Shown here: one piece after another, positions 1 to 56,183 of the stretch
Layout of the letters: each line of letters opens with the position of its first letter
Position numbering within the stretch: position 1 is the first letter of the stretch
Assembly: GCA_016198185.1 (NCBI GenBank)
Contig: JACQJD010000080.1
Span: forward strand, 1 to 56,183
DNA: 56,183 nt
Origin: Deltaproteobacteria bacterium
GTDB lineage: Bacteria > Bdellovibrionota > JACOXK01 > 2-02-FULL-40-11
Reading direction: 5' to 3'
The notes under the pieces: model-generated
Databases searched by the model: none
The model's input: the letters and a program-made list of their open reading frames with translations, nothing else
What the model was told of the DNA's origin: nothing
Position numbers and translations under genes: made by a program

Positions 1-30
1 ATTTACAGAAATGGGGTTCTTTTGTAGAAG

Positions 31-47
31 TGGAATGCGGTTTGCAT
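31..47 (+). promoter_or_regulatory. sigma54 (RpoN) -24/-12 promoter candidate
   Basis: TGGAATG-CGGT-TTGCA matches TGGCACG-N4-TTGCW with exact GG-N10-GC spacing, upstream of the 126..1253 gene. Confidence 0.6.
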
Positions 48-58
48 GATAGCAGCCT

Positions 59-99
59 GTCATTCTGAGGCCCGTAGGGCCGAAGAATCCCGTCGTCTT
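59..99. repeat. REP-like repeat (GTCATTCTGAG...GAAGAATC family), partial copy
   Basis: GTCATTCTGAGGCCCGTAGGGCCGAAGAATCCCGTCGTCTT is nearly identical to 9811-9851 and has an internal GGCCC/GGGCC hairpin. Confidence 0.75.
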
Positions 100-125
100 T
101 AACTCTGGTTTACAGGGCCGTTATC

Positions 126-1253
126 ATGAAGGAGGAACGAATGGAAAATATAATTTACTTGAAAAAGCGTAAGATGAATCTCAGCATTCGTCTTTGGCTG
201 GCGCTGATGGTTGTCATGTCATCTGCGATGTCACTGCCACTGTGGGGACAGGAAGAAGAAGCTCCTTCGAAAACCAATTACCACCCCTTGGTTTACGATA
301 ATGTGTCTCTTACGATGGATAACATTCATTATACTATTGAACGGATTGATGGGTTTATTCAAAAATTTAAAACCAAACGGGTTTCGCAGGGTGCCACAGC
401 GATGATGGCGGATGACCTTTCGGCAACTGTAATGTTTGCCAATGGCTGTTTAAGTCCTATTTTTGTTTCCTTAGATCGAAAATGTTTAGATCTCTCCTCT
501 CAAGATAAGGAAATTATTGAGGGCTCACGACTCAGACTGGATGAAGTGATGCTCACGTTTGAAAATTTTCAAGAGGCTGTGGATAACGGCAGAGTCCCTC
601 CGCATTCTTTTTTAAATATTTTAATCTCTGAAAAAACGAAATTAGAATCTATTCGAGACTCATTATTTCAAATTCTGGAGAAGAAAGATGTGGCCTCGAC
701 ATCGAAAAATAATTCTAGTGACGTGCTGATCCAAACTTCAGATGGCAAAACCCATTATCATCCCATTATTTATTATGGGGTTTCATCAACACTTTACAAT
801 ATTAAAAATCACCTCAAAAATCTCGAAACATTTATTAAGCTCTATGAAACCCGAGGCAAGCCCGGTGATGTTATCTTTGATAGAGATGTCGTCTTTGCCA
901 TTTCCGATGGATGGACATCACAGATTTACATGGGTAGTCAATCGCTTAAGCCTTTAAAAGCAGCGGTTGAAACCCATGTTATTGAGCTTTGCGAAGAAGA
1001 TCAAAAAATTATTGAAGACGCATTAGCTGAATTCAAAGCTATTGAGAATAAATTTCGTGATTTTACAACGGCTATTGAGGGAGGGAAGGCGGAACCTGAA
1101 GATTTCTTGGTAGTGTTGCGTTCCGCCAAAGATGAATTACGTAGCCCCTGGAGCAAGTTGGTTAAAATTATCTACAAAGATGCTCGAATCAAAAGGATTG
1201 CTGCTGTGAAAGAAAGTTTTCCTGAAGAACTCCCATTATTTCAAGAGGAATAA
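126..1253 (+). CDS. secreted hypothetical protein with two tandem helical repeats
   Basis: 375-aa ORF; GGAGG precedes the second Met (141); signal-peptide-like N-terminus; two repeats beginning KTNYHPLVY and KTHYHPIIY. Confidence 0.75.
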   Translation: MKEERMENIIYLKKRKMNLSIRLWLALMVVMSSAMSLPLWGQEEEAPSKTNYHPLVYDNVSLTMDNIHYTIERIDGFIQKFKTKRVSQGATAMMADDLSATVMFANGCLSPIFVSLDRKCLDLSSQDKEIIEGSRLRLDEVMLTFENFQEAVDNGRVPPHSFLNILISEKTKLESIRDSLFQILEKKDVASTSKNNSSDVLIQTSDGKTHYHPIIYYGVSSTLYNIKNHLKNLETFIKLYETRGKPGDVIFDRDVVFAISDGWTSQIYMGSQSLKPLKAAVETHVIELCEEDQKIIEDALAEFKAIENKFRDFTTAIEGGKAEPEDFLVVLRSAKDELRSPWSKLVKIIYKDARIKRIAAVKESFPEELPLFQEE

Positions 1254-1263
1254 AAATAGTTTT

Positions 1264-2709
1264 TTATTCCAATTTATAATTTTTTCCGTCATCAGCTTTA
1301 GAGGCCTTCTCAACAGTAGCATTTCCACTCCTAATGGTCTCCGTTCTCATTTTTATGTTTTTATCGGTGGCACTGCCCGTGATGATACAGCTGGTTCGAA
1401 TATCGCAGATAACATCAATATTGCTGTTGACCATGGCCCTCCCCTCTGGGCTATTGGCAATCTCTGGGTTTTTAAGCAGTGCTTTTTGTTCTGCTTCCCG
1501 TTTGCTCATCTCCCCTTGCACATCGGAAAGCTCCTTTTGAAGAAGATCGTTTGCGGTATGAAGGATGGCCTGCCGCTTTTTTCTTCCTTCCGTCTGCTCC
1601 ATGGCAACCTTCACATTCGCTGCCAAAAGCCTTAATGCTGCAAAATTTCTGGCGGAGGCTTCTTTCGGAACACAAGGCTCCGTGAGGTCCTCTCCAGGGT
1701 CTTTGATCCCAGCAAGCTCTTCATCTGCCATGGTCTCTAACTCTGATTTCATTTCAGCTAAAATGGTAGGATCAATGACCAAATAAGGGTCCTTCTCTAA
1801 GACCGCCGATATTTCTTCGGCTGCCCGAATGCGATCGTGTCTTGTAAAATCCTTATTTCGAAACACATTCAGACTATCTTGAATGAGTGCCCGTTTTTGA
1901 ATCATGAGGGCATTGTAATCCTCTGCGTTTTGAGCCAAAGCTTTAAAAGCAATGGCTTCATCGACAATGGTAAAATTTGGATTTTGAATCAGGGGATCCA
2001 GTGCTTGAGAAGAAGCATTCGCGGAAGTTTGAAGCGAGGCATTTACTTGCGACAAATTCTGTGGAAGAACGAGAGGTTTCCTCGGTTCTTCTTTCTTAAA
2101 ACGAGATCTTTGATGTTTGAGTGGGTCTACAAAAACAAGAGATGCTTTGGTTTGAATTTGAGCTGCCGCTCTACGGACCTCTGGTTCGGGAAGTATCTGC
2201 ACCTTCATGGGATGTGTGACAGAAGCTGTGACCAAAGGCGAAGTCTCATGACTTTCCTGGTGAAGAGAAGCTCTGGATTCAACATCAACAACCGGTGGCA
2301 CTTCGATATTTCTGGCTGCCAATTCCGTTTGAATTTCTAAAATAGCTTTCTTTCGTTCCGCTTGAGCCTCTTCTTTAAGTTTTGCTTGAAGTTGATAGGC
2401 TACTCGAATCAAGTTTTTTAAATCTGGAAAGAGCTCGTCTATAGGATCTATGGGATCGCCCCCATTGAGGTTTTGGTTATACAAGAGATCCCCTTGGACC
2501 CTGGGGTCAGAACCCGTTTGATAAACTCGGGCTTCTAAGGAAGTACAGAACATCCAAAGAAACAGCATGGCCAAAGGAATCTTCCATTTAAGGCCAGAAG
2601 GTTTCTTGAGCCGGCCCTTGGGATAAAGCGTTAAATCTATCGGTGGACTGACTGGAACTATATTCCAAAAGCAAACTGTGGTTACATCGGTTTCGAACTT
2701 ACATTTCAT
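1264..2709 (-). CDS. hypothetical exported or membrane-anchored coiled-coil protein
   Basis: 481-aa ORF with GGAGG RBS; hydrophobic segment at about aa 44-60; A/E/K/Q-rich helical body; no family recognised. Confidence 0.75.
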   Translation of the reverse strand: MKCKFETDVTTVCFWNIVPVSPPIDLTLYPKGRLKKPSGLKWKIPLAMLFLWMFCTSLEARVYQTGSDPRVQGDLLYNQNLNGGDPIDPIDELFPDLKNLIRVAYQLQAKLKEEAQAERKKAILEIQTELAARNIEVPPVVDVESRASLHQESHETSPLVTASVTHPMKVQILPEPEVRRAAAQIQTKASLVFVDPLKHQRSRFKKEEPRKPLVLPQNLSQVNASLQTSANASSQALDPLIQNPNFTIVDEAIAFKALAQNAEDYNALMIQKRALIQDSLNVFRNKDFTRHDRIRAAEEISAVLEKDPYLVIDPTILAEMKSELETMADEELAGIKDPGEDLTEPCVPKEASARNFAALRLLAANVKVAMEQTEGRKKRQAILHTANDLLQKELSDVQGEMSKREAEQKALLKNPEIANSPEGRAMVNSNIDVICDIRTSCIITGSATDKNIKMRTETIRSGNATVEKASKADDGKNYKLE

Positions 2710-2763
2710 AAAACACCTCCATCTGAGTGGTTATTCCCAAAATACCTATCTCTTTTTTAAATA

Positions 2764-2780
2764 TGCAAAGGTCGTGCCAA
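2764..2780 (-). promoter_or_regulatory. sigma54 promoter
   Basis: Minus strand reads TTGGCACGACCTTTGCA, a perfect TGGCACG-N4-TTGCA, about 55 nt upstream of the ATG at 2709. Confidence 0.85.
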
Positions 2781-2933
2781 ATAAAACAACATGAGAAAAA
2801 ATATTTATTCGCGAGCTCATTTCCGACGGAAAATTAGAATTTCATTAAAATAATTAAAATTTAATGTGTAAAAAAATAAGACATCAAAATGAATTAACCG
2901 ACGGAAACCACTGTGTTTTTTTGATTTTGCCCC

Positions 2934-2951
2934 CTGTCAAAAGTTAGACAG
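2934..2951. promoter_or_regulatory. candidate enhancer-binding-protein site (UAS)
   Basis: Imperfect palindrome CTGTCAAAAGTTAGACAG about 160 nt upstream of the sigma54 promoter in an AT-rich spacer. Confidence 0.4.
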
Positions 2952-3192
2952 TTCCCAGCACATCACGCTAAGCTCTTGTATTTTCGAGAGAAACCAAAAC
3001 AACAGGAAGAAACTTTATAAAAAAACAACACGCGTTGTAAAAAAGTTCGACGATCTTTAAATAATAAAAAAAGAAATATTAAAATCTCATTAAATTTTAA
3101 TGTGTGAGCTCTTAAGCAAACATTTAACAGCTTGTGTTTGCCTTTAAGATCCACCGTAAAGAATTATTTTTTTGAACAAACAACCTTCACTA

Positions 3193-4818
3193 TTAATCGA
3201 TGAGATCTAAAAGAGTTTGCCCGACTTTGGTGCTGTGAATATATCCAGAAAATTTTTTGGAAATTTTGGAAGGCCCATAAGACATGATCGGGACGAGGGT
3301 GGATGTATGCGTGCCGGTGCCCCACACCACTTGTTGTTCTTTGGCCATGGCCCGACCCATTAAATTGCACCGGTTTTCAAAACCATACACATAAAATTCT
3401 TTAAAATCATGAATTTTGGGCATCTCTGGATCTCCCAAATATTCATGGTCTTTGATAAAAAAGGTATTGGGTTCTGTTTTTAAAATATTTTGGGCATCTT
3501 CTAAAGAAATTTTAAATTCGCAGTTCTCATTTGTAAGCTTTTGGAGCGCTTGCGGCTTTTGTTCCATTTTAGCAAGTGCTTCAAATTCTTCTAAAATTTT
3601 CTCAAAACTCTTTTTCTGTTTAAAAATCCGATCCAAAACTTCTGGATTTCCAAAGTTAAATTTTGGTGCATACCATGCATTTTTCATGGCATCCCCAGAA
3701 AGAGCTTTTGGTGGAGGTACATTGTTTTTAGAATAACTCAATCCAAACCCCCCTGTTTCATGGTCTGCTGTAACGATTAAAAGCGTATCCCGCCTTCCAG
3801 AAATCCAGTCCATCACGCCACCGATGGCTTCATCAAACGCTAAAAGTTCATGAAGCATCATTCCGGTATCATTATAATGACCGGCATAGTCAATGAGCCC
3901 CCCTTCGATCATTAAAACAAAGCCATGCTTATTTTTTGATAGGACTTCGAGTGCTTTGAGGGACATTTCTTTTAAAGAAGGATAAGGAAAATTCGAGTCT
4001 TGTTGATAAACCCTGGTATCGATCACATAGGGTAAATTGCTGACATCAAAAAATCCCAATACTTTGGCGTGATGGGAAGCGGAAAACGTTTCTAACGCTT
4101 GCCGAGAATAAAGAATGTCATAGCCTGCATTTCTAAATTCTTGAATGAGGTTTCGATCATCTTTTCGCTTGGAAACCAACATCAGCGGTATTTTTTCATT
4201 TCCCATATCCAAATTTTTTGGCAAAAAATGCCGCAGCCCCCCAGCAAAAGCAACGTCGGGTTTTAGCTCTAAAAGATCGAGTGCAATTTCATTTTCAAGA
4301 GAACGATGACGTTGGTGCGCATAGAACCCTGCAGGCGTTGCATGCGTCATTCGCGTATTGGTCACAAAACCAACTGCTTTTCCATGCCGCTTGGCCTTTT
4401 CCAACACCGTTTCACGGCGATTTCCTTCATGGTCTAACCCGACCATCTCTGCACGGGTCCAAGCACCCGTTGCAAGCTGTGTCGCAGAGCCAGCAGAATC
4501 GGTCACCAAATTCTGATGGATGTACGTCCCCATCAGTCCCAGCTCCCCCTCCTGCATCAGCCTCTCCAAATTTAACGTGGCATCCTGGATAGCAGAACCG
4601 GGTGCTTGCTTGGCATATTGCATGGCCAAAGAAATCTGTTGTGGCCCCATGCCATCTCCAATCATCACAATAATATTCTTTGGCCTAAGCGGATTTAAAA
4701 AGAAAAAATAAATCCAAAAGAGCGAAAACAAACTCACCAAAATGAAAAGAGAAACAATAAATTTTCTGAAATTACTGGTGCACGGCTGTACGGAAACACT
4801 CGTAATAAACATGAGCAA
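3193..4818 (-). CDS. phoA: alkaline phosphatase
   Basis: IGDGMG, VTDSAGSAT (catalytic Ser), HATPA, EGGLIDYAGH, TADHETGG and TGTHT motifs; N-terminal TM anchor; start may be the ATG at 4812. Confidence 0.93.
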   Translation of the reverse strand: MLMFITSVSVQPCTSNFRKFIVSLFILVSLFSLFWIYFFFLNPLRPKNIIVMIGDGMGPQQISLAMQYAKQAPGSAIQDATLNLERLMQEGELGLMGTYIHQNLVTDSAGSATQLATGAWTRAEMVGLDHEGNRRETVLEKAKRHGKAVGFVTNTRMTHATPAGFYAHQRHRSLENEIALDLLELKPDVAFAGGLRHFLPKNLDMGNEKIPLMLVSKRKDDRNLIQEFRNAGYDILYSRQALETFSASHHAKVLGFFDVSNLPYVIDTRVYQQDSNFPYPSLKEMSLKALEVLSKNKHGFVLMIEGGLIDYAGHYNDTGMMLHELLAFDEAIGGVMDWISGRRDTLLIVTADHETGGFGLSYSKNNVPPPKALSGDAMKNAWYAPKFNFGNPEVLDRIFKQKKSFEKILEEFEALAKMEQKPQALQKLTNENCEFKISLEDAQNILKTEPNTFFIKDHEYLGDPEMPKIHDFKEFYVYGFENRCNLMGRAMAKEQQVVWGTGTHTSTLVPIMSYGPSKISKKFSGYIHSTKVGQTLLDLID

Positions 4819-4870
4819 CTTTTGTATGTAAGAATGTTTGGGTTGTCAAAGACTTCCTTTTCACTCTGTG

Positions 4871-4955
4871 CCCATATCTTGAGATCACATCTTCAGGGAG
4901 TTGGAACGATGGCTCTATATCCCCAACCCCTGAAGATGTGATCTCAAGATATGGG
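4871..4955. repeat. long hairpin, family A copy 1
   Basis: 28-bp perfect inverted repeat 4871-4898/4928-4955; loop AGTTGGAACGATGGCTCTATAT shared with 51370-51456. Confidence 0.9.
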
Positions 4956-5009
4956 GAATTGATTGCAAAGATATATTTGATTTAGTAAATTTTTACGAAG
5001 GTATCGATC

Positions 5010-5732
5010 GTGCTTAAAAAACGACCACTTTTGTTTTTGGGCATTTGTGTAGGCATTTATTTTTTGAGCTTTCAGGCAATGTCATTGCCTTTGGCTGAAA
5101 AAGAAACGGCCCATCGTTTAAGTTATCATTTCAACCAACTTTATGATCAGGCCAAAAATCAACGCTGGAAGCAATCCGGACTTAATCTCGGCATTGGTGC
5201 ACTCACGGGCGCAGGTGCCGTTGCCACCTATTACTCTGGAAATGAAAAAACCAAACAAGTAGGCGTCCCTGCTCTCGGTATTTTAAGTGGTATTTTTACT
5301 TTCTATGGAGGATATCTTTTCTTTTCCCCCTCTCCATATGAATCTTGGCTTTCAAATTATCGAAATTTATCTGAGATCCGTGATCCAACCCAACGCAAGG
5401 TAAAAGTGCATTTGGCAGAACAGGAACTTAAATCTTTGGCCCTTCGCAAACGCACCGAACGCTTACTTGCGGCCAGCAGTTATACGGCTTCGGGACTTGG
5501 CATCTTGGGATGGTACACCACCCAAAATCAACGGGACTCTCAATCATTCCTGTTATACCAAAGTGTCGTAATGACCATGGCAGGATTATTTCAATTATTT
5601 CAAAAAAATGACGTTGAAACACAATACCGTTCTTACGAGGAGTGGAAAAAGAATCATAGAACGATCGTCCACTCAAACGCCCCTTCCATTTCACTCACGC
5701 CTGAAGGCCTCACCGCTACACTCTTTTTTTAA
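5010..5732 (+). CDS. hypothetical membrane or envelope protein
   Basis: 240 aa; signal peptide, four Gly/Ala-rich hydrophobic segments, C-terminal strand ending in Phe. Confidence 0.7.
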   Translation: MLKKRPLLFLGICVGIYFLSFQAMSLPLAEKETAHRLSYHFNQLYDQAKNQRWKQSGLNLGIGALTGAGAVATYYSGNEKTKQVGVPALGILSGIFTFYGGYLFFSPSPYESWLSNYRNLSEIRDPTQRKVKVHLAEQELKSLALRKRTERLLAASSYTASGLGILGWYTTQNQRDSQSFLLYQSVVMTMAGLFQLFQKNDVETQYRSYEEWKKNHRTIVHSNAPSISLTPEGLTATLFF

Positions 5733-7372
5733 TAAGAATTCTGATAACGTTGGGTAATCGGTAACCGCCGTCCCATCCCAAACGCTTTCGTTGTAATACG
5801 CAGTCCGGGGGGCGCTTGTCGTCGTTTGTACTCGTTCCGATCAATCCGCTCAACAACTTCTTTCGAAACTTGCGGATCCAACCCTTGTTGAATGATTTTT
5901 GAAACAGAAAGGTGCTCTTCGATATAAGCTTTTAAAATTTTATCCAATGTCGAGTAAGGTGGAAGCGAATCCTCATCCTTTTGATTCGGGCGCAATTCTG
6001 CAGAAGGAGGTTTCACCAAACAATTGGCGGGAATCACTTCTTGCGTACGATTGATGAATTTTGAAATTTCATAGACCATGGTTTTGGGAACATCAGACAA
6101 CACGGCAAGACCTCCCGTCAAATCCCCATACAACGTACAATACCCTGTTGCCAATTCTGATTTATTGCCCGTACTGAGCAACATCGCTTGCCACTGATTT
6201 GAAAGCGCCATGAGCAGCGTTCCTCGAATCCGAGCTTGTATATTTTCTTCCGTTAACGTCGGTCCAACATTCGAAAAAAGCGGCTTCAATGTCTCCAAAA
6301 AGGCTTTATACAAAGGCTCTATGGAAAGGGTATAGATCTTCATGTTTAGATTTTTGGAAAGTGCCTCGGCATCTTGCCGACTTTCTACAGATGAAAACCG
6401 AGACGGCATTAAAATGCCTGTAACCTGTTCATTGCCCAAGGCTCGTACTGCTAAGGTCGCCGTTAAAGCAGAATCCAATCCCCCACTTAAGCCAATCAAC
6501 ACTTTTGAAAAACCACATTTTTGAACATAATCCCGAATCCCCAGTTCCAAAGCCAAAATGACCGCTTCTATTTCGGAAGAAGGAAGCGATCGAATTTCAC
6601 CCACCGACCGATCCACATCTACGACAATGAGATCTTCTTTGAACCTGGCACAGTGTCCAATGATGTCTCCTTTTTCATTCACAGCAAAACTGCCCCCATC
6701 AAAAATGAGTTCATCATTGGCCCCTACTTGATTGACATAAATGCAGGCAATGCCATGTTTTTGAGAAAGCGATTTTAAAACGTTATGGCGGGCGCCCAAC
6801 CTCCCCATCGAAAAAGGAGAGGAAGAAATATTAATTAAAATCGTATTCTTGGCTTTCAACAACCCTTCGAGAGGATCTTTCTCATAAAGCTTTCTTTTTA
6901 AAAATCCTGGATCATTCCAAATATCTTCACAAATAGAAATCGCCAGCGGTTTTGATTTGAACATCATGGAATGTACTTCTTTGGCTGGCTCAAAATGTCT
7001 TGTTTCGTCAAACACATCATAACTGGGTAGCAACGATTTAAAATGCTTGGAAATAATTTTTCCATCTTGAATCAAAGCAGCTGCATTCAAAAAAGGCTTC
7101 CCCGTAGCAGCTGGATTTTTTTCGACATATCCTACAATGGCTGCAATGCCATGAATTTTTTCTGCCATTTGTGTTAAAACGTTTAAATTATCTTCTACAA
7201 AATGTTCTTTATCTAATAAATCCAAAGGTGGGTACCCCACCAAAGAAAGTTCCGAAAACACAATGAGATCTGCTTGTTTCGCTTTTGCCTTCTCAATCTG
7301 ATCCAACATTTTTTGGCAATTCTTTTGAAAGGCACCAATCGTGGGGTTAATTTGACCTAATGCAATCTTCAT
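5729..7372 (-). CDS. nadE: glutamine-dependent NAD+ synthetase
   Basis: N-terminal nitrilase domain (E..K..ICED), SGGLDS PP-loop, ENIQARIRG, TGNKSE and PPSAEL motifs. Confidence 0.97.
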   Translation of the reverse strand: MKIALGQINPTIGAFQKNCQKMLDQIEKAKAKQADLIVFSELSLVGYPPLDLLDKEHFVEDNLNVLTQMAEKIHGIAAIVGYVEKNPAATGKPFLNAAALIQDGKIISKHFKSLLPSYDVFDETRHFEPAKEVHSMMFKSKPLAISICEDIWNDPGFLKRKLYEKDPLEGLLKAKNTILINISSSPFSMGRLGARHNVLKSLSQKHGIACIYVNQVGANDELIFDGGSFAVNEKGDIIGHCARFKEDLIVVDVDRSVGEIRSLPSSEIEAVILALELGIRDYVQKCGFSKVLIGLSGGLDSALTATLAVRALGNEQVTGILMPSRFSSVESRQDAEALSKNLNMKIYTLSIEPLYKAFLETLKPLFSNVGPTLTEENIQARIRGTLLMALSNQWQAMLLSTGNKSELATGYCTLYGDLTGGLAVLSDVPKTMVYEISKFINRTQEVIPANCLVKPPSAELRPNQKDEDSLPPYSTLDKILKAYIEEHLSVSKIIQQGLDPQVSKEVVERIDRNEYKRRQAPPGLRITTKAFGMGRRLPITQRYQNSY

Positions 7373-8559
7373 ATATGAAACTCATAATTCCTTAAGTGAT
7401 AAATAGCCGACTTAAAGCCACTTTGAACCATCTTTATCATATACGACTCTGAAAGACTAAAATGGTCGCTGAGAAAAAGAGCATAGTCCTCTGGAAGCGG
7501 ATGAATGAAAATATAATGAATGTCTTTGTTAAATTGTAATTTTTTTTCCAGCTCTTCGCATAAGAGTTTTCGTTTTTCTTCCGGCAAGCCATGGTCTTTA
7601 AAAAATTGATTCACCGTATCCAAGGCAATGATTTTATTTTGCCAAAGACGCTTGGAGGTATGTATTTTTTGCTCAATGAGTTGATAGATTGCCTGAATCA
7701 TCACATAGGAAATACCATAATCGGCCAAGGAACCAATCTCGGGCGTATAGTGATAGGGCTGATGGGTATAAGAAGCCAGAACCAGATCACATTTCATGTC
7801 TTTGGCCACATGGGTGGATAAGGTTTCGCGGATTTCACCATCAAAATAATACAAATTTCCTTGGCGTGATTTTAAAAGATACGGTCGATAGATGGGTGGC
7901 AACGCGGTCGACGCTGCACAAGCTTGAGAAATTTTAACAGAGCCATCATAAATAGCATGGTGTTCCGGCCGAGCTTTAAAATGCTCATATTTACAAAAAA
8001 TAGATTTATTGGAATAATCGAGCTGAGAGGCCACCACAAATAAATCTGAACTTAAATTTTGAAAACAATTGGTCGGCAAGGCAAGACGCATGTATTGTTC
8101 AATCCCGACCGTGGTAAAAAATCCCCCAAACGAAAAAACGTTTTTAATCAAAGACTCCAAAGTACCCGTGGCAACTCCTTTTTTTCGAATTTGAAAAAGG
8201 TGCAATAGCCTTTTAAAATTGGGAAGTGCAATATGAAAAAGATCTCTAAATCCCAGCGGCGGGAGCTTCTTGTTTGCTTTTTTGGGATTGGCGAAGGAAG
8301 CTACAATGTCTCGCAGCGTGTACCCACTGGCGAGCAACGCAACAATAACACTGCCCGCACTGGAGCCCACATAGGTTTGAATGGGAAGCTTCCGTTCGGG
8401 TGGCGTTAGGGATTCCTTTTTGGTCCCCCCTAGGAAATAAAACCCTTTTTTTTCAAGAGCAATGCAGACCCCAATGTGAAAACAAGCAGCTTTAATGGCC
8501 CCCCCTGAGGCCACGAGTGCAATTTTTTGCTTATGCTCAATGTGGATTTTTTTTCTCAT
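7369..8559 (-). CDS. patatin-like phospholipase
   Basis: SGGA oxyanion motif, GSSAG nucleophile elbow, ASTALP, DGE catalytic Asp; 4-nt overlap with nadE. Confidence 0.9.
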   Translation of the reverse strand: MRKKIHIEHKQKIALVASGGAIKAACFHIGVCIALEKKGFYFLGGTKKESLTPPERKLPIQTYVGSSAGSVIVALLASGYTLRDIVASFANPKKANKKLPPLGFRDLFHIALPNFKRLLHLFQIRKKGVATGTLESLIKNVFSFGGFFTTVGIEQYMRLALPTNCFQNLSSDLFVVASQLDYSNKSIFCKYEHFKARPEHHAIYDGSVKISQACAASTALPPIYRPYLLKSRQGNLYYFDGEIRETLSTHVAKDMKCDLVLASYTHQPYHYTPEIGSLADYGISYVMIQAIYQLIEQKIHTSKRLWQNKIIALDTVNQFFKDHGLPEEKRKLLCEELEKKLQFNKDIHYIFIHPLPEDYALFLSDHFSLSESYMIKMVQSGFKSAIYHLRNYEFHI

Positions 8560-8614
8560 GAAGAAAGAATTGATTTAACTATAGCGACTTACTATAATCA
8601 AGTGAAAGTCATTT

Positions 8615-8866
8615 ATGGAAAACACAAAGTGGATGCCTCTTTTGGATTATGCAGCAACCAAAGGCATTAGTCTTTCCACCCTACGGCGGCGCATTAAGGC
8701 CAACAAAATTCAATACGAACTTCGAGGGGGAAAATATTATATTTTTGATGACGGCCAGTACCCCATAGAAGACCCTCAGAAGACCATTTCGGATTTAAAA
8801 GAAGAAATCGCAGATCTCAAAACCTACGTTAAGTTTCTGGAAGAAAAAACAGGAACGGCTCAGTAA
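8615..8866 (+). CDS. small HTH DNA-binding protein with C-terminal coiled coil
   Basis: YAATKGISLSTLRRRIK excisionase/MerR-like HTH; heptad tail; TTGATT-17-TATAAT promoter upstream. Confidence 0.75.
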   Translation: MENTKWMPLLDYAATKGISLSTLRRRIKANKIQYELRGGKYYIFDDGQYPIEDPQKTISDLKEEIADLKTYVKFLEEKTGTAQ

Positions 8867-8889
8867 GTTTTAAAAATCAAAGTCAGCCC

Positions 8890-8947
8890 ACTCCAGAATC
8901 TTTCTGAGGCGGCATTGTATTTTCGAGCCTCAAAGATATTTTGGAGT
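8890..8947. repeat. imperfect hairpin, family B copy (inverted relative to 23308 copy)
   Basis: Arms ACTCCAGAAT..TGAGGC / GCCTCA..ATTTTGGAGT; loop reverse complement TCGAAAATACAATGCC resembles the loop at 23332-23346; lies between convergent genes. Confidence 0.7.
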
Positions 8948-8992
8948 AGCCAAAACTTGAAACAACTTTATGGACAACGCGCTTCAAGCCCT

Positions 8993-9748
8993 TCATGAAG
9001 GCGCTAACGATCGATATGCATTCGTCTCATTCTTTTTAATTTTCTTAAAGATAGTCACAAACTCATAAGCAGGAAGTTCTAAATGAATGCGATCGTGGTA
9101 ACGCTCCCACCAAAATTTGTAACTCTCAAAATTATTCGTAATTAAAACAGAAGGCGTTAAGCGTTGTAGCAATTCCCACGTAAAGAAATAATTGGCATCT
9201 TTCTTATTTTCGTTTTCGTAAGCTGGATCCAAAAAAACAATAAACGCTGGAATGGCCAATAAATTTTTTTCGGAAAGTAGATAATACCCAATATAATTCA
9301 AAAAGCGCGTATCATAGCGACGCAATTCGGTTAATGCATTTTTTAAAGAAACTTGTTTTTTGATTTGTTCCACCTGATCTGTCAATTCTGATCGATAGTA
9401 ATAAAGCCCTCCTAAAATTTTTCGGATATACTCGTTTGGAAAAGGGCTCTTTTCAGCGGCAATATATTGATCAAATACCCACCCTTCCAGTTTTTCTTCG
9501 ATCAAATAAACTTTGGCCCAATGGCCCTCAAGATTCTCAATTTTGATGGATTCCGGTGCTTTTTCCAAAATTTTAAGAGCGGTTCCTTGGGTTGCCCGAT
9601 GAACAACGACGCTATCAGATGCATTGGGTTTGGACCGAACATTGGCGTACACACCTGCGATCACGCCAAAGGTTTCTTCTGCAGCAAAAATAGGACCCCA
9701 CGCAATGCCCACCCCTAATCCCACAAGAAATGTATTTAAAAATTTCAT
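8993..9748 (-). CDS. secreted SH3b-domain protein
   Basis: Signal peptide; ANVRSKP...W.KV...EGWVFDQYI bacterial SH3 pattern; unrecognised helical C-terminal domain. Confidence 0.8.
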   Translation of the reverse strand: MKFLNTFLVGLGVGIAWGPIFAAEETFGVIAGVYANVRSKPNASDSVVVHRATQGTALKILEKAPESIKIENLEGHWAKVYLIEEKLEGWVFDQYIAAEKSPFPNEYIRKILGGLYYYRSELTDQVEQIKKQVSLKNALTELRRYDTRFLNYIGYYLLSEKNLLAIPAFIVFLDPAYENENKKDANYFFTWELLQRLTPSVLITNNFESYKFWWERYHDRIHLELPAYEFVTIFKKIKKNETNAYRSLAPS

Positions 9749-9793
9749 AGACCTATGATGAATTCAGACGCAATGACTGTCAAGGGAGATCTG

Positions 9794-9900
9794 GCAGGCT
9801 GCCGAAAACCGTCATTCTGAGGGCCAAAGGCCCGAAGAATCCCATCGTCTTCGACGATGAGTTCACTTCGTTCAGGATGACGGCATTTTGAACACCCTGC
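9794..9900. mobile_element. MITE-like element enclosing a REP-like doublet
   Basis: Ends GCAGGCTGCCGAAAA / TTTTGAACACCCTGC resemble the 19105-19236 termini; internal CCGTCATTCTGA...TCAGGATGACGG inverted pair. Confidence 0.7.
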
Positions 9901-9903
9901 TGG

Positions 9904-10497
9904 TTAATTCAACTCGGTTGAATTCCTTTCGATCGGAAACAACCCCTCTTTCATGAGTAATTTTTCCAATCGCTCACTCTTGGTTTTAAGCCATTTTTCA
10001 TAGAGCCGTAAGATATCGATCGAGGAATGGGAAAAAGCGCCTTCAGAGACTTCAGCCAAAACATCCACATAGGTTGAAAAACGATTCGCCAAGTCCTCAT
10101 ACAATTGATGCAAATGCTGTTTCGAAAGGAGATTGGCAAGATTCTTATAAGCAATCCCCCCCATATTCATATAATAATCCACATCGACCAATTGACGGGA
10201 CAGGCTATCTGCAAAAAAACCAGAAACATACAACGCAAAATCTCCCAATTCTTTAAAGAGTTGAATTTTGACTTGCGGCTGTGAAAGCAGGGCCTTTTGA
10301 TATTGAAGTGCTAATGGTTTTTTTTGAGATTCTTTCATCGCCTCCATTTGCATATACCGAACCAGTAAAGAAACGAGATAAAATTCTATTTCTGGATGGG
10401 TTTCAATGTGTTGATTTTGAAGCGATTGTACAACTCTTTCCCGAAAAAACTCCAAAGGCTCATTAAAAATACTTATTTTAGAATTCTTTTTAAGCAT
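9904..10497 (-). CDS. conserved hypothetical protein
   Basis: 197 aa with GGAG RBS; pattern LGDFALYVSGFF..SL....VD.DYY..MG..AY recalls an uncharacterised proteobacterial family. Confidence 0.8.
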   Translation of the reverse strand: MLKKNSKISIFNEPLEFFRERVVQSLQNQHIETHPEIEFYLVSLLVRYMQMEAMKESQKKPLALQYQKALLSQPQVKIQLFKELGDFALYVSGFFADSLSRQLVDVDYYMNMGGIAYKNLANLLSKQHLHQLYEDLANRFSTYVDVLAEVSEGAFSHSSIDILRLYEKWLKTKSERLEKLLMKEGLFPIERNSTELN

Positions 10498-10543
10498 GGC
10501 GCTCCCCTCCTCATACCCACACCCCAGAAGGCAATACCAGCTA

Positions 10544-10567
10544 CAGGCTGTTGAAAAAGGCCCAGAT
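10544..10567. repeat. solo MITE terminal sequence
   Basis: CAGGCTGTTGAAAAAGGCCCAGAT matches the left end of the 19105 element. Confidence 0.6.
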
Positions 10568-10644
10568 ACTAAAAAGTATAACGAACAGCGCTAAAAAAAT
10601 CAAACACTTGAAGTTATAGCGCAGCCAGCAGTACACTGCTCTAG

Positions 10645-11751
10645 GTGAAGCAACGCATCATTTTTACATACATTTTAAAAGAACTCTTCTGGCCATTTAT
10701 CCTAGGACTTTCTGTTTTTGTTTTTATCTTGGTCATGTCCCAAATGCTCCGGCTCAATGAACTCATCATCGTTCATGGGGTTGGAATTGGATCGGTCCTC
10801 TTATTGCTTTTTTATTTATTGACCTCTTTTTTAGCGATTTCAATCCCCATTGCACTTTTGTTTTCGGTGATGATGGTTTTTGGCCGTCTTTCTTCAGACA
10901 GTGAAATCATTGCGCTACGTGCTTCTGGGTTTAGTTTGTTTCAACTGCTTAAACCTGTAGTGCTGTTTGCTTTAATCATTTGTACATTTTGTTTGTATTT
11001 AACCATTTATTTGGAAAATTGGGGTGCAAGATCCTATCGTTCCCTCATTTTTCAGATTGGAAAAAATAAAGCTTCTGTCGGAATCAAAGAAGGCGTTTTT
11101 AACGATGATTTTTTTGGACTTGTGTTATACGCCCAAACCATAGACTCAGAACACAACAGTTTAAAAAATATTTTTATTTACGATCAGCGTGAAAAGAATC
11201 GCCCTCTTTCTATTGTATCTGAAACGGGTTACCTGGTATCTTCTTCAGATCTACCTTCCATGTTTCTTGTTTTAAATAAAGGAAGCCTCCATTCCATTGA
11301 AAGAGACCATAGCTCTGTTCAAAAAATCATGTTTGATCAATACACCATCAATTTATCACTGGATGATATTTTTCAAGAAGATCGAAAAGAAAAAGCAAAG
11401 TGGTTGCCCTTGAATAAACTTTTGGAACGCTCTAAAGAACTTCGCCAAGAAGGGGACCTTCAAAAGGCTAGGGAGTATGAATCTGAGTTCCATCGAAAGT
11501 TTTCAATGGCCTTCGTAAGCCTCATTTTTGCAGCCTTGGGCATTGCACTCGGTATTAAACCCACTCGCGCAGTGAAATCTTTATCTTTCATCTATACGAT
11601 GATTGCCGTTGGGGTCTATTGGATCCTCTACATGAATACCAAAACACTGGCCATATCTGGCCTAGTTCCACCGGCTCTTGCCATGTGGCTTCCCAATCTA
11701 TTATTTGGATTGCTTGCAGGCTACCTCATCTATAAAACCAATCGGCAGTAA
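10645..11751 (+). CDS. lptF: LPS export ABC permease LptF
   Basis: GRLSSDSEIIALRASG signature; 3 TM + periplasmic domain + 3 TM; WLPN near the C-terminus. Confidence 0.9.
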   Translation: MKQRIIFTYILKELFWPFILGLSVFVFILVMSQMLRLNELIIVHGVGIGSVLLLLFYLLTSFLAISIPIALLFSVMMVFGRLSSDSEIIALRASGFSLFQLLKPVVLFALIICTFCLYLTIYLENWGARSYRSLIFQIGKNKASVGIKEGVFNDDFFGLVLYAQTIDSEHNSLKNIFIYDQREKNRPLSIVSETGYLVSSSDLPSMFLVLNKGSLHSIERDHSSVQKIMFDQYTINLSLDDIFQEDRKEKAKWLPLNKLLERSKELRQEGDLQKAREYESEFHRKFSMAFVSLIFAALGIALGIKPTRAVKSLSFIYTMIAVGVYWILYMNTKTLAISGLVPPALAMWLPNLLFGLLAGYLIYKTNRQ

Positions 11752-11753
11752 AG

Positions 11754-12893
11754 ATGTTTGTTCCGCTGGGTATTTATATTCATTTTCCGTTTTGTATCCA
11801 TCGATGCGTATATTGTGACTTTAACGTGTTTTTAGATGAAGGACCCAAAGCCCACGCTACATTCATAGATCTTCTCGAAAAAGAAATCTCTCACCAATCA
11901 AAACGCTACAGCTCCCGCTTTAAAGTAGACACCATTTACTGCGGAGGAGGAACTCCTTCTTTATTCTCCCCACCCCTGATTCAACGTGTCTTAAACTGTC
12001 TTTCTGATCAATTTCAGCTGACCCAAACATGTGAAATTACATTGGAAGCCAACCCAAATTCTTTAAACCGCGAAAACCTCGAAGGATTTTTAAAAAGTGG
12101 TATCAATCGATTGAGCATTGGCATTCAGTCGCTCACCCAAAAGCATTTAAAGACGTTAGAGAGATCTCATACAGCCCAAGAAGCTCTCGAAGCTATCGCA
12201 TTGGCCCAAACCGTTGGCTTTCGTAACATCAATTTGGATTTTATTTTTGGCATTCCGGGTCAAACGCTCCTAGAATGGCAAGAGACTCTTTTGAAAGCGT
12301 TTTCTTTGAACCCTCAGCATCTTTCTACTTACCATTTGACCGTCCCCCCTCGAAATCGTTTGTTTGAACAATTGCCCTCAGATGGCTTGGGAAAAGCTAT
12401 GTATCAATGGGCCGTTCGAGAGCTCCCCACACAAGGATTTAGACATTATGAAGTTTCGGCGTTCTCTCAAACAGGAATGGAATGCAAACATAATCTCAAA
12501 TACTGGAAACTTGAAAACTACTTAGGATTGGGGCCTGGTGCTGATTCTTACCTCATCACACCCGAGTGGCCTTTTGGATGTCACCTATCCAATATCCGAA
12601 ATTTAAAACAATACGAAACAGCTATTTTAACCCAAAATGGTGCCCTGGCTGAATCCGAAATCTTAAACCAAGACCAAGCTCAACGGGACTATCTCCTAAC
12701 CCATTTTCGGCTGATGGAAGGAATCTCGTTCCAGGCATTTCAGGATCGATTTCATCTTTCATTTGAAGATCGTTATCAAAAAATCTTGCAAAGTCTCCAA
12801 GAAAAAATGATGGTTGACATTCATAAACAAATGCTCAAATTAACGCCGAAAGGTTTATTATACTTAAATCAAGTGTTAATCGACTTTATGTAG
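11754..12893 (+). CDS. hemW: radical SAM heme chaperone HemW
   Basis: YIHFPFCIHRCVYCDF, GGGTPS, EANP, YEVS and HNxxYW motifs; upstream of grpE-dnaK. Confidence 0.93.
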   Translation: MFVPLGIYIHFPFCIHRCVYCDFNVFLDEGPKAHATFIDLLEKEISHQSKRYSSRFKVDTIYCGGGTPSLFSPPLIQRVLNCLSDQFQLTQTCEITLEANPNSLNRENLEGFLKSGINRLSIGIQSLTQKHLKTLERSHTAQEALEAIALAQTVGFRNINLDFIFGIPGQTLLEWQETLLKAFSLNPQHLSTYHLTVPPRNRLFEQLPSDGLGKAMYQWAVRELPTQGFRHYEVSAFSQTGMECKHNLKYWKLENYLGLGPGADSYLITPEWPFGCHLSNIRNLKQYETAILTQNGALAESEILNQDQAQRDYLLTHFRLMEGISFQAFQDRFHLSFEDRYQKILQSLQEKMMVDIHKQMLKLTPKGLLYLNQVLIDFM

Positions 12894-12911
12894 AAAAATC
12901 AAGGAGTTAGC

Positions 12912-13514
12912 GTGGATTCAGATTCTAAAAATGAACATCCCCAAGGGAAAAATGTGTGTGAACTCGGGAAAAAACCAGAATCTTCATCTACCCCTGAAAA
13001 ACCAGAATATGTGCTTAAAAAGAAAAAAGACGAAGAAGATTGGAAATTAAAATACGAAAAGGCTGCAACGGAAACGAAAGAAAATTTTGAAAAATGGTTA
13101 TACTTAAGAGCAGAATTTGAAAATTTTAAAAAGCGGATTGAAAAAGAAAAACAGGTTCACATTAAATATGGCATTGAGCATTTCGCGAAAGAACTTTTAA
13201 GTGTCGTAGACAATTTAGAAAGAGCTCTTTCTTTTACAGAAAAAGAAAATCATGAAAAATTAAAAGAAGGGATTGAGTTAACCTTAAAAGAGTGCTTAAA
13301 GGTTTTAGAAAAATTTGGCATTAACCCTATTGAAAGTTTGGGAATGAAATTTAATCCACAAGTTCATGATGCGGTTTTACAAGAGGAAAGTGATGCAGAG
13401 GCTGGAACGATTTTAAGAGAAGAACACAAGGGATATTTGCTTCACGATCGACTGCTGCGCTCTGCAAAAGTGATTGTGGCAAAACCAAAGTCACTGGGCA
13501 CAAAAGGAGGATAA
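12912..13514 (+). CDS. grpE: nucleotide exchange factor GrpE
   Basis: [36 protein letters not shown] motifs. Confidence 0.97.
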
Positions 13515-13515
13515 T

Positions 13516-15462
13516 ATGGCAAAAGATAACGAAACCAAAGGCAAGGGTAAAATCATAGGGATTGATTTGGGGACAACCTTTTCATGTGTGGCCATCATGG
13601 AAGGCAGCGATGCCAAAGTCATTGAAAATTCAGAAGGACAAAGAACAACGCCTTCTGTCGTTGGCATCACAGATAAGGGCGAACGATTGGTAGGAGCCTT
13701 GGCACGTCGCCAAGCGGTCACCAATGCGCAAAATACTGTCTATTCTGTAAAACGTCTCATGGGCCGAAAGTACGATACCGAACAAGTTAAAAAATGGCAT
13801 GAACGCGCTTCTTACGACATTGTCAAAGCCGATAATGGCGATGCGTGGGTTAAACTTCGAGATAAATCTTATAGTCCTCCGGAAATTTCCGCTTTTATTC
13901 TACAAAAAATGAAAAAAACAGTTGAAGACTATTTGGGTGAAAAAATTGAACGTGCTGTTATTACCGTACCTGCTTATTTTAATGATGCGCAGCGGCAAGC
14001 CACCAAAGACTCAGGTCGCATTGCCGGATTAAACGTTGAACGAATTATCAATGAACCCACCGCCGCAGCTTTGGCCTATGGGCTGGATAAAAAGGGAGAT
14101 CGAAAAATTGCGGTTTTTGATCTGGGGGGCGGAACCTTTGATATTTCCATTTTGGAATTGGGGTCAGGGGTTTTTGAAGTTAAGGCAACGAATGGAGATA
14201 CCTTTTTAGGGGGCGAAGATTTCGATCTTGCCATCGTAGAATTTTTGGCGTTGGATTTTAAAAAAGAAACTGGCATTGATTTAAGAAAAGATAAAATTGC
14301 ACTTCAACGACTCAAAGAAGCTTCAGAAAAAGCAAAAATTGAACTTTCTTCATCTGTAGAAACGGATATTAATTTGCCCTTTATTACGGCCGATCAATCT
14401 GGGCCCAAACATTTAAATGTTAAATTGACCCGGTCTAAACTGGAAAGTTTGTGTCATGATTTGATTGAACGTGTGGTTGCGCCTTGTCGAGGTGCTCTCA
14501 AAGACGCAAAACTTTCTACCACGGAAATTGAGGATGTCATTTTGGTGGGGGGAATGACCCGCATGCCCAAAGTTCGTGAAAAGGTAAAAGAAATTTTTGG
14601 AAAAGAGCCTCACAAAGGCGTCAATCCCGACGAAGTGGTGGCCATGGGCGCTGCCATTCAAGCAGGTGTTTTACAAGGAGAGGTCAAAGATATTTTGCTC
14701 CTCGATGTTACCCCGCTTTCTCTTGGAATTGAAACGTTGGGCAGCGTTTTTACAAAAATTATCGATCGAAATACAACCGTTCCCACGCGTAAAAGCCAAG
14801 TATTTTCAACCGCTCAAGACAATCAACCCGCCGTGACTATTCATGTGCTCCAAGGGGAACGTGAGATGGCCTCTGATAATAAATCTTTGGGCCGTTTCGA
14901 TTTGGTGGGCATCCCACCGGCACCTCGAGGACTTCCACAAATTGAAGTCACCTTTAACATTGACGCCAATGGCATTGTCCATGTCAGCGCCAAAGACAAA
15001 GGAACTGGCAAGGAACAATCGATTGAAGTAAAACCTTCGAGTGGACTCTCGGAAGATGAAATTCAAAAAATGGTTAAAGATGCCGAAACACATGCATCCG
15101 AAGACAAGAAAAAAGCAGAATTGGTTCATGCCAGAAATAATTTGGATAATTTAATTTATACTTCCGAAAAATCATTGAAGGATTATGCAGATAAAATTGA
15201 TGAGCCAACCAAGAAAACCATTGAAACGGCTCTAGACCAAGCCAAAAAGGCATTATCCAGTGATGTGGTCAGTGAACTGCAATCTGCGATAGATGAACTC
15301 AATCGTGCTTCTCATAAGTTAAGTGAAATCATTTACAAAGAAACATCTTCGCAAAAGGCTTCTCAAGAAGCCCCTTCGCAAGCGTCGGCAAACGCTGAAA
15401 CAAACAAGGGCAAAGGTAAAGATGACGACGTCATTGATGCAGATTATAAAGAAGTAAAATAA
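13516..15462 (+). CDS. dnaK: chaperone DnaK
   Basis: [24 protein letters not shown] motifs; start moved to the ATG at 13516 behind AAGGAGG. Confidence 0.99.
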
Positions 15463-15490
15463 CCTGCTACCTCTCTTCGGTGGAACTACG

Positions 15491-16639
15491 TTGGCTACAA
15501 CTAAAAGAGACTACTATGATATTCTGGGCGTTGATCGAAGCGCTAGCGCAGACGACATCAAAAAAGCTTACCGAAAGCTTGCCTTAAAATATCATCCCGA
15601 TCGCAATGCGGGAGACAAGCAAGCCGAAGAACACTTCAAAGAAATTTCAGAAGCTTATGAGGCGCTCTCAGATGCCCAAAAACGGCAGGCCTACGATCAA
15701 TTTGGTCACGCCGGTATGGGACAAGGCTCATTTCAAGAGGGCGGTTTTGGCCCGGGGGGTGCGGCAGGATTTGGATTTGAGGATCTCTTTGGAAATATTT
15801 TTGAAGATTTTTTTGGGGGAAGAGGTCAAAGGCGCGGTCGACGACCTCAAACCTTTCGAGGCGTGGCCGGCGATGATTTGAAACTGCGCGTCAAAGTATC
15901 CTTTAAAGATGCGGCCCTCGGCAAAACAATTCAACTGAATGTTCCAAAAGAAATGTCCTGCGAGCAGTGCCATGGCTCTGGTGCAAAGGCCGGAACACAA
16001 CCTATCACTTGCCCAGAATGTGAAGGTGCTGGCGAAGTCCGATACCAACAAGGATTTTTTAGCATTGCCAGAACCTGCCCCAAGTGCCAAGGACAAGGGA
16101 AAGTCATTGGTTCACCTTGCCAGACGTGTCATGGCTCTGGACATGTGCGACAAACCAAAAAATTAGAAATCAATATCCCCGCGGGGATCGATCACGGACA
16201 AAGTTTAAGAGTTACTGGAGAAGGCCATGCTGGATATCAAGGGGGATCTCCAGGCGATTTATATGTATTGGTTCAAGTAGAAGATCACCCTTTTTTCCAA
16301 CGTGAAGGGGAACAGGTGATGTGTGAAATTCCAATCACGTTTGTTCAAGCAGCTTTGGGAACTGAAATCGAAGTACCTACCTTATATGAAAGAGTGAATA
16401 TGTCGATTCCCGCTGGCACCCAAAGTGGAAAAATTTTTAGGCTTCGAGGGAAAGGCTTCCCAAGACTTCATGGCTATGGTAATGGGGATCAATTGGTAAA
16501 AGTCATTGTTGAAGTTCCAATGCATTTGAATGCAAGTCAAAAGAAGCTATTGGAAGAATATGCCAAAATAACTGGAGACAAGGTAAATCCCATGCGACAA
16601 GGTTTTTTAGATCAAATGAAAAAATTATTTGGCGCATGA
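15491..16639 (+). CDS. dnaJ: chaperone DnaJ
   Basis: J domain with HPD, G/F-rich region, four CxxCxGxG repeats. Confidence 0.99.
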
Positions 16640-18489
16640 AACACTTTTTTTCAAATTCTGTTTTTAGAGGGCTTTCTGTTTTTTTGCTTCTCTTAACTGC
16701 TTGTGCGCAAATCCCGATACGTCGAGATCCACCTCAGCTAGAAGTCAATGAAACAGCTGCTCAAGCCTTAAAAAAGATTACCCTTGCCCACCGTGAAAAA
16801 GATTTAAGCTATATTGAAGCGCTGAAAACATTTCTCGCCACTTATCCCGATACGCTGGAAGCTCAAGAAGCAAAATTTGAAATAGCGCAAGCGTATTATA
16901 CTCAAAACCTCATTTCCGAGGCTTCCAAAACATTAGAAGAGTTAGATCCCGAATCACTGGCGCAAACCATGGCCGCAAAAGTTTATTATCTATCTGCACT
17001 AACGGCACGTAAACTTGAACTTTATTATGAAATGACACGGTATCAAATTGAATTCTTGAAACGCTCCACTTCGGCAGCCGCCCATGAAAAAGTCAAACAA
17101 GAGATCTTATCAACCCTCGAAACCCATTTGGATATCGATCGGATGGAAGCCTTGCTTTCTGAATACCCACAAGAATTTCCTGCTGGTGAATTACATTATT
17201 ATTTAGGCAAACACCTTTTCGATCAAGGCAATCATGAAAATGCAGAATCCCATTTTACACAAGCCCTAGAGCAACTTTCAGATGAGTTTCAAAAAGAAAA
17301 AATTAGTCGATTTTTGGCTGAAATTCACAAAACCTATTCAACCCAAAAACACGTCATTGGATGTATCTTGCCGCTATCCGGTAAATATGCTTCCTACGGA
17401 GAAAAAAGTCTGAAAGGCCTTCAACTGGCGTTGGATTTCTTTTCTGAAACTTCTACCAAAAACTTTGAATTGGCCATTTACGATTCTCAGGGAGATCCTC
17501 AAAAAGCAGAACAGGGTGTTTCAGAACTGTTGGAAAAACACGGCGTTATGGCCATTGTCGGCCCCTTACTCCAAAGCACTTCCGAAGGTGCTGCCAAAAG
17601 AGCACAACAATTACATGTTCCTTTCATCAATCTTTCTCAGCATCCAACCCTTTTAGAAACAGGTGATTTTATATTTCAAATTTCCATGACAAAAAAACAG
17701 GAAGTCCGTGCTTTGGTCCATTACGCCTGTGAACAACAAGGACTGAAAAAATTTGCGATATTGTACCCTGAAGATCCCTACGGTATTGATTTTGTAAATT
17801 TATTTTGGGATGCCGTGGAATCGTGCGGAGGAGAAGTGGTGGCCGCAGAAGTTTATGCTTCGGGGCAAAAAGATTTTAATCAAGAAATTAAAAAACTGGT
17901 GGGGTTACAGTGGCCCAGGGCGAGAACTCAAGAATATACATCGGAAGAAGCCAGATTAAAAATGGTGTTAAACCGAAAAGAACTTCAGGAAAAAGAAGTT
18001 AAACTTTCACCCATCGTTGATTTTGAAGCCCTCTTTATTCCAGATCATGTCAAAGCCATTGGACAAATTGCACCTACCTTGGCTTATTACGATGTCGAAC
18101 ATGTTTTGTTATTGGGAAGTGAAAGTTGGAACTCCCCCGAGCTGGTTACCCGGGGGCAACACTATATTGAAGGTGCTGTCTTTGTAGATGGTTTCTTTCC
18201 ACACAGTGGGAACCCACAGATTAAAAATTTTGTAAAACAGTATCAAACGATATTTGGTGAAATACCCCAAATTTGGCAGGCCCAAGCGTATGATGCCATG
18301 GATTTATTGACCACCCTTTTATCTAAAGAAGATGTGGATACCCGAGAAAAACTTAAAAATGAATTAACGGCCCTTACAGAAATAGAGGGGGTCACAGGCC
18401 GTTTGTTGGTTTTGGCCCCACAACAAATTCAAAAAGAATTGGTTTTGCTAACCGTAAAAAATCAAAAAATAACCACGCTGTCAGAATAA
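16636..18489 (+). CDS. LpoA-like lipoprotein (TPR + periplasmic binding protein type 1 domain)
   Basis: Lipobox LLTAC; TPR helices; [10 protein letters not shown] and IVGPL motifs of the LppC/PBP1 fold; ATGA overlap with dnaJ. Confidence 0.85.
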
Positions 18490-18544
18490 TCTTTTTCTAA
18501 ACTTTTTAAATTTCAATTCGTCTGATGTGTACAAATGCAGAAGC

Positions 18545-18630
18545 TATTCAAAAAGTTAATTGAAGCATGGCAACCTCTCTGAGGCTTGAAATGATAGGAA
18601 GGGGCCATGATTCGAATTAACTTTTCAAAT
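18545..18630. repeat. degenerate hairpin related to family B
   Basis: Arms AAAAGTTAATT-GAA-GCATGGC / GCCATG-A-TTC-G-AATTAACTTTT; centre CTCTGAGGCTTGAAATG matches the 23323-23339 core. Confidence 0.55.
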
Positions 18631-18716
18631 GAAGGTGAGCCATGCTAGAATAAGCGTTTGTTAATAAGGTGATTGTGTAAAATTCCCTAATTAAATCTTA
18701 ATGATAGGGGGTATCT

Positions 18717-19085
18717 ATGAAAAAGAAGGATCTAGACCGGTTCAAAGAAAGACTTTTGAACCAAAAACAACAAATCTTGCACAGCAGCGAAAAAATCAGG
18801 GCAGAACAGATGAACATCGAAAGAGAAGATCTGCCAGATGAAATTGATCAAGCAAGCTCTGAACTATCCAAATCACTCATGTTGCGACTCAATGACCGGG
18901 AGAGGGCCATATTGCCTAAAATTGAACGCGCCCTTGAAAAGATTGGACGAGGTGAATACGGCATTTGTGAAAATTGCGAGAGTGAAATTGGCCTTTCTAG
19001 ATTAGAGGTTCGGCCTTTTGCGTTGCTGTGTATTAAATGCAAGGAAGAAGAAGAACACAAAGAAAAACTCTACGCCAATTCTTAA
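18717..19085 (+). CDS. dksA: DksA/TraR C4 zinc-finger transcription factor
   Basis: DEIDQA coiled-coil tip (DxxDxA); YGICENC...RLEVRP...CIKC. Confidence 0.9.
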   Translation: MKKKDLDRFKERLLNQKQQILHSSEKIRAEQMNIEREDLPDEIDQASSELSKSLMLRLNDRERAILPKIERALEKIGRGEYGICENCESEIGLSRLEVRPFALLCIKCKEEEEHKEKLYANS

Positions 19086-19104
19086 GGATCGCCCTTTAAA
19101 ATAA

Positions 19105-19236
19105 TAGGGCTGTTGAAAATGGCCCAGGGACGCCGCACCTGAAGGTGCGCGGCCCCCCCCTGAGGCGTACTTGTGATGAGTACGTTGAGGCAGACACGAC
19201 GAGCGACGTAGATACGGGCTATTTTGAACAGCCCTA
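19105..19236. mobile_element. 132-bp MITE-like element
   Basis: 21-bp terminal inverted repeats TAGGGCTGTTGAAAATGGCCC / GGGCTATTTTGAACAGCCCTA (2 mismatches); GC-rich interior with small hairpins; no ORF. Confidence 0.8.
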
Positions 19237-19284
19237 AAGTTAGCCTTTAAAAAGGCCGAAACACTTCATAGATATAGGAAATCT

Positions 19285-21690
19285 ATGAGTGACCCTTTCG
19301 GACAACCCAAACCGCTTACATTGCCAGAAGAATTACCACTCCTTCCGGTTCGTGATGTGGTTATTTTTCCTTATATGATCTTGCCGCTTTTTGTGGGAAG
19401 AGATGCTTCCATTAAAGCCATTGAGGAATCCTGGAAAAGCCACAAACTGATTCAACTGTGTACTCAAAAAAACGTATCCGATGAGAACCCAATACCGCAA
19501 GACATCTACCCCATTGGAACCTATGCCTCAATGATACGAATGAGAAAATTACCAGATGGTCGTGTGAAAATTATGGTCCAAGCCATTGGAAGAGCGCGGG
19601 TTAAAAAATATACCCACACCACTCCTTTTTATACGGTTGCCATTGAACAGTTAGAGGATTTTTCTTTAAAAGCACAAGCTCCTGCAGATGTTCAAATTGA
19701 AGCTTTAATTCGAACCGTAAAAGAACAACTTGAAAAACTAATTTCCCTGGGGAAAATGCTTTCTCCCGATCTTTTAATGCTATTGGATGAATCGCAAGAT
19801 GCCGGGCAATTGGCGGACCTGATCGGTGCCAACTTAGGGCTTCGTGTCCCTGAAGCACAAAGTATTTTAGAATTGGTCGATGTTGAACAACGATTGGAAA
19901 AAGTATCCTCTATTCTGACACGAGAGTTGGACGTCTTAAACATGCAAGCCAAGATTCGCTCTCAAGCACGCGATGAAATGACGCGATCTCAACGAGAATA
20001 TTATTTAAGAGAACAACTCAAAGCCATTAAGACGGAGCTCGGTGAACTGGATGCCAAAGAAGATGACATCGATGAATTGAGACACCGCATTGAAACGGCA
20101 GGCATGTTACCGGCCGTTCAACAAGAAGCACTGAAACAATTGCACCGATTAGAACGCATGCATCCAGAATCTTCAGAATCCAGCGTGGTTCGAGGATACC
20201 TCGATTGGCTCATCGACATGCCGTGGGCTAAAAAAACCGACGACAACATTGATATTAAAAAAGCCAAAGAAATATTAGATGAAGATCATTTCGGATTAGA
20301 CAAAGTGAAAGAACGCATTTTGGAATACCTCGCCGTTCGAAAAATTAAAGACCATACAGCAGGTCCTATTTTGTGTTTTTCAGGCCCCCCGGGCGTTGGA
20401 AAAACCTCGCTTGGAAAATCCATTGCCCGAGCCATGGGCAAAAAATTTCATCGTGTTTCTTTAGGCGGCCTTCGAGACGAAGCTGAAATCAGAGGACACC
20501 GCCGCACGTATGTGGGCGCCATGCCAGGTAAAATTATTCAAGGCATTAAATTAGCGGGAACAAACAACCCTGTTTTCATGCTGGATGAAATTGACAAATT
20601 GGGAAGTGATTTTAGAGGAGATCCCTCTTCTGCACTCCTTGAAGTCCTTGATCCAGAACAGAATTCAAGCTTTGTGGACCATTACTTAAATGTCCCTTTT
20701 GATCTTTCAAAAGTATTGTTCATTACAACGGCCAATTTAACAGACCCCATTCCGCCAGCCCTCAAAGACCGAATGGAAATTATTCAATTGCCCGGCTACA
20801 CAGAGCTTGAAAAAAATAAAATTGCGGAACATTTTTTAATTCCAAAACAACTTGAAAATAATGGACTCACGGTCGCTCAATTAAAATTTACGGAAGGCGC
20901 GATTTGTAAAATCATTCACCATTATACCCAAGAAGCAGGGTTACGAAATCTAGAAAGAGAAATTTCTTCCATTTGCCGAAAAGTTGCTCGAAAAATTACA
21001 GAAGGACACAAGGACCAAATCGAAATCTCAGATAAAAATATTCAAGAATATTTAGGCATTCCAAAATACCTCAAAGAAGAAGGACAGGAAAAAAATGAAA
21101 TTGGCATTGCCACAGGATTAGCGTGGACAGCTTATGGCGGGGAAGTGCTCTATGTGGAAGCACGAGAGATGAAAGGAAAAACCAAAGCCCTGACCCTTAC
21201 GGGACAATTGGGAGATGTCATGAAAGAATCTGCTCAAGCATCTTTGGGATACATTCGTTCATGTCAGGAATTTTATGGCATTGCGAAAGATTACTTTGAT
21301 GAACATGAACTTCATATCCACGTCCCCAAAGGAGCCATTCCCAAAGACGGACCTTCGGCCGGCGTTACGCTCGCAACAGCTATTTTATCGATCATTACGA
21401 AAAGAGCCGTGAAAAAAGATATCGCCATGACCGGTGAAATTAGCTTATCGGGAAAAGTCTATGCTGTGGGCGGCATTCGAGACAAAGTATTGGCGGCCAT
21501 GCGACAAAATATTTTTCAAGTCATTATCCCTGAACAAAACAAAGATGTGCTCAAAGAACTTCCTGAAGAAGTCATTCAAAAAGTAAAATTCATTTTTGTA
21601 AAGACCCTGGAAGATGTCTTTAGAATTGCTTTGGAAACCACCCACGCTCTCAAAACCCACAAAGCCAGAGAAATCGAAAAAGCCGCTTAG
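19285..21690 (+). CDS. lon: ATP-dependent protease Lon
   Basis: LON N-domain, GPPGVGKTS, IRGHRRTYVGAMPG, PKDGPSAG catalytic Ser. Confidence 0.99.
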   Translation: MSDPFGQPKPLTLPEELPLLPVRDVVIFPYMILPLFVGRDASIKAIEESWKSHKLIQLCTQKNVSDENPIPQDIYPIGTYASMIRMRKLPDGRVKIMVQAIGRARVKKYTHTTPFYTVAIEQLEDFSLKAQAPADVQIEALIRTVKEQLEKLISLGKMLSPDLLMLLDESQDAGQLADLIGANLGLRVPEAQSILELVDVEQRLEKVSSILTRELDVLNMQAKIRSQARDEMTRSQREYYLREQLKAIKTELGELDAKEDDIDELRHRIETAGMLPAVQQEALKQLHRLERMHPESSESSVVRGYLDWLIDMPWAKKTDDNIDIKKAKEILDEDHFGLDKVKERILEYLAVRKIKDHTAGPILCFSGPPGVGKTSLGKSIARAMGKKFHRVSLGGLRDEAEIRGHRRTYVGAMPGKIIQGIKLAGTNNPVFMLDEIDKLGSDFRGDPSSALLEVLDPEQNSSFVDHYLNVPFDLSKVLFITTANLTDPIPPALKDRMEIIQLPGYTELEKNKIAEHFLIPKQLENNGLTVAQLKFTEGAICKIIHHYTQEAGLRNLEREISSICRKVARKITEGHKDQIEISDKNIQEYLGIPKYLKEEGQEKNEIGIATGLAWTAYGGEVLYVEAREMKGKTKALTLTGQLGDVMKESAQASLGYIRSCQEFYGIAKDYFDEHELHIHVPKGAIPKDGPSAGVTLATAILSIITKRAVKKDIAMTGEISLSGKVYAVGGIRDKVLAAMRQNIFQVIIPEQNKDVLKELPEEVIQKVKFIFVKTLEDVFRIALETTHALKTHKAREIEKAA

Positions 21691-23012
21691 CTTTTGATCT
21701 CCTTTACTTCGCAAATAACCTCACCTTTAAAAAATTGGACGGAAACCAATTCCTGAGGCCTTAAGCTGGAAGCATCACGAACGATGTTCATTTCTTTCAA
21801 ACGATGGGTAATGCTATAGCCTCGTTCTAAGATTTTAAAAGGACTGAGGGTGGTTAATAAATCGGTTAACCGCTGTAGTTTTTGTTTCCGTCGTTCGAAA
21901 TAAAGTTTAAGACCCGTGCCAAAATGGACTTTGAGTTGAAGAAGTCGCGTATTCCCCTGTTTCAGATTTTGTTGAAAGGTATAAACCAAGCGCTCTTGTA
22001 AATCAGAGAGGCGAAGCTGCCAATCTTGTAATTTTTTTCGGGGGTCCACGATTCGACCTTGAAATTCTGTGAGTTTATTTTTCAATGACTTTAACCGTCC
22101 TAAATAAGCTTGACGTAATTGAGAAAGACTTGAAAGCACTTGTTTTTGAAGATCCACTTTGTTTTTAACCACCAGTTCAGCCGCCGCAGAAGGGGTCGGC
22201 GCCCGTAAATCTGCTACAAAATCGGCAATCGTAAAATCCACCTCATGCCCCACGCATGAAATAATGGGAATCTTCGAGTTAAAAATGGCTCTCGCCACAC
22301 TTTCTTCATTAAAAGCCCACAGATCTTCCAAAGAGCCTCCGCCCCTTCCCACCAAAATCACTTCGTGTTCACCCAGTTGATTGACCACTTCAATGGCCCG
22401 TACAATCTCTGGAGCAGCTTTCTCTCCCTGAACCGCAGCGGGGATAATAAGAACTTCCACATTGGCATATCGACGATTGAGCACAGTCAGAATATCGCGA
22501 ATGGCAGCCCCTGTCGGTGATGTAATAATGGCTATTTTTTGGGGGAGAAAGGGTATTGGCTTTTTATGATGCTCATCAAACAAACCTTCTTTCAGTAATT
22601 TTTCTTTCAACTTTTCAAACTGAAGCTGAAGCGCCCCCACACCCACAGGCTCAATAACATCCAATATAATTTGATAACTACCACGGGGTTCATAAACAGA
22701 AATGCGTCCGCCACACATCACTTCTAAACCATCTTCCAGCGTAAATTTTAAGGATTGGTTTTTAAATCGAAACATGACACAAGCAATCATCGCCGTTTCA
22801 TCTTTTAAATTAAAATAAAAGTGGCCTGAGCTTGGGCATTTAAAAGAGGACACTTCTCCCTTGACCCACAGGGATTCAAATCCTGTCTCTAATAAAGACT
22901 TAATGTCACGCGTAAGTTGAGAAACCGTATAAACGGTTTTATCTACCTTCTGAACGAGAACCGGTTCCACGATCGAAGATTCTATGCCATCTTGCATGCT
23001 GTTATATTCCAT
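21687..23012 (-). CDS. xseA: exodeoxyribonuclease VII large subunit
   Basis: SGHFYFNLKD, RGGGSLEDLWAFN, GHEVD, RAPTPSAAAE; true start may be slightly downstream. Confidence 0.97.
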   Translation of the reverse strand: MEYNSMQDGIESSIVEPVLVQKVDKTVYTVSQLTRDIKSLLETGFESLWVKGEVSSFKCPSSGHFYFNLKDETAMIACVMFRFKNQSLKFTLEDGLEVMCGGRISVYEPRGSYQIILDVIEPVGVGALQLQFEKLKEKLLKEGLFDEHHKKPIPFLPQKIAIITSPTGAAIRDILTVLNRRYANVEVLIIPAAVQGEKAAPEIVRAIEVVNQLGEHEVILVGRGGGSLEDLWAFNEESVARAIFNSKIPIISCVGHEVDFTIADFVADLRAPTPSAAAELVVKNKVDLQKQVLSSLSQLRQAYLGRLKSLKNKLTEFQGRIVDPRKKLQDWQLRLSDLQERLVYTFQQNLKQGNTRLLQLKVHFGTGLKLYFERRKQKLQRLTDLLTTLSPFKILERGYSITHRLKEMNIVRDASSLRPQELVSVQFFKGEVICEVKEIKS

Positions 23013-23067
23013 GGATTAAAAAAAAATGTCAAACTGAGATCGATCCTGTGTTAAGCATGGAAATAGG

Positions 23068-23262
23068 ATGGAAAAAATTAAAAAATGTTTTCGAGTTTTG
23101 GTTTATGTGGCCGCAATTTATGGAATTTTGCAAATCCCCTACCACCAGAAACCCTTGTGGCATACGGTTAAAGCTTATGGCGTTGGGGCGGGCTTAAAAC
23201 TCCAAAAAAAAGCAACTGCTATCTTGGACAGTGCAAAGCAGAAACTAAAAGAAAAGTTTTAA
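23068..23262 (+). CDS. small hypothetical membrane protein
   Basis: 64 aa with one hydrophobic helix and a basic tail; fills the gap divergent from xseA. Confidence 0.55.
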   Translation: MEKIKKCFRVLVYVAAIYGILQIPYHQKPLWHTVKAYGVGAGLKLQKKATAILDSAKQKLKEKF

Positions 23263-23280
23263 AAGCTAACAAAATCCGGC

Positions 23281-23395
23281 TTTTAAATGATTTACAAAGC
23301 TGAGTTTGGCAGCTTGTGATTTCTCTGTGGCTTGAAATGCAATGCCGCCACAGAGAAATCACAAGCTGCCCGACTGCGCTTTGTAAATATTAAAA
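23281..23395. repeat. long hairpin, family B (may also act as terminator between convergent genes)
   Basis: 24-bp perfect inverted repeat 23308-23331/23347-23370, loop TTGAAATGCAATGCC, outer arms ATTTACAAAGC/GCTTTGTAAAT. Confidence 0.9.
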
Positions 23396-23398
23396 CAG

Positions 23399-23653
23399 TT
23401 AGTGTTGATGTTCAGCTGGCGTTTCTGTTCCTTCAGCTTGACCTTTAGGCTCAGCAGCTAATTTTCCGCCTTCTTTAGATGCTGTTGCGGCACTTTTACT
23501 CTCATTAAAGCGAGTCTCACAGCCGCTTTTTACTTTGCCCTTTTGTTCTTCAACACTGACACTTCTTTTTTTGGTGCTTTTTTCAACTTTGGCATACGCT
23601 GTCGTAGCTCCCAAAAAAACAATCAGCATTAGAAACATTCCTAGTTTTTTCAT
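23399..23653 (-). CDS. small secreted disordered protein, positional equivalent of Bdellovibrio Hit (Bd0108)
   Basis: AGGAGG RBS; Sec signal ending AYA; mature part K/E/S/A/G-rich with one Cys; directly downstream of the RHS gene of the Tad operon. Confidence 0.8.
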   Translation of the reverse strand: MKKLGMFLMLIVFLGATTAYAKVEKSTKKRSVSVEEQKGKVKSGCETRFNESKSAATASKEGGKLAAEPKGQAEGTETPAEHQH

Positions 23654-23705
23654 ACCTTCCTCCTTATGAACTCACACCCATCGGCGTGGTGCTATTTAAT
23701 TATAC

Positions 23706-23722
23706 TGCAATGGCCATACCAA
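23706..23722 (-). promoter_or_regulatory. sigma54 promoter
   Basis: Minus strand TTGGTATG-GCCA-TTGCA with correct spacing, about 53 nt upstream of the ATG at 23653. Confidence 0.7.
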
Positions 23723-23848
23723 AAATAGCTCGCGCTTAAAAAAATTATGTTCATTTGTAATTTCAAGTAGATAGAACTCATTCTCATCTGTTTTTAATCT
23801 TGAAAATACCTTAAAATACAGACTAATTTTTGATCAACTGTTTAAGGT

Positions 23849-25516
23849 TTAGATATTTAAATCAATCCCTGCTGGTCTAATAATATCTATCACCGTTTCA
23901 AAGGCTTGGGCCACCGCAGCCGCAATGTTTCGGCCAGAAGGACTATCCATGCCAAGCATTTCGCCCTTAGCATTATAACTCACCACCAGGCTTCCCACCC
24001 CAACTTGGGTAATGCGTGTGGGCAATCCAAATTCATTGTATTCAAATAGAAACTTTCTGCCATCTTGATCCACAATGGAACGTGTTTGACCTCTTTTATA
24101 ATAATCTACTTGAAGCGAAATTTTCAGAGTCTTATTTCTCGCAAAAACCATATTTCCATTTTTATACTTGTATTCGGTCACATCCACTTTTTTGGTTTTT
24201 GCCTCCGTTTGGGTAACTTTAGACACTTTTTGACTGCTCTTGTCATACTCCACTTCTACTTTTTTACCATTGGGAGAGGCTTTACTCTTTAAACTGCCAT
24301 CTTCATAATATTCAAAGCGAGTGATCTGGCCTTGGCGTTCGATGGAAAGGGGTTTTCCACAGCACTCGGAATTCACCGTTTCTATCCGAATGCCATCGAC
24401 AACGGTTACTGTTTTTCTGGCAAATTTAAAGCCATCTTTTCGACGGGCATATTCAAATTCATATTTTTTAACATTGATTTGGGGATTGTGTTTAGACCCT
24501 CGCTCTGTTGTCAGAGTGACCTCTAAAAACTTGTCTTCATTTCCTTTGTGATCATACCGCACCTTACGTTTCTCCTCTTTATTAGGGCCTTCATGATAGA
24601 TGACCCGATCTTTATCATCGTATTTCATGATTTCCTTTTGACCACCCGCAACATACTGAACTTCTATTAAGTGATGCTTCTTATAGGCATATTTAAATTC
24701 GAATCCATTTGAGTTTTTCGCATAAATTAAATCTTTGTCCGCACTGTATCGATATTCACACGGAGAACCTGCCGGCGGAATAATTTTAGAAACCAACCCC
24801 ATCGTATTGTACTCAAATGTAACGCGACGGCCGACCGCATCGGTCACCGACATCAGTTGCCCTTGAGGATTATATTTATAGAGAAGAAAATTTTTATTGA
24901 GATCTTCGACTTTTGTTAATTTTCCCTGAACATCATAATATTCCTTACTTCCGTCAGCATAGCTTCGAATCCAGACGATTTTGCCTTCGGTGTCTTTTAT
25001 TTTTTTAAGCACTTCTGGACCACGGGCTGTAGATGAAAGTTCTATATCGAACGGAATGTCACGAAGCAGTTTGTGCTCCCCGGCTAATTTGTGACGTAAA
25101 CTTTCATCGGTCAAAAGAGATTTTTTAAGTTTCTCAGACCGAGAAGCGGCGGGAAGCCTGTTCCAAAGATCATCCACAAATTGATCGACCGTTTGGGGTG
25201 TGAAATTTTTTGCCGTAAATATCGTTTTAAACCCTCCCCCAAAAGATGTAATTTCCACCGTTCCTTCAGGGGTGACTTTAAAATGTTGATCAAAATTTGT
25301 TCCCCATTTGTGACCAAACTTTCCAAAATAACCAGACATGGAATTAAAAGACCGCTCTAAAAGAAGCGCATATCCTTGACCTGGTATTCCAAAATCTTGA
25401 AATGCAAAGGTGATATTGCCATTCTGCGGAGTAATCTCCCCTTGCGAATAAGCATAACCCCCTGAAAACATTAATAAAAACAACACTGCCATGGTCTTAA
25501 AGGTCTTCATATCCAT
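23849..25516 (-). CDS. secreted RHS/YD-repeat protein (Bd0109-like)
   Basis: Signal peptide; RSFNS...FGHKW (DUF6531-like); many YD-type repeats (YYDVQGKL, YNPQGQL, YNEFGL); no DPxG core end or toxin tail. Confidence 0.88.
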   Translation of the reverse strand: MDMKTFKTMAVLFLLMFSGGYAYSQGEITPQNGNITFAFQDFGIPGQGYALLLERSFNSMSGYFGKFGHKWGTNFDQHFKVTPEGTVEITSFGGGFKTIFTAKNFTPQTVDQFVDDLWNRLPAASRSEKLKKSLLTDESLRHKLAGEHKLLRDIPFDIELSSTARGPEVLKKIKDTEGKIVWIRSYADGSKEYYDVQGKLTKVEDLNKNFLLYKYNPQGQLMSVTDAVGRRVTFEYNTMGLVSKIIPPAGSPCEYRYSADKDLIYAKNSNGFEFKYAYKKHHLIEVQYVAGGQKEIMKYDDKDRVIYHEGPNKEEKRKVRYDHKGNEDKFLEVTLTTERGSKHNPQINVKKYEFEYARRKDGFKFARKTVTVVDGIRIETVNSECCGKPLSIERQGQITRFEYYEDGSLKSKASPNGKKVEVEYDKSSQKVSKVTQTEAKTKKVDVTEYKYKNGNMVFARNKTLKISLQVDYYKRGQTRSIVDQDGRKFLFEYNEFGLPTRITQVGVGSLVVSYNAKGEMLGMDSPSGRNIAAAVAQAFETVIDIIRPAGIDLNI

Positions 25517-25525
25517 TCCCCCTTT

Positions 25526-26383
25526 TCATATTCTTATCGTCACAATTTTTTTAATCATGAGTCCACCTACCGTTAGCAAAACCAATCCGATCAAAATTAA
25601 AATGAGCCCCGGAAATGTGGTAAACAAAGGTTTCATATGCTCCGGATCAATGAGATACATGAAAGCTCCTAATCCAAAAGGGGCAAATATTAAAATCGTT
25701 CCTTGAAAGACACCTTGCATCGTGAGAGCAGAGATTTTGTTCTCCAATTTTAAGCGCTCCCGAATGGTATAAACAATAATATCAAAGGTCTCTGCCAAAT
25801 TTCCACCCGTTTCTCTTAAAACAACAACAGCGGTCACAAACATTTCAATATCTTCTGACGCCATCCGCTTGGCGAAGTTCAGGAATGCTTTTTCAATCGC
25901 AACACCCAAGCGATGCTCCGATAAAATAAGATTCATTTCTTGAGATAAGGGATTGGGCATTTCTTCCACCACCAATTGAACGGCTTGAACCAAGCTGAGC
26001 CCCGATCTTAACGCACTGGACATGAGCGTCAGACCATCAATCAATTGCAGATTCACCTTCATCCGACGTTTTTTGAGCAAGATACCAATGAAAGGGCGTG
26101 GGGCCTTAAAGCTGATAATAATGATGAGCAATGCGAAACTTAATCCCATAAACACATTTGGCCACCATAAAACAATAAACAGAAGTCCCAAAATAAATGG
26201 CGTCAGCATTAGGATTTTAAATGTTGTTTTTTGAGAAAGCGGAATAAACATTTGGTCCAATTTTGTGGAAATCCATTCTGCATTGCCAACCGTGTAACGC
26301 TCGATGGAGCCATAAAACACCAACGACACGGTAAAGGATAAGATCCCAATCAAAAGATAAGCTGCGATTAATGAAAGAGGCAT
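25526..26383 (-). CDS. tadB: Tad pilus platform protein TadB
   Basis: T2SSF domain: SSALRSGLSL.QA, ETGGNLAE; follows tadA. Confidence 0.93.
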   Translation of the reverse strand: MPLSLIAAYLLIGILSFTVSLVFYGSIERYTVGNAEWISTKLDQMFIPLSQKTTFKILMLTPFILGLLFIVLWWPNVFMGLSFALLIIIISFKAPRPFIGILLKKRRMKVNLQLIDGLTLMSSALRSGLSLVQAVQLVVEEMPNPLSQEMNLILSEHRLGVAIEKAFLNFAKRMASEDIEMFVTAVVVLRETGGNLAETFDIIVYTIRERLKLENKISALTMQGVFQGTILIFAPFGLGAFMYLIDPEHMKPLFTTFPGLILILIGLVLLTVGGLMIKKIVTIRI

Positions 26384-26385
26384 CG

Positions 26386-28242
26386 TTATTCTTCCTCGCC
26401 AAAATCACTTTTTCGTCGTTTTACCGTCCACCCTTGGGGCAGACGCAATCCTTTTTGTTCAATTTCCATAACAAAATGCGGGAGATGCTCGGTCTTGATA
26501 AAATCGCCATAAACGCGACCTTGGGCATCAATCCCTTTTTGCTTAAACACAACAATATCTTTAATTTGAATATGATCTCCCTCAATGCCCATCACTTCAC
26601 TGATATGTGTAATTCTACGAGATCCATCTGAAAAGCGCGCAATTTGAACAATTAAATTCACAGCCGATGCAATCTGTTCACGAATGGCTCGAGAAGGAAG
26701 ATCCATCCCCGCCATCATGACCAACGTTTCCAATCGCGAGAGACAATCTCTGGGGTTATTGGCATGCACCGTCGTTAAAGATCCATCGTGGCCTGTGTTC
26801 ATGGCTTGCAACATGTCTAACGCTGCGCCATCTCGACACTCTCCCACCACAATACGATCGGGGCGCATCCGAAGGGTATTTCTCACCAAATCTCGAATCG
26901 TAATGGCCCCTTTGCCTTCGATATTGGGCGGCCGACTTTCCAATCGACACACATGCGGCTGCGTTAAACGCAATTCAGCAGAATCTTCGACGGTAATAAT
27001 GCGATCAGAAGCAGGAATAAAAGAAGAAAGCACATTGAGCAGGGTTGTTTTTCCGGTGCCCGTCCCCCCCGAAACCACAATATTTTGACGTGATTCAGTT
27101 GCCGCTCTTAAAAAATCTGCGATTTCATCTGTTAAAGATCCAAATCGAATGAGATCTTGAATCGAAAAGGGTGTCTTTGAAAATTTACGAATGGTTAACA
27201 CAGGTCCGGTCAAAGAAAGCGGTGGAATAATGGCGTGCACCCGAGAGCCATCCGGAAGCCTGGCATCACAATAAGGCGTCTTTTCATCAATCCGTCTTCC
27301 CAAAGGCGCAACAATTCTTTCGATAATTCCCAAGAGCTGTTCATCACTTGTAAAATTGAGGGGCACCAATTGAATCTTTCCATTTTTTTCAATGTAGATC
27401 TGGTCTTTGCGATTAACCATAATTTCTGTGACGGCAGGATCTGCAAGCAACTTTTCCAAAGCCCCCAAACCCAGCGCTTCATCTAAAATATCTTGCACAA
27501 ATAACCTGGCAGCCGTGCGATCTGCGATTGCAATATTTTCACGTTGCATAATGGCTAAGATCGCTTGTTTGGTGCGTTGTCTTAAAAGAGCTATTTTTTT
27601 TGGGTCATTCCCAGTTTCGGTATCAAGCTTTTTAAGGTTTAATTCTTCAACCAATTGATCTAAAATTTTTCTTTTTAATTTAACTTGGGGATCTTTCCCA
27701 ACCACCTCCGGCTTTACCACACGAGGTTGAATGGAACTGTAGGTTGGGCCTTCCGTTCCTGTTGCCTGAAGAATTTCATTTTGAGCAATCTCTACAATGT
27801 GTTTGGACAACAAAACGTCTTTTAACTTCATCACATATTTGGCCGGTAAGCTTTGGGGGTAGCTGGCAATCAAGGTCACGTGTTCTTGCTCAGCTTGAGC
27901 CACCAAGGCATGCTGCGGGATTGCCCCTAAAATATTACATGCCAGTTGTGCCTTTATCCGATGGGGGTCCATTTTTTGTGCCACATCGTATTCATTAAAC
28001 ACCACAAAAATTCGGTCTCTGCGAATTTTAGAAGAAAGCTCGTCAATGAGCGTTCTCGTTTGGACCAAACTTTTTTCATCGGTCGGGGTTGTCACCAACA
28101 GTGCCGAGGCCAGTGGTAATTTCTGAATCTCTTCGCTGACTTGAACTGGAACACGTTCCAAATCAAATGCCGCTTGTAAATTTTTAGCCAACATCGTTTT
28201 CCCACTTTTGGCAATCCCTGCAATGACTAAAAGAGATTTCAT
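26386..28242 (-). CDS. tadA: Tad ATPase TadA/CpaF with N-terminal CpaE/MinD-like remnant
   Basis: GGTGTGKTT, EDSAEL, LRMRPDRIVVGECR, MNTGHDG; extra N-terminal region with AGIAKSGKT. Confidence 0.96.
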   Translation of the reverse strand: MKSLLVIAGIAKSGKTMLAKNLQAAFDLERVPVQVSEEIQKLPLASALLVTTPTDEKSLVQTRTLIDELSSKIRRDRIFVVFNEYDVAQKMDPHRIKAQLACNILGAIPQHALVAQAEQEHVTLIASYPQSLPAKYVMKLKDVLLSKHIVEIAQNEILQATGTEGPTYSSIQPRVVKPEVVGKDPQVKLKRKILDQLVEELNLKKLDTETGNDPKKIALLRQRTKQAILAIMQRENIAIADRTAARLFVQDILDEALGLGALEKLLADPAVTEIMVNRKDQIYIEKNGKIQLVPLNFTSDEQLLGIIERIVAPLGRRIDEKTPYCDARLPDGSRVHAIIPPLSLTGPVLTIRKFSKTPFSIQDLIRFGSLTDEIADFLRAATESRQNIVVSGGTGTGKTTLLNVLSSFIPASDRIITVEDSAELRLTQPHVCRLESRPPNIEGKGAITIRDLVRNTLRMRPDRIVVGECRDGAALDMLQAMNTGHDGSLTTVHANNPRDCLSRLETLVMMAGMDLPSRAIREQIASAVNLIVQIARFSDGSRRITHISEVMGIEGDHIQIKDIVVFKQKGIDAQGRVYGDFIKTEHLPHFVMEIEQKGLRLPQGWTVKRRKSDFGEEE

Positions 28243-29753
28243 TATTTCACCCTAAATTTTCGTTTTAAGTCTTTGGCGCCCTCGGAAGCCGTTTGTAAAA
28301 TCTCCGGGGTCACAAAAATCACAAATTGACTTTTATTGTTTTGAAAAGATTTCGAACGATACAGATTAAATAACAGATTTTCATTATTCGCTAAGCTCGA
28401 AGGAATGCGATTGTAATTCGATGCTAAATTATTTGAAACAATTCCACCAATAGCGGCACTTTCTCCGGAATTCACAATAAGAACCGTATTAATGTTATTG
28501 AGCGAAATAGAGGGTTGCCCACGCTCATTAAAATCAATGACGGCTTTTAATTTAAATGCAATGTTGAGCCTCACTTGGGTGGAGTCTTCGAGTGTGGTGG
28601 GGAGAATTTCCATGGTAAGTCCTACATCTTGAAACTCGGTTCCTTGCTGAGTCGCGCCACCAGAGGTTGAAAAAACAGTAATGGGGATTTGTGTTGCATT
28701 CTCCAGTTTCCCCGTCGAATTGTTTTGAACGACGAGTGTGCTCGACTCTAACACACGTGCATGTCCATGGGTTTTGGCTTTGTTTAATTTTGGGATTAAA
28801 CTTGAAACCGTTGCCGTTACCGTCGTTGCTAAATTTCCCTTTTTAAGTTCAATGGTTGATTCATCTTGAATGCCGGGAGACCAATTAAAAGCAAAATTCT
28901 TAGCATAGTTTTTACTGAGCTCCACATAATGGGTGGTAATCCGAACCAATTTTTCCGGCTGAGCTGCAGGCTTTGCTTTGACCACCAACAAATTTACAAC
29001 GACTGGCGGACCCCCACTGGGTTTTTCAATGACACCTTCTTTTTCTGCTTGGGTCACAAAAATATCTGGCACATAGGTCTTAGCGGTTTCAATGGCAAGC
29101 ACGGCATTTCGATTTTCATCGCCATCCGGCCCTCGTTCCACGGTCCCTTCCACCAAAAACTTTTGGTTCACGGCTCTGACCCGAACTTCTTTATGGCCCA
29201 TTTTGTGAATGTCTTCTTGCATTTTGTCTGCAATGATTTTTTGGGCCACAGGACTGAGTGTTGCAATCACCCCCAGTTCTTCCTTCGAGTATTGATTGGC
29301 GACGGTAATGATTCGATTGAGATGCGCAGGAAGCAAAATTTCACCATCAATTAACACTTTTTTCCCAATGATTTTAATTTTGACCCCTTCAACGTCTTTT
29401 AATAAATCTCTCAATTCTGCTGCTACTTTGGCCCGATCACTGACAATGACCGTAATGGTAATGACCACCCGGTTTCGCTTTTCAAGATCTTGAATCGTCA
29501 CAGAGGTATTCCCATTTTTCTTTGGAACCAGCGTAATTTGTTTTTGTTCGCGCAAAGCAATAAAGTTACAAACGCTGGGATTGCCCACAATAATGTTGCC
29601 AGGGGTAAAATCCAAATCAATGGTCTTGGTAACCCCTGCCGTTAGTGTCTCGATCATAGCTTTTACAGGAAGTTTTTCTTGAGAAAAACTCTGATGTGAC
29701 CATCCCAAGATGATCATCAAAATGAAAAATGGAACTCTAGACGTTGGTTTCAT
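28242..29753 (-). CDS. cpaC: Tad secretin CpaC/RcpA with BON-like domains
   Basis: Signal peptide; pilus-formation N-domain (IVGNPSV...GNTSVTI); secretin tail (GESAAIGG...FVIFVTPEI). Confidence 0.9.
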   Translation of the reverse strand: MKPTSRVPFFILMIILGWSHQSFSQEKLPVKAMIETLTAGVTKTIDLDFTPGNIIVGNPSVCNFIALREQKQITLVPKKNGNTSVTIQDLEKRNRVVITITVIVSDRAKVAAELRDLLKDVEGVKIKIIGKKVLIDGEILLPAHLNRIITVANQYSKEELGVIATLSPVAQKIIADKMQEDIHKMGHKEVRVRAVNQKFLVEGTVERGPDGDENRNAVLAIETAKTYVPDIFVTQAEKEGVIEKPSGGPPVVVNLLVVKAKPAAQPEKLVRITTHYVELSKNYAKNFAFNWSPGIQDESTIELKKGNLATTVTATVSSLIPKLNKAKTHGHARVLESSTLVVQNNSTGKLENATQIPITVFSTSGGATQQGTEFQDVGLTMEILPTTLEDSTQVRLNIAFKLKAVIDFNERGQPSISLNNINTVLIVNSGESAAIGGIVSNNLASNYNRIPSSLANNENLLFNLYRSKSFQNNKSQFVIFVTPEILQTASEGAKDLKRKFRVK

Positions 29754-29754
29754 C

Positions 29755-30606
29755 TTAATACACCGGTGTTACTTCCGTCCCCCGAAATTCTAGCCAACGC
29801 GGCTGACGTTGAATTTTAACACCCTCTTGTCCTTGCGAACTTCTGGGCCCCAAAATCTTTTCGGCCGTGGTCGTAAAGAGTGTTTCAATCGACCGGTCGT
29901 CTGAATTTCGAAGCGATAGGAAAATGCTTCCTTCGCCACTGGTCAGTAAAAAAACAATCCCTTGGGCTTCATCGGGCGAAAGCTCGAGTGTCGCATTGGT
30001 AAACCGAGTATCGGTTCTCAGATCTCGCTTTACTTCTTTTCCCGTAATGGGATCTTGAAGTGTTTCGGTGGGAACAGAAGCCACCACATACCGTCCGGTT
30101 GCCAACACCAAAATATCTTGAAGCACGGTTTTGACTTCACGTTTTTCACGATCCCCCGCACCATAATCAATCGATGATAAAACATCCACACGATCGCCAG
30201 GGCGAATGAGTCTTGCCACACCATGAATATCGGTTACCGGTACCGTCATCGCTCGTTTTCCTTTGCTCACGCGCGTCGATAACTTTCCTTGAGTTTCTTC
30301 AAATAAAAGTTTGTTTTGGAGCAGTTGTTCCCCTTTTTTAATGGGCACGGTGGTAATCAGGCCCACCACATCTTTGATTTCTGAAAAGGTTCCTGGCTGA
30401 ACATAGTTTTGAGGAACCGAATCCACTCTAACCATGGTTTCATCCAAGGTCGTAAGCGCATTGATGTCTTGATTGGCCACCACAATTTTTTTGGGTGTTG
30501 CCAGCTGTAAGAGCGACGACTTCTGTTGATTGACAAATGACCAAATGAGCGCAATCGCCAAAATGGCCATTACAACTGAAATTAGAATCGCACGTGGATT
30601 ACTCAT
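29755..30606 (-). CDS. cpaB: Flp pilus assembly protein CpaB/RcpC
   Basis: N-terminal TM; SAF domain; GKRAMTVPV...IRPGDRVDV; LSLRN. Confidence 0.95.
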   Translation of the reverse strand: MSNPRAILISVVMAILAIALIWSFVNQQKSSLLQLATPKKIVVANQDINALTTLDETMVRVDSVPQNYVQPGTFSEIKDVVGLITTVPIKKGEQLLQNKLLFEETQGKLSTRVSKGKRAMTVPVTDIHGVARLIRPGDRVDVLSSIDYGAGDREKREVKTVLQDILVLATGRYVVASVPTETLQDPITGKEVKRDLRTDTRFTNATLELSPDEAQGIVFLLTSGEGSIFLSLRNSDDRSIETLFTTTAEKILGPRSSQGQEGVKIQRQPRWLEFRGTEVTPVY

Positions 30607-30618
30607 GATTTTCCCCCT

Positions 30619-30957
30619 TTAATTGCATGTGACCGTCCGACAAATGCCGATGATCGTCTCAATCGGCCTTTCATCTTCGGCATCCCCTGCATTGAGAAAT
30701 GGAATGCCCGATGTGCGAACCCGAGGTGATGTTCCCAAGGCTCGCTGTTTATTCCCCAAAGAAGGCATATTGACGTTGTGATCGAGTGTTTGTGTTAAAA
30801 ACCGATCCCGAACATTTTCTTGTGTGGTAATGGCGGCCTGAATACACTCAAAAACATATAAATTAAAAAGAATGAGAAAAATAAAAAAGGGCACCAAAAT
30901 AATAAATTCAATCATGGCCTGTCCTTTATTCGTCGGTATCACTTTTTTCTTATTCAT
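30619..30957 (-). CDS. TadE-like pseudopilin
   Basis: KG|QAMIEF prepilin site plus hydrophobic helix; start reassigned to the ATG at 30957. Confidence 0.8.
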   Translation of the reverse strand: MNKKKVIPTNKGQAMIEFIILVPFFIFLILFNLYVFECIQAAITTQENVRDRFLTQTLDHNVNMPSLGNKQRALGTSPRVRTSGIPFLNAGDAEDERPIETIIGICRTVTCN

Positions 30958-31408
30958 TGTCCAACACCCCTTCTGATTGACTTCGAACTTCCGCGGGTCC
31001 CGGCTCACGGGTGAATGGGGAGGCAACCGTCAATGTTTGTAAGGGATTTCCAAGCGTCCCCAATAAAGGAATGTAACTGAGCACCTGATACGTTAATTCA
31101 ATGCGTTCTCCCGCAGCATCTCGAATGACGTGTTGTCCTGGAATCGTCAGCGGCGATGCCAAAAATCCCAACCGATTGTTTTGGGGGGAACCCACAAGCT
31201 CTGACAAATATAGAGAACTATTTCCCGAAACAGACTCTGACCTTGCTGTCATAAAACCTGCATACCGCATGACATGAGAAGCAACGTACGTCAGGGACAA
31301 CTGAACATGAGCCAAAATCAAAAATAAAAGCAGGACAAAAATGAACAAGAACTCTGTTAAGGATTGTCCTTTTTTATTTTTAAGATATGGTTGACACAAC
31401 ACGTTCAT
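30950..31408 (-). CDS. TadE-like pseudopilin
   Basis: KG|QSLTEF prepilin site, TM helix, YAGFMTAR (AAR-like motif). Confidence 0.85.
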   Translation of the reverse strand: MNVLCQPYLKNKKGQSLTEFLFIFVLLLFLILAHVQLSLTYVASHVMRYAGFMTARSESVSGNSSLYLSELVGSPQNNRLGFLASPLTIPGQHVIRDAAGERIELTYQVLSYIPLLGTLGNPLQTLTVASPFTREPGPAEVRSQSEGVLDNE

Positions 31409-31414
31409 TTTTTG

Positions 31415-31588
31415 TTACCGAAACTCGCGCCCCGTGTTCAGTTGACGTTCGATGACATCCGCTTTCAGACGCGGGGCTGCCTGTTGAAAAATATCTACAA
31501 AAAAAAGACTGAGTCGCCACGCGATCATCACCACAAACGTCACAAGCAACATATACTCAACGATGGTCTGACCGCTGTGCGCTTTCAT
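31415..31588 (-). CDS. Flp-like minor pilin
   Basis: SG|QTIVEY Flp motif; start reassigned to the ATG at 31588. Confidence 0.8.
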   Translation of the reverse strand: MKAHSGQTIVEYMLLVTFVVMIAWRLSLFFVDIFQQAAPRLKADVIERQLNTGREFR

Positions 31589-31601
31589 GGATAAACGTGG
31601 A

Positions 31602-31784
31602 TTAGCCACCGCCCCCCATGGAACTAATTGCATTTCGAATTTTGTCCGTCACTTGCCCCACCAATCCTTGAAATTGAGGCTGAAACAATTTGAACAAAAT
31701 CATGACAATCCCCACCACAAATACAATCATGAGAATGTATTCCAGTGTATTTTGTCCTTTATGATTTCGAAGTAACTGTCGCAT
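31602..31784 (-). CDS. flp: Flp pilin
   Basis: 60 aa; KG|QNTLEY plus hydrophobic helix; strong AAGGAGG RBS; first gene of the operon. Confidence 0.9.
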   Translation of the reverse strand: MRQLLRNHKGQNTLEYILMIVFVVGIVMILFKLFQPQFQGLVGQVTDKIRNAISSMGGGG

Positions 31785-31838
31785 GTTTCCTCCTTATAGG
31801 AAATGGATGTACGTTGGGTACACCCTCGTTCTGTTTTC

Positions 31839-31866
31839 TTTTCGGTAAAAATACGACAAAGCTTAA
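31839..31866 (-). promoter_or_regulatory. sigma28 (FliA)-like promoter of the flp operon
   Basis: Minus strand TTAAG-N15-ACCGAAAA about 55 nt upstream of flp. Confidence 0.6.
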
Positions 31867-32100
31867 ATAAGGTTATCTCCACGCACGTTCCACCTTACTT
31901 TTATTATAACCAAGGTCAGAAAGACCACAAGGTAGGGCTATAAACCCCTCTATGGACTTGCACATTAAAATTTCATTAAATTTTGGCGAAGATTTGACAT
32001 CTTTGCCTTTATTTGTATAAAATTTTGGTAATTCTTATATGTCGAAAATAGGGTTCGGCGTTTCTACAAGTCACCTTAAATGACTTACTAAGGAGGAGAT

Positions 32101-32592
32101 ATGCAAAATAGGGTCGTCGTTGCTATCGTAAAGGCGTGTTTTGTTATTGCCTTTTCTTTAACGGTCACGCTGGCTTTCTCATACCCCTTGATCCCTGATC
32201 CAGAAATCACCCAGGGAGATCTTTGCACAGAAGATAACCCTGATTTTGCAAAGTATCGGTATCAAGAAAACATCCCTTATTGTCAACGTAACGTCAGCAA
32301 AGCCAGACGAGAAAAAATCTATGAAAAATACAATATCCCCTCCCATTGCAGATATCTGTATACGATAGATCATTTTATTCCACTCTCTATTGGCGGTAGC
32401 AATGCGGATCAGAATCTTTGGCCAGAACATGTTTTGGTAAAAGCCACACGGCCAAAGTTAGAAGAGGAGATTTACCTAGCACTGGCACAGGGAGAATTAA
32501 ACCAACAAGAAGCAATCGATATTATTATCAAAGAGAAAACCACAGAGCAACAAAGCCCCCCGGATAATAACAGCAAAGGTGAATGTAACTAA
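32101..32592 (+). CDS. secreted HNH-family nuclease-like protein
   Basis: Signal peptide; IDHFIPLSIGGSN...NLWP HNH motif; AAGGAGG RBS. Confidence 0.85.
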   Translation: MQNRVVVAIVKACFVIAFSLTVTLAFSYPLIPDPEITQGDLCTEDNPDFAKYRYQENIPYCQRNVSKARREKIYEKYNIPSHCRYLYTIDHFIPLSIGGSNADQNLWPEHVLVKATRPKLEEEIYLALAQGELNQQEAIDIIIKEKTTEQQSPPDNNSKGECN

Positions 32593-32610
32593 CAGGGATC
32601 GCTTAAGCAT

Positions 32611-32722
32611 GTCACCCCGAATGCTGGTGAGGGGTTTCATCGATGTATCCCAGAGTATAGTTGATGAGACATTCCGAGCGCCCCCGGCCTTTGCCGGGAC
32701 AGGCTCCGGGCAAGGAATTTTC
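32611..32722. repeat. REP-like repeat remnants with a nested GC-rich hairpin
   Basis: GTCACCCCGA.. and GACATTCCGAGCG...CAAGGAAT resemble the GTCATTCTGAG..GAAT repeats; insert CCCGGCCTTTGCCGGG. Confidence 0.5.
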
Positions 32723-32777
32723 ACCGCTTATTAGATTGAAAGAGAAAGTTATTTCTTCAACGGAAACAGCGATATTT

Positions 32778-33092
32778 CTAAGCTGCTTTTTTCTCTGGAG
32801 TAACATTAAGTGCCAGTTGATAACCTAGGGCCTTAAGAATTTTATAAATGGTATCAAACGTTGGAGCTCTCCTTTGATCACCTTTCTCAAGGCGAGCAAT
32901 GAGAGGTTGTTTGACCTGAGCTCGTTTGGCAAGCTCAAGTTGAGACAATCCAGATCTTGCTCGAAGATCAGAAATTAAATGAGCCGCTTGAAGATAAAAT
33001 TTTTGCTCATCAAATAGTATTTTTAAGGATTTATCTCTTTTAAGTTGTCTTGCGATAATCGTTTCTAATGAAACACTTTTTATTTTTTTCAT
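32778..33092 (-). CDS. HigA-like XRE HTH antitoxin
   Basis: LRARSGLSQLELAKRAQVKQPLIARLEKG HTH_3; 4-nt overlap with the upstream toxin. Confidence 0.9.
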   Translation of the reverse strand: MKKIKSVSLETIIARQLKRDKSLKILFDEQKFYLQAAHLISDLRARSGLSQLELAKRAQVKQPLIARLEKGDQRRAPTFDTIYKILKALGYQLALNVTPEKKAA

Positions 33093-33427
33093 GAAAGGAC
33101 CTCCTTGAGTCGTTTTCTAGCCACATCTAACTCATGTTTAGGGGCTTTTTGCCCCTGTTTCTTATACGAATGTAAAACATGCAGGTGATCAGAAGAAAGC
33201 ATTACATAGAAAAATCGCCATCCTCCTCCTCGCGTTCTTATTTTTATCTCCCAGAGCTTTCCTTCAATAGGTCTAAACTGACATCCCATGGCATTCAAAC
33301 CATACTTTTTAATATCCTCAAAAACAGCCAAGATGTGAGCTTTATCTTCCCTGCTCAAATCCTTTAAAAAGTCCTCAAAATAATTCCTACCTGAATGCGA
33401 ACTTTGAAATGTAATTTTCACTGCCAT
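33089..33427 (-). CDS. RelE/HigB (Gp49-like) toxin
   Basis: KLWEIKIR...WRFFY...LHSYKKQGQKAPKHELDVA; toxin-first gene order; start may be the GTG at 33421. Confidence 0.9.
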   Translation of the reverse strand: MAVKITFQSSHSGRNYFEDFLKDLSREDKAHILAVFEDIKKYGLNAMGCQFRPIEGKLWEIKIRTRGGGWRFFYVMLSSDHLHVLHSYKKQGQKAPKHELDVARKRLKEVLS

Positions 33428-33428
33428 C

Positions 33429-33457
33429 AGAATATAACCACATGGTTATATTGTCAA
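33429..33457 (-). promoter_or_regulatory. sigma70 promoter with overlapping palindromic operator of the TA operon
   Basis: TTGACA-17-TATTCT; perfect palindrome AATATAACCA-CA-TGGTTATATT at 33431-33452 fills the spacer. Confidence 0.8.
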
Positions 33458-33512
33458 GGAATTTTTCAGGGAGATTGTCATTTTAACAAAAGAGTTATAT
33501 AAAGCCTCGTCC

Positions 33513-34511
33513 ATGATTAATAAAATAATTTTTATTATTTTCTTATTATTTTCCATTGGGTCTTATGCCGAAAATAGAGACATTGGTTTTAAAATTGAAA
33601 TAGATACCGAGAAAATCTTACGATTCAAAGATAAAACGGTTCCCAAAATTCTGGAAATTCTAAGCCAAGAAGGCATTAAAATAATTCGTGTTGATAAAAT
33701 GCAAAGTGCCGATCCACAATATACCACGATTCCTGATCTTTATGAGGATTCTCAAAAAGAATGGTATGAAGCTCAATTATTGGAAGAGCCACATGCAGTA
33801 GGTGTTTATTATGCAATTCAAGATCATGAGAATACCGGATTAAATCCGCCTTATAACGATTTGCCGACCATTGCGCTTTTAAAAAATGCGACATTGTATA
33901 CAATTCTTCATGAATATTTACACCACCTGATCACGTTATTTCAGACTCATGGCAGAGGATATCTTTGGCTCGGAGACCAAAAAAAATCTTATGGAACAAT
34001 TGTGCGTGAAACTTTTGAAATCCCTTATTTAAATGCAAAAGGGGATTACCAATATTTATTGCAGAAAAGTGCTAGTATAAAATCAGAAATCATAGACAAT
34101 TTTTATCGAAAATATCTTTCTCTGGGCGTTCAACATATTAAATATACTTACTTTAAAGGATTAGATCATCTTATCATTCCAAAGTTTCTCTACGAACATG
34201 CGGAAGTTTTTGGCGATCAGCTCAATAAAAAAGAAATCTTAGAAGATCTTATCCGGACCTTAGATGAGATTGCTGATGAAGAGAATAAATCTTTAAAAGA
34301 GATGATCGATTATGTTCAGAAAACAGGTCGAGAAAATTTAAAAAATGATGAATTTCTGGGAGTATTTTTTGGTGAACAGGATCCCATTTTGACCTTTATC
34401 GAAAATTCAGAAACTGCCCAAGAGTATAAACGAATTCATGATTGGACAGTTTCAACTGCGCAAAAGGACTTTCCTGAATTAATTGAATCCTCCGAAAAAA
34501 ATAAAGAATAG
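33513..34511 (+). CDS. secreted hypothetical protein with HExxH zinc-metallopeptidase motif
   Basis: Signal peptide (SYA|EN); TILHEYLHH; AT-rich coding sequence. Confidence 0.7.
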   Translation: MINKIIFIIFLLFSIGSYAENRDIGFKIEIDTEKILRFKDKTVPKILEILSQEGIKIIRVDKMQSADPQYTTIPDLYEDSQKEWYEAQLLEEPHAVGVYYAIQDHENTGLNPPYNDLPTIALLKNATLYTILHEYLHHLITLFQTHGRGYLWLGDQKKSYGTIVRETFEIPYLNAKGDYQYLLQKSASIKSEIIDNFYRKYLSLGVQHIKYTYFKGLDHLIIPKFLYEHAEVFGDQLNKKEILEDLIRTLDEIADEENKSLKEMIDYVQKTGRENLKNDEFLGVFFGEQDPILTFIENSETAQEYKRIHDWTVSTAQKDFPELIESSEKNKE

Positions 34512-34555
34512 AACTTAAAACATCTTAAAAGCGATGGGATTCCTGTATAAGGTTT

Positions 34556-35047
34556 TTATGGCGAAAGATGAATCGTCATCCCTTGTTGAAAAAGGGTGAG
34601 CGCATTTTGAAAAGAAACACCATGAGAGTCCGAAGTCTGGTTTTTACGAACAATCCACCCGGAACCCATGGGGGTTTGGATTTGAGTTCTCACATAAAAT
34701 GCTTTTAAAATATCTACCTGCTCTTTTGTTTCGAAATCCCATACCATCCCTTTCCATTCTGATGAAGAATGCTTTACCGCATGATTAAAAAAACAACCGA
34801 TGTCATCAAAAAAAATGGTTTGGATATTTCCGTAACGATCGGCCGATTGAACCGCAACTGAAAATCGCAAATCATTCACAATCATCCCACACTGCATGCA
34901 ACTATCCATGCCAAGCCGTGGCAGTTTAAATTGAGCACCCTTCCATGCCCAAACATAAATCCATAAGATATAAATCAATAAAAAAAGAAACCCTGCCCCT
35001 GCTAAAATATAGGGAACTTTTTTATTCTTGAGGACAACTTTACCCAT
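34556..35047 (-). CDS. nosL: copper chaperone NosL
   Basis: CMQCGM, FDDIGC, TPMGSG motifs; N-terminal TM anchor. Confidence 0.9.
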   Translation of the reverse strand: MGKVVLKNKKVPYILAGAGFLFLLIYILWIYVWAWKGAQFKLPRLGMDSCMQCGMIVNDLRFSVAVQSADRYGNIQTIFFDDIGCFFNHAVKHSSSEWKGMVWDFETKEQVDILKAFYVRTQIQTPMGSGWIVRKNQTSDSHGVSFQNALTLFQQGMTIHLSP

Positions 35048-35050
35048 CCA

Positions 35051-35866
35051 TTACCATTCTTCTTGTTGTGTAAAAATCCAACAGCCTACCAAGCTAAGGA
35101 CCAGCGTCATCAAACTGAGCCAACCGATTAAATACAAAGGTAAACTTTGACCGATCATGCGATCCAGATACATGCCCGCCGCCCCCAATACTTCTAAGTC
35201 GGTCGCCAACAATCGAATGACGAGAATTTTAAAAACCTCAACCGGATTAAATAAACTCAAAGCCACAATAGCCTCACTTCTGAGTCGCAACAGATAAGCC
35301 GTCCCCATGAGACCCAAATCTCCAATCACCGTCAAAAACAACCACAAAAAAATAGCCGCCCCAGTCGCATGAGCTCTGTTATTTGAAAAAACCGAAATCA
35401 TCATTCCCGTCGCCATACACATTACCGTAAAGAGAAGGGCCAATCCCCACAAAACCAGAAAACTTCTTGCCATGTGAACACCCCAAAACCCAATCACCCC
35501 ACTGGATATGGCAAACCCCAGAGAAAGAGAGGTGGCCAATGCTAAAAAGGATCCCAAAAAACGACCTGCAAAATAATGAACTTTGGTCAGAGGATGACTG
35601 AGAAGATACACCAACACCCCTTCTTCTCGATCTCCCGAAATCAATTGCGCACCCAAAGCAAATCCCATGAGCGGAATAAAAAGCATGAGCACATTGACCA
35701 ACATGGCCGAGAGTTTGTTAAACTGAGAAAAGGTTTCTAAATCTGAACTGCCAATAAATGAAAGTAAAAAAGTTAAAAAGGCAAATCCCAAACTAAAACT
35801 TAAGAGCCAACGATTTCGAATGGCCTCTTTGTAAGACAAAATGGCAACCAACCACACTTCATGCAT
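35051..35866 (-). CDS. nosY: ABC permease NosY
   Basis: KEAIRNRW, DREEG.L.YLLSHP, NPVEVF; start reassigned to the ATG at 35866. Confidence 0.9.
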   Translation of the reverse strand: MHEVWLVAILSYKEAIRNRWLLSFSLGFAFLTFLLSFIGSSDLETFSQFNKLSAMLVNVLMLFIPLMGFALGAQLISGDREEGVLVYLLSHPLTKVHYFAGRFLGSFLALATSLSLGFAISSGVIGFWGVHMARSFLVLWGLALLFTVMCMATGMMISVFSNNRAHATGAAIFLWLFLTVIGDLGLMGTAYLLRLRSEAIVALSLFNPVEVFKILVIRLLATDLEVLGAAGMYLDRMIGQSLPLYLIGWLSLMTLVLSLVGCWIFTQQEEW

Positions 35867-36518
35867 AAAAGGGTTCCTTGAGTGAAATGGATTCCACACT
35901 CGGTGCAACCAACCTACCATCTTGAATCTGAATCAAATGATCAGATACCCATTGCACCTCTTCCAAACGATGACTTGAAAGCAAAACCGTTTTCTTTCCT
36001 CGCCATCCTTTAATGATTGAAAGAATCTCTCGCGTGGCCCAAGCGTCCAAGTTGGCTGTCGGCTCATCCAAGAGCACAATCGAAGGATCGGTCATTAAAG
36101 AAAGGGCGATGGAGAGCTTTTGGCGCATCCCTCCCGAAAGCATATGAATTTTTTTGGACACATGCGCCGCTAAACCAAATTCCTCTAAAACAGTATAGGC
36201 CTGTTTTAAATTTACATTTCGCAATCGAGCAAAAAAATGGACTGCTTCCTGAACACGCATTTCAGCCCACAGAGGTAAGTACTGAGGAATATAGCCCATG
36301 GTCTTTTTTATTTCCTGTGCATGATCCTTGAGATTGAGTCCATGAACCTCAATGCTGCCTTCGTAATCCAAAATTCCTAAAATACATTTCAAAAGTGTTG
36401 TTTTACCAGAACCATTGGCCCCAAGAATGCCAACCACTTGTTTGTCGAAAGTTACCGTAATATCTTTTAAAACTTCGTGCGGCCCATAAGACTTATATAA
36501 ATGTGATATTTCAATCAT
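35859..36518 (-). CDS. nosF: ABC ATPase NosF
   Basis: GANGSGKT, LSGGMRQ, LLDEPT; between nosD and nosY; start reassigned to the ATG at 36518. Confidence 0.9.
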   Translation of the reverse strand: MIEISHLYKSYGPHEVLKDITVTFDKQVVGILGANGSGKTTLLKCILGILDYEGSIEVHGLNLKDHAQEIKKTMGYIPQYLPLWAEMRVQEAVHFFARLRNVNLKQAYTVLEEFGLAAHVSKKIHMLSGGMRQKLSIALSLMTDPSIVLLDEPTANLDAWATREILSIIKGWRGKKTVLLSSHRLEEVQWVSDHLIQIQDGRLVAPSVESISLKEPFYA

Positions 36519-37843
36519 AAATTCATAACGCGATTTAATCCCCATGAAATGAATAGAAAAAAAATAGCCACCCAAAAAATGCTATAGGAACTTGATTGCC
36601 TTTTGATCGAAGTCCAAGGATGCATGCTGGGTGAGGGATCTTGGGCTTTGGAATCTGGTTTGAGCCATGGAATGGCACGGCTCGCAAATTCAAGCGCCAT
36701 CATCGCCGGACCAAATTTAAATAGTTTAAATCCTTCATATCGATCGGTCAGGTCATCGGCCAAGTGAGACAAACGATAGGGGATAGCCCCAACGCCCTGA
36801 CCCTGTATATCGATACCCGTATAATCACTCCAATAATTTAATTCCCACTGTGCTTCAATTCTTTCAGCATGGAGCACGCCCAATGGTTGCCAATTATCGA
36901 TGAAATCATTCTGACGATAATTCGCTCCCGTACTTCTTCCGATGAAAGATACACCCACATCATTGAAAACAATTCGGTTACGCTCAATGAACGCAGGTCG
37001 AATATCCTCTGAAAGAGCACCCATTGGAGAATTATCAAAATAAATGCCCACACGATTGCGAAACAATTCATTGTGATTCATTTTAAACTCATTCGAGTCT
37101 TTCAACGCGATCCCAAAACCACTTGGCCCACGATTATTTAAAACCGTATTTCCGAGAATGCTTAACTTGTGACTGTACATGGCATAAATGCCAACAGAAT
37201 TATTTTCGATGATATTCTCCTGGGCTGAGGATTCATCTGAATACATAAAATGAATTCCATATCGACTGCTCTTCATTTGATTCTGATTGAGAGTGGCGTG
37301 TGGAGAATACCAGACAATGACATCTCTGCCTCTAAAAAATTCATTGCGAACCAATTGTAAAGAAGAACTATACCAAGCCTTGAGAAGATCCCCTCGCTGC
37401 GCCAATGCCAAATCGTAACCAGAAATTTTACAATCTTCAATCTGACTGAAAGGACTATTGAGAAGTTCTATGCCAAAAAGACAATTTTCCACCTTGCTGT
37501 TTCGCAGTTCAAAATGAGCACCGTCTTCTACTTTAATACAACTATCCTCAGCCCCTAAAGTGACACCCGAATTTCGAATGGTGATTCCTGAAATATGCAC
37601 CTGCGGAGCTCGTACTTCCAGAACAGTTCCCCGCAGCTTCCCATCTAAAATCACATCATTCTTTGCAATCAGTGTTAAAGGTTTTTGAATTAAAAAATTT
37701 CCAACGTAAGTGCCGGAAGGAATGAGAACCGTTTCACCCGCTTTGGCATGGTTAATGAGCTCCTGGAAAACAGCTGGTGTCTTACTCTCAACCTCAAAGG
37801 ATAAAAAAATTAAAAGAAGCCCACCGAAACAAACACCTCTCAT
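36515..37843 (-). CDS. nosD: N2O reductase maturation protein NosD
   Basis: CASH beta-helix; RYGIHFMYS, NYWSDYTG.D motifs. Confidence 0.95.
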   Translation of the reverse strand: MRGVCFGGLLLIFLSFEVESKTPAVFQELINHAKAGETVLIPSGTYVGNFLIQKPLTLIAKNDVILDGKLRGTVLEVRAPQVHISGITIRNSGVTLGAEDSCIKVEDGAHFELRNSKVENCLFGIELLNSPFSQIEDCKISGYDLALAQRGDLLKAWYSSSLQLVRNEFFRGRDVIVWYSPHATLNQNQMKSSRYGIHFMYSDESSAQENIIENNSVGIYAMYSHKLSILGNTVLNNRGPSGFGIALKDSNEFKMNHNELFRNRVGIYFDNSPMGALSEDIRPAFIERNRIVFNDVGVSFIGRSTGANYRQNDFIDNWQPLGVLHAERIEAQWELNYWSDYTGIDIQGQGVGAIPYRLSHLADDLTDRYEGFKLFKFGPAMMALEFASRAIPWLKPDSKAQDPSPSMHPWTSIKRQSSSYSIFWVAIFFLFISWGLNRVMNL

Positions 37844-38427
37844 GTGGAAGCCTGTGTCAGAAGCTTCTTTTTGATGTTAATGGCCAGCATGTAAATGCCT
37901 GTCGCAAGAAATCCCAACCAAAATCCCACTCCAAACATAGCTTGCGTATGAAATTGACCAATTTTTCCAGCCCCCAACAACCGAGGCATAAACGGTTTAA
38001 TATGCACCGGCGCTTCTGGACTTAAATAATGCCCAAAATAATACATCCAAAAAGTAAAATCACCGATAAATCCAATCAAAAAAAGAATGGGTGGTAAATA
38101 AAAGATAAAATAAATTTTTTTCGAAAAACTTAAAACAATTAAACCTCCTAAAATTAAAAGCCCAACAGCCAGCGCAGCAACTTTCCTTTCCCATTGAGCT
38201 GCATTTTGTAATTTCTCCATCCCAATATAATGATTGAGTAAGTTGACTTCATCGACATCCCCTTCCACATGATCCAAATAAACTTTCATGTGAAGGCCCA
38301 TTGGATATTGCGGAGCTTTGAGATGCATCACCCAATATGGAAAGAAATAGGATCCCGCCAAGATCAATGAAGCCAGAAAGAGCAGAGCATAAAAGGATGG
38401 ATAAGATTTCAACATTTGAAACGTCAT
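37840..38427 (-). CDS. nosB: clade II nos membrane protein NosB
   Basis: APQYPMGL, NLLNHYIGM, YYFGH.L motifs; four TMs; directly after nosZ. Confidence 0.85.
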   Translation of the reverse strand: MTFQMLKSYPSFYALLFLASLILAGSYFFPYWVMHLKAPQYPMGLHMKVYLDHVEGDVDEVNLLNHYIGMEKLQNAAQWERKVAALAVGLLILGGLIVLSFSKKIYFIFYLPPILFLIGFIGDFTFWMYYFGHYLSPEAPVHIKPFMPRLLGAGKIGQFHTQAMFGVGFWLGFLATGIYMLAINIKKKLLTQAST

Positions 38428-38430
38428 CCC

Positions 38431-40374
38431 TTATTGAACCACCAAATAGCCTGTCATTTCCAAATGAAGCGCCGAACAAAATTCTGTACAATAATATGGG
38501 AAAACACCGGATTGATCGGCTTTAAACTCAACCGTTTCCACTTTTCCGGGTTCCAAAGAAACATTGATATTGTACCGACTGATGGCAAAGCCATGTGTTG
38601 CATCCAGAGCGCGCTCAATACTACTTAAGTGTATTCTCACCAAATCTCCTTTTTTAACGTTAATAAGGTCTGGCGTCAGATGACTTCGAATGGTGGTCAT
38701 ATAAACATCAACCGTATTCCCCTTACGAACAATGCGTTCTTTACCGGCCAAAGTTGCAACGGGACTGGGTTTCATTGTTTCAGCACTCATCCCCAGTGGA
38801 TAAACACTCCACGGTTTTAAACGCTCTGCTTTTACAATTTGAGCGTAATGAGGCTCTGCGTTCGGAATGGGCATATCATATAAAACCTGCATTTTTTCTG
38901 AACCGGTTGTAGAAACAAGCTGAAAGTTTTGAGGCAACAACGGACCCACATTCGGAAAACGATCAATGGCCCATTTGTTTAATGAAACACAATAGCCTTC
39001 ACCTGGCTCGGCTGTATCCCCCTCAACACAAGAAAGGTGCCCGATATTATAATGCACCGAAACTTTATCCAAAAGTTTCCATGCTGCGTTGCCCTTGTGA
39101 TAAGGCTCTCCCAATGACCACTTTGCAATGGCTGAGTCTAAAAATAGACTGGTATAGGCATAGCCTTGTTTATCAAATTGCGTATGCAGCGGCCCTAACC
39201 CCACTTCAATCTGAGCCGCCAAAACAGAATCAAATTTTAAAATGGGAACACCATATTCATCTTTCCCTTGAACCAAGTTCTGAGCTATCGCGTTCTTTAA
39301 TTTATTGAATTCAAATACAGTCACATGAGGGTCTAATTTTCCAGATACAACAATATAATTGCCATCTGGCGAAACATCCACACCATGCGGACTTTTAGGT
39401 TCATGGATAAAATAAAGTAATTTTTCTTGGATGGCTTGTTTAAGTGTAATGAGCTTCATCCCTGCTGTTTTTTGAGTCCCTGCGGACTTGGCCACTTTTT
39501 CTGCTTTTTTCCAATCAATCACATGTAAAAAATCCATATCATTGCGTGAAACGGCCATTTCCAATTGAGGTTTCTGATTCATATTATCTGGAGAGGCTAA
39601 CTCCGTGTTGATCGAATTGATAAACAGATACCCATCACTGACTTTTTTTCCAAGATCCACAATATCTTGCCAATACGGAGGCAGCTCTATTGAAAAACTT
39701 TGTGATAGATTGATTTTTCCTTGTGCGCGATCAAATTTCCAAAAGGTCACAACCCCACGATATTTTTTTTTATAGTCCGTCATCGGGGCATAGCGTGCCC
39801 CCAGTGGCACATTATATTGTGAAGTTTCAATAATATATTCCGTGTTGGGGGTCACAAATGTCCCGCCATGATCATTGACAAATAAAGGATTTTGAAGAAT
39901 TTGCTTGGTCGAAAAATCACGTAGGTCAATGACCGCAACACGCGCATTGGCCTTATCATTCACAAATAAAAATTGACCGTCATAGACACCATTGGTTTCA
40001 GAGAGTGCAGGGTGGTGAAGATCTCCCCACCTGAGCGCTTTACCGCCACCATCTAATATACGTTTGGAATCCAGAGAACCCGTTCCCCAGCCTTGCCAGG
40101 AGTCTGGTGAAAAAACAGGAATCGTTTTAATCAGACGCATAGAAGGAAGACCAATCACCAGAACACTGCCGGCATGTCCCCCCGATGCAAACATGAGGTA
40201 TGGGTCATGTTTCCCAGAGGGCGTATAGGTCATCAGCGCTGCGCGCATATCCGAAGCGGTCAACCCTCTTTTTTTAGCAATGTCCTCTAAAACAGAGGCC
40301 TGACTTTGTGTGGCAATGCATAAAAGCACCAGATATCCACTTAAAATAAATCTGATTCTACTGAGGATCATCAT
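38431..40374 (-). CDS. nosZ: Sec-dependent (clade II) nitrous-oxide reductase
   Basis: SGGH, DLHH, SPHG, GPLHTQF, GH, EPH CuZ ligands; CuA YCTEFCSALHLEM; Sec-type leader without twin-Arg consensus. Confidence 0.97.
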   Translation of the reverse strand: MMILSRIRFILSGYLVLLCIATQSQASVLEDIAKKRGLTASDMRAALMTYTPSGKHDPYLMFASGGHAGSVLVIGLPSMRLIKTIPVFSPDSWQGWGTGSLDSKRILDGGGKALRWGDLHHPALSETNGVYDGQFLFVNDKANARVAVIDLRDFSTKQILQNPLFVNDHGGTFVTPNTEYIIETSQYNVPLGARYAPMTDYKKKYRGVVTFWKFDRAQGKINLSQSFSIELPPYWQDIVDLGKKVSDGYLFINSINTELASPDNMNQKPQLEMAVSRNDMDFLHVIDWKKAEKVAKSAGTQKTAGMKLITLKQAIQEKLLYFIHEPKSPHGVDVSPDGNYIVVSGKLDPHVTVFEFNKLKNAIAQNLVQGKDEYGVPILKFDSVLAAQIEVGLGPLHTQFDKQGYAYTSLFLDSAIAKWSLGEPYHKGNAAWKLLDKVSVHYNIGHLSCVEGDTAEPGEGYCVSLNKWAIDRFPNVGPLLPQNFQLVSTTGSEKMQVLYDMPIPNAEPHYAQIVKAERLKPWSVYPLGMSAETMKPSPVATLAGKERIVRKGNTVDVYMTTIRSHLTPDLINVKKGDLVRIHLSSIERALDATHGFAISRYNINVSLEPGKVETVEFKADQSGVFPYYCTEFCSALHLEMTGYLVVQ

Positions 40375-40805
40375 TTTTTCTTCTCCTTTTTTAAAGATTC
40401 TTTTGATGTTTCATCGATATAAGATAGAACTTTCCCAATTTCATCATCTGAAAGGGCTAAGTTGGGCATTTTCGTAAAAAACTTTCCAAGCATTTCCATC
40501 GCAATAGGATCTTTCTTGGCAAAGGCCGCATCCGGGTCTTTCAACCAACTCAACAACCATGATTTACTTCGACGCTCAAGAACGCCTTTAAGATCTGGTC
40601 CCGATAAAGTTCCTTGTCCAATGGTGTGACAAGCATTACAGCCCTTGGCCTGGAAAATTTTTTTCCCTGCTTCTATGTCTGCGGCGCTCCTTTTGGTGGA
40701 TTTTTCATCGGCTTTGACAAGGCCCACACCCGCCAAGCTAAAAAACACCACGAGAATCCAAACAGAGCATAAACTGAAACTACATTTTTTGCGTCGTGTC
40801 ATCAC
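40371..40805 (-). CDS. monoheme cytochrome c (probable NosZ electron donor)
   Basis: Signal peptide, CNACH, GPDL, distal MP; overlaps the nosZ start. Confidence 0.93.
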   Translation of the reverse strand: MMTRRKKCSFSLCSVWILVVFFSLAGVGLVKADEKSTKRSAADIEAGKKIFQAKGCNACHTIGQGTLSGPDLKGVLERRSKSWLLSWLKDPDAAFAKKDPIAMEMLGKFFTKMPNLALSDDEIGKVLSYIDETSKESLKKEKKK

Positions 40806-40826
40806 TACTCCTTTTTTCTCAAAAAA

Positions 40827-41279
40827 TTACGATTTGCATTCATAACAACAAGATTTCATCTTCCAAAAACCAGGTTTAAACTGTAAAGTGGTCAGCATCG
40901 TCACCGTAAAAATAAAAATTCCCACAAGTTGTAACAAACCTGAAATGACAAATAAGGTCGTCCAAAAGGTATTTTCCATGGGCTGATAAAAGCGAATGAT
41001 GGGAAACAGCATCATTCCCACCAATCCCACATTTGATGCCCACCAATTGAAACCTTGCCAAAAGTCCGAAATCAGTGAATGAGCGCAAAATCTTGGGATC
41101 ACATGATAGCCCAAACCAAAAATCATCATGGTAACCCACCCAATCATCATGATATGAATGTGCGAAAAACGCAGGATTCCAACACTCTTTGGATACACAG
41201 CCATACACAGCCCCACCCCTGCTCCCAACAAGAGATATAAAAGCGCTGAAATGGTAAACCATCTAGAATATTTACTCAT
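40827..41279 (-). CDS. 4-TM protein resembling a heme-copper oxidase subunit I fragment
   Basis: HIH....GW...IFG..Y..IPRF pattern; C-terminal CCYEC; first gene of the nos operon. Confidence 0.75.
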   Translation of the reverse strand: MSKYSRWFTISALLYLLLGAGVGLCMAVYPKSVGILRFSHIHIMMIGWVTMMIFGLGYHVIPRFCAHSLISDFWQGFNWWASNVGLVGMMLFPIIRFYQPMENTFWTTLFVISGLLQLVGIFIFTVTMLTTLQFKPGFWKMKSCCYECKS

Positions 41280-41332
41280 TTTCTGCTTTCATTTTCATAT
41301 TGTCAGTCAACATAAAATATTTTACTATAATT

Positions 41333-41352
41333 AATAGATGAATATATCTATT
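41333..41352. promoter_or_regulatory. candidate Rrf2 operator
   Basis: Palindrome AATAGAT-GAATAT-ATCTATT in the divergent nos/rrf2 spacer. Confidence 0.55.
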
Positions 41353-41399
41353 GATAAAAATACAATGAGAGAAGTTTGAAAGTCAATGAATAATTTTTT

Positions 41400-41837
41400 A
41401 TGTTAACCTTAACCTTAAGCCAAACCAATGAATATGCCTTACGGGCAATGTCTTATTTGGCTCATGCCGGTGGAAAGATACCGCTCACGGCCACGAAAAT
41501 TTCACGTGAGACAAAGATTCCCCAACATTATTTATCAAAAATAATGAAACTCATGGTCAATGCGAAGTTGGTGCATTCTCAAAAAGGGCATCGAGGAGGA
41601 TTCGTACTTGCAAAACCACGAACGAAAATTCGTTTTTTCGATATCATTGTTGCCACGGGATATAATCCCAACCCCAATCGATGTGTTTTTGGATGGGCGA
41701 CTTGTAATCCCAAACTCCCTTGTATGCTGCATCACGCTTGGAGCGAGCTCAATACAACTTTTAAAACATGGGCTTTGGAAAAAACGTTGAATGACATTTA
41801 TCCAGAAAATAAAACAGCAAGACAGGTTAAGTCATAA
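41400..41837 (+). CDS. Rrf2-family Fe-S transcriptional regulator
   Basis: EYALRAM, YLSKI, S.KG..GGF.L wHTH; C-x6-C-x5-C-x2-H cluster motif. Confidence 0.93.
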   Translation: MLTLTLSQTNEYALRAMSYLAHAGGKIPLTATKISRETKIPQHYLSKIMKLMVNAKLVHSQKGHRGGFVLAKPRTKIRFFDIIVATGYNPNPNRCVFGWATCNPKLPCMLHHAWSELNTTFKTWALEKTLNDIYPENKTARQVKS

Positions 41838-42547
41838 GCATTTGTTTTTTGGGAAGCTGCCGTCACCAACGTTTTCGATAGAGTTTCAAACTTCTGCACG
41901 TTGTTCAAATGGTCGTGTATTTCTGTATCGCTTAAAGCATTGAGTACCCCTGAAGAAAGCAACAGGTAAATGTCTTTGACTTTGGGAACTTTGGTGTCAA
42001 TGCTTCGAATGCTTAAGGGATCGCTTTTACCCATAAATTGCAGCGGAATATTGGTATGTGCATGCGTGGGCTTTATTTTTTTATATTCTGCCAAAGAATC
42101 ATCTTGCGTCAGCTGAAAAAGATCTGACTTTCTATAAAGATAGGCTCTGCAATTCCCCACATTGGCAACGATAAAACGATCGGCCAAAGTCATAAGCAAA
42201 AGAACACTCGATCCCATATTTTCAAAGACATGATCATAGCGAGCACGTTCAACAATTTTGGTATTGGTTTTTAAAAGCAATAAACGCACATAATTTTCTT
42301 CTAAGGTTAAATTTTCTTGTTTTTCAAACGGCCACGTGGCCTGGGTTTCCATTGAAAAGGAGTGGGCAAATTGAGGAATGAGTGAACACGCCATTTGGCT
42401 CGCAAGTACCCCTCGGTCATGACCCCCCAATCCATCACTCACAACATAAATGCCGGTTTCAGAATCAATTCGAAACACATCTTCATTGATTCCTGTTACA
42501 CGATTTCCCAGAGAATACCCATGCGCAATGAAACGATTTTTATTCAT
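41798..42547 (-). CDS. PP2C-family Ser/Thr phosphatase, probably degenerate
   Basis: NED and DGLGG retained; NVGDSR reads NVGNCR, DHS reads DDS, SDG reads SSG. Confidence 0.85.
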   Translation of the reverse strand: MNKNRFIAHGYSLGNRVTGINEDVFRIDSETGIYVVSDGLGGHDRGVLASQMACSLIPQFAHSFSMETQATWPFEKQENLTLEENYVRLLLLKTNTKIVERARYDHVFENMGSSVLLLMTLADRFIVANVGNCRAYLYRKSDLFQLTQDDSLAEYKKIKPTHAHTNIPLQFMGKSDPLSIRSIDTKVPKVKDIYLLLSSGVLNALSDTEIHDHLNNVQKFETLSKTLVTAASQKTNAYDLTCLAVLFSG

Positions 42548-44480
42548 ATTTTTTTAATTTCCGTTGTGCTTTCTCATAAAATTCATCGGACGGCGGAATA
42601 TGTTCCACAATCCAACGAAAGCGCTGTATCGCTTGATCCACACGGCCTACATTTTCATCAATGACCGCTTCGGTATATTCCCGTTTGGCGATTCCATGTA
42701 ACGCAACAAAAATTCGATCTAACAACTTTTGAGCCTCTGGATGAGAAGGATATTCCTTTAAGACCACTTCTATGATTTCTTTTGCTTGCATATATTCCTT
42801 GGAATCCAAAAGATTTTTAGCTTTATGGATAGCTGCCAGATGTTGCTGTTCAAGTTGTGCTTTGGTCATGGTAATAAATTGCTCTGCTTTGGCATAATGC
42901 TTGGGATCAATTCCTTCCATTTTAAGCACCTTACGCCAGACTTCCAATGCTTGAAGCTTTTTTCCGTTTTGATCTAAGATGGCCCCTTTTGACAACCAGT
43001 CTTCTGCTTTTTTATTTTTTTGGAGCATTGAAGTATCTTTCGGCTCTTGTTGCGGCTTCCGGACTGTTAATTTTTCTTGAGCCACCGATCTTTTCTCGGC
43101 TGCCTCTGGATGTTCGGGTTCCAGTTCCAAAATCTTATCATAGGCCTCCACTGCTTTTTGCCACTGCCCCCGATTAAAATAATCCAGAGCAACGGCAAGA
43201 TGTAATTTAATATCTTCCTTTAATTTTTCTTCTTCAATCTTTGCCTTTCTTTGTGACTCAAAAAAATTCTGTTGAGAAAGCGTCTGATTCACAATTTTTA
43301 AAAACTTGATGGCTTCCACATACTGAGGTGCCATATTCAGTGCTTCTTGCGTTGCAATTTGAGCATGAAGATATTGTCTGTTTTTATAAGCAGCTTTGGC
43401 TTCTTGCAATTTTGCCAACACATACTCTTTATCTATTTTAGTCAAATGAGAAAGTTCATCTTTAGCACTGGGGACACGCGTAAGAGGCCCTTCGGAAACG
43501 GTTAACGTCGGATCTGAAGCAGGCCTCGGGGGCTGAATTTGGGTATAGACGATGAGCAATGCCCCCAGTGCCCCCAATGCAAATAACATTTTTTGACGCT
43601 GCGTAAAGGTTCGTCTCATTTTTGAAATCCCATAGCGAGGCGATGGTGATCGCCACTCTGGAACAATTTTTGAAAGCGCGGTATCTGCCTGTACAAGCGT
43701 CGTAGGGGACTGAAATGAAAGTTCAACAATATCTTCATCACACAACGCAAACTGCAACACACTGTCCCCCAATTGAATATGGTCGGAACTTTTTAAGAGA
43801 TGAGGGGATGTAATCTTTTGATGGTTCACATAGGTACCATTCATGCTGTTTAAATCTTCAAGTACATAGCCTTCTGCTTGAAGTAAAATTTTGGCATGTT
43901 CTCTCGAAATTTTGTCGTCATCCAAAAAAAGATCACAGGCAGCATCTCTGCCGATAACCATTTCCTTTCCTTGAAGATCGTAGCTGGTATGTGGACTCTT
44001 TCCTTCTAGAACCATCAATTTTGCTTTAATACGATGGCTTGAGATCATTGTTTCATCGGTACTTTTGGGAACAGCCTTTTTTTCATGCCCCATCGTTTCG
44101 TCTAAAATAATGGGAAAATCCTCAAGGGATTCCTCTGTCTCCGATTTTATGACTGGTACTGCCTCGCCAGCAGAAGTTTCTGGAATGCTTTTGTTTTCCA
44201 AAAGAATGGTAAAGGGAGGGATTTCAAAGGTAGCAGGTAACGTTAACGCCGTCTCTTTTTCAAGAGGAATGTTTTCAAAGAACACTTTTCCAGTTGCTGT
44301 TTTTTTGACTAACTTTAAACTATCTTCTTCCAATATAACAGCGGCATGTTCTCTCGAAATATGCTGTTCATCTAAAACAATTTCACAAGTCGCACCTCTT
44401 CCCAAAGTAATGGGAAGTTGCGTCAGGAGGCCCTCGGAAATTTTTTTCCCATTTTTTAAGAGCGTCCAGCGAATGTTCAT
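42540..44480 (-). CDS. double FHA - TM - TPR protein
   Basis: Two GR...SxxH FHA domains (second with NGT), a single TM, periplasmic TPR helices. Confidence 0.9.
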   Translation of the reverse strand: MNIRWTLLKNGKKISEGLLTQLPITLGRGATCEIVLDEQHISREHAAVILEEDSLKLVKKTATGKVFFENIPLEKETALTLPATFEIPPFTILLENKSIPETSAGEAVPVIKSETEESLEDFPIILDETMGHEKKAVPKSTDETMISSHRIKAKLMVLEGKSPHTSYDLQGKEMVIGRDAACDLFLDDDKISREHAKILLQAEGYVLEDLNSMNGTYVNHQKITSPHLLKSSDHIQLGDSVLQFALCDEDIVELSFQSPTTLVQADTALSKIVPEWRSPSPRYGISKMRRTFTQRQKMLFALGALGALLIVYTQIQPPRPASDPTLTVSEGPLTRVPSAKDELSHLTKIDKEYVLAKLQEAKAAYKNRQYLHAQIATQEALNMAPQYVEAIKFLKIVNQTLSQQNFFESQRKAKIEEEKLKEDIKLHLAVALDYFNRGQWQKAVEAYDKILELEPEHPEAAEKRSVAQEKLTVRKPQQEPKDTSMLQKNKKAEDWLSKGAILDQNGKKLQALEVWRKVLKMEGIDPKHYAKAEQFITMTKAQLEQQHLAAIHKAKNLLDSKEYMQAKEIIEVVLKEYPSHPEAQKLLDRIFVALHGIAKREYTEAVIDENVGRVDQAIQRFRWIVEHIPPSDEFYEKAQRKLKKYE

Positions 44481-45463
44481 GGTGCTTGGCCTCTTTCTTT
44501 TGATTTTGCTTCTTCAATTTTTTTCAAACTGTCACAATATTTTTCAAAATCTGGGTTCTCCAGCATCGATTGTTCCGCACGAATGTCACAATACCCTGTT
44601 GCAGGCGCACGTCTGGCCAAAAGGGCCATCACCTGTTGGAAGTGGTGGACCGCCAATGCATATTGAGCACTGTTAAAATAATTAATCCCTGATTTGTAAT
44701 GTTGATTAACACTCTCTGTGATTTCTTGCTCCACTTTATCCAAATGAATCTTGGCCAAACGATGCTCTGGATAAAGTTCTAAAGCAGCTTTGAAATCGTC
44801 TAAGGCGCGCAAATAATTCTTGGAAAGCCATTCCCGATAACCAGAAAGATAGAGTTGATTCGCTTTTTCATAGTTAATGGCATAACTTTCTCGGCTAATG
44901 TCTGGCAAGGCCCCTTCGAGATTTAAATCAGAAGAAGGTTCAAATTCATTTTTTTTATCTCCCGCTGGTTTCCGCTGAGGAAGCGGCTGGAGCAGAATCC
45001 AAAGCAATGCTAAAACAAAAATCCCTCCCCCGCCATACCAAAATAAGTGCTTCATGGAGGAATGGCTCTGTGGTGGGGAACTGGCTGAAATAGGTTCCGT
45101 TTGCAGCCCCGTCGTTTCGTGGAATTCTGTCACTGGCTGTGCTGTAGAGGCTAGATCACAAAATCGAAATACGTGTTTTCCAATTTGAATCACATCTCCG
45201 TTGTTTAGTTTTTGATTTAAAATTTTTTGTTGGTTCACCAAGGTCCCATTCGGTGTGTTGAGATCCATCAAATAGTAGGCCCCTTCTTCATACGTAAGAT
45301 GTGCATGATGACGCGAGACACGTTGATCCTCGAGAACAACTTCATTGTCTTGAGATCTTCCAAAATGAAGTGTTTCCAAGGAAAGCTCAATCTGAATTCC
45401 CTTTTCTGAAGGGGATAATCCTTCCAAAAATGGCTTGCGTAGATTGTGGTTACTCATACCCAT
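44477..45463 (-). CDS. FHA - TM - TPR protein
   Basis: FGRS...VSRHHA...PNGT FHA; TM; TPR helices. Confidence 0.9.
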   Translation of the reverse strand: MGMSNHNLRKPFLEGLSPSEKGIQIELSLETLHFGRSQDNEVVLEDQRVSRHHAHLTYEEGAYYLMDLNTPNGTLVNQQKILNQKLNNGDVIQIGKHVFRFCDLASTAQPVTEFHETTGLQTEPISASSPPQSHSSMKHLFWYGGGGIFVLALLWILLQPLPQRKPAGDKKNEFEPSSDLNLEGALPDISRESYAINYEKANQLYLSGYREWLSKNYLRALDDFKAALELYPEHRLAKIHLDKVEQEITESVNQHYKSGINYFNSAQYALAVHHFQQVMALLARRAPATGYCDIRAEQSMLENPDFEKYCDSLKKIEEAKSKERGQAP

Positions 45464-46980
45464 TCCATCCTCTTTAACTGAACAATGTAATAATCAATAA
45501 GCCTGTCACTGTTTTGAGCGGCCGAAATTTTGATTTGGTACTTTTCCTTTTGGATTTCTAATTCTTCAACACTGCTTTGTCCGGAAGCAGCTTGTCCCAA
45601 TCCATGGGAGAGATTACGTAACAAATCTTGGTTTTCAATCATGTCTAAAATATTTTTTTCCCGAATCTCTTCATTGTCTTTTAAATTTGCCAGGCGATAA
45701 AAGATGGGGTTGGCATAAACAACCTCATAGGTATCACTTAAGATGACCACCCCTTCTGGTAAGGAAGTTAGTAAGCTTCTCAAGATTTCGTCGCTGTTAT
45801 GGGAAGAGCTTATCTCTTGGGAGGCTTGTTCGGAAGGTGTCATTTTTGAAACCAAATCTCTGGTCTTTTTGAGCACTTGATTAATGGATCCCACAATTTG
45901 AGACATGTCTTCAAATTTTGTTTTGAGCTCCAAAGGACGATACCCCTTTTGAAAAGAAGTTTTTATCTCCTGATACACTTGTCTAAAGATATGAGATGTA
46001 AAATGATGCAACAAAAAATAAAAAACACTCGCCAACAAAAAACTAATGATAAAGGTTTTTAAAATAAAACTTTGCTTCTCGCCTTTCAAAAATCCAATTT
46101 CTTCTGTATTAAACACTGCTTGAACAACAGCGGCCACCCTTTGAACATTGTTTTTTTCATCAAATTGAAAAATGGGATAAGAAATCAATGCTCGACGATC
46201 ATTGAAAGGTTCAACGAGCAAAGATTGGGCTTCCACCCCTCTCAAAACGGCCCCCACCGCATCCACGCTCTGATCCAGTCGTTCAGCTGGAGACACAATT
46301 TTTTTGGTTTGTGGATTAACAATGTTTACAGATAAAATGCGTTCATCATAACGTCCAAAATCGGTGCTCAAATGAAACGTATCATATATTAGCACACCAT
46401 TTTTGAGCTGGATAAATTTTCGATTTTCATCTGCAATTTTTTTGAGGATAAACTCACCCCGTTTGGTGGCTTCCAAATAAAGTTTTTGTTGCGCCGTATG
46501 CATCAGCCAGGGGGTGGTCAATAAAAAATTAAGAATGACAAACAGTCCAAACAAAAGAAGGGTAAAGTATTTCCATTCGATATGCCTGGATACAAATTCT
46601 AAAAAGGGTTCATACCAAATCATTCTTTTAGGTTCAGACACAATAGGGGTACGGCGTTCCAGATATTCTTGAGGCTCTATGAAATGGGGTAAGAGTTGAA
46701 CAACCACATCATAAAAAGAAATCCGATCGCCCAATTTTAATTCCTTTTTTTCAATCTTTACACCATTCACATAAACACCATTACGACTGTCCAAGTCTTG
46801 AATCCAAATTTTGTTTGGCTCAACGGTCACCACAGCGTGTTTTTTAGAAATACCCTGAGAGTCCAATGGAATATCGCATTCGGATGCTCGTCCAATGGTA
46901 TTGGGACCTTCTTTGAGTAAAAATTCTTTTTTCGAAGAAAGACCTTGCATTAAAACAAGTTTAACCATGCTTTTCCTCAA
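45454..46980 (-). CDS. FHA - TM - periplasmic - TM - HAMP/PAS-like protein
   Basis: IGRA...SKKHA...RNGV FHA; two TMs; LPEGVVIL....VYANP PAS-like end; no kinase domain. Confidence 0.88.
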   Translation of the reverse strand: MRKSMVKLVLMQGLSSKKEFLLKEGPNTIGRASECDIPLDSQGISKKHAVVTVEPNKIWIQDLDSRNGVYVNGVKIEKKELKLGDRISFYDVVVQLLPHFIEPQEYLERRTPIVSEPKRMIWYEPFLEFVSRHIEWKYFTLLLFGLFVILNFLLTTPWLMHTAQQKLYLEATKRGEFILKKIADENRKFIQLKNGVLIYDTFHLSTDFGRYDERILSVNIVNPQTKKIVSPAERLDQSVDAVGAVLRGVEAQSLLVEPFNDRRALISYPIFQFDEKNNVQRVAAVVQAVFNTEEIGFLKGEKQSFILKTFIISFLLASVFYFLLHHFTSHIFRQVYQEIKTSFQKGYRPLELKTKFEDMSQIVGSINQVLKKTRDLVSKMTPSEQASQEISSSHNSDEILRSLLTSLPEGVVILSDTYEVVYANPIFYRLANLKDNEEIREKNILDMIENQDLLRNLSHGLGQAASGQSSVEELEIQKEKYQIKISAAQNSDRLIDYYIVQLKRMEWV

Positions 46981-47338
46981 TTCGTAATTGGGTTGCGACT
47001 TTCAATTTCCAAAAATCGATGGTTCCGGCCGGCCATTCAATGGCAGATCGTGCTTTAAAATGAGGCCACGTCATACGATAGGGCTGTAACGCAGGATACA
47101 ACGCAACAATGATATTCTTGCTATCCATAAAGGCGACGTCAATCGGGTATTTCATAAAAAAGGTATCAATCATGAAACACCCCGGAGAAAGAATTAAAGC
47201 TTCCTGGGAACGCAAGGGAGGTTTTCCCAAAAGACCAAATATTCTCTCCCAAAGACTTTCGGTCCCTGTTGCTTGCGATGAAATGCACTGATCCCCGTAA
47301 AAAATGGAATAGCCTGTCTTACAAGAAACCGCCACCAA
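46961..47338 (-). CDS. DUF192-family protein
   Basis: ERIFGLLG, IDTFFMKYPIDVAFMD, EWPAG. Confidence 0.88.
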   Translation of the reverse strand: MVAVSCKTGYSIFYGDQCISSQATGTESLWERIFGLLGKPPLRSQEALILSPGCFMIDTFFMKYPIDVAFMDSKNIIVALYPALQPYRMTWPHFKARSAIEWPAGTIDFWKLKVATQLRIEEKHG

Positions 47339-48230
47339 TGTTAATGCCTCCTTTTAAAAATTGAACAATCAGTTTGGCAAGAATTGGCCCCAGAACCACA
47401 ATGAAAACAGCTGGTACAATAAACAAAATGGTCGGTAGCAATATTTTTTGGGATGCTTTGGCGCCAGCTTTTTCAGCTGCAATAAACCGTTCCACCCTAA
47501 TTTGATCGGATTGTTGTTTTAAAACAGTGCTGATATTAGCACCCATCTGATCTGCGGTCACCAGCACCGCCACCAAAGAGGAAATTTCAGACATGCTCAG
47601 ACGATCGGCCATATTTCTAAGTGCTTGAGCACGGGTATTGCCAACTTGAAGTTCCTTGAGAACTTGTTGCAATTCTTCAATTAAAGGGCTGGGCATTGCT
47701 TTTTGGACCACACGCTGAAGTGCTTTCATAAAGTCTAATCCCGCTTCGGTACAAAGACTCATGAGATCAATCACAAAGGGAATGGCCAAACGAATGTGAC
47801 GCTCACGATTTTTAATGATGTTTTGAATCCATAGATTTGGAAAAAGCCATCCCAGCGACGAAAAGATCAAAAGGATCCAAAGGGGATGGGTCAGTTTCAA
47901 AGTCAAATTATACGCCAATGCTGCTAACGGTAATAAGAAGGTTAGAAAAATTTTAAGCCCCAAAAATTCATCTGCTGTTAAGCTATCGGAAAGACCCGCC
48001 TGAACCAGAAGTTTCTTTTTATGTTTTCGAAAAGCATCTATTTTTAGGTTGCCAATGGAAGGCAGTAAATAAATTCGTATGATGGGGAGCGTCAGACGCA
48101 AAACCAAAGATTCAGAAATAACAGCCGTTTTAGCTTGGGTAGGGAGATTTGCTCCTTTTCCCATCCTAAAAAATTGATACGAAATGATAAATACGCTCAA
48201 TCCTATTAAAATACTTGCCAAAATAAGCAT
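47319..48230 (-). CDS. tadC: Tad pilus platform protein TadC
   Basis: IDLMSLCTEAGLDF..AL, AEKAGAKASQKILLP; start reassigned to the ATG at 48230 behind GAGGA. Confidence 0.93.
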   Translation of the reverse strand: MLILASILIGLSVFIISYQFFRMGKGANLPTQAKTAVISESLVLRLTLPIIRIYLLPSIGNLKIDAFRKHKKKLLVQAGLSDSLTADEFLGLKIFLTFLLPLAALAYNLTLKLTHPLWILLIFSSLGWLFPNLWIQNIIKNRERHIRLAIPFVIDLMSLCTEAGLDFMKALQRVVQKAMPSPLIEELQQVLKELQVGNTRAQALRNMADRLSMSEISSLVAVLVTADQMGANISTVLKQQSDQIRVERFIAAEKAGAKASQKILLPTILFIVPAVFIVVLGPILAKLIVQFLKGGINIGGGFL

Positions 48231-48249
48231 ACGGATATCCTCATGTTCC

Positions 48250-48277
48250 CTATCGGCATAAAAGATCAATAAGATGA
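48250..48277 (-). promoter_or_regulatory. sigma28 (FliA)-like promoter of the tadC-FHA operon
   Basis: Minus strand TCATC-N15-GCCGATAG; near-consensus -10, weak -35. Confidence 0.55.
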
Positions 48278-48319
48278 GTCAAATAGGAATTTATCCTCAT
48301 TTATGGTATTGAAATTTTA

Positions 48320-49243
48320 ATGGACCTCGTAAAGCGTTTCTTCGAAAAAGATTTAAAAGCCTTAACCAAATTAATTTCATGGGTGGAAAATCAATCTCCG
48401 CAAGTCCTTGAAATCATGCCTAAAATTTACAAACACATTGGCAATGCCAAAATCATAGGGATTACCGGCCCTCCGGGAGCAGGTAAGAGTTCTTTGGTAG
48501 ATCAACTTATTTTTGAGCTAAGGAATCAAAATTTGAAAGTGGCCGTTTTGGCAATTGACCCCTCCAGCCCCTTCAGTGGAGGAGCTGTTTTGGGGGATCG
48601 TATCCGAATGCAGTCTCATGCCAATGATGCTGGCGTTTTTATTAGAAGCGTTGGATCACGGGGATCTTTTGGAGGGCTCTCTCGAACCACGAAAGAAATT
48701 GTACGCGTTTTTGATGCCTTTGGATTCGATGTCATCTTAATAGAAACGGTGGGGGTTGGCCAAACCGAACTTTCCATTATGGAAGTTGCGCATACCACCG
48801 TTGTCATGCTGGTACCTGAATCTGGCGATACGGTACAAACCCTCAAAGCAGGACTTTTAGAAATCGCGGATATTTTTGTTGTGAATAAAGCCGATCGACC
48901 CGATGCCCAAATGATGGAACAGCAACTCAAAGAAATGGTTCAACTTCAACATGAATCTCGACTGTTTTGGGCGATTCCTGTTTTAAAAACACAAGCCCAT
49001 AAAGGCATTGGCGTTGCAGAGCTGTGGCAAAAAATAATGGAGCACGAGAAAGTCTTGAACGATCAAAAAGGTCTCTTAGAAAAGAAAAAAGCACAAGAAC
49101 GAAAATTAGAATTTATTGAAATACTCATTCATGAACTTAAGCGAAAACTCTTAAAACATCTTCCAACCCATGAGATAGAGCAGGGGACCAAAGATCCTTA
49201 TTCTGCAGCACAAGAAGCACTAAACAACATTCAAATTAAGTAA
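48320..49243 (+). CDS. meaB: methylmalonyl-CoA mutase-associated GTPase MeaB/ArgK
   Basis: GPPGAGKS, DPSSPFSGGAVLGDRIRM, ETVGVGQ, NKAD. Confidence 0.96.
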   Translation: MDLVKRFFEKDLKALTKLISWVENQSPQVLEIMPKIYKHIGNAKIIGITGPPGAGKSSLVDQLIFELRNQNLKVAVLAIDPSSPFSGGAVLGDRIRMQSHANDAGVFIRSVGSRGSFGGLSRTTKEIVRVFDAFGFDVILIETVGVGQTELSIMEVAHTTVVMLVPESGDTVQTLKAGLLEIADIFVVNKADRPDAQMMEQQLKEMVQLQHESRLFWAIPVLKTQAHKGIGVAELWQKIMEHEKVLNDQKGLLEKKKAQERKLEFIEILIHELKRKLLKHLPTHEIEQGTKDPYSAAQEALNNIQIK

Positions 49244-49244
49244 T

Positions 49245-49283
49245 AAAAAAGGCGCAAGAGTTTCAAATACTTTGCGCCTTTTT
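49245..49283. terminator. bidirectional intrinsic terminator
   Basis: AAAAAAGGCGCAA...TTGCGCCTTTTT between convergent genes. Confidence 0.85.
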
Positions 49284-49303
49284 AATTCTATTTTAAATTT
49301 TAA

Positions 49304-49576
49304 TCATGATTCATCTGGATATTCTTCAACATCTTCATCAGGAGAAGATGGTTGCTCAGCAGAATTTCCTTCATCTGCGGGCTCTTCTATCTTCCCAGAT
49401 TCATCGGATGGAGCAGGATACTCTTCCACTGGAGGTTGCCCTTCCTGAGTTGTCCCTGGAGCAACTTCTTCCGTGGATACCCCGGCTTTTTCTTGTTGCT
49501 TTGTAAACAAATAATATCCAATACCAGCCAATCCCAAAAGAACTACAATTAAAATAACAATTGATTTTGTACTCAT
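49304..49576 (-). CDS. small membrane-anchored acidic disordered protein
   Basis: AAGGA RBS; one N-terminal TM; E/P/S-rich tail with VEEYP occurring twice. Confidence 0.75.
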   Translation of the reverse strand: MSTKSIVILIVVLLGLAGIGYYLFTKQQEKAGVSTEEVAPGTTQEGQPPVEEYPAPSDESGKIEEPADEGNSAEQPSSPDEDVEEYPDES

Positions 49577-49719
49577 ATCGTTTCCTTTCTAATGAAAAAA
49601 CATTCATGAATGTATAACAGAAAACCCCTCCCATGGGAAGTATTTAGTAAGTCATTAAAAACCAGAATTCCTATGGTTGGGTTACCTTTTTTGAACAGCC
49701 CACCCACGGGATCAACAGT

Positions 49720-50886
49720 CTATGTCTCTCGTAGGCGTTGGGCGGCGACAGGTATAATGAGGTAATTTCCAGGTCTTAGCAGGCGTGCGGATTTAATTTT
49801 GTTAAGCTCCATAATAGGATCAATATTGGTTCCATATTTCCTAGCAATTCGATAGAGCGTATCTCCAGATGTAATTTTGTGAACATGAAAAATGGTCTTT
49901 TCTTTAGGAACAATGGCATCATAATGTGTCAAAAAAGTTTCTTTTTTCCCTTCTGGAATTCGAAGCGTATATTCTTCAACATCCGGAGGCGTGCACCATC
50001 TTTGCAATTCTGGATTCAGGTATTTAAGATCTTCGAAAGAAACATCTAATGCAGAAGCCGCTTTTCTTAAATCAACAGGGCGATTCACCACCACCAAATC
50101 AAAAGCCCAAGGATCTTTATATTCTACATCTATAAAACCATATTTTTCCGGATTTTTTGCGATCAGAACTGTCGCAATGAGTTTTGGAATGTATTGTTTC
50201 GTTTCTCGCTTTAAGTAGCGATAGCGTGTCATTTCCCAAAAATCTTGCGTTTTATGTCTTTGGATCGCACGTTTGATTTTATTTTCACCGGCGTTGTAGC
50301 CCGCAGCCGCCAAAAACCAAGAATCAAACATGTCATATAAATCTCTTAAGTATTGAGCCGCTGCAACGGTTGACTTAATCGGATCTCTTCGTTCATCTAT
50401 CCACCAATTCGTTTTCAGACCATATCTTTTGGCTGTCCCACGGATGAATTGCCACGGGCCTACCGCATGGGCCCAAGATTGTGCTTGATGATTAAAACCA
50501 CTTTCGATCATGGCCAAATAAACCAAATCGGTAGGAAGACCATGCTCTGAAAGAATCTCTTTCATCACCGGAATATACCGACTCGAACGACTTAACCATC
50601 TTACAAAATGTTTTCGATGTTGTTTTTGAAAATAACGGATAAAGTTGTCAACCTCTTGGTTGACAACAATCGGAATATCAAAAGAAGGATATTCTCGTTC
50701 CGAAAAAGCCATTGTTTCTGGCAATGAAACCTCAGGAGAAGTTTCTGGCTGTACTTGGGAAATGGGTAAACCTTCATATACCGCAGAAGGAGTCGTTGCG
50801 CATCCGACCAGAAATAACAAAAGCAACCCTTTGGAACAGTTCATGAGCATAGAATACATAGGATATAAATAGATTAGCCAATTCAT
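49720..50886 (-). CDS. mltD: membrane-bound lytic transglycosylase D-like (SLT + LysM)
   Basis: Lipobox LVGC; MIESGF catalytic Glu, GPWQF, YNAGE, ETKQY; C-terminal LysM. Confidence 0.93.
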   Translation of the reverse strand: MNWLIYLYPMYSMLMNCSKGLLLLFLVGCATTPSAVYEGLPISQVQPETSPEVSLPETMAFSEREYPSFDIPIVVNQEVDNFIRYFQKQHRKHFVRWLSRSSRYIPVMKEILSEHGLPTDLVYLAMIESGFNHQAQSWAHAVGPWQFIRGTAKRYGLKTNWWIDERRDPIKSTVAAAQYLRDLYDMFDSWFLAAAGYNAGENKIKRAIQRHKTQDFWEMTRYRYLKRETKQYIPKLIATVLIAKNPEKYGFIDVEYKDPWAFDLVVVNRPVDLRKAASALDVSFEDLKYLNPELQRWCTPPDVEEYTLRIPEGKKETFLTHYDAIVPKEKTIFHVHKITSGDTLYRIARKYGTNIDPIMELNKIKSARLLRPGNYLIIPVAAQRLRET

Positions 50887-50981
50887 CTTTGGGTTGTCAA
50901 TGCAATCATCATTAAATTGCTTGATCTATCCATTTTGTATGCTAGTATCGCCTTTCGTTGAAGGTAAGGAGGTTTTGAATT

Positions 50982-51308
50982 ATGGCTGAAACAACCGTCA
51001 TCAGTGGCGAAATTCAAAAATTAGAAAATTCTAAATTAATTCCTCGAGAATCTTTCAAAGACGTTTCTTTAGAAGAATTGGTTCATACCAAATTAGAAAG
51101 TTTTATTGATCAAATTCAAGGATATGACGTAAACGATCTTTACCCCGTCATTATTGAAAGAGTTGAAAGACCCTTGATTCAACTGGTTTTAAAAAAAACG
51201 CGTGGAAATCAAGTCAAAGCCGCTTCTATTTTAGGGATTAATCGAAACACGCTCAGAAAAAAAATCAACCATCTCAAAATTAAGATCAAAAAGCCTTACG
51301 TAGAATAA
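50982..51308 (+). CDS. fis: Fis-family DNA-binding protein
   Basis: VERPLI..VL..TRGNQVKAASILGINRNTLRKK (HTH_8), stand-alone. Confidence 0.85.
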   Translation: MAETTVISGEIQKLENSKLIPRESFKDVSLEELVHTKLESFIDQIQGYDVNDLYPVIIERVERPLIQLVLKKTRGNQVKAASILGINRNTLRKKINHLKIKIKKPYVE

Positions 51309-51369
51309 AATAATAAATTTCTTACCTCGCTAGGGATTATTCAAAAAGATAATCCTTAAGTACAGTCTA

Positions 51370-51456
51370 TACCCATATCGCAGATCTCTCCTTCTAGGAG
51401 TTGGAACGATGGCTCTATATATCCAACCCCAGAAGGAGAGATCTGCGATATGGGTA
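51370..51456. repeat. long hairpin, family A copy 2
   Basis: 26-bp perfect inverted repeat 51370-51395/51431-51456 with the same loop core as 4871-4955. Confidence 0.9.
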
Positions 51457-51510
51457 ATAATTGAAAATGCCTTTGGAAGGCTATGTCTATGAGATATTAT
51501 CTTCTTGCCC

Positions 51511-51699
51511 CTATGGGGCTTTATATTTCTGGATAACTTCGCGAAGATAATGCGCAATGGCTTGCCGTAAATCGTCTTCCGTCATGTGCTCTGGAGAGAT
51601 GCCCAACGTTTTTAAAACCGTTTTTAATTCTTGTTCAATCAGTTCCGGGGGAAGACCACTTAATTCAATCACTTTTTTAAAAAGTGCTTTTTGACTCAT
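51511..51699 (-). CDS. small conserved hypothetical protein
   Basis: 62-aa amphipathic helical ORF 4 nt downstream of pabB; SGLP.E.I..EL and MT.DDLR patterns. Confidence 0.7.
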   Translation of the reverse strand: MSQKALFKKVIELSGLPPELIEQELKTVLKTLGISPEHMTEDDLRQAIAHYLREVIQKYKAP

Positions 51700-51703
51700 G
51701 ACA

Positions 51704-53050
51704 TCATCTTTCGTTGAACCTACGTCCGTTTTGATATTGTAATGCAGCCATCAGCGTTTTCCCTTTATGGAGTGTTTCTTCAAATTCCTCTCGTGGATGG
51801 GAATCACTGACAATGCCACCTCCCATAGGGAAATAAAATTTCCCATTCATGGCCAATAATGTACGAATAGCAATATTCAAATCCCATTGTCCACGATAAT
51901 CCATGTATCCCAAACTACCCGTATAAATCATTCTGGCATGAGGTTCTAGCTCATCAATAATTTGCATGGCCCTTAATTTGGGAGCACCCGTAATAGACCC
52001 CCCGGGAAAAGTTGCACAGACAATATCCGACAGGCGTTGCGTGCACAATTGGCCTTCAATGGTTGAAACCAAATGATGAACAGAGGGCAAGGATAAAAGT
52101 TCAATATCTTTGGTTACACGTACCGACCCTGTACGACAAATTTTGCCTAAATCATTCCTCTCTAAATCAACAATCATTCGATGTTCTGCCAAATTTTTTT
52201 CACTGTTACACAGTGTTTGCTTTAACCCTTCATCCTCTAAAGGATTTTTGGCCCTGGGAACTGTGCCTTTAATCGGTTGTGTTTGAATTCTACCACGATC
52301 TATTTTTAGAAATCGCTCCGGAGAAACACTTAAAATATGAACGTCGTTAAAGTGAATGTAAGCCGAAAAAGGAGCTGGATTTATTTTTCTGAGTTGTTCA
52401 TATATACTCCAGGCATTTTCTGATTGGGTCAAATGAGTTGAAAAATCTGCAGAAAAACACTGTGACAAATTGACCTGATAAATCTCCCCCTGTCTGATAT
52501 AAAATAAGGCTTGCTGTAACATCCGCTCATATTGTGCAAAGGTCATATTGGATTCAACATCGACTTCTAAAACGAACGGTTTTGGTTCAACGGGACGACT
52601 AGAACAACGATCCTGAAATAGATTGAATTTTTCTACATCATTCTCGCGCTCTTCCACAGAAATAAGATAGGTGGCTTTTTGCCGATGGTCATGAATAAAA
52701 AAAGTATCATACCTTCCAAAACAAATATTCTGTGGCAACTTCGGATTTTTTTTAACCCCTGAAAGCTTTGGTTCCCAAAGACGCACCGCATCATAACTGA
52801 TCCAACCAACCCCTCCGCCCATAAAAGGAAATTCTTGAAATTCAGAAGGAAGATTTTTTTCTAAAGCCCCTCGGTTACACAATTCGGCTTCCATCTCCCC
52901 CAATGAATCATATAAAGCTTGGGGGCATGCGCTCCAGATGGAAAAACCATGATCATCAGAACTATCTAAAAAAAAACAATAGGGTAGATCAACAATGGTT
53001 CGAAAGAGTTCGCAGGGGGATCGATCGGTACGTAACCTAACCCATTTCAT
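51704..53050 (-). CDS. pabB: aminodeoxychorismate synthase component I (chorismate-binding family)
   Basis: YQVNLS, SPERFL, PIKGT (PabB-type Lys), EHRMIVDLERNDLG, FPGGSITGAPK. Confidence 0.9.
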   Translation of the reverse strand: MKWVRLRTDRSPCELFRTIVDLPYCFFLDSSDDHGFSIWSACPQALYDSLGEMEAELCNRGALEKNLPSEFQEFPFMGGGVGWISYDAVRLWEPKLSGVKKNPKLPQNICFGRYDTFFIHDHRQKATYLISVEERENDVEKFNLFQDRCSSRPVEPKPFVLEVDVESNMTFAQYERMLQQALFYIRQGEIYQVNLSQCFSADFSTHLTQSENAWSIYEQLRKINPAPFSAYIHFNDVHILSVSPERFLKIDRGRIQTQPIKGTVPRAKNPLEDEGLKQTLCNSEKNLAEHRMIVDLERNDLGKICRTGSVRVTKDIELLSLPSVHHLVSTIEGQLCTQRLSDIVCATFPGGSITGAPKLRAMQIIDELEPHARMIYTGSLGYMDYRGQWDLNIAIRTLLAMNGKFYFPMGGGIVSDSHPREEFEETLHKGKTLMAALQYQNGRRFNER

Positions 53051-54383
53051 TGGAATGCGCTAAGTTTTCAAAGGTCGTATACTGCTGAAGGAAGGCCAAT
53101 CGTACCACGCCCACAGGACCACTGCGTTGCTTGGCCAAAATAAACTCTGCCGTTCCTTTCCACTCAGAATCTTTGTTATAAAATTCATCTCGATAGATAA
53201 ATCCAATCAAATCTGCATCCTGTTCGATCGCTCCCGATTCACGAAGATCGGCCATCATGGGCCGCTTGTCATTTCGATTTTCAACCGCACGATTTAATTG
53301 TGAAAGAGCAATCACTGGCACATTGAGTTCTTTGGCTAAAGATTTTAAGCTTCGAGAAATTTCTGAAATTTCCTTTTCTCGAGATTCTAAATAAGATCGA
53401 TGACTTCTCATCAACTGTAAATAATCCACAATCACAAGCTGAATATCATGTTCAACTTTAAGTCGCCGACACTTCGCACGAATTTCTAAAGCAGATAACG
53501 AAGGAGAATCATCAATATAAATAGGTGCTTCGGACAATTGTCCTGCTGCTTTCGTTAGCTTCGGCCAATCACTGTCTTGAAGCCGGCCAATTCGAAGACG
53601 AGTGGCATCCACTTTTGCCAAAGAAGTTAACATCCTCATCACCAATTGCTCTTTAGACATTTCAAGAGAAAAAACCACCACAGGTGTTTTTGAAAAGATC
53701 GCAGCATGTTGTGCCATATTTAATACCAAAGACGTTTTTCCCATCGACGGACGCCCAGCCACCACAATAAAATCGGAACTTTGAAACCCAGAGGTCAATC
53801 GATCCAAATCTATAAATCCAGAGGCAATCCCCGTAATGGCTTCTTTTTTTTCGTAAAGCTTTTCAATGGTTTTAAAACTGGATTTAACAATATCACGAAT
53901 AGGCGTAAAACTTTTTTCGAACCGTTGGTTCGATACTTCAAAAATAGCTTTTTCTGCAGAATCTAAAAATTCATCCAAATCCGCCGTATCTTCAAAACCC
54001 TTCGTGGCTATTTCAGAGGAAACCAAAATTAATTTTCTTAAAATTGCTTTTTCACGAACAATTTTGGCATAAAAAGGAACATTGGCCGATGTCGGAACAT
54101 GGTTCATGATTTGAGCCAAATAACTGGCACCACCAATTTCTTCTATTTGACCGACTCTCTTAAGTTCTTGGGTTAAGGTAACCAAATCTGCGGGTTCGCC
54201 TTTTTCAGAAAGGGAAATAAAAGCCTTAAAAATTTTCTGATGGGCTGGCTTATAAAAATCTTGCTCTGTTAAATATTCAAGAGATTTATAGAGCGCATCG
54301 TTCTCAAGTAAAATGCCTCCCAAAATAGACTGTTCGGCTTCAATATTTTGAGGAGGAATACGGCTATCATAGGGGGAGGCCAT
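53037..54383 (-). CDS. dnaB: replicative DNA helicase
   Basis: PPQNIEAEQ, AGRPSMGKT, DYLQL, SQLNR, LRESGAIEQDAD; no intein. Confidence 0.99.
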   Translation of the reverse strand: MASPYDSRIPPQNIEAEQSILGGILLENDALYKSLEYLTEQDFYKPAHQKIFKAFISLSEKGEPADLVTLTQELKRVGQIEEIGGASYLAQIMNHVPTSANVPFYAKIVREKAILRKLILVSSEIATKGFEDTADLDEFLDSAEKAIFEVSNQRFEKSFTPIRDIVKSSFKTIEKLYEKKEAITGIASGFIDLDRLTSGFQSSDFIVVAGRPSMGKTSLVLNMAQHAAIFSKTPVVVFSLEMSKEQLVMRMLTSLAKVDATRLRIGRLQDSDWPKLTKAAGQLSEAPIYIDDSPSLSALEIRAKCRRLKVEHDIQLVIVDYLQLMRSHRSYLESREKEISEISRSLKSLAKELNVPVIALSQLNRAVENRNDKRPMMADLRESGAIEQDADLIGFIYRDEFYNKDSEWKGTAEFILAKQRSGPVGVVRLAFLQQYTTFENLAHSNEMG

Positions 54384-54406
54384 ACGATATTTTCAATAGA
54401 CCATCT

Positions 54407-54850
54407 TTAACCAGCCACCACTTTAAGTTTAACGGTTGCTGTAACATCTTGACTCAATCGAATGTTCACCGGAAACTCACCTAATGACTTAATCGGTTCA
54501 TGTAATTGAATACAATGCTTATCAATGTCGTATCCCTTTTCTTTAATAATGGCTTGCACATCTTTGGGGGTTACAGAACCGAATAGTTTTTCTTTTTCTC
54601 CAACCTTTTTGGGAATCACAAGTTCTAAACCAGATAGTTTTTCAGCCAATTCCTTGGCCAAGGTTTCTTGATGTGTCCGTTTTTTTAACAAAGAATTCTT
54701 TAATTGATCTAAATTCTTTAGATTCGCTTGGGTTGCAGGTAATGCTTTTTTTCTGGGAAACAAATAGTTCCTGGCATAACCATCTGAAACATTCACAACA
54801 TCCCCTGGGCGCCCCAATGGAATGACTTCATCTTGCAGAATAATTTTCAT
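54407..54850 (-). CDS. rplI: 50S ribosomal protein L9
   Basis: MKIIL...G..GDVVNV.DGYARNYL, KLFGSVT. Confidence 0.98.
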   Translation of the reverse strand: MKIILQDEVIPLGRPGDVVNVSDGYARNYLFPRKKALPATQANLKNLDQLKNSLLKKRTHQETLAKELAEKLSGLELVIPKKVGEKEKLFGSVTPKDVQAIIKEKGYDIDKHCIQLHEPIKSLGEFPVNIRLSQDVTATVKLKVVAG

Positions 54851-54904
54851 GATTTTCCTCCTTTAAAATCGGAAATAAAATGATCTTATCGTCAGGCAAA
54901 CGCA

Positions 54905-55132
54905 TTAGCTACTTTCATGAAGGGTGTAAGGCAAAATCGCAATTTGCCTGGCCCGCTTAATGGCTCGTGTGAGTTCCCTCTGATGAAAGTGACACACAGA
55001 TGAAACACGACCTGGCACAATTTTTGATCGCTCGGTAATATACCCTTCCAGTAATTTTTTATTTTTGTAATCAATATCTAAAGTAGAATCGACACAAAAC
55101 TTACATGCTCTCTTTCGAATGCGCATATTCAT
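54905..55132 (-). CDS. rpsR: 30S ribosomal protein S18 (zinc-binding type)
   Basis: CKFC, IDYKN, CHFHQR..AIKRAR..LPY. Confidence 0.97.
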   Translation of the reverse strand: MNMRIRKRACKFCVDSTLDIDYKNKKLLEGYITERSKIVPGRVSSVCHFHQRELTRAIKRARQIAILPYTLHESS

Positions 55133-55430
55133 TGTTTTTTTCTCCCCCTGTTCGTCGAATGGTTAAATGTTTCAAAATATCTTCGCTCAAATTAAGCATA
55201 TTTTCGATTTCACGCACCACCTGTGGTTTTGCTTCATACAAAATATAAACATAATGTCCGGAAGTTTGCTTTTTGATTTTATAGCTCAATTTGCGACTTC
55301 CCCAATCATCCCATTTTGAGATGGTCCCTTCATATTTTTGAACCAATGTTTCTATTTTTTTTTGAATGGTTGAAATACCTGCATCAGGTAATTGTGGTTG
55401 AACAATCACGATCGTTTCGTAGTGATTCAT
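55101..55430 (-). CDS. rpsF: 30S ribosomal protein S6
   Basis: YET..I..P, WG.RKLSY.IKK...G.Y. Confidence 0.97.
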   Translation of the reverse strand: MNHYETIVIVQPQLPDAGISTIQKKIETLVQKYEGTISKWDDWGSRKLSYKIKKQTSGHYVYILYEAKPQVVREIENMLNLSEDILKHLTIRRTGGEKNNEYAHSKESM

Positions 55431-55515
55431 ACAAACTCCTTATGGTGTTTCATCCTATCTTTTTGGCCTATACCGCCTGTTGATGGAATGCCGCTTCGCT
55501 GGAAGCAAGGGTTAT
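55431..55515 (-). promoter_or_regulatory. putative S6:S18 ribosomal leader RNA
   Basis: Untranslated leader upstream of rpsF with CCCTTGCT at the 5' side and CCR just before the GGAG RBS; fold not verified. Confidence 0.4.
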
Positions 55516-55536
55516 CAATTAAAAATTGCCTGAGAC

Positions 55537-56091
55537 CTATACCATGCTTTCTGGGGCTGCTTCAAGCACTTTTTCCAACCGATCTATAGCCGTTTTAAAG
55601 AAGGTGGGCAATCCCTTTAATTCTTCTGAAGAAAAAGGCGATAACACATAGGTCGCAACATCCACCTTATTTTCCTGAGAAGGACGTCCAATTCCTAAGC
55701 GAAGACGTGTAAAAGCGTCTGTCTTTAAATGCTCGATGATCGAGCGAATGCCCTTATGCCCTGCATCCTGCCCTTTATGTTTTACGCGAAGCGTCCCAAA
55801 AGGAAGATCAATTTCATCGTGAAGCACAATGACGCAAGTCGAAGGCACTTTGTAGTAGTGGCAATAAGCCTGAACAGCTCTTCCAGATAAATTCATAAAC
55901 GTCTGGGGTTGAATGAGGATAAAATCGTTATTTGCAAAATGTGCCTTTTTAGATCTTAAGGATTCAAATTGGGTGCTGTTCAGTTGAAGGCCCTGTTTTT
56001 TGGCAAATGCATCGGCCACCATAAATCCGATATTATGGCGTGTTGTATGATAAACCGTCTCAGGATTCCCAAGCCCAAAAATTAAATACAC
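55537..56091 (-). CDS. pth: peptidyl-tRNA hydrolase
   Basis: GLGNP...TRHNIGF, PQTFMNLSG, HDEID, GHKG. Confidence 0.97.
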   Translation of the reverse strand: MYLIFGLGNPETVYHTTRHNIGFMVADAFAKKQGLQLNSTQFESLRSKKAHFANNDFILIQPQTFMNLSGRAVQAYCHYYKVPSTCVIVLHDEIDLPFGTLRVKHKGQDAGHKGIRSIIEHLKTDAFTRLRLGIGRPSQENKVDVATYVLSPFSSEELKGLPTFFKTAIDRLEKVLEAAPESMV

Positions 56092-56111
56092 AAAAAATTA
56101 AAATAATTCCT

Positions 56112-56183
56112 TTACTTCTTTTCAGTCTTCTTCTCAGTTTCTTTTTTCGTATCTTTCTTAGCTTCTTCTTTCTTTCCTTCTTC
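56112..56183 (-). CDS. rplY: C-terminal K/E-rich tail of a gene cut by the window edge, probably ribosomal protein L25/Ctc
   Basis: Reads EEGKKEEAKKDTKKETEKKTEKK*; identity inferred only from the usual rplY-pth gene order. Confidence 0.5.
   Translation of the reverse strand, partial: EEGKKEEAKKDTKKETEKKTEKK

Follow-up and report, generated by a model that had tools for sequence, protein, structure and literature searches.

The locus studied here raises the question of whether two Tad gene operons on the same strand encode one pilus machine or two, and whether that machine is of the kind that predatory bacteria turn on prey. The operons lie on a contig of 56,183 nucleotides (the window) from an uncultured Bdellovibrionota MAG (~1.9 Mb, 92.3% complete); that the organism might be uncultured had been surmised in the original prediction, made from the sequence of the window, which read the operons as complementing halves of a divergent prey-contact machine. 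Our analysis favors a single Tad (type IVc) pilus machine that spans the envelope and belongs to the Bdellovibrionota, or "Kil-like", type (probability about 0.8), the "Kil-like" placement following the literature (PMC8460266). All genes listed in the prediction were recovered in place on the minus strand (Table 1).

Table 1. Features of the Tad locus and of the DNA between its two operons, in window positions.
Feature	Position	Strand	Evidence
tadC-DUF192-3xFHA-PP2C operon	48269 to 41798	-	Pfam profile search
tadC, inner-membrane platform protein, 316 aa, ~4 TM	47319..48269	-	Pfam T2SSF 64.8 bits
DUF192 protein, 125 aa	46961..47338	-	Pfam DUF192 41 bits; 20-nt overlap with tadC
FHA-TM-periplasmic loop-TM-PAS protein, 508 aa	45454..46980	-	Pfam FHA 71.9 bits
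FHA-TM-TPR protein, 328 aa	44477..45463	-	Pfam FHA 74 bits; TM 140-158
2xFHA-TM-TPR protein, 646 aa	42540..44480	-	Pfam FHA 101 bits (2 stretches), TPR_14; TM 298-316
PP2C-like Ser/Thr phosphatase, 249 aa	41798..42547	-	Pfam PP2C_2 36.3 bits, cut-off 24
Lineage-specific insertion, ~9.8 kb	31785..41797	.	absent from sister loci
Rrf2 regulator	41400-41837	+	insertion
Membrane protein	40827-41279		insertion
Cytochrome c	40371-40805		insertion
NosZ, Sec-type clade II	38431-40374		insertion
4-TM protein	37840-38427		insertion
NosD	36515-37843		insertion
NosF	35859-36575		insertion
NosY	35051-35920		insertion
Weak NosL-like	34556-35047		insertion
Secreted 332-aa protein	33513-34511	+	insertion
RelE/Gp49-HTH toxin-antitoxin pair	32778-33427		insertion
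Secreted 163-aa protein	32101-32592	+	insertion
Promoter-like TTGTGG-16 nt-TATAAT upstream of flp	31903..31930	-	alignment and sequence
Flp/Tad pilus operon	31784 to 23399	-	Pfam profile search and motifs
Flp-type major prepilin 1, 60 aa	31602..31784	-	HKG/QNTLEY; Pfam Flp1_like E=4e-5, below cut-off
Flp-type prepilin 2, 72-aa ORF	31415..31633	-	HSG/QTIVEY; start probably Met16
TadE-like minor pilin, 152 aa	30950..31408	-	KKG/QSLTEF; Pfam TadE 20.5 bits, just under cut-off 22.9
Second minor (TadF-like) pseudopilin, 135-aa ORF	30619..31026	-	NKG/QAMIEF and TM segment
CpaB/RcpC, 283 aa	29755..30606	-	Pfam RcpC 81 bits, SAF 44 bits
RcpA/CpaC secretin, 503 aa	28242..29753	-	Pfam Secretin 87 bits, T2SS-T3SS_pil_N 33.5 bits
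TadZ-TadA fusion ATPase (TadZA), 618 aa	26386..28242	-	Pfam T2SSE 226 bits
tadB, 285 aa	25526..26383	-	Pfam T2SSF 66 bits
Secreted YD-repeat (RHS-type) protein, 555 aa	23849..25516	-	Pfam RHS_repeat and DUF6531 (68 bits)
Small secreted low-complexity protein p84, 84 aa	23399..23653	-	positional counterpart of hit/Bd0108

The pilus operon encodes four prepilins, CpaB, a secretin, the TadZA fusion, TadB, the YD-repeat protein and a small secreted ORF; by coordinates, adjacent genes inside either operon overlap or are 1-10 nt apart. All four pilins carry the prepilin motif G/Q-x-x-x-E-[YF]. Flp prepilin 1 is 64% identical to its copy in the sister genome G005, the position of prepilin 2 is kept in the family loci (given as 4/4, with no second-Flp match in locus L020), and the TadF-like pseudopilin, without a match in Pfam, has syntenic copies among relatives. 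The promoter-like sequence upstream of flp is a putative promoter: in alignment, its TATAAT box and the stretch that follows, AGGTGGAACGTG, are common to the window and G005, and a scan with the generic promoter consensus gave chance-level results.

In the second operon, the description of the FHA proteins as membrane proteins holds, because a hydropathy scan predicts one or two TM segments C-terminal to the FHA domain in each of the three. In the 508-aa protein, which also matches Yop-YscD_cpl (53 bits) and, weakly, PAS in Pfam, these segments (141-159 and 306-324) enclose a periplasmic loop of ~145 aa. The FHA motifs (GR, SxxH and NG) are intact in the 508-aa and 328-aa proteins and in domain 2 of the 646-aa protein, domain 1 of which lacks NG. 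The PP2C-like protein scored 105.7 bits against NCBIfam Stp1_PP2C, under the cut-off of 230. Of what we take to be the PP2C motifs, DGLGG is present, and SSG stands in place of SDG in the window and in all four aligned family members. Since this acidic residue is missing and the copy in genome G135 (see below) is far more degenerate, the protein may be impaired and the name "phosphatase" perhaps nominal. No Ser/Thr kinase was found within or adjoining the Tad locus, and the three Hanks kinases of the genome are all encoded away from it.

The closest described system is that of Bdellovibrio bacteriovorus. We took genome G135 as HD100-like, as the published RT-PCR primer Bd0109-RTF (PMC3818213, also the source of the Bd0108 length) matches exactly inside its RHS orthologue, which is followed by a 101-aa ORF. 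G135 has the gene order CpaB-RcpA-TadZA-TadB-RHS(550 aa)-101-aa ORF at ~97-104 kb and TadC-DUF192-FHA-FHA-FHA-PP2C-like at 440 kb, that is, the same complementing operons and the split that had been proposed. Identity to the window proteins is 48% for TadZA, 40-41% for TadC, 39% for RcpA, 37% for TadB, 35% for CpaB and 30% for the RHS protein. Sequence and gene order identify the window operons as syntenic orthologues, one of tad locus 1/hit locus and the other of the tadC locus. Likeness to the HD100 system extends to gene content and order in each half: the TadZ-TadA fusion, a tadC that lies apart from tadB and heads a run of DUF192, three FHA and PP2C-like genes, tadB followed by the YD-repeat gene and the small secreted ORF, and a locus without TadV. 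The design is not new: for B. bacteriovorus, a tadC locus set apart in the vicinity of FHA/TPR/PAS genes, the TadZA fusion and the absence of TadV had already been described (10.64898/2026.07.08.737194).

The two systems also differ. In G135, 341 kb lies between the halves, as against 9.8 kb in the window and a contiguous arrangement in the window's family; protein identities are just 23-48%; and the window genome, about half the size, yielded neither tadA2/rcpA2 paralogues nor T4aP, PilT not being found in the family either. Moreover, the N-terminal 235 aa of the window TadZA form a shortened and degenerate ParA/MinD-like module (GIAKSGKT; 19.8 bits for Pfam CbiA/ParA, cut-off 25.4), whereas in orthologues from other families, that of G135 among them, the motif reads GGKGGVGKS and the score exceeds the cut-off. 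Polar targeting via RomR, as in B. bacteriovorus, may therefore not apply to the window's family.

Whole-genome counts fit a single machine. The genome has two secretins (the window copy and that of the T2SS) and two T2SSE ATPases above cut-off (the window TadA and GspE), i.e., one non-T2SS secretin and one Tad-type ATPase. T2SSF domains were found in the T2SS GspF, in the two window genes and in a divergent short pair (350 and 177 aa) adjoining a Ser/Thr kinase on contig C70. This pair, which recurs in relatives and follows a TadE-like gene in genome G002, is what could be adduced for two separate machines with their missing tadB or tadC partners elsewhere. Its two genes are short and score low (31.7 and 23 bits), no ATPase or secretin was found near them in G002, and the genome has no second Tad-type ATPase or non-T2SS secretin. 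As sister genomes also carry both operons in one block, two machines are extremely improbable. The prepilin peptidase noted as missing from the window was likewise absent from the 92%-complete assembly (Peptidase_A24), and is present in 20/20 relatives. For both of the relatives compared in detail, the peptidase and its adjoining ORFs had no counterpart in the window genome, the sole matches of the neighbors being 30-42% identical, at paralogue level, which fits an assembly gap.

In the same-family loci L018-L021, genes are arranged as MeaB, TadC-DUF192-FHA-FHA-FHA-PP2C-Flp-Flp-TadE-pilin-CpaB-RcpA-TadZA-TadB-RHS and XseA (L020 having no PP2C or second-Flp match), with the same flanking genes as in the window wherever the locus extends that far. 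In each of the four same-family genomes for which this could be assessed, the block is contiguous and co-oriented. Families f3, f9, f14 and f15 share this gene order, and in f11 the two parts lie 17-22 kb apart on one strand. The Tad machine is inherited as a contiguous 16-gene block in the window's family and several others, and the single locus is probably the ancestral state. TadC orthologues (E<=1e-35) were detected in 398 of the 401 genomes sampled across the phylum, so the machine is a phylum-wide orthologue rather than a divergent one; among the 70 named loci in which the sequence downstream of tadC extends for 2.5 kb or more, a DUF192 gene adjoins tadC in 66 and FHA in 69.

The operons of the window are, as predicted, about 10 kb apart, and the genes between them are unrelated to the Tad pilus. 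They include a nos cluster (TIGR04246, 816.9 bits, cut-off 625). In sister loci L018, L019 and L021 the PP2C-to-Flp spacer is ~170-200 bp, without the island, and L020 is contiguous, though without a PP2C match; NosZ was found in one of 41 genomes, the window's own, and in none of the 40 relatives. Both island junctions are bridged, at even depth, by contigs from four runs of one study, one of which may be the window's source sample. No direct repeats or tRNA were found flanking the island. The gap arose secondarily: a nos island of foreign origin, acquired by horizontal transfer, was inserted between PP2C and the flp promoter, and both transcription units are intact. The idea of an ancestral single locus is supported by the sister genomes, in which the locus is single; the 10 kb spacing is not left over from a fusion or fission intermediate.

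The RHS gene follows tadB in 15 of 16 loci, and the window copy is orthologous to the G135 gene bearing the Bd0109 primer site. Its AF2 model (pLDDT 87.3, pTM 0.81) matches Rhs cores in Foldseek with E down to 8e-23, the best structural matches being T6SS Rhs effectors and Tc toxins; together with the RHS_repeat and DUF6531 domains, this could suggest a polymorphic toxin delivered by the pilus into prey. We consider such a role very unlikely. Query TM-scores are just 0.2-0.5, indicating about half a cocoon, and the protein has only 555 aa, its model ending as a single helix past the YD spiral with no toxin domain. Whereas Rhs effectors vary at their toxin tips, this protein is conserved at both ends throughout the phylum, and Bd0109 is reported to reside in the periplasm, to bind Bd0108 and to be apparently essential (PMC3818213). 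In 13/13 loci examined, the RHS gene is followed on the same strand by an ORF of 67-124 aa that, by eye, opens with a hydrophobic stretch resembling a signal peptide; in sequence, p84 shows no detectable similarity to the G135 ORF of 101 aa (E=4.6). Structure prediction weakly suggests an RHS-p84 complex: ipSAE was 0.60 against 0.01 for the best control, with contact agreement between runs of at least 19% and partner pLDDT of at least 36. The ipSAE mark is reached by 58/80 solved complexes and 2/110 mismatched pairs, and passes at or below 0.60 comprise just 7/80 solved complexes plus both passing mismatches.

Beyond B. bacteriovorus, the machine shares with the canonical Tad/Cpa systems (Caulobacter CpaA-F, Aggregatibacter flp-tad) the Flp pilins with the G/XXXXEY motif, TadE/F-like pseudopilins, CpaB/RcpC, a secretin, a CpaF-type ATPase, TadB and TadC. 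It differs in that tadC heads the locus together with DUF192/FHA/PP2C genes, TadZ and TadA are fused, YD-repeat and hit-like genes are appended, and TadV, TadD, RcpB and TadG are not found within the locus. The link made to the Myxococcus xanthus Kil system (MXAN_3102-3108, MXAN_4648-4661) is as published: according to descriptions of Kil, from which our comparison is drawn, it is likewise Tad-derived, with many FHA-domain proteins and a single ATPase, and Bdellovibrionales systems were grouped with Kil-like systems in the published tree, FHA enrichment being noted (PMC8460266). However, KilF has an N-terminal FHA domain where the window ATPase has a TadZ-like one, the Kil tadB and tadC homologs are together and its genes are otherwise divided, and Kil has its own prepilin peptidase, KilA. 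The same source draws an analogy to the T6SS threonine-phosphorylation pathway (PpkA-PppA-Fha1/TagH), where the genes for a contact-activated envelope machine are likewise accompanied by ones for FHA scaffolds and a PP2C phosphatase. The likeness goes no further than analogy: the window locus has no kinase, its PP2C motifs are partly degenerate, its FHA proteins are anchored in the membrane and have TPR parts in the periplasm, and the match of the 328-aa protein to the TagH model is weak (50 bits, under cut-off).

Tad pili are chiefly adhesive. Adhesion, given as their main job in PMC12428579, is the basis for reading the locus as an ordinary adhesion or surface-sensing pilus of a free-living or host-attached non-predator, with the FHA/PP2C genes as a general envelope-signaling module; the presence of TadC in nearly all genomes of the phylum regardless of lifestyle agrees with it, as does the closeness of the C-terminal part of TadZA to Caulobacter CpaF in the PDB (E=1e-120). 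We regard this as unlikely, given gene-for-gene synteny with a system whose depletion stops prey invasion and the shared extras, namely the TadZA fusion, tadC beside DUF192/FHA, the Bd0109-like RHS protein and the hit-like ORF. To our knowledge, neither the fusion, a displaced tadC, nor these last two genes occur in adhesion Tad loci. [quoted passage not shown]

For the predator-type pilus, a mechanism can be proposed from family knowledge and work on B. bacteriovorus and M. xanthus. A PilD/GspO-type prepilin peptidase encoded elsewhere (PilD processes Flp in B. bacteriovorus; 10.64898/2026.07.08.737194) would cut the two Flp prepilins and two TadE/F-like minor pilins, which TadZA, on a TadB and TadC platform, would polymerize and retract, the fiber leaving via CpaB and the RcpA secretin. 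The YD-repeat protein and the hit counterpart, a small disordered secreted protein, may tune piliation in the periplasm or at the surface. The three FHA proteins, which are bitopic or polytopic and have TPR or sensor parts in the periplasm, could form with DUF192 and the PP2C-like protein a phospho-threonine-dependent scaffold or switch, served by a Ser/Thr kinase encoded elsewhere and linking an envelope or contact signal to pilus assembly.

By orthology with B. bacteriovorus, the machine likely serves prolonged prey attachment plus entry or feeding, so that in the window's organism, too, it may have a role in predation. What is new is the contiguity of the block in this family and others, and the recognition of the 9.8 kb gap of the window as a lineage-specific insertion.

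Both operons of the window lie on the minus strand, and the original prediction of two complementary, co-oriented operons was correct in every gene listed when checked by Pfam, motifs and gene spacing. The window is contig C37 of a 1.77-Mb genome (G000; 93 contigs, 92.3% complete), with a GC content of approximately 0.38-0.44. Operon A carries tadC, DUF192, three FHA genes and a PP2C gene; operon B extends from the pilins to the YD-repeat (RHS) protein and an 84-aa ORF, here p84. Adjacent genes in both operons overlap or are spaced by 1-10 nt. The CpaF/TadA ATPase, TadB, TadC, RcpA secretin and RcpC/CpaB (5/5) score above Pfam cut-offs, and the ATPase matches CpaF in PDB (E=1e-120). The Flp1_like and TadE scores of the pilins are slightly under the cut-offs. 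Flp-type prepilins are processed at the motif G/XXXXEY, and in each of the four small ORFs that open operon B a G/Q-x-x-x-E-[YF] motif precedes a hydrophobic helix (HKG/QNTLEY and HSG/QTIVEY in the Flp-like ORFs, G/QSLTEF and G/QAMIEF in the TadE/F-like ones). Each of the three FHA proteins has an N-terminal FHA domain, with one or two membrane segments predicted after it, and the FHA signature residues GR, SxxH and NG are intact in three of the four FHA domains.

Features of the window and of related loci (positions are those of the window unless a genome or locus is named)
Feature	Position	Strand	Content	Basis
Operon A	48269 to 41798	minus	six genes	Pfam
Operon A, gene 1		minus	TadC-type T2SSF, 316 aa	Pfam
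Operon A, gene 2		minus	DUF192, 125 aa	Pfam
Operon A, gene 3		minus	FHA + weak PAS, 508 aa (FHA508)	Pfam
Operon A, gene 4		minus	FHA + TPR, 328 aa (FHA328)	Pfam
Operon A, gene 5		minus	two FHA + TPR, 646 aa (FHA646)	Pfam
Operon A, gene 6	41798-42547	minus	PP2C_2, 249 aa	Pfam
Operon B	31784 to 23399	minus	ten ORFs	Pfam
Operon B, head		minus	Flp-like, 60 aa; 72-aa ORF; TadE-like, 152 aa; 135-aa ORF	
Operon B, middle		minus	RcpC/CpaB; secretin; T2SSE ATPase, 618 aa; TadB-type T2SSF, 285 aa	Pfam
Operon B, end		minus	RHS_repeat + DUF6531 protein, 555 aa; 84-aa ORF	Pfam for the 555-aa gene
Flank, MeaB	48320-49243			
Flank, XseA	21687-23012			
Flank, Lon	19285-21690			
Island between the operons	31785-41797		Rrf2, small membrane protein, cytochrome c, NosZ, 4-TM protein, NosD, NosF, NosY	
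Island, rest	31785-41797		weak NosL-like ORF; secreted 332-aa and 163-aa proteins; Gp49/RelE-HTH toxin-antitoxin pair	
Second T2SSF locus (L041)	G000:C70:1-3649		350-aa gene cut by the contig edge (T2SSF, 23 bits); 177-aa gene (31 bits); family-less ORF; convergent PEGA Ser/Thr kinase	
Counterpart in relative G002 (L042)	L042:2777-14027		TadE-like gene, TPR/PEGA protein, three large family-less proteins, T2SSF-like pair at the end	
TadV-like peptidases (171-192 aa)	G018:C29:8755-9060; G019:C1:180857-181168; G009:C10:96180-96491			

Regions around tadC and tadB were retrieved from 16 relatives, and the window proteins were mapped onto them. The window's family is represented by eight other small genomes (1.2-2.2 Mb); a 40-genome sample contained only one further family of the window's class. 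The original prediction had proposed comparing synteny in sister genomes, and in all four genomes of the family with both genes on one contig (loci L018-L021) the halves form a single block in the order MeaB (divergent), TadC-DUF192-FHA-FHA-FHA-PP2C-Flp-Flp-TadE-pilin-CpaB-RcpA-TadZA-TadB-RHS ... XseA; in L020, no match to PP2C or the second Flp was found. The spacer between PP2C and Flp is approximately 170-200 bp in L018, L019 and L021, and the window is flanked by MeaB and XseA as the sister loci are. Given this gene order and the shared flanks, the 9.8-kb gap of the window is an insertion into the short spacer.

The inserted island contains a complete-looking nosZ cluster, with a toxin-antitoxin pair at one end. 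Its NosZ is of the Sec-dependent clade II type (TIGR04246, 816.9 bits; cut-off 625) and was found in one of the 41 genomes searched, that of the window itself, and in none of the 40 relatives. The sequence just 5' of flp aligns with the spacer of the family relative G005, and the aligned part covers a TATAAT box (31903-31908) with AGGTGGAACGTG after it; therefore, the island landed upstream of the promoter-like site of flp. Both junctions are bridged without differences by independent contigs from four groundwater runs, all of one study and one of them possibly the source sample, and read depth is even over the junction stretch (approximately 21 in X1). A search of the insertion ends for flanking repeats and tRNA genes gave none that was convincing. 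The island is an apparent recent horizontal gain. The leader of approximately 110 nt that runs from the promoter-like site to the start codon of flp contains an 8-bp GC-containing hairpin (31805-31825, minus strand); generic promoter and terminator scans of the DNA were at chance level (found versus expected, 18/17.3, 13/9.9, 17/16.6 and 4/5.9). Pfam at E<=1 gave nothing usable for the family-less genes of the island and of the second T2SSF locus, the best being a weak NosL (E=0.085) and a weak HNH (E=0.03).

The spacing of the locus was surveyed in 40 relatives and 80 named loci. Families f3, f9, f14 and f15 share the contiguous order of the sister loci, as does f11, where additional genes are present. 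In four genomes tadC and tadB are far apart on one long contig: G034 (341 kb) and G019 (approximately 395 kb if the chromosome is circular), both of f10, G025 (530 kb) and G032 (0.75-1.9 Mb). A scan of named records with a TadC alignment of eight rows yielded 599 stretches, 580 of them encoding relatives; the best 80 of the 580 were used. All 80 are from uncultured-genome records, the closest being groundwater-type MAGs at 59-63% identity. Among these best 80, tadC is followed by DUF192 in 66 of 70 loci and by an FHA gene in 69 of 70, and the window PP2C is detectable in 17 of 47. CpaB or RcpA lies downstream on the same strand in 17 of the 41 loci that reach at least 10.5 kb past the tadC start; interrupted cases such as the window would fall among the other 24. 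Together with the co-oriented block in four of four window-family genomes, this provides comparative evidence of joint function. TadC itself is nearly universal: at E<=1e-35, an orthologue was detected in 398 of the 401 phylum genomes sampled, and for the high-quality subset the count is 335 of 336. In one MAG contig (L101:254-10643) tadC is divergent from DUF192-FHA-FHA-FHA-PP2C-TadE-CpaB, by local inversion or misassembly. No description of the contiguous locus was found in the literature searched, and among the papers listed for DUF192 with Tad, the single one naming both did not concern predators; Tad, FHA and hit terms are absent from the main text of a comparative genomics study of Bdellovibrionota (PMC11656739).

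A TadC tree of 56 rows was rooted on five TadB paralogues, with L045 and L058 omitted as duplicates of genomes already included. The first branches are f11 and f3, both contiguous, followed by an unresolved set with the window's family. The remaining groups are two clades in which every locus is dispersed (10 rows in one, 14 in the other, which includes the B. bacteriovorus HD100-like genome G135) and a mostly contiguous clade of 24 rows; at least six changes of locus state are needed. As the root lies on a very long outgroup branch and the basal nodes have SH-aLRT values of 81 and 90, unstarred, the tree is only suggestive about the ancestral state. Canonical Tad loci are single loci, and, taken with this, the tree makes a single ancestral block quite probable.

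The correspondence with B. bacteriovorus was traced through the Bd0109 RT-PCR primer given in the accessible text of PMC3818213, which matches G135 exactly at 97,647-97,666, within the orthologue of the window RHS gene, which is 550 aa long and 30% identical from end to end. Immediately behind it is an ORF of 101 aa, the length stated for Bd0108 in that text. Upstream of the RHS gene, the window and G135 share TadB (37%), TadZA (48%), RcpA (39%) and CpaB (35%). The tadC gene of G135 (40% identity) is 341 kb from this pilus half; after it come, in the order of the window, DUF192 (36%), three FHA genes and a PP2C-like gene that can hardly be recognised (23%, E=8e-4). The accessible text of a 2026 preprint (10.64898/2026.07.08.737194) likewise places tadC of B. 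bacteriovorus apart from tadB, beside FHA/TPR/PAS genes, and describes a TadZA fusion, the cleavage of Flp1 by PilD with no TadV encoded, and, on Tad depletion, the loss of both prolonged attachment and invasion. The type of system had been named correctly in the original prediction while its novelty was overrated, the Bdellovibrionota version of Tad being of a known kind. On orthology, the system of the window organism would serve in predation.

In the accessible parts of PMC8460266 and PMC12075869, Bdellovibrionales systems are counted as 'Kil-like', after the Tad-derived system of M. xanthus; for the window, the presumed placement follows the Fig. 7 text of PMC8460266, which concerns Bdellovibrionales as a whole. 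The KilF ATPase has an N-terminal FHA domain according to the same text, whereas the N-terminus of the window ATPase is TadZ-like and lacks one. Hit-like 67-aa genes past the hit-locus core, described for B. marinus SJ in the accessible text of PMC3526173, were also seen after this core in G019.

AF2 gave a confident model for the RHS protein (pLDDT 87.3, pTM 0.81), which comprises a signal peptide, a small beta domain, a helical insert, a spiral of YD hairpins (159-524) and one C-terminal helix. Foldseek matched it to Rhs cores, teneurins and Tc BC components (E to 8e-23, query TM 0.2-0.5). As modelled, the protein would amount to roughly half a cocoon and carry no toxin domain; its two ends are conserved phylum-wide. 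A polymorphic Rhs toxin, with a closed YD cocoon and a C-terminal toxin after an autoproteolysis motif, was rejected on the length of 555 aa, the single helix after the spiral and the conserved C-terminus. In all 13 loci examined, an ORF of 67-124 aa lies behind the RHS gene on the same strand. These small ORFs have a hydrophobic signal-peptide-like start, a polar low-complexity chain and usually a mid-way cysteine, and those of the window's family share MKKLG... and an E-x-T-G-x(4-5)-C motif. BLASTP detected no similarity between p84 and the 101-aa ORF of G135. The predicted complex of the RHS protein and mature p84 is weakly supported, with an ipSAE of 0.60 (runs 0.63, 0.60 and 0.58; best control 0.01). 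Of 80 solved complexes 58 attained the pass mark, as did 2 of 110 mismatches, and only 7 of the 80, along with both mismatches, passed with a score of 0.60 or less; the runs share at least 19% of contacts, and the partner pLDDT is at least 36. The pairing was likely beforehand, as an interaction of Bd0108 with Bd0109 was shown experimentally, according to the accessible text of PMC3818213. With some reserve, we favor p84 as the counterpart of hit.

TadZA is encoded by one 618-aa ORF, the N-terminal 235 aa of which (27538-28242) align with the ParA/MinD module of its orthologues. In all four orthologues scanned elsewhere, including that of G135, this N-terminus carries GGKGGVGKS and scores 42-53 bits on the best model, above Pfam cut-offs. 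In the window's family, the module is 235-281 aa, versus 323-347 aa in other families, i.e., approximately 60-110 residues shorter, and reads GIAKSGKT, the ParA/MinD lysine motif being lost in this family only; it scores 19.8 bits in the window (cut-off 25.4) and 30.6 bits in G005. A PDB sequence search with the TadZ-like N-terminus returned no match (best E=1). The PP2C protein retains the DGxGG motif. At the later motif, commonly given as SDG, the window and its family have SSG and some other lineages have TDG; in G135 the motif cannot be recognised. Phosphatase activity may be impaired in part of the phylum. The metal-binding motifs of this gene of the tadC operon are degenerate in several lineages, most so in the HD100-like genome (L128:10139-10609), where the protein may be a pseudo-phosphatase. 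No kinase was found within the Tad locus; three Hanks kinases are encoded elsewhere in G000 (contigs C91, C70 and C63).

The original prediction had named a second tadB/tadC pair as a sign that the operons belong to separate machines. A T2SSF pair is present on contig C70, and, as the sisters have a single block, it does not supply TadB or TadC to either window operon. The short T2SSF-like gene of this second locus occurs in seven of eight family relatives, and no recognisable ATPase or secretin was found in the G002 locus. This second locus may be a type IV filament-like system that has diverged strongly, or the kinase partner of the FHA module.

The prepilin peptidase (Peptidase_A24), sought as missing from the start, was indeed not found in G000 (92.3% complete), while all 20 relatives have one, of 258-267 aa in each of the eight family members. 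In two relatives checked, the peptidase and its adjoining ORFs have no counterpart in G000, a few neighbours matching at the paralogue level of 30-42% identity; an assembly gap is therefore likely. A short TadV-like copy is additionally present in six genomes outside the window's family, and in at least three of these (G009, G018 and G019) it is part of the Tad locus or adjacent to it. The window's family has no TadV-like peptidase at its Tad locus, as is stated for B. bacteriovorus in the accessible text of 10.64898/2026.07.08.737194.

Apart from Tad, the G000 assembly has a single type IV filament system, a T2SS (GspC-D-E-F-G-H-I-J-K). PilT scored above the family cut-off in 7 of 21 genomes, and in none of the nine window-family genomes (one of them 100% complete), the three f2 genomes, G012 (f3) and G016 (f7). 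The PilT-less genomes are all of 1.2-2.2 Mb, and the families with larger genomes each have 1-3 PilT. Retraction of type IVa pili appears to be absent from these small-genome lineages. In G020 (f11; L028:1-3426), no RHS gene was found beside tadB; a PilT-family ATPase gene (G020:C4:66628-67662, 468.8 bits) lies approximately 2 kb past tadB on the opposite strand, on the usual RHS side.

Our tentative overall reading, to which we give a probability of approximately 0.45, is that the contiguous 16-gene block (tadC-DUF192-3xFHA-PP2C-pilins-cpaB-rcpA-tadZA-tadB-RHS-hit) is the ancestral and complete prey-contact module of Bdellovibrionota. Rather than chance neighbours, DUF192, the FHA-TM-TPR proteins, the partly degenerate PP2C, the hit-like peptide and the YD-repeat protein would then be true subunits or regulators of the Tad machine, and the scatter in B. 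bacteriovorus would be derived. In the small-genome PilT-less lineages the block would be the only pilus and, on this joint reading, a minimal predation apparatus.

What is added here is that many lineages inherit the two halves as a single block, that the gap in the window is a nos insertion, and that the small-genome family has a trimmed TadZ and no PilT. The insertion means that N2O reduction was apparently gained by a member of a predatory phylum, which is weightier for ecology than for mechanism. The scattered loci of B. bacteriovorus leave the membership of the FHA/TPR/PAS, DUF192 and PP2C-like proteins, Bd0109 and Bd0108 unsettled, and membership in the block provides a short list of candidate genes in this culturable model. 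The window's family, with genomes of approximately 1.9 Mb, a T2SS and Tad, and PilT not found, is a natural minimal case, which bears on the old question of the respective roles of type IVa pili and Tad in predation.

Follow-up and report, generated by a model that had tools for sequence, protein, structure and literature searches.

In Bdellovibrio, mutation of bd0108, a gene of the hit locus, results in host-independent growth, and the neighbouring protein of the Bd0109 type is essential and controls pilus extrusion. Bd0108 (hit) of B. bacteriovorus HD100, which is 101 aa long, is described as an intrinsically disordered protein of the lifestyle switch (PMC3818213, PMC4267844), while Bd0109 is the RHS/YD 'WapA-like' protein of the same locus (PMC3818213). 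Only 16 nt separate bd0108 from the preceding bd0109, and the two genes are co-transcribed (PMC3818213). Residues 24-66 of Bd0108, which represent its N-terminal part, bind Bd0109 as indicated by NMR, and the affinity of the two proteins is weak and 'fuzzy', with a Kd of 45 uM and a ratio of about 3:1 (PMC4267844). The hit locus of HD100 also contains an sRNA (bases 96455-96716) that has been published as non-coding (PMC3818213), and small secreted neighbours of the Bacteriovorax homologue of Bd0109 have already been reported (PMC3526173, PMC4267844).

The window analysed here, i.e., the whole 56,183-nt stretch of contig JACQJD010000080.1, comes from an uncultured groundwater bacterium with a small, 1.77-Mb genome, which belongs to Bdellovibrionota, the phylum of Bdellovibrio, but to a class different from that of Bdellovibrio. 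The RHS/YD gene of this window forms the end of a Tad/Flp operon and is on the same strand as the flp pilin, tadE-like, cpaB, secretin, tadA, and tadB/C genes (Table 1). This position, proposed in an earlier note made from the sequence, is borne out by the Pfam and NCBIfam matches of the upstream genes. The first pilin gene had no Pfam match at 1e-5, the second had none in the Pfam search, and the second TadE/TadF-like gene matched no family of Pfam or NCBIfam. The N-terminal extension of the TadA/CpaF ATPase is weakly similar to ParA/CbiA (Pfam CbiA 5.1e-5, under the cut-off). The palindrome downstream of the small gene likely marks where the transcript ends; as part of a dispersed repeat with 21 more partial matches in the genome, it is not locus-specific. 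When considered as an Rfam RNA, it gave miRNA-like matches only, all of them sub-threshold.

Table 1. Features of the RHS/small-gene locus and of the preceding tad/flp genes (positions in the window)
Feature	Position	Strand	Basis
Palindrome, 42-nt arms, 3' of the small gene	23290..23388	.	Fold -66.9 kcal/mol, z -11.4
Secreted disordered protein (predicted), 84 aa; leader 1-21, mature 22-84	23399..23653	-	ORF
Shine-Dalgarno AAGGAGG, 5 nt before ATG	23659..23665	-	Read from sequence
Predicted sigma-54 -24/-12 promoter TGGTATGGCCATTGCA, 68 nt before ATG of the small gene	23706..23721	-	Alignment and motif scan
Conserved block GATTAAAA-N4-ATGAGAA, about 60-78 nt 5' of the -24 element	23781..23799	-	6-locus family alignment
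Secreted RHS/YD protein, Bd0109 orthologue, 555 aa	23849..25516	-	ORF, Pfam, NCBIfam, reciprocal best hits
tadB/C (T2SSF) inner-membrane platform gene	25526..26383	-	Pfam T2SSF 3.8e-18
TadA/CpaF ATPase	26386..28242	-	Pfam T2SSE 9.7e-67; NCBIfam TadA-family 4.8e-100
Tad secretin, rcpA/cpaC type	28242..29753	-	Pfam Secretin 1.2e-24, T2SS-T3SS_pil_N 3.3e-8
cpaB/rcpC	29755..30606	-	Pfam RcpC 6.2e-23; NCBIfam pilus_cpaB 1.3e-45
Second TadE/TadF-like gene, start probably at internal Met	30619..31026	-	ORF only
TadE-like pseudopilin gene	30950..31408	-	Pfam TadE 5.1e-4, under curated cut-off
Flp-type pilin gene 2, ...SGQTIVEYMLLV..., start probably internal Met	31415..31633	-	ORF
Flp-type pilin gene 1, 60 aa, ...KGQNTLEYILMIV...	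31602..31784	-	ORF and G/xxxxEY motif, which we take to be Flp-like

The ORF, leader, and family matches of the 555-aa protein agree with its initial description as a signal-peptide RHS/YD protein. Its hydrophobic N-terminal leader is followed by a DUF6531 domain, a helical insert, an RHS sheet, the vicinal Cys385-Cys386, and a conserved C-terminal helix (529-550). The protein matches Pfam RHS_repeat (9.5e-19) and DUF6531 (2e-8) as well as NCBIfam YD_repeat_2x, and the folds closest to its predicted structure (pLDDT 91.9) are Rhs cores (Foldseek E 1e-22 to 1e-11). Orthology with Bd0109 is indicated both by reciprocal best hits (E 8.1e-68 and 3.1e-68, each the sole match in its direction) and by the shared location of the two genes, which both close the tad operon. 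In BLASTP, the protein aligns over its full length with the Bd0109-matching 550-aa protein of locus L021 (3e-72, 31% identity), and the searches together give 31-33% identity. The genes of L021 were taken as those of Bd0109 and Bd0108 on the grounds that their lengths and the residues D24, C56, C59, and Q101 agree with PMC3818213 and PMC4267844, and that the hit-locus primers published there are found in them with 0 mismatches. Apart from their similar size (550 vs. 555 aa), Bd0109 of HD100 and the window protein share a leader, a site after tadB/C, the lack of a toxin domain, and the conserved C-terminal helix. At the position of Cys385-Cys386, Bd0109 has Val-Phe; the vicinal Cys-Cys is present in 48 of the 75 aligned RHS homologues.

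A small ORF after RHS repeats could also represent the immunity gene of an Rhs polymorphic toxin, but several features of the locus make this explanation extremely improbable. While the RHS beta-sheet fold is common to the window protein and to the Rhs/Tc polymorphic-toxin shells (8qja, 7q97, 4igl), the former is about half their size and is devoid of the DPxGL autoprotease, of a toxin, and of the PAAR/VgrG context. The NCBIfam search revealed no TIGR03696-type match to the RHS-associated core, and DPxG is absent from the whole protein, as is DPxGL from all aligned homologues (0/75). No toxin tail is present, the protein ending directly past its conserved C-terminal helix, and no cytoplasmic immunity-like ORF lies 3' of the RHS gene, as the downstream protein has an export signal. 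Each of these absences (DPxG, toxin tail, immunity gene) had been pointed out in the earlier note, and each was confirmed. Moreover, the RHS gene belongs to the conserved single-copy core of Bdellovibrionota, in which it is near-universal, with homologues in 387 of 401 sampled genomes at E<=1e-10 and in 37 of 41 relatives. This distribution places the window within Bdellovibrionota and not in another lineage; the suggestion that the lifestyle switch extends to other lineages is not supported in that form, as the genome lies in Bdellovibrio's own phylum.

The protein encoded next to the RHS gene has a leader of the MKK...AYA type cut before K. Of the 63 aa of its mature part, which is rich in Lys, Glu, and Ser, 23 are charged, one is aromatic, and one is Cys. 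Past the leader, AlphaFold2 predicts no secondary structure (pLDDT about 46-54, pTM 0.20), and the mature chain is predicted to be intrinsically disordered. The ORF, the leader, and the AAGGAGG sequence are all as expected of a secreted low-complexity protein with a strong ribosome-binding site. The Shine-Dalgarno sequence has the form TAAGGAGG in five of the six family loci and TAAGGGAG in the sixth (L008). Despite an overall identity of 16-32%, the leader, Gly39 and Cys45 (both invariant across the family of the window), the Shine-Dalgarno sequence, and the promoter are kept in 6/6 family loci, and this conservation exceeds chance. It is very improbable that the 84-aa ORF is spurious, even though it is short, of low complexity, and found itself alone in a word-based homologue search: beside the conserved elements, a profile search against 1.84 billion proteins yielded 7 representatives, all of the same family and design.

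The position of the small gene is conserved as well. It follows the RHS gene in all six family loci with room downstream and in both sister-family loci, and among 94 loci surveyed phylum-wide, 83 have a gene for a small secreted Cys protein next after that of the RHS protein, as judged with a crude signal-peptide detector that fires on the sense strand in 67/74 loci and on the antisense strand in 33/74. Synteny in relatives, on which the earlier note had made its reading depend, is therefore present at both levels.

As had been anticipated, sequence searches miss the relationship, if any, of this protein to Bd0108: no similarity to Bd0108 was detected by the word-based, profile (1.84 billion proteins), or hhalign searches. 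In hhalign comparisons of the mature family profile with six further groups of small proteins from hit loci, P values were 0.21-0.88, none significant (0.68 for the Bdellovibrionaceae group), and the scores of 5.0-8.5 fell in or near the range of shuffles (3.3-11.1). The three 'distant-gap' groups and the adjacent-gap group f10_A (8.1 vs. 7.8) scored above all 10 of their shuffles, a signal too weak to use. In 64 of 96 sequences, a Gly precedes the first Cys by 3-9 residues, as compared to 42 +/- 4.7 in shuffles (maximum 58, 1000 shuffles), a count to be read with the motif having been picked after the data were seen, the sequences being related, and 7 ORFs having been removed by eye beforehand. 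Homology among the hit-locus small proteins is unproven.

The small gene had been credited with its own promoter; such a promoter is indeed predicted, but it is of the sigma-54 -24/-12 type and not sigma-70-like. Elements of this type were defined as TGGYAY-N6-TGCW located 20-140 nt upstream of a gene in a genome with rpoN, and the small gene has one, which is conserved in 6/6 family loci. The motif scan gave 2 matches in the window vs. 0.28 expected, and the same genome encodes rpoN and 4-5 enhancer-binding activators. A sigma-70 scan of the 195-nt intergenic gap revealed no site on the - strand. A sigma-28-like GCCGAT noticed by eye was dropped, as it is absent as a conserved feature from the family alignment. 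The conserved block upstream of the -24 element is a candidate activator (UAS) site; a 30-codon ORF over this block is out of frame in L008, and the block was treated as DNA. Across the surveyed loci, the sigma-54 element precedes 53 of 68 hit-locus small genes that are not adjacent to the RHS gene vs. 0 of 67 adjacent ones. A link between bd0108 and sigma-54 was not found in the main texts of the freely accessible papers searched, and PMC3627812 names sigma54 in its reference list only, with no link to bd0108. While the hit system itself is known, neither the variant partner nor its sigma-54 regulation was found in any paper searched.

Modelling supports the binding of the small protein to the RHS protein through the N-terminal part of its mature chain, the same part that binds in Bd0108 according to NMR (PMC4267844). 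The complex model of the pair scored 0.62 (runs 0.61, 0.62, and 0.66) vs. 0.02 for the best of three controls, the score being a model confidence obtained with our own alignments and with an uncertain fold of the partner. Of the 157 solved complexes used for calibration, 116 scored this high, as did 2 of 215 mismatched pairs. The pLDDT of the partner was 36-39, and the runs share at least 19% of contacts. The confident contacts of the small protein (31-32, 34, and 37-41) coincide with its sole conserved mature stretch, just before Cys45, and those of the RHS protein are in DUF6531 (residues 38-43 and 54) and in RHS hairpins 268-311. The single defined interface predicted here sits oddly with the weak, 'fuzzy' affinity of Bd0108 for Bd0109.

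The closest folds belong to the RHS shells that house unfolded polypeptides in Tc and T6SS toxins, and encapsulation of Bd0108 has been hypothesised (PMC4267844). The small protein, which is predicted to be disordered, could accordingly be a cargo or plug that is enclosed by the RHS shell and passed to the Tad machine, to reach the cell surface or prey. We regard this as improbable: the 555-aa protein is smaller than the matched Rhs core chains of about 1000 residues (TM-scores of 0.32-0.49 on the query), it has no self-cleavage motif, and the confident contacts map to the N-terminal domain and a small number of hairpins, with none in an interior. It is also rather unlikely that the two genes are mere neighbours, with the small one encoding an exported peptide that acts independently under sigma-54 control (a signal or an envelope factor) and the interface being a false positive. 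The separate promoter and 195-nt gap, the lack of similarity to Bd0108, and the two mismatched pairs that passed calibration are consistent with such independence, whereas the position kept in 83/94 loci and the coincidence of the predicted contact with the only conserved mature stretch speak against it.

The 84-aa protein fits a pattern of a leader and an odd number of Cys residues, here a single one, in a low-complexity chain. By raw count, the Cys parity of the small protein goes together with the Cys-Cys motif of the neighbouring RHS protein in 80/84 loci, which also speaks against mere neighbourhood. Mapped on a FastTree tree of 98 RHS proteins, this association comes down to only 4 (starred) to 6 independent contrasts, about 2.5 in the same direction and 0.1 in the opposite one (sign-test median p 0.5); with so few contrasts, it is not statistically established. 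Speculatively, Cys45 may exchange with the vicinal Cys385-Cys386 and form a reversible covalent tether.

The proposal that the small protein is an analogue of Bd0108 can be upheld in part. In favour are its position directly 3' of the gene of an orthologous RHS partner, its small size, Sec export, and predicted disorder, the modelled N-terminal binding part, and a mid-chain cysteine. Against it are the spacing, promoter, Cys pattern, and sequence: the window protein has no detectable sequence similarity to Bd0108, lacks an NPGEDPNEA-type motif and the conserved residues 32-40, and has one Cys, unlike Bd0108 with its CxxC. A gap of 195 nt lies between the RHS gene and its gene, which has a predicted sigma-54 promoter of its own, as opposed to the 16 nt and co-transcription described for bd0108 (PMC3818213), and co-transcription with the RHS gene is not supported by this arrangement. 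The gap, the promoter, and the single Cys suggest that its regulation is nearer to that of a second, sigma-54-driven gene of the hit locus than to that of bd0108. In HD100, a 66-aa ORF preceded by a sigma-54 element lies inside the published 'non-coding' sRNA. This ORF, as well as BMS0183/BMS0184 of Bacteriovorax marinus SJ (PMC3526173), resembles the window gene in standing apart, past the RHS gene, and in having a -24/-12 element of the sigma-54 type, a Shine-Dalgarno sequence, a leader, and a single Cys, but their products have no significant sequence similarity to the window protein. While the sigma-54-type small gene is the second one in HD100 and in most Bacteriovoracia loci, it is the sole one in the class of the window.

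Taken together, we consider it moderately probable that the locus is the hit module of this uncultured member of Bdellovibrionota with its small genome, and that it acts as follows. The Tad/Flp operon ends in a Sec-exported, toxin-less RHS/YD protein orthologous to Bd0109, and the next gene encodes a Sec-exported chain of 63 aa, which is predicted to be disordered. In the periplasm, the S31-V41 region of this chain (centred on G39, before C45) would, according to the model, dock on the surface formed by DUF6531 and RHS hairpins. By analogy to Bdellovibrio, the complex might tune how pili are extruded or retracted at the cell wall, and hence signalling after prey contact. Unlike bd0108, the partner gene would be transcribed from its own sigma-54 promoter, and an enhancer-binding activator may set the partner dose separately from the pilus operon.

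A wider reading, which is possible but doubtful, is that throughout the phylum the RHS protein is accompanied by one to three small, secreted, disordered Cys proteins, the uncoupled genes of which are gated by sigma-54 and an activator. On this reading, the HD100 sRNA, the level of which goes up in every bd0108 mutant, would serve as mRNA for a second protein of the Bd0108 type; wherever the RHS protein has kept its vicinal Cys-Cys, as it has in the window, the lone Cys of the partner would form a reversible mixed disulfide with it, and Bdellovibrio proper would have lost the Cys-Cys and closed the partner Cys into CxxC. Taken separately, the notion that the HD100 sRNA encodes a protein is probable. 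If true, the wider reading would make the pilus checkpoint of the predator a signal- and redox-gated covalent switch.

The tad/hit module of this genome would fit a predatory or epibiotic life without demonstrating one, and a lifestyle switch cannot be inferred for the uncultured organism. The way in which pilus activity is coupled, through the hit locus, to the growth decision of the predator is a question that dates from the 1990s, and Bd0108 has so far been treated as Bdellovibrio-specific. The window and its relatives point to the module of an RHS protein and a small secreted Cys protein as a phylum-wide core feature, part of which would be under sigma-54/activator control, which gives a concrete regulator to seek.

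The two open reading frames described in the earlier note were confirmed with the coordinates and lengths it reported. The RHS protein begins with a hydrophobic leader; family searches identify DUF6531 (2e-8) and RHS/YD repeats (Pfam 9.5e-19; NCBIfam YD_repeat_2x 6.1e-15) in it. It is free of cleavage motif and toxin, as had been noticed: it contains no DPxG motif, DPxGL occurs in none of 75 aligned homologues, and a family search gave no RHS-associated core or toxin match. Modelled alone (pLDDT 91.9, pTM 0.87), its predicted fold resembles T6SS Rhs cores, teneurins and Tc BC shells (E 1e-22 to 1e-8), although the TM-scores on the query are only 0.32-0.49 and the protein is about half the length of those structures. 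Since the pilus genes, from the Flp pilins through tadB/C, precede the RHS gene on the same strand and xseA comes after, the RHS gene is the end of a Tad operon, in agreement with the earlier note. Elsewhere in the window, genes for three FHA-domain proteins, a PP2C phosphatase and a second T2SSF protein may form a phospho-regulated component of this pilus machine. A nitrous-oxide reductase cluster was also observed in this small Bdellovibrionota genome.

Features of the window and their positions
Feature	Position	Strand	Remarks
ORF, 481 aa	1264-2709	-	no Pfam match
Second sigma-54-type site TGGCACGACCTTTGCA	2764-2779	-	55 nt upstream of the 481 aa ORF
AT-rich sequences	2779-2797, 3084-3102		near the second sigma-54-type site; loosely resemble the conserved block
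Palindrome	23290-23388		42-nt arms; just past the small gene
Small gene	23399-23653	-	84 aa
Sigma-54 -24/-12 element TGGTATGGCCATTGCA	23706-23721	-	conserved in family gap alignment
Conserved block GATTAAAA-N4-ATGAGAA	23781-23799	-	6/6 family loci; 60-78 nt upstream of the sigma-54 element
RHS gene	23849-25516	-	555 aa
Tad operon genes	upstream of RHS gene	-	two Flp-type pilin ORFs, two TadE-like ORFs, cpaB, secretin, TadA-type ATPase, one T2SSF (tadB/C)
Nitrous-oxide reductase cluster	34556-40374	-	647 aa NosZ-like, NosD, ABC ATPase, ABC-2 permease, small accessory ORFs
Second T2SSF (TadB/C-like) region	41798-48269	-	beside three FHA-domain proteins and PP2C phosphatase

Metagenomic homologues of the RHS protein have 539-572 aa and are 45-52% identical to it. 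Of 41 relatives, 37 gave a match; in a phylum-wide sample of 401 genomes, 387 contained a homologue at E<=1e-10 (328 of the 336 high-quality ones). The hit locus of Bdellovibrio bacteriovorus HD100 was matched to locus L021 of genome G135, where a 550 aa RHS protein is followed, after a 16-nt gap, by a 101 aa protein with D24, C56, C59 and Q101, as in the published descriptions of Bd0108/Bd0109 (PMC3818213, PMC4267844). The two RT-PCR primers of PMC3818213 map there with 0 mismatches, and NCBI applies the name Bdellovibrio bacteriovorus to a close homologue in a different genome of that genus. The window RHS protein and Bd0109 are reciprocal single best matches (E 8.1e-68 and 3.1e-68; BLASTP identity 31% over full length), which confirms the orthology and places the window in a Bdellovibrionota genome (1.77 Mb, 92% complete, of a class other than that of Bdellovibrio). 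Its locus is the orthologous hit locus. PMC5430801 already assigns bd0109-bd0113 to the syntenic core of attack-phase genes in these predators.

A leader, probably cleaved at AYA|K, precedes the 63 aa mature chain of the small protein, in which 23 residues are charged, one is aromatic and one is Cys. In line with the disorder expected in the earlier note, AlphaFold2 predicts no secondary structure past the leader (pLDDT about 46-54, pTM 0.20), and the strong ribosome-binding site proved to be AAGGAGG, 5 nt ahead of the ATG. The core of the palindrome past the gene (RNA fold -66.9 kcal/mol, z -11.4) is found at over 20 additional sites of this genome, which makes the palindrome a dispersed REP-like repeat; in another locus, L004, a different long palindrome separates the RHS gene from the small gene.

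That a sequence search would miss this positional analogue of Bd0108 was accurately foreseen. A word-based search with the 84 aa protein returned only itself, and a search of 1.84 billion representatives with a HMMER profile built from the six mature chains returned 7 proteins, all of the E-x-(M/L)-T-G-x5-C design. When the family profile was compared with those of six other groups, the Bd0108 group among them, P was 0.21-0.88 and the scores lay in or near the shuffle range. Gly occurs 3-9 residues before the first Cys in 64 of 96 proteins vs. 42 +/- 4.7 in shuffles, for a motif defined post hoc. Homology of the small protein to Bd0108 cannot be shown from these sequences, and common descent is a possibility.

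The occurrence of small genes was analysed in 100 loci around RHS homologues, picked non-randomly from listed best matches and under-sampled families; the window is among them, as are some genomes that are nearly identical. An RHS ORF of 500 aa or more was present in 98, of which 94 extend 400 nt or more downstream. Of these 94 loci, 85 have, within 1 kb of the RHS gene, one or more ORFs of 45-140 aa on the same strand whose N-terminus is leader-like, and by-eye removal of 13 overlapping or alternative-frame ORFs leaves 83; 45 loci contain two or more. The detector is crude, flagging the sense strand in 67, yet also the antisense strand in 33, of a first set of 74 loci, and the weight therefore rests on additional features. 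Cys is present in the approximate mature portion of 130 of the 135 retained ORFs. One small gene is found in each of the six loci of the window's own family that have room downstream of the RHS gene; the products, 16-32% identical overall, have in common the leader, an invariant Gly and, six or seven residues on, an invariant Cys. Both loci of the sister family show this design too. The small gene is thus syntenic in relatives. For the Bacteriovorax marinus homologue of Bd0109, PMC3526173 interprets two small secreted neighbours as the outcome of a tandem duplication of hit that has diverged, and PMC4267844 treats them as lacking significant homology. A 2025 preprint scored Bd0108 as absent from many Pseudobdellovibrionaceae (PMC11870529).

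The small gene's own promoter, as proposed in the earlier note, is represented by a conserved element, which is of the sigma-54 type; a scan of the 195-nt gap between the two genes found no sigma-70 site on the - strand. Alignment of this gap in the six family loci revealed TGGYAY-N5-TTGCA 57-93 nt 5' of each ATG, which is the sigma-54 -24/-12 consensus. The window contains 2 matches to the sigma-54 pattern vs. 0.28 expected, and its genome encodes rpoN (6.7e-63) and 4-5 strong Sigma54_activat proteins. The conserved block upstream of the element may be an activator site. Across all loci, TGGYAY-N6-TGCW was found 20-140 nt upstream of 53 of the 68 small genes starting more than 135 nt past the RHS stop, vs. 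0 of the 67 starting nearer; in the first 80 loci, 45 of 65 matches on both strands of 685 kb fall within the 13.4 kb of far-gene upstream windows. Small hit-locus genes are therefore either RHS-coupled, like bd0108, or sigma-54-driven, like that of the window. The small gene lacks detectable sequence similarity to Bd0108 and, from its arrangement, is probably not co-transcribed with the RHS gene; it fits the latter class instead. The identification of the pair in the earlier note stands. The literature searched contained no link between sigma-54 and bd0108 or the hit locus, with PMC3627812 mentioning sigma54 only among its references.

The nearest regulatory counterpart of the window's small gene is an HD100 gene outside the window, the second small gene of L021 (1784-1984, -; G135 bases 96483-96683). 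This 66 aa ORF encodes a leader and one Cys, and has the SD AAGGAG and, 75 nt upstream, a sigma-54-type element TGGCACACGCGATGCA; hairpin-plus-T-run terminators lie on either side. [quoted passage not shown] The ORF is kept in related genomes, with 819, 647 and 1073 differences at the first, second and third codon positions and 342 of 1392 differing codons synonymous, a pattern that fits coding sequence. A 95% identical copy is annotated as hypothetical protein (NCBI) or lipoprotein (UniRef). The simplest reading is that the 'sRNA' is the mRNA for a second secreted hit-locus protein.

Complex modelling of RHS residues 25-555 (75-row alignment) with small-protein residues 22-84 (6-row alignment) agreed with the proposed pairing, with scores of 0.61, 0.62 and 0.66 vs. 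0.00, 0.00 and 0.02 in three controls. Among solved complexes 116 of 157 attain such a score, as do 2 of 215 pairs that are mismatched, counts that apply only roughly because the alignments were supplied by us. The partner pLDDT was at least 36, and the runs agreed in at least 19% of contacts. No comparable complex is known to have been solved. The small protein is predicted to dock through residues 31-41: its confident contacts (31-32, 34, 37-41) form the sole conserved mature stretch, just N-terminal of Cys45, and those of the RHS protein lie in DUF6531 (25, 38-41, 43, 54) and in RHS hairpins (268-274, 288-293, 311). This prediction parallels the NMR data of PMC4267844, where Bd0108 residues 24-66, with 32-40 conserved, contact Bd0109 in a weak complex (Kd 45 uM, about 3:1) that remains disordered.

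The vicinal Cys385-Cys386 of the RHS protein is common to 48 of 75 aligned homologues; the others have two non-Cys residues, e.g., Val-Phe in Bd0109. Among 84 loci with both traits scored, Cys-Cys coincides with an odd Cys count in the nearest small protein in 50 and its lack with an even count in 30; the four exceptions to this concordance (80/84) comprise three without Cys-Cys and one with it, where a lipobox Cys was miscounted. Statistically, this association is not established, since the RHS tree offers only 4-6 independent contrasts (about 2.5 concordant, 0.1 discordant; sign test not significant). It suggests, as a hypothesis, a thiol-disulfide exchange in which the single Cys of the partner reacts with the vicinal pair; the complex model gave no confident contact for Cys45.

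Extension of the system to other lineages, as claimed in the earlier note, overreaches, the window itself being from a Bdellovibrionota genome, and so does the claim concerning the lifestyle switch. Results of our analysis show an exported partner, disordered by prediction, an orthologous RHS protein at the tad operon end and a conserved sigma-54 element. The locus is a variant of the known hit system, in which, by analogy, an activator would gate the small gene, a disulfide may tether the partners, and the pair would control the pilus.

Follow-up and report, generated by a model that had tools for sequence, protein, structure and literature searches.

An intact clade II nitrous oxide reductase cluster within a Kil-like Tad pilus locus of a small-genome Bdellovibrionota member

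The window, i.e. the whole stretch of 56,183 nucleotides, which is an entire contig (C37) of the bin, carries on its minus strand, from 34556 to 41279, eight co-directional ORFs that make up a complete nos cluster of the Sec type (clade II). Our best explanation, which we consider quite probable, is that this intact cluster and its own Rrf2 regulator were gained horizontally, that, together with an AT-rich segment carrying a toxin-antitoxin pair, they now occupy the spacer separating flp from a PP2C phosphatase gene, as a block of about 9.9 kb, and that they serve N2O respiration through alternative complex III (ACIII) and cytochrome c, with N2O as the sole alternative acceptor. The compact clade II operon described by the first-pass annotation is thus found again, all its ORFs being real and intact. 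Its limits were drawn from 34556 to 41837; the first is the border of the nos cluster, but the second is the end of a divergent Rrf2 gene which that annotation did not mention.

The nos genes and their regulator

The cluster reads COX1-like small membrane protein gene (tm4), monoheme cytochrome c gene, nosZ, nosB, nosD, nosF, nosY and nosL, with overlaps of 4-8 bases between neighbouring genes. NosZ (38431..40374, minus strand, 647 aa) is a nitrous oxide reductase scoring 816.9 bits on TIGR04246, the model of the Sec-dependent enzyme (cut-off 625), and it aligns to solved NosZ structures with an E value of 6e-93, the motifs around the metal ligands aligning too. On the Tat-type and clade III models it reaches 406.1 and 193.6 bits, in each case below the cut-off of the model. 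The Sec leader and the intact copper ligands proposed earlier are both borne out: there is no RR in the first 40 residues, residues 1-22 form a hydrophobic leader, and the seven CuZ histidines (H120, H121, H169, H330, H397, H446, H509) as well as the CuA residues (H594, C629, C633, H637, M640) show no variation across 16 close homologues.

The first gene, tm4 (40827..41279, minus strand), encodes a membrane protein of 150 aa homologous to the helices at the N-terminus of subunit I of heme-copper oxidases. It matches PF00115 (COX1) with 44 bits (cut-off 34.8) over profile positions 3-157, which we take to be helices I-IV; this agrees with the earlier label of a four-helix protein, but a crude hydropathy scan displays three clear helices. 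The conserved positions are H42, G47, W48, P62, N83 and a C-terminal CCxxC motif. The protein belongs to an Atlas family of COX1-like proteins of 130-150 aa, in which members fused to DUF1858 also occur, and six relatives have homologues (43-57% identity) adjoining nirK or nrfHA.

The second gene (40371..40805, minus strand; PF00034, 41.2 bits) shares 4 bases with the start of nosZ and encodes a NosC-like c-type cytochrome, with an N-terminal hydrophobic segment (7-33) and a single CxxCH at residue 56, in keeping with the single monoheme cytochrome first announced. This protein is 41% identical to the N-terminal cytochrome domain of a NosZ fusion in G333, a Bdellovibrionota genome compared below, and such a cytochrome-NosZ fusion is present in 6 of the 18 closest NosZ. 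The operon cytochrome is likely the direct electron donor of NosZ.

The remaining genes, all on the minus strand, encode accessory and maturation functions. NosB (37840..38427), a clade II membrane protein in which hydropathy shows four hydrophobic segments, was assigned to no family in Pfam or NCBIfam searches; it has BLAST matches in 87 of the 100 loci compared, and is 50.5% identical to the product of the G333 gene directly after nosZ. NosD (36515..37843) is the periplasmic beta-helix maturation protein (TIGR04247, 342.3 bits for a cut-off of 300; PF05048, 111 bits). The ABC ATPase NosF (35859..36575; PF00005, 105 bits) and the ABC-2 permease NosY (35051..35920; PF12679, 76.9 bits) are respectively 50.7% and 40% identical to their G333 counterparts, but the alignments begin at residues 20 and 19 only. 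Judging from the G333 alignments, the likely start of nosF is an internal ATG at 36518, in an ATGA overlap with the nosD stop, and that of nosY an internal ATG at 35866. NosL (34556..35047) is a divergent copper chaperone, whose match to PF05573 (13.6 bits) is below the cut-off of 24. It aligns nevertheless with 15 nos-locus homologues (14 of the 16 alignment rows match PF05573), with C50, C53, M55, D81, D82 and G84 invariant; it lacks a lipobox and is membrane-anchored, which sets it apart from most homologues. NosB, NosF, NosY and NosL all match the genes at the same position of other nos loci.

Divergent from the cluster, the Rrf2-family gene (41400..41837, plus strand; TIGR00738, 98.7 bits for a cut-off of 73.3) overlaps by 40 bases at its 3' end the 3' end of the PP2C gene. 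Its product falls below the cut-offs of the NsrR and IscR models, has three cysteines (95, 102, 108) plus His111, and has homologues in 28 of the 99 other loci compared. The tm4-rrf2 intergenic region (41280..41399), read directly from the sequence, is AT-rich and contains a 7-bp inverted repeat (41333-41339 and 41346-41352, 6-nt spacer) that may be an operator. Promoter-like hexamers are found on both strands of this region, not more commonly than in shuffles.

Respiratory chain of the host and related systems

The host is a groundwater bacterium with a small genome (1.77 Mb), represented by a bin 92.3% complete and 0.07% contaminated, in 93 contigs. It groups with Bdellovibrionota, as the Bdellovibrio-like host first supposed: the contig carries dnaK, dnaJ, grpE, lon, dnaB, rplI, rpsF and pth, and the nearest named Lon homologues are from Deltaproteobacteria (RIFCSP), Oligoflexia, Bacteriovoracia and Bdellovibrionales. 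Besides complex I and cytochrome c maturation genes, the bin has one caa3 oxidase with SCO1/SenC, and on another contig than the nos cluster an ACIII (ActD, 187.6 bits; ActA, ActB, ActC and ActE-like proteins).

The reported lack of nosR, nosG/H, nir and nor in the window holds and extends to the whole bin, where we found no nirK above cut-off, no nirS, no nrfA, no molybdopterin enzyme above cut-off (nar or nap), no cytochrome b (bc1), no cytochrome bd, no second full COX1 (nor or cbb3; PF00115 presumably covers both NorB and CcoN) and no Fer4_5 protein (nosR or nosH, both of which we take this family to cover). No other denitrification gene was found in the bin. Since no nitrite, nitric oxide or nitrate reductase is seen and the only oxidase is caa3, the surrounding N2O would be the only alternative respiratory acceptor; the bin being 7.7% incomplete and fragmented, a nir, nor or cbb3 gene may yet sit in the missing part.

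The likely function of the cluster, as far as it can be read from the genes, is non-denitrifier N2O respiration. NADH dehydrogenase would pass electrons to quinol, from which they would reach, through ACIII, the operon's monoheme cytochrome c and then periplasmic NosZ, entering at CuA and reducing N2O to N2 at CuZ. The CuZ site would be built by NosDFY and NosL, with NosB and the COX1-like protein as accessories, and expression would be set by the Rrf2 protein acting as an iron-sulfur regulator.

A comparable arrangement is described for the aerobic methanotroph Methylacidiphilum caldifontis IT6, which in the excerpts of its description has a clade II nosCZBLDFYC operon without nosR/X within its ACIII genes; nos transcription rises there in anaerobic growth, which the authors read as N2O respiration (PMC11102522). 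As far as these excerpts go, both systems share a Sec-type NosZ, nosB, nosDFYL, operon-encoded c-type cytochrome(s), the lack of nosR and nosX, an otherwise aerobic host with ACIII as candidate quinol oxidase, and a cluster that looks acquired, from another phylum in IT6. They differ in that the IT6 cluster encodes two cytochromes, follows a different gene order and is set amid the ACIII genes of a host with cbb3 and aa3. Here ACIII is on a separate contig, a single cytochrome is encoded, a small COX1-like membrane protein and a divergently oriented Rrf2 gene come in addition, and no cbb3 was found.

G333, a closed 1.82-Mb Bdellovibrionota genome of another order, is closer: its NosZ (P0016 among the 18 closest) is of the same subclade, with 67% identity, the order nosZ-B-D-F-Y-L is the same, NosL has likewise a membrane anchor and no lipobox, and the genome is also small with no nirK or nirS found. 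Unlike here, NosZ (810 aa) begins with the cytochrome c as a fused domain, and no tm4, Rrf2 or Tad-locus gene occurs in the stretch read on either side of nos (~9 kb on the upstream side, ~4 kb on the downstream one).

The clade II system of Wolinella works with a bc complex and a menaquinol module, NosGH-C1C2, and its NosZ ends in a cytochrome domain. In Wolinella succinogenes cNosZ is accompanied by NosG, -H, -C1, -C2 and NosB (Hein et al. 2017, as cited in the excerpts of PMC11102522). The Sec-type NosZ, NosB, nosDFYL and a cytochrome c in electron delivery are common to both systems; here, however, searches of the bin gave neither a Fer4_5 (NapH-like) protein nor a cytochrome b, and the cytochrome is encoded by a gene of its own.

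Could the genes, although intact, not serve energy conservation, and act as a redox or N2O/NO stress valve or be a silent recent cargo? The NO/iron type of the Rrf2 regulator, the DUF1858 fusions in the family of the COX1-like protein, and a small genome, perhaps host-dependent, go in this direction. At the opposite, eight genes including four for maturation are intact with coupled overlaps, their composition is ameliorated, the genome has a full path from quinol to cytochrome c, and the comparable operon of an aerobe is reported, in the excerpts consulted, to support N2O respiration (PMC11102522). We thus regard a valve or a cargo as unlikely compared with respiration.

Insertion site and origin of the block

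The ~9.9-kb block to which the nos cluster and rrf2 belong interrupts a Kil-like Tad pilus locus, with the flp pilin genes on one side and the PP2C gene on the other. Its AT-rich left part (31900..34555), with no counterpart in four relatives, has four genes: a secreted HNH-like protein (32101-32592, plus strand; weak HNH match), an HTH antitoxin (32778-33092, minus) with a Gp49/RelE-like toxin (33089-33427, minus), for which PF05973 and PF01381 were found, and a secreted protein of 332 aa with an HExxH motif (33513-34511, plus). No integrase, tRNA or flanking direct repeat was found to mark the block. The left native flank consists of two Flp-type pilin genes (31602-31784 and 31415-31633, minus strand), whose match to Flp1_like (23.3 bits) is below cut-off and whose G-Q-x-T-[LI]-[VE]-[EY] motifs resemble those of the relatives. 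The right one is the PP2C gene (41798..42547, minus; PF13672; 249 aa against 247-280 aa), present at the same position with 43-48% identity in three of four relatives, no match being listed in G007. Beyond lie, on the minus strand, pilus genes on one side (25526..31408: TadC, CpaF ATPase, secretin, RcpC/CpaB and two TadE-like pseudopilins; Pfam T2SSF, T2SSE, Secretin and RcpC, the TadE match being weak) and accessory genes on the other (42540..48269: FHA-TPR, two FHA proteins, DUF192 and TadB; Pfam FHA, TPR, DUF192 and T2SSF). In four same-family relatives the Tad genes of both sides are collinear and the locus is contiguous; the flp1-PP2C spacing is 140-200 bp where both genes were read (G002, G005), versus ~10 kb here.

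The cluster thus sits, as first suggested, in a putative predation locus, Tad loci rich in FHA-domain proteins being of a kind linked to predation in the excerpts of PMC8460266. Myxococcus xanthus and Bdellovibrio have a Tad-like apparatus of this sort for predation, the Kil system (PMC8460266; PMC13200544). The host locus shares with it a CpaF-type ATPase, secretin, CpaB/RcpC, TadB/C, Flp pilins, pseudopilins and several FHA-domain proteins, to which PP2C and an RHS-repeat protein are added as conserved parts in the family; the Tad ATPase shows no FHA domain among the best 25 of 40 families matched. This likeness concerns only the surroundings of the nos cluster, and the killing role is putative.

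One may go further and propose that the block is co-regulated with Tad/flp, for hunting or persisting in anoxic zones on N2O from denitrifying prey. The block has the same direction as the Tad genes, systems of this kind have been connected with killing on contact and with the invasion of prey (PMC8460266 and a bioRxiv preprint of 2026 dealing with the Bdellovibrio Tad system), and the small genome, from groundwater, has no other anaerobic acceptor that we could find. However, the tie is one of position, and this position is unique to the host; the operon brings a divergent regulator and an intergenic region of its own, genes on the opposite strand and a toxin-antitoxin pair separate it from flp, G333, whose NosZ is the nearest with readable context, keeps nos genes without PP2C, FHA-TPR or Rrf2 homologues over the same ~9 kb and ~4 kb, and the host itself is only presumed to be predatory. 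What stands of the link between nos and predation is therefore the location, and a functional coupling appears improbable, to about the same degree as the valve or cargo.

The distribution of nos points to acquisition. NosZ is above cut-off in the host alone among 61 genomes (60 relatives), being absent from all eight family and all three class relatives, and in 9 of the 401 sampled genomes of the phylum, the host included. The closest NosZ in another of these genomes (67% identity) is from a different order, and the congener of that genome has none. An AU test on 11 NosZ, from the host and nine other Bdellovibrionota genomes, rejects a single clade (p ~1e-60). The premise that the lineage is essentially aerobic does not withstand the comparison: NirK is encoded in five of the eight same-family relatives, a NarG-like enzyme comes in addition in G002, and NrfH together with an NrfA-like protein below cut-off is present in G009. 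The nirK genes indicate that the lineage is not strictly aerobic.

Composition gives another picture: the left 2.7 kb of the block is atypical (GC 0.366; its tetranucleotide distance ranks at the 98.7th percentile among genome windows of equal size), but the nos operon has the composition of the genome (GC 0.415 vs 0.417; 82nd percentile) and shows in this respect no sign of foreign origin, so that transfer rests on distribution and synteny. The native-like composition, the tm4 family native to the lineage and the N-oxide reductase genes common in the family would suit a cluster ancestral to the family at this site. We hold this for somewhat less probable still than the two previous alternatives, because it needs a loss in every family and class relative, with a clean spacer of 140-200 bp restored wherever it was read, and because the Bdellovibrionota NosZ are not one clade and the closest one found in another genome of the phylum belongs to a different order. 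The nos gene set was apparently acquired by the host.

Independent per-run contigs, with 0-1 mismatches, bridge the right junction of the block in four of four runs and the left in two of four, and depth is even across the stretch (e.g. 20-24 in nearly every bin of X1); since contigs from other samples bridge the junctions, the block is not an assembly artefact, and the mis-assembly feared at its borders is not supported. That nos comes from another organism, wrongly joined to the contig or bin, is thus highly improbable in spite of the metagenomic source, the 60 relatives devoid of NosZ and the atypical left part, as the block is flanked on both sides, on one contig, by housekeeping genes and by a Tad locus whose 14 genes show synteny with four relatives, and the nos operon shares the composition of the genome.

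An apparently acquired cluster, probably used for respiring N2O, is thus our preferred reading. The operon is of an ordinary kind; its host, a relative of the predatory Bdellovibrio group, is less usual.

The nos gene cluster and its regulator

The nos cluster carried by this small Bdellovibrionota genome (bin G000) is real, complete, acquired and of clade II; it is ordinary in kind, and its host is unusual. Eight intact and tightly packed ORFs (tm4, cytochrome c, nosZ, nosB, nosD, nosF, nosY and nosL) occupy the minus strand between 41279 and 34556. The product of nosZ (38431-40374, minus strand) reaches 816.9 bits on TIGR04246, the model of Sec-dependent NosZ (cut-off 625), and stays under the cut-offs of the other types, with 406.1 bits for the Tat-type TIGR04244 (625) and 193.6 for the clade III L-NosZ (700); by these scores it is a clade II, Sec-dependent enzyme. 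Its leader, read without a dedicated signal-peptide predictor, has a hydrophobic segment at residues 1-22 and no RR in residues 1-40. The seven His of CuZ and the H/C/C/H/M set of CuA lie in columns that are all invariant in a 16-sequence NosZ alignment of close homologues, and the ligand motifs align to solved NosZ structures (chain 9f8x_A), from which we take the assignment of individual residues to CuZ or CuA.

Directly downstream of nosZ, nosB encodes four hydrophobic segments; no family model covers it, and it matches the post-nosZ gene of G333 (a Bdellovibrionota genome from another order) and ORFs in 87 of the 100 compared loci. A profile search of the G000 bin found no Fer4_5 protein, Fer4_5 being a domain that NosR carries. 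As read from gene content, the cluster has the clade II features of nosB after nosZ and, judged by Fer4_5, of an absent nosR. NosD obtains 342.3 bits on TIGR04247 (cut-off 300) and is followed by an ABC ATPase (PF00005, 105 bits) and an ABC-2 permease (PF12679, 76.9 bits), for which no specific model exists and which are assigned as NosF and NosY from gene order and 40-51% identity to G333. The last product (34556-35047, minus strand) gives 13.6 bits on PF05573, under the Pfam gathering cut-off of 24. In an alignment with 15 homologues taken from nos loci, where 14 of the 16 rows pass PF05573, it retains the invariant C50, C53 and M55 (C-x-x-C-x-M). Position and motif thus designate it as a probable divergent NosL. 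We also observe that NosL of G000 and that of G333 (locus L101, 15596-16072) have no lipobox Cys and start instead with a membrane helix; the Cys is present in the other 14 aligned NosL.

The cytochrome c gene upstream of nosZ, which it overlaps by 4 bases, encodes a single CxxCH. G333 has a NosZ with the cytochrome c as an N-terminal fusion (L101, 9648-12080), an arrangement seen in 6 of the 18 closest database proteins (P0010, P0012, P0013, P0014, P0016 which is NosZ of G333, and P0018), forming a sub-branch of the clade; the window has the split form, with separate genes. In the epsilonproteobacterial cNosZ, the cytochrome c domain is found at the C-terminus.

The first-pass annotation ended the operon at 41837. 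This coordinate belongs to a divergent gene missing from that list, rrf2 (41400-41837, plus strand), whose product scores 98.7 bits on the Rrf2 superfamily model vs a cut-off of 73.3. It falls under the subfamily cut-offs (NsrR 29.1 vs 182; IscR 59.4 vs 207.55) and contains three Cys and one His in ligand-like spacing. Rrf2 homologues occur in 28 of the 99 other compared loci. Promoter and terminator scans gave no excess over shuffled sequences (24 vs a mean of 28.4, and 14 vs 11.0), so that we claim no promoter.

Origin of the block and its place in the Tad locus

The window, which makes up all of contig C37, is part of a 1.77-Mb bin of 93 contigs with 92.3% completeness and 0.07% contamination. 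It also carries dnaK, dnaJ, grpE, lon, dnaB, rplI, rpsF, pth and lptF/G, and the named homologues nearest to its Lon belong to groundwater 'Deltaproteobacteria', Oligoflexia, Bacteriovoracia and Bdellovibrionales. In four relatives of the same family (G002, G005, G008 and G007) the Tad genes are ordered RHS, TadC, CpaF, secretin, RcpC, two pseudopilins, flp2, flp1 and PP2C (a phosphatase gene), then FHA-TPR, FHA, FHA, DUF192 and TadB, a PP2C match not being among those listed for G007; the PP2C-flp1 spacer is 140-200 bp where read (G002, G005). In the window the same flanking genes enclose a block extending from about 31.9 kb to 41.8 kb. Its right end falls in the final 40 bases of rrf2, a stretch shared with the intact PP2C gene (41798-42547, minus strand).

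Mis-assembly at the borders, which the first-pass annotation had named as fatal to its proposal, is rejected, since per-run contigs bridge the junctions and the read depth is even across the stretch. The stretch is present in four groundwater metagenome runs of one study; the right junction is bridged in all four and the left in two, one of which may be the source sample. A small contig from all four runs touching 29745 and 35984 matches only 27 bases, at 29719-29745, and was treated as noise. As for marks of a mobile element, there is no tRNA in the window, no integrase among its ORFs and no convincing flanking direct repeat. The composition of the nos operon is the genome's own (GC 0.415 vs 0.417, 82nd percentile). 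The left 2.7 kb of the block (31900-34555), coding for an HNH-like and an HExxH protein, both secreted, and for a Gp49/RelE-like plus HTH toxin-antitoxin pair, is compositionally atypical (GC 0.366, 98.7th percentile) and has no counterpart in relatives. This segment, adjoining the nos genes, may have been inserted separately and later.

NosZ passes the cut-off in 1 of the 61 genomes searched (G000 itself, with 60 relatives). Sampled across the phylum, it does so in 9 of 401 genomes, a count that includes G000, and within G333's order in 4 of 121. The closed 1.82-Mb genome of G333 holds the nearest NosZ found in another genome of the phylum, at 67% identity and with the same nosZ-B-D-F-Y-L order; both belong to a well-supported clade of 19-20 proteins. 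The best match to the window NosZ, 84% identical, is on a 2.6-kb contig; among the matches listed by the scans of genome contigs and metagenome contigs, identity does not exceed 60-61%. The remaining NosZ of Bdellovibrionota share 36-51% identity with it and are placed elsewhere in the tree. A single clade for the 11 Bdellovibrionota NosZ (from G000 and 9 other genomes), a group named only after a first tree had been viewed, is rejected by the AU test with p about 1e-60.

The locus around the block comprises the Tad core genes and three FHA proteins, and appears to be of the Kil-like Tad kind. An N-terminal FHA domain on the Tad ATPase, a mark of Kil systems, was not among the 25 best of the 40 families matched. 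Kil-like Tad loci with many FHA-domain proteins are linked to contact-dependent killing (PMC8460266). Beside these genes we observe an RHS-repeat/DUF6531 protein (23849-25516, minus strand) directly after TadC, found at the same position in four relatives with 47-51% identity; it may be a cargo or tip component of the Kil-like pilus. The link between nos and predation is positional only: regulator and intergenic region are the operon's own, the toxin-antitoxin segment separates it from flp, and the nos genes of G333 have no PP2C, FHA-TPR or Rrf2 homologue in the roughly 9 kb read upstream of them or the 4 kb read downstream.

Probable electron supply to NosZ

The absence of other denitrification genes, noticed at first for the window, extends to the whole bin: neither nirK over the cut-off (the best hit, at 38 bits, is a 707-aa multicopper oxidase), nor nirS, nor nrfA was found, and the search for a further full-length COX1, as expected for nor or cbb3, returned only CtaD. 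Likewise the bin yielded no molybdopterin enzyme over cut-off and neither cytochrome b nor cytochrome bd. Within a bin 92.3% complete, G000 would therefore lack the combination that makes a complete denitrifier, nirK or nirS plus nor in one genome.

The bin has complex I, cytochrome c maturation genes and a caa3 oxidase with heme A/O synthases and SCO1/SenC. Concerning the quinol-oxidizing complex, for which bc1 and alternative complex III (ACIII) had both been envisaged, one cluster encodes an ActD (PF11821, 187.6 bits), a QrcA-like multiheme protein, a 984-aa QrcB+QrcC-like protein, an NrfD (PF03916, 89.6 bits), a cytochrome c, and a 478-aa protein without family match in the position of ActF. 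On these gene assignments G000 encodes ACIII, with ActD, multiheme ActA, fused ActB, NrfD-like ActC and monoheme ActE together. The simplest path would lead electrons from quinol to ACIII, then to the cytochrome c of the operon and to NosZ. A published parallel for such an ACIII path comes from an aerobic methanotroph, in which a nosCZBLDFYC operon is set among ACIII genes and nos transcription rises in anaerobic growth, from which the authors conclude that it respires N2O (PMC11102522).

On another contig of G000 (C30; L114, 8250-12988) we observe a DabA/DabB-type pair for inorganic-carbon uptake, its DabA (535 bits) next to a NuoL-like subunit, which adjoins the genes of the caa3 oxidase. 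The same neighbourhood has a DsrO/DsrP-like module with a multiheme cytochrome, and genes for pyruvate:ferredoxin oxidoreductase.

N-oxide respiration modules among relatives

The premise of an aerobic lineage, on which the first-pass annotation relied, does not hold: NirK is present in 5 of 8 relatives of the same family and in 1 of 3 of the same class. G002 has in addition a NarG-like enzyme (a 1162-aa molybdoenzyme), and G009 has NrfH with an NrfA-like protein under its cut-off. Taken with the nos-only cluster of G000, nirK in its sister genera shows that small-genome groundwater relatives of bacterial predators carry interchangeable N-oxide respiration modules. We further note that the modules differ between genera of this small-genome family, and that in G001, G002 (L133, 7537-14937), G003, G005, G008 and G011 the NirK protein (about 470-530 aa) includes a fused cytochrome c domain, with an FGE/EgtB-like gene following. 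Clade III, lactonase-type NosZ was considered and rejected for ORFs of about 500 aa in relatives that match the cupredoxin end of NosZ; these matches fall inside the NirK match in eight genomes (G001, G002, G003, G005, G008, G011, G035 and G053), and the G002 one was also checked by family score. Among 11 further genomes of the phylum with nosZ, nirK passes the cut-off in six, occurs as fragments in one, and nirS is found in one; G333, G326 and G172 have neither.

The first gene of the nos cluster, tm4 (40827-41279, minus strand), codes for a protein of 150 aa that matches positions 3-157, the N-terminal part, of the profile of heme-copper oxidase subunit I. Homologues with 43-57% identity exist in 5 of the 8 family relatives and 1 of the 3 class relatives (for instance L133 10153-10638, L135 6823-7314 and L134 8330-8740), and a CCxxC tail ends all six aligned Bdellovibrionota copies (G000 and five relatives). 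In all four relatives with enough context the homologue has a nitrite reductase gene as neighbour: nirK at a distance of 1.6-2.4 kb in G001, G002 and G008, while in G009 it is adjacent to an FNR-like gene and immediately ahead of nrfH and the NrfA-like gene. Near nosZ elsewhere such homologues are rare, with 4 among 80 named loci and none among 80 metagenome loci. A wider family exists in the Atlas, some members being fused to DUF1858 or FixO. The tm4 gene family is native to the lineage, and its product may be an accessory, yet to be described, of periplasmic N-oxide reductases.

N2O reducers that make no N2O are net biological sinks of this greenhouse gas, so that it matters which lineages can do so. 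True anaerobes are stated as previously unknown in Bdellovibrionota in a recent paper (PMC13200544). Among papers that name both the phylum and nosZ or its enzyme, the passages covered report no nosZ in the phylum, one of these papers reporting MAGs of the phylum with nirK (PMC13586399); no literature was found on Oligoflexus with nosZ.

A broader reading would join these observations, and we regard it as rather unlikely: G000 would be a small-genome, Kil/Tad-armed, probably predatory or epibiotic groundwater member of the Bdellovibrionota with N2O as its only anaerobic electron acceptor; sister species would have nirK, a Nar-like enzyme or NrfA-like genes instead, each module accompanied by one COX1-like protein of four helices, ending in CCxxC, as an undescribed shared accessory. 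If so, since sister species hold different modules, the steps of N-oxide respiration would be divided within the lineage, between species that live on denitrifying prey or next to it. As an operon it brings little new to the knowledge of clade II nos systems; the nos-only cluster fed by ACIII, in a phylum member of 1.8 Mb, is a concrete candidate for testing the part of predators or epibionts in the nitrogen cycle.
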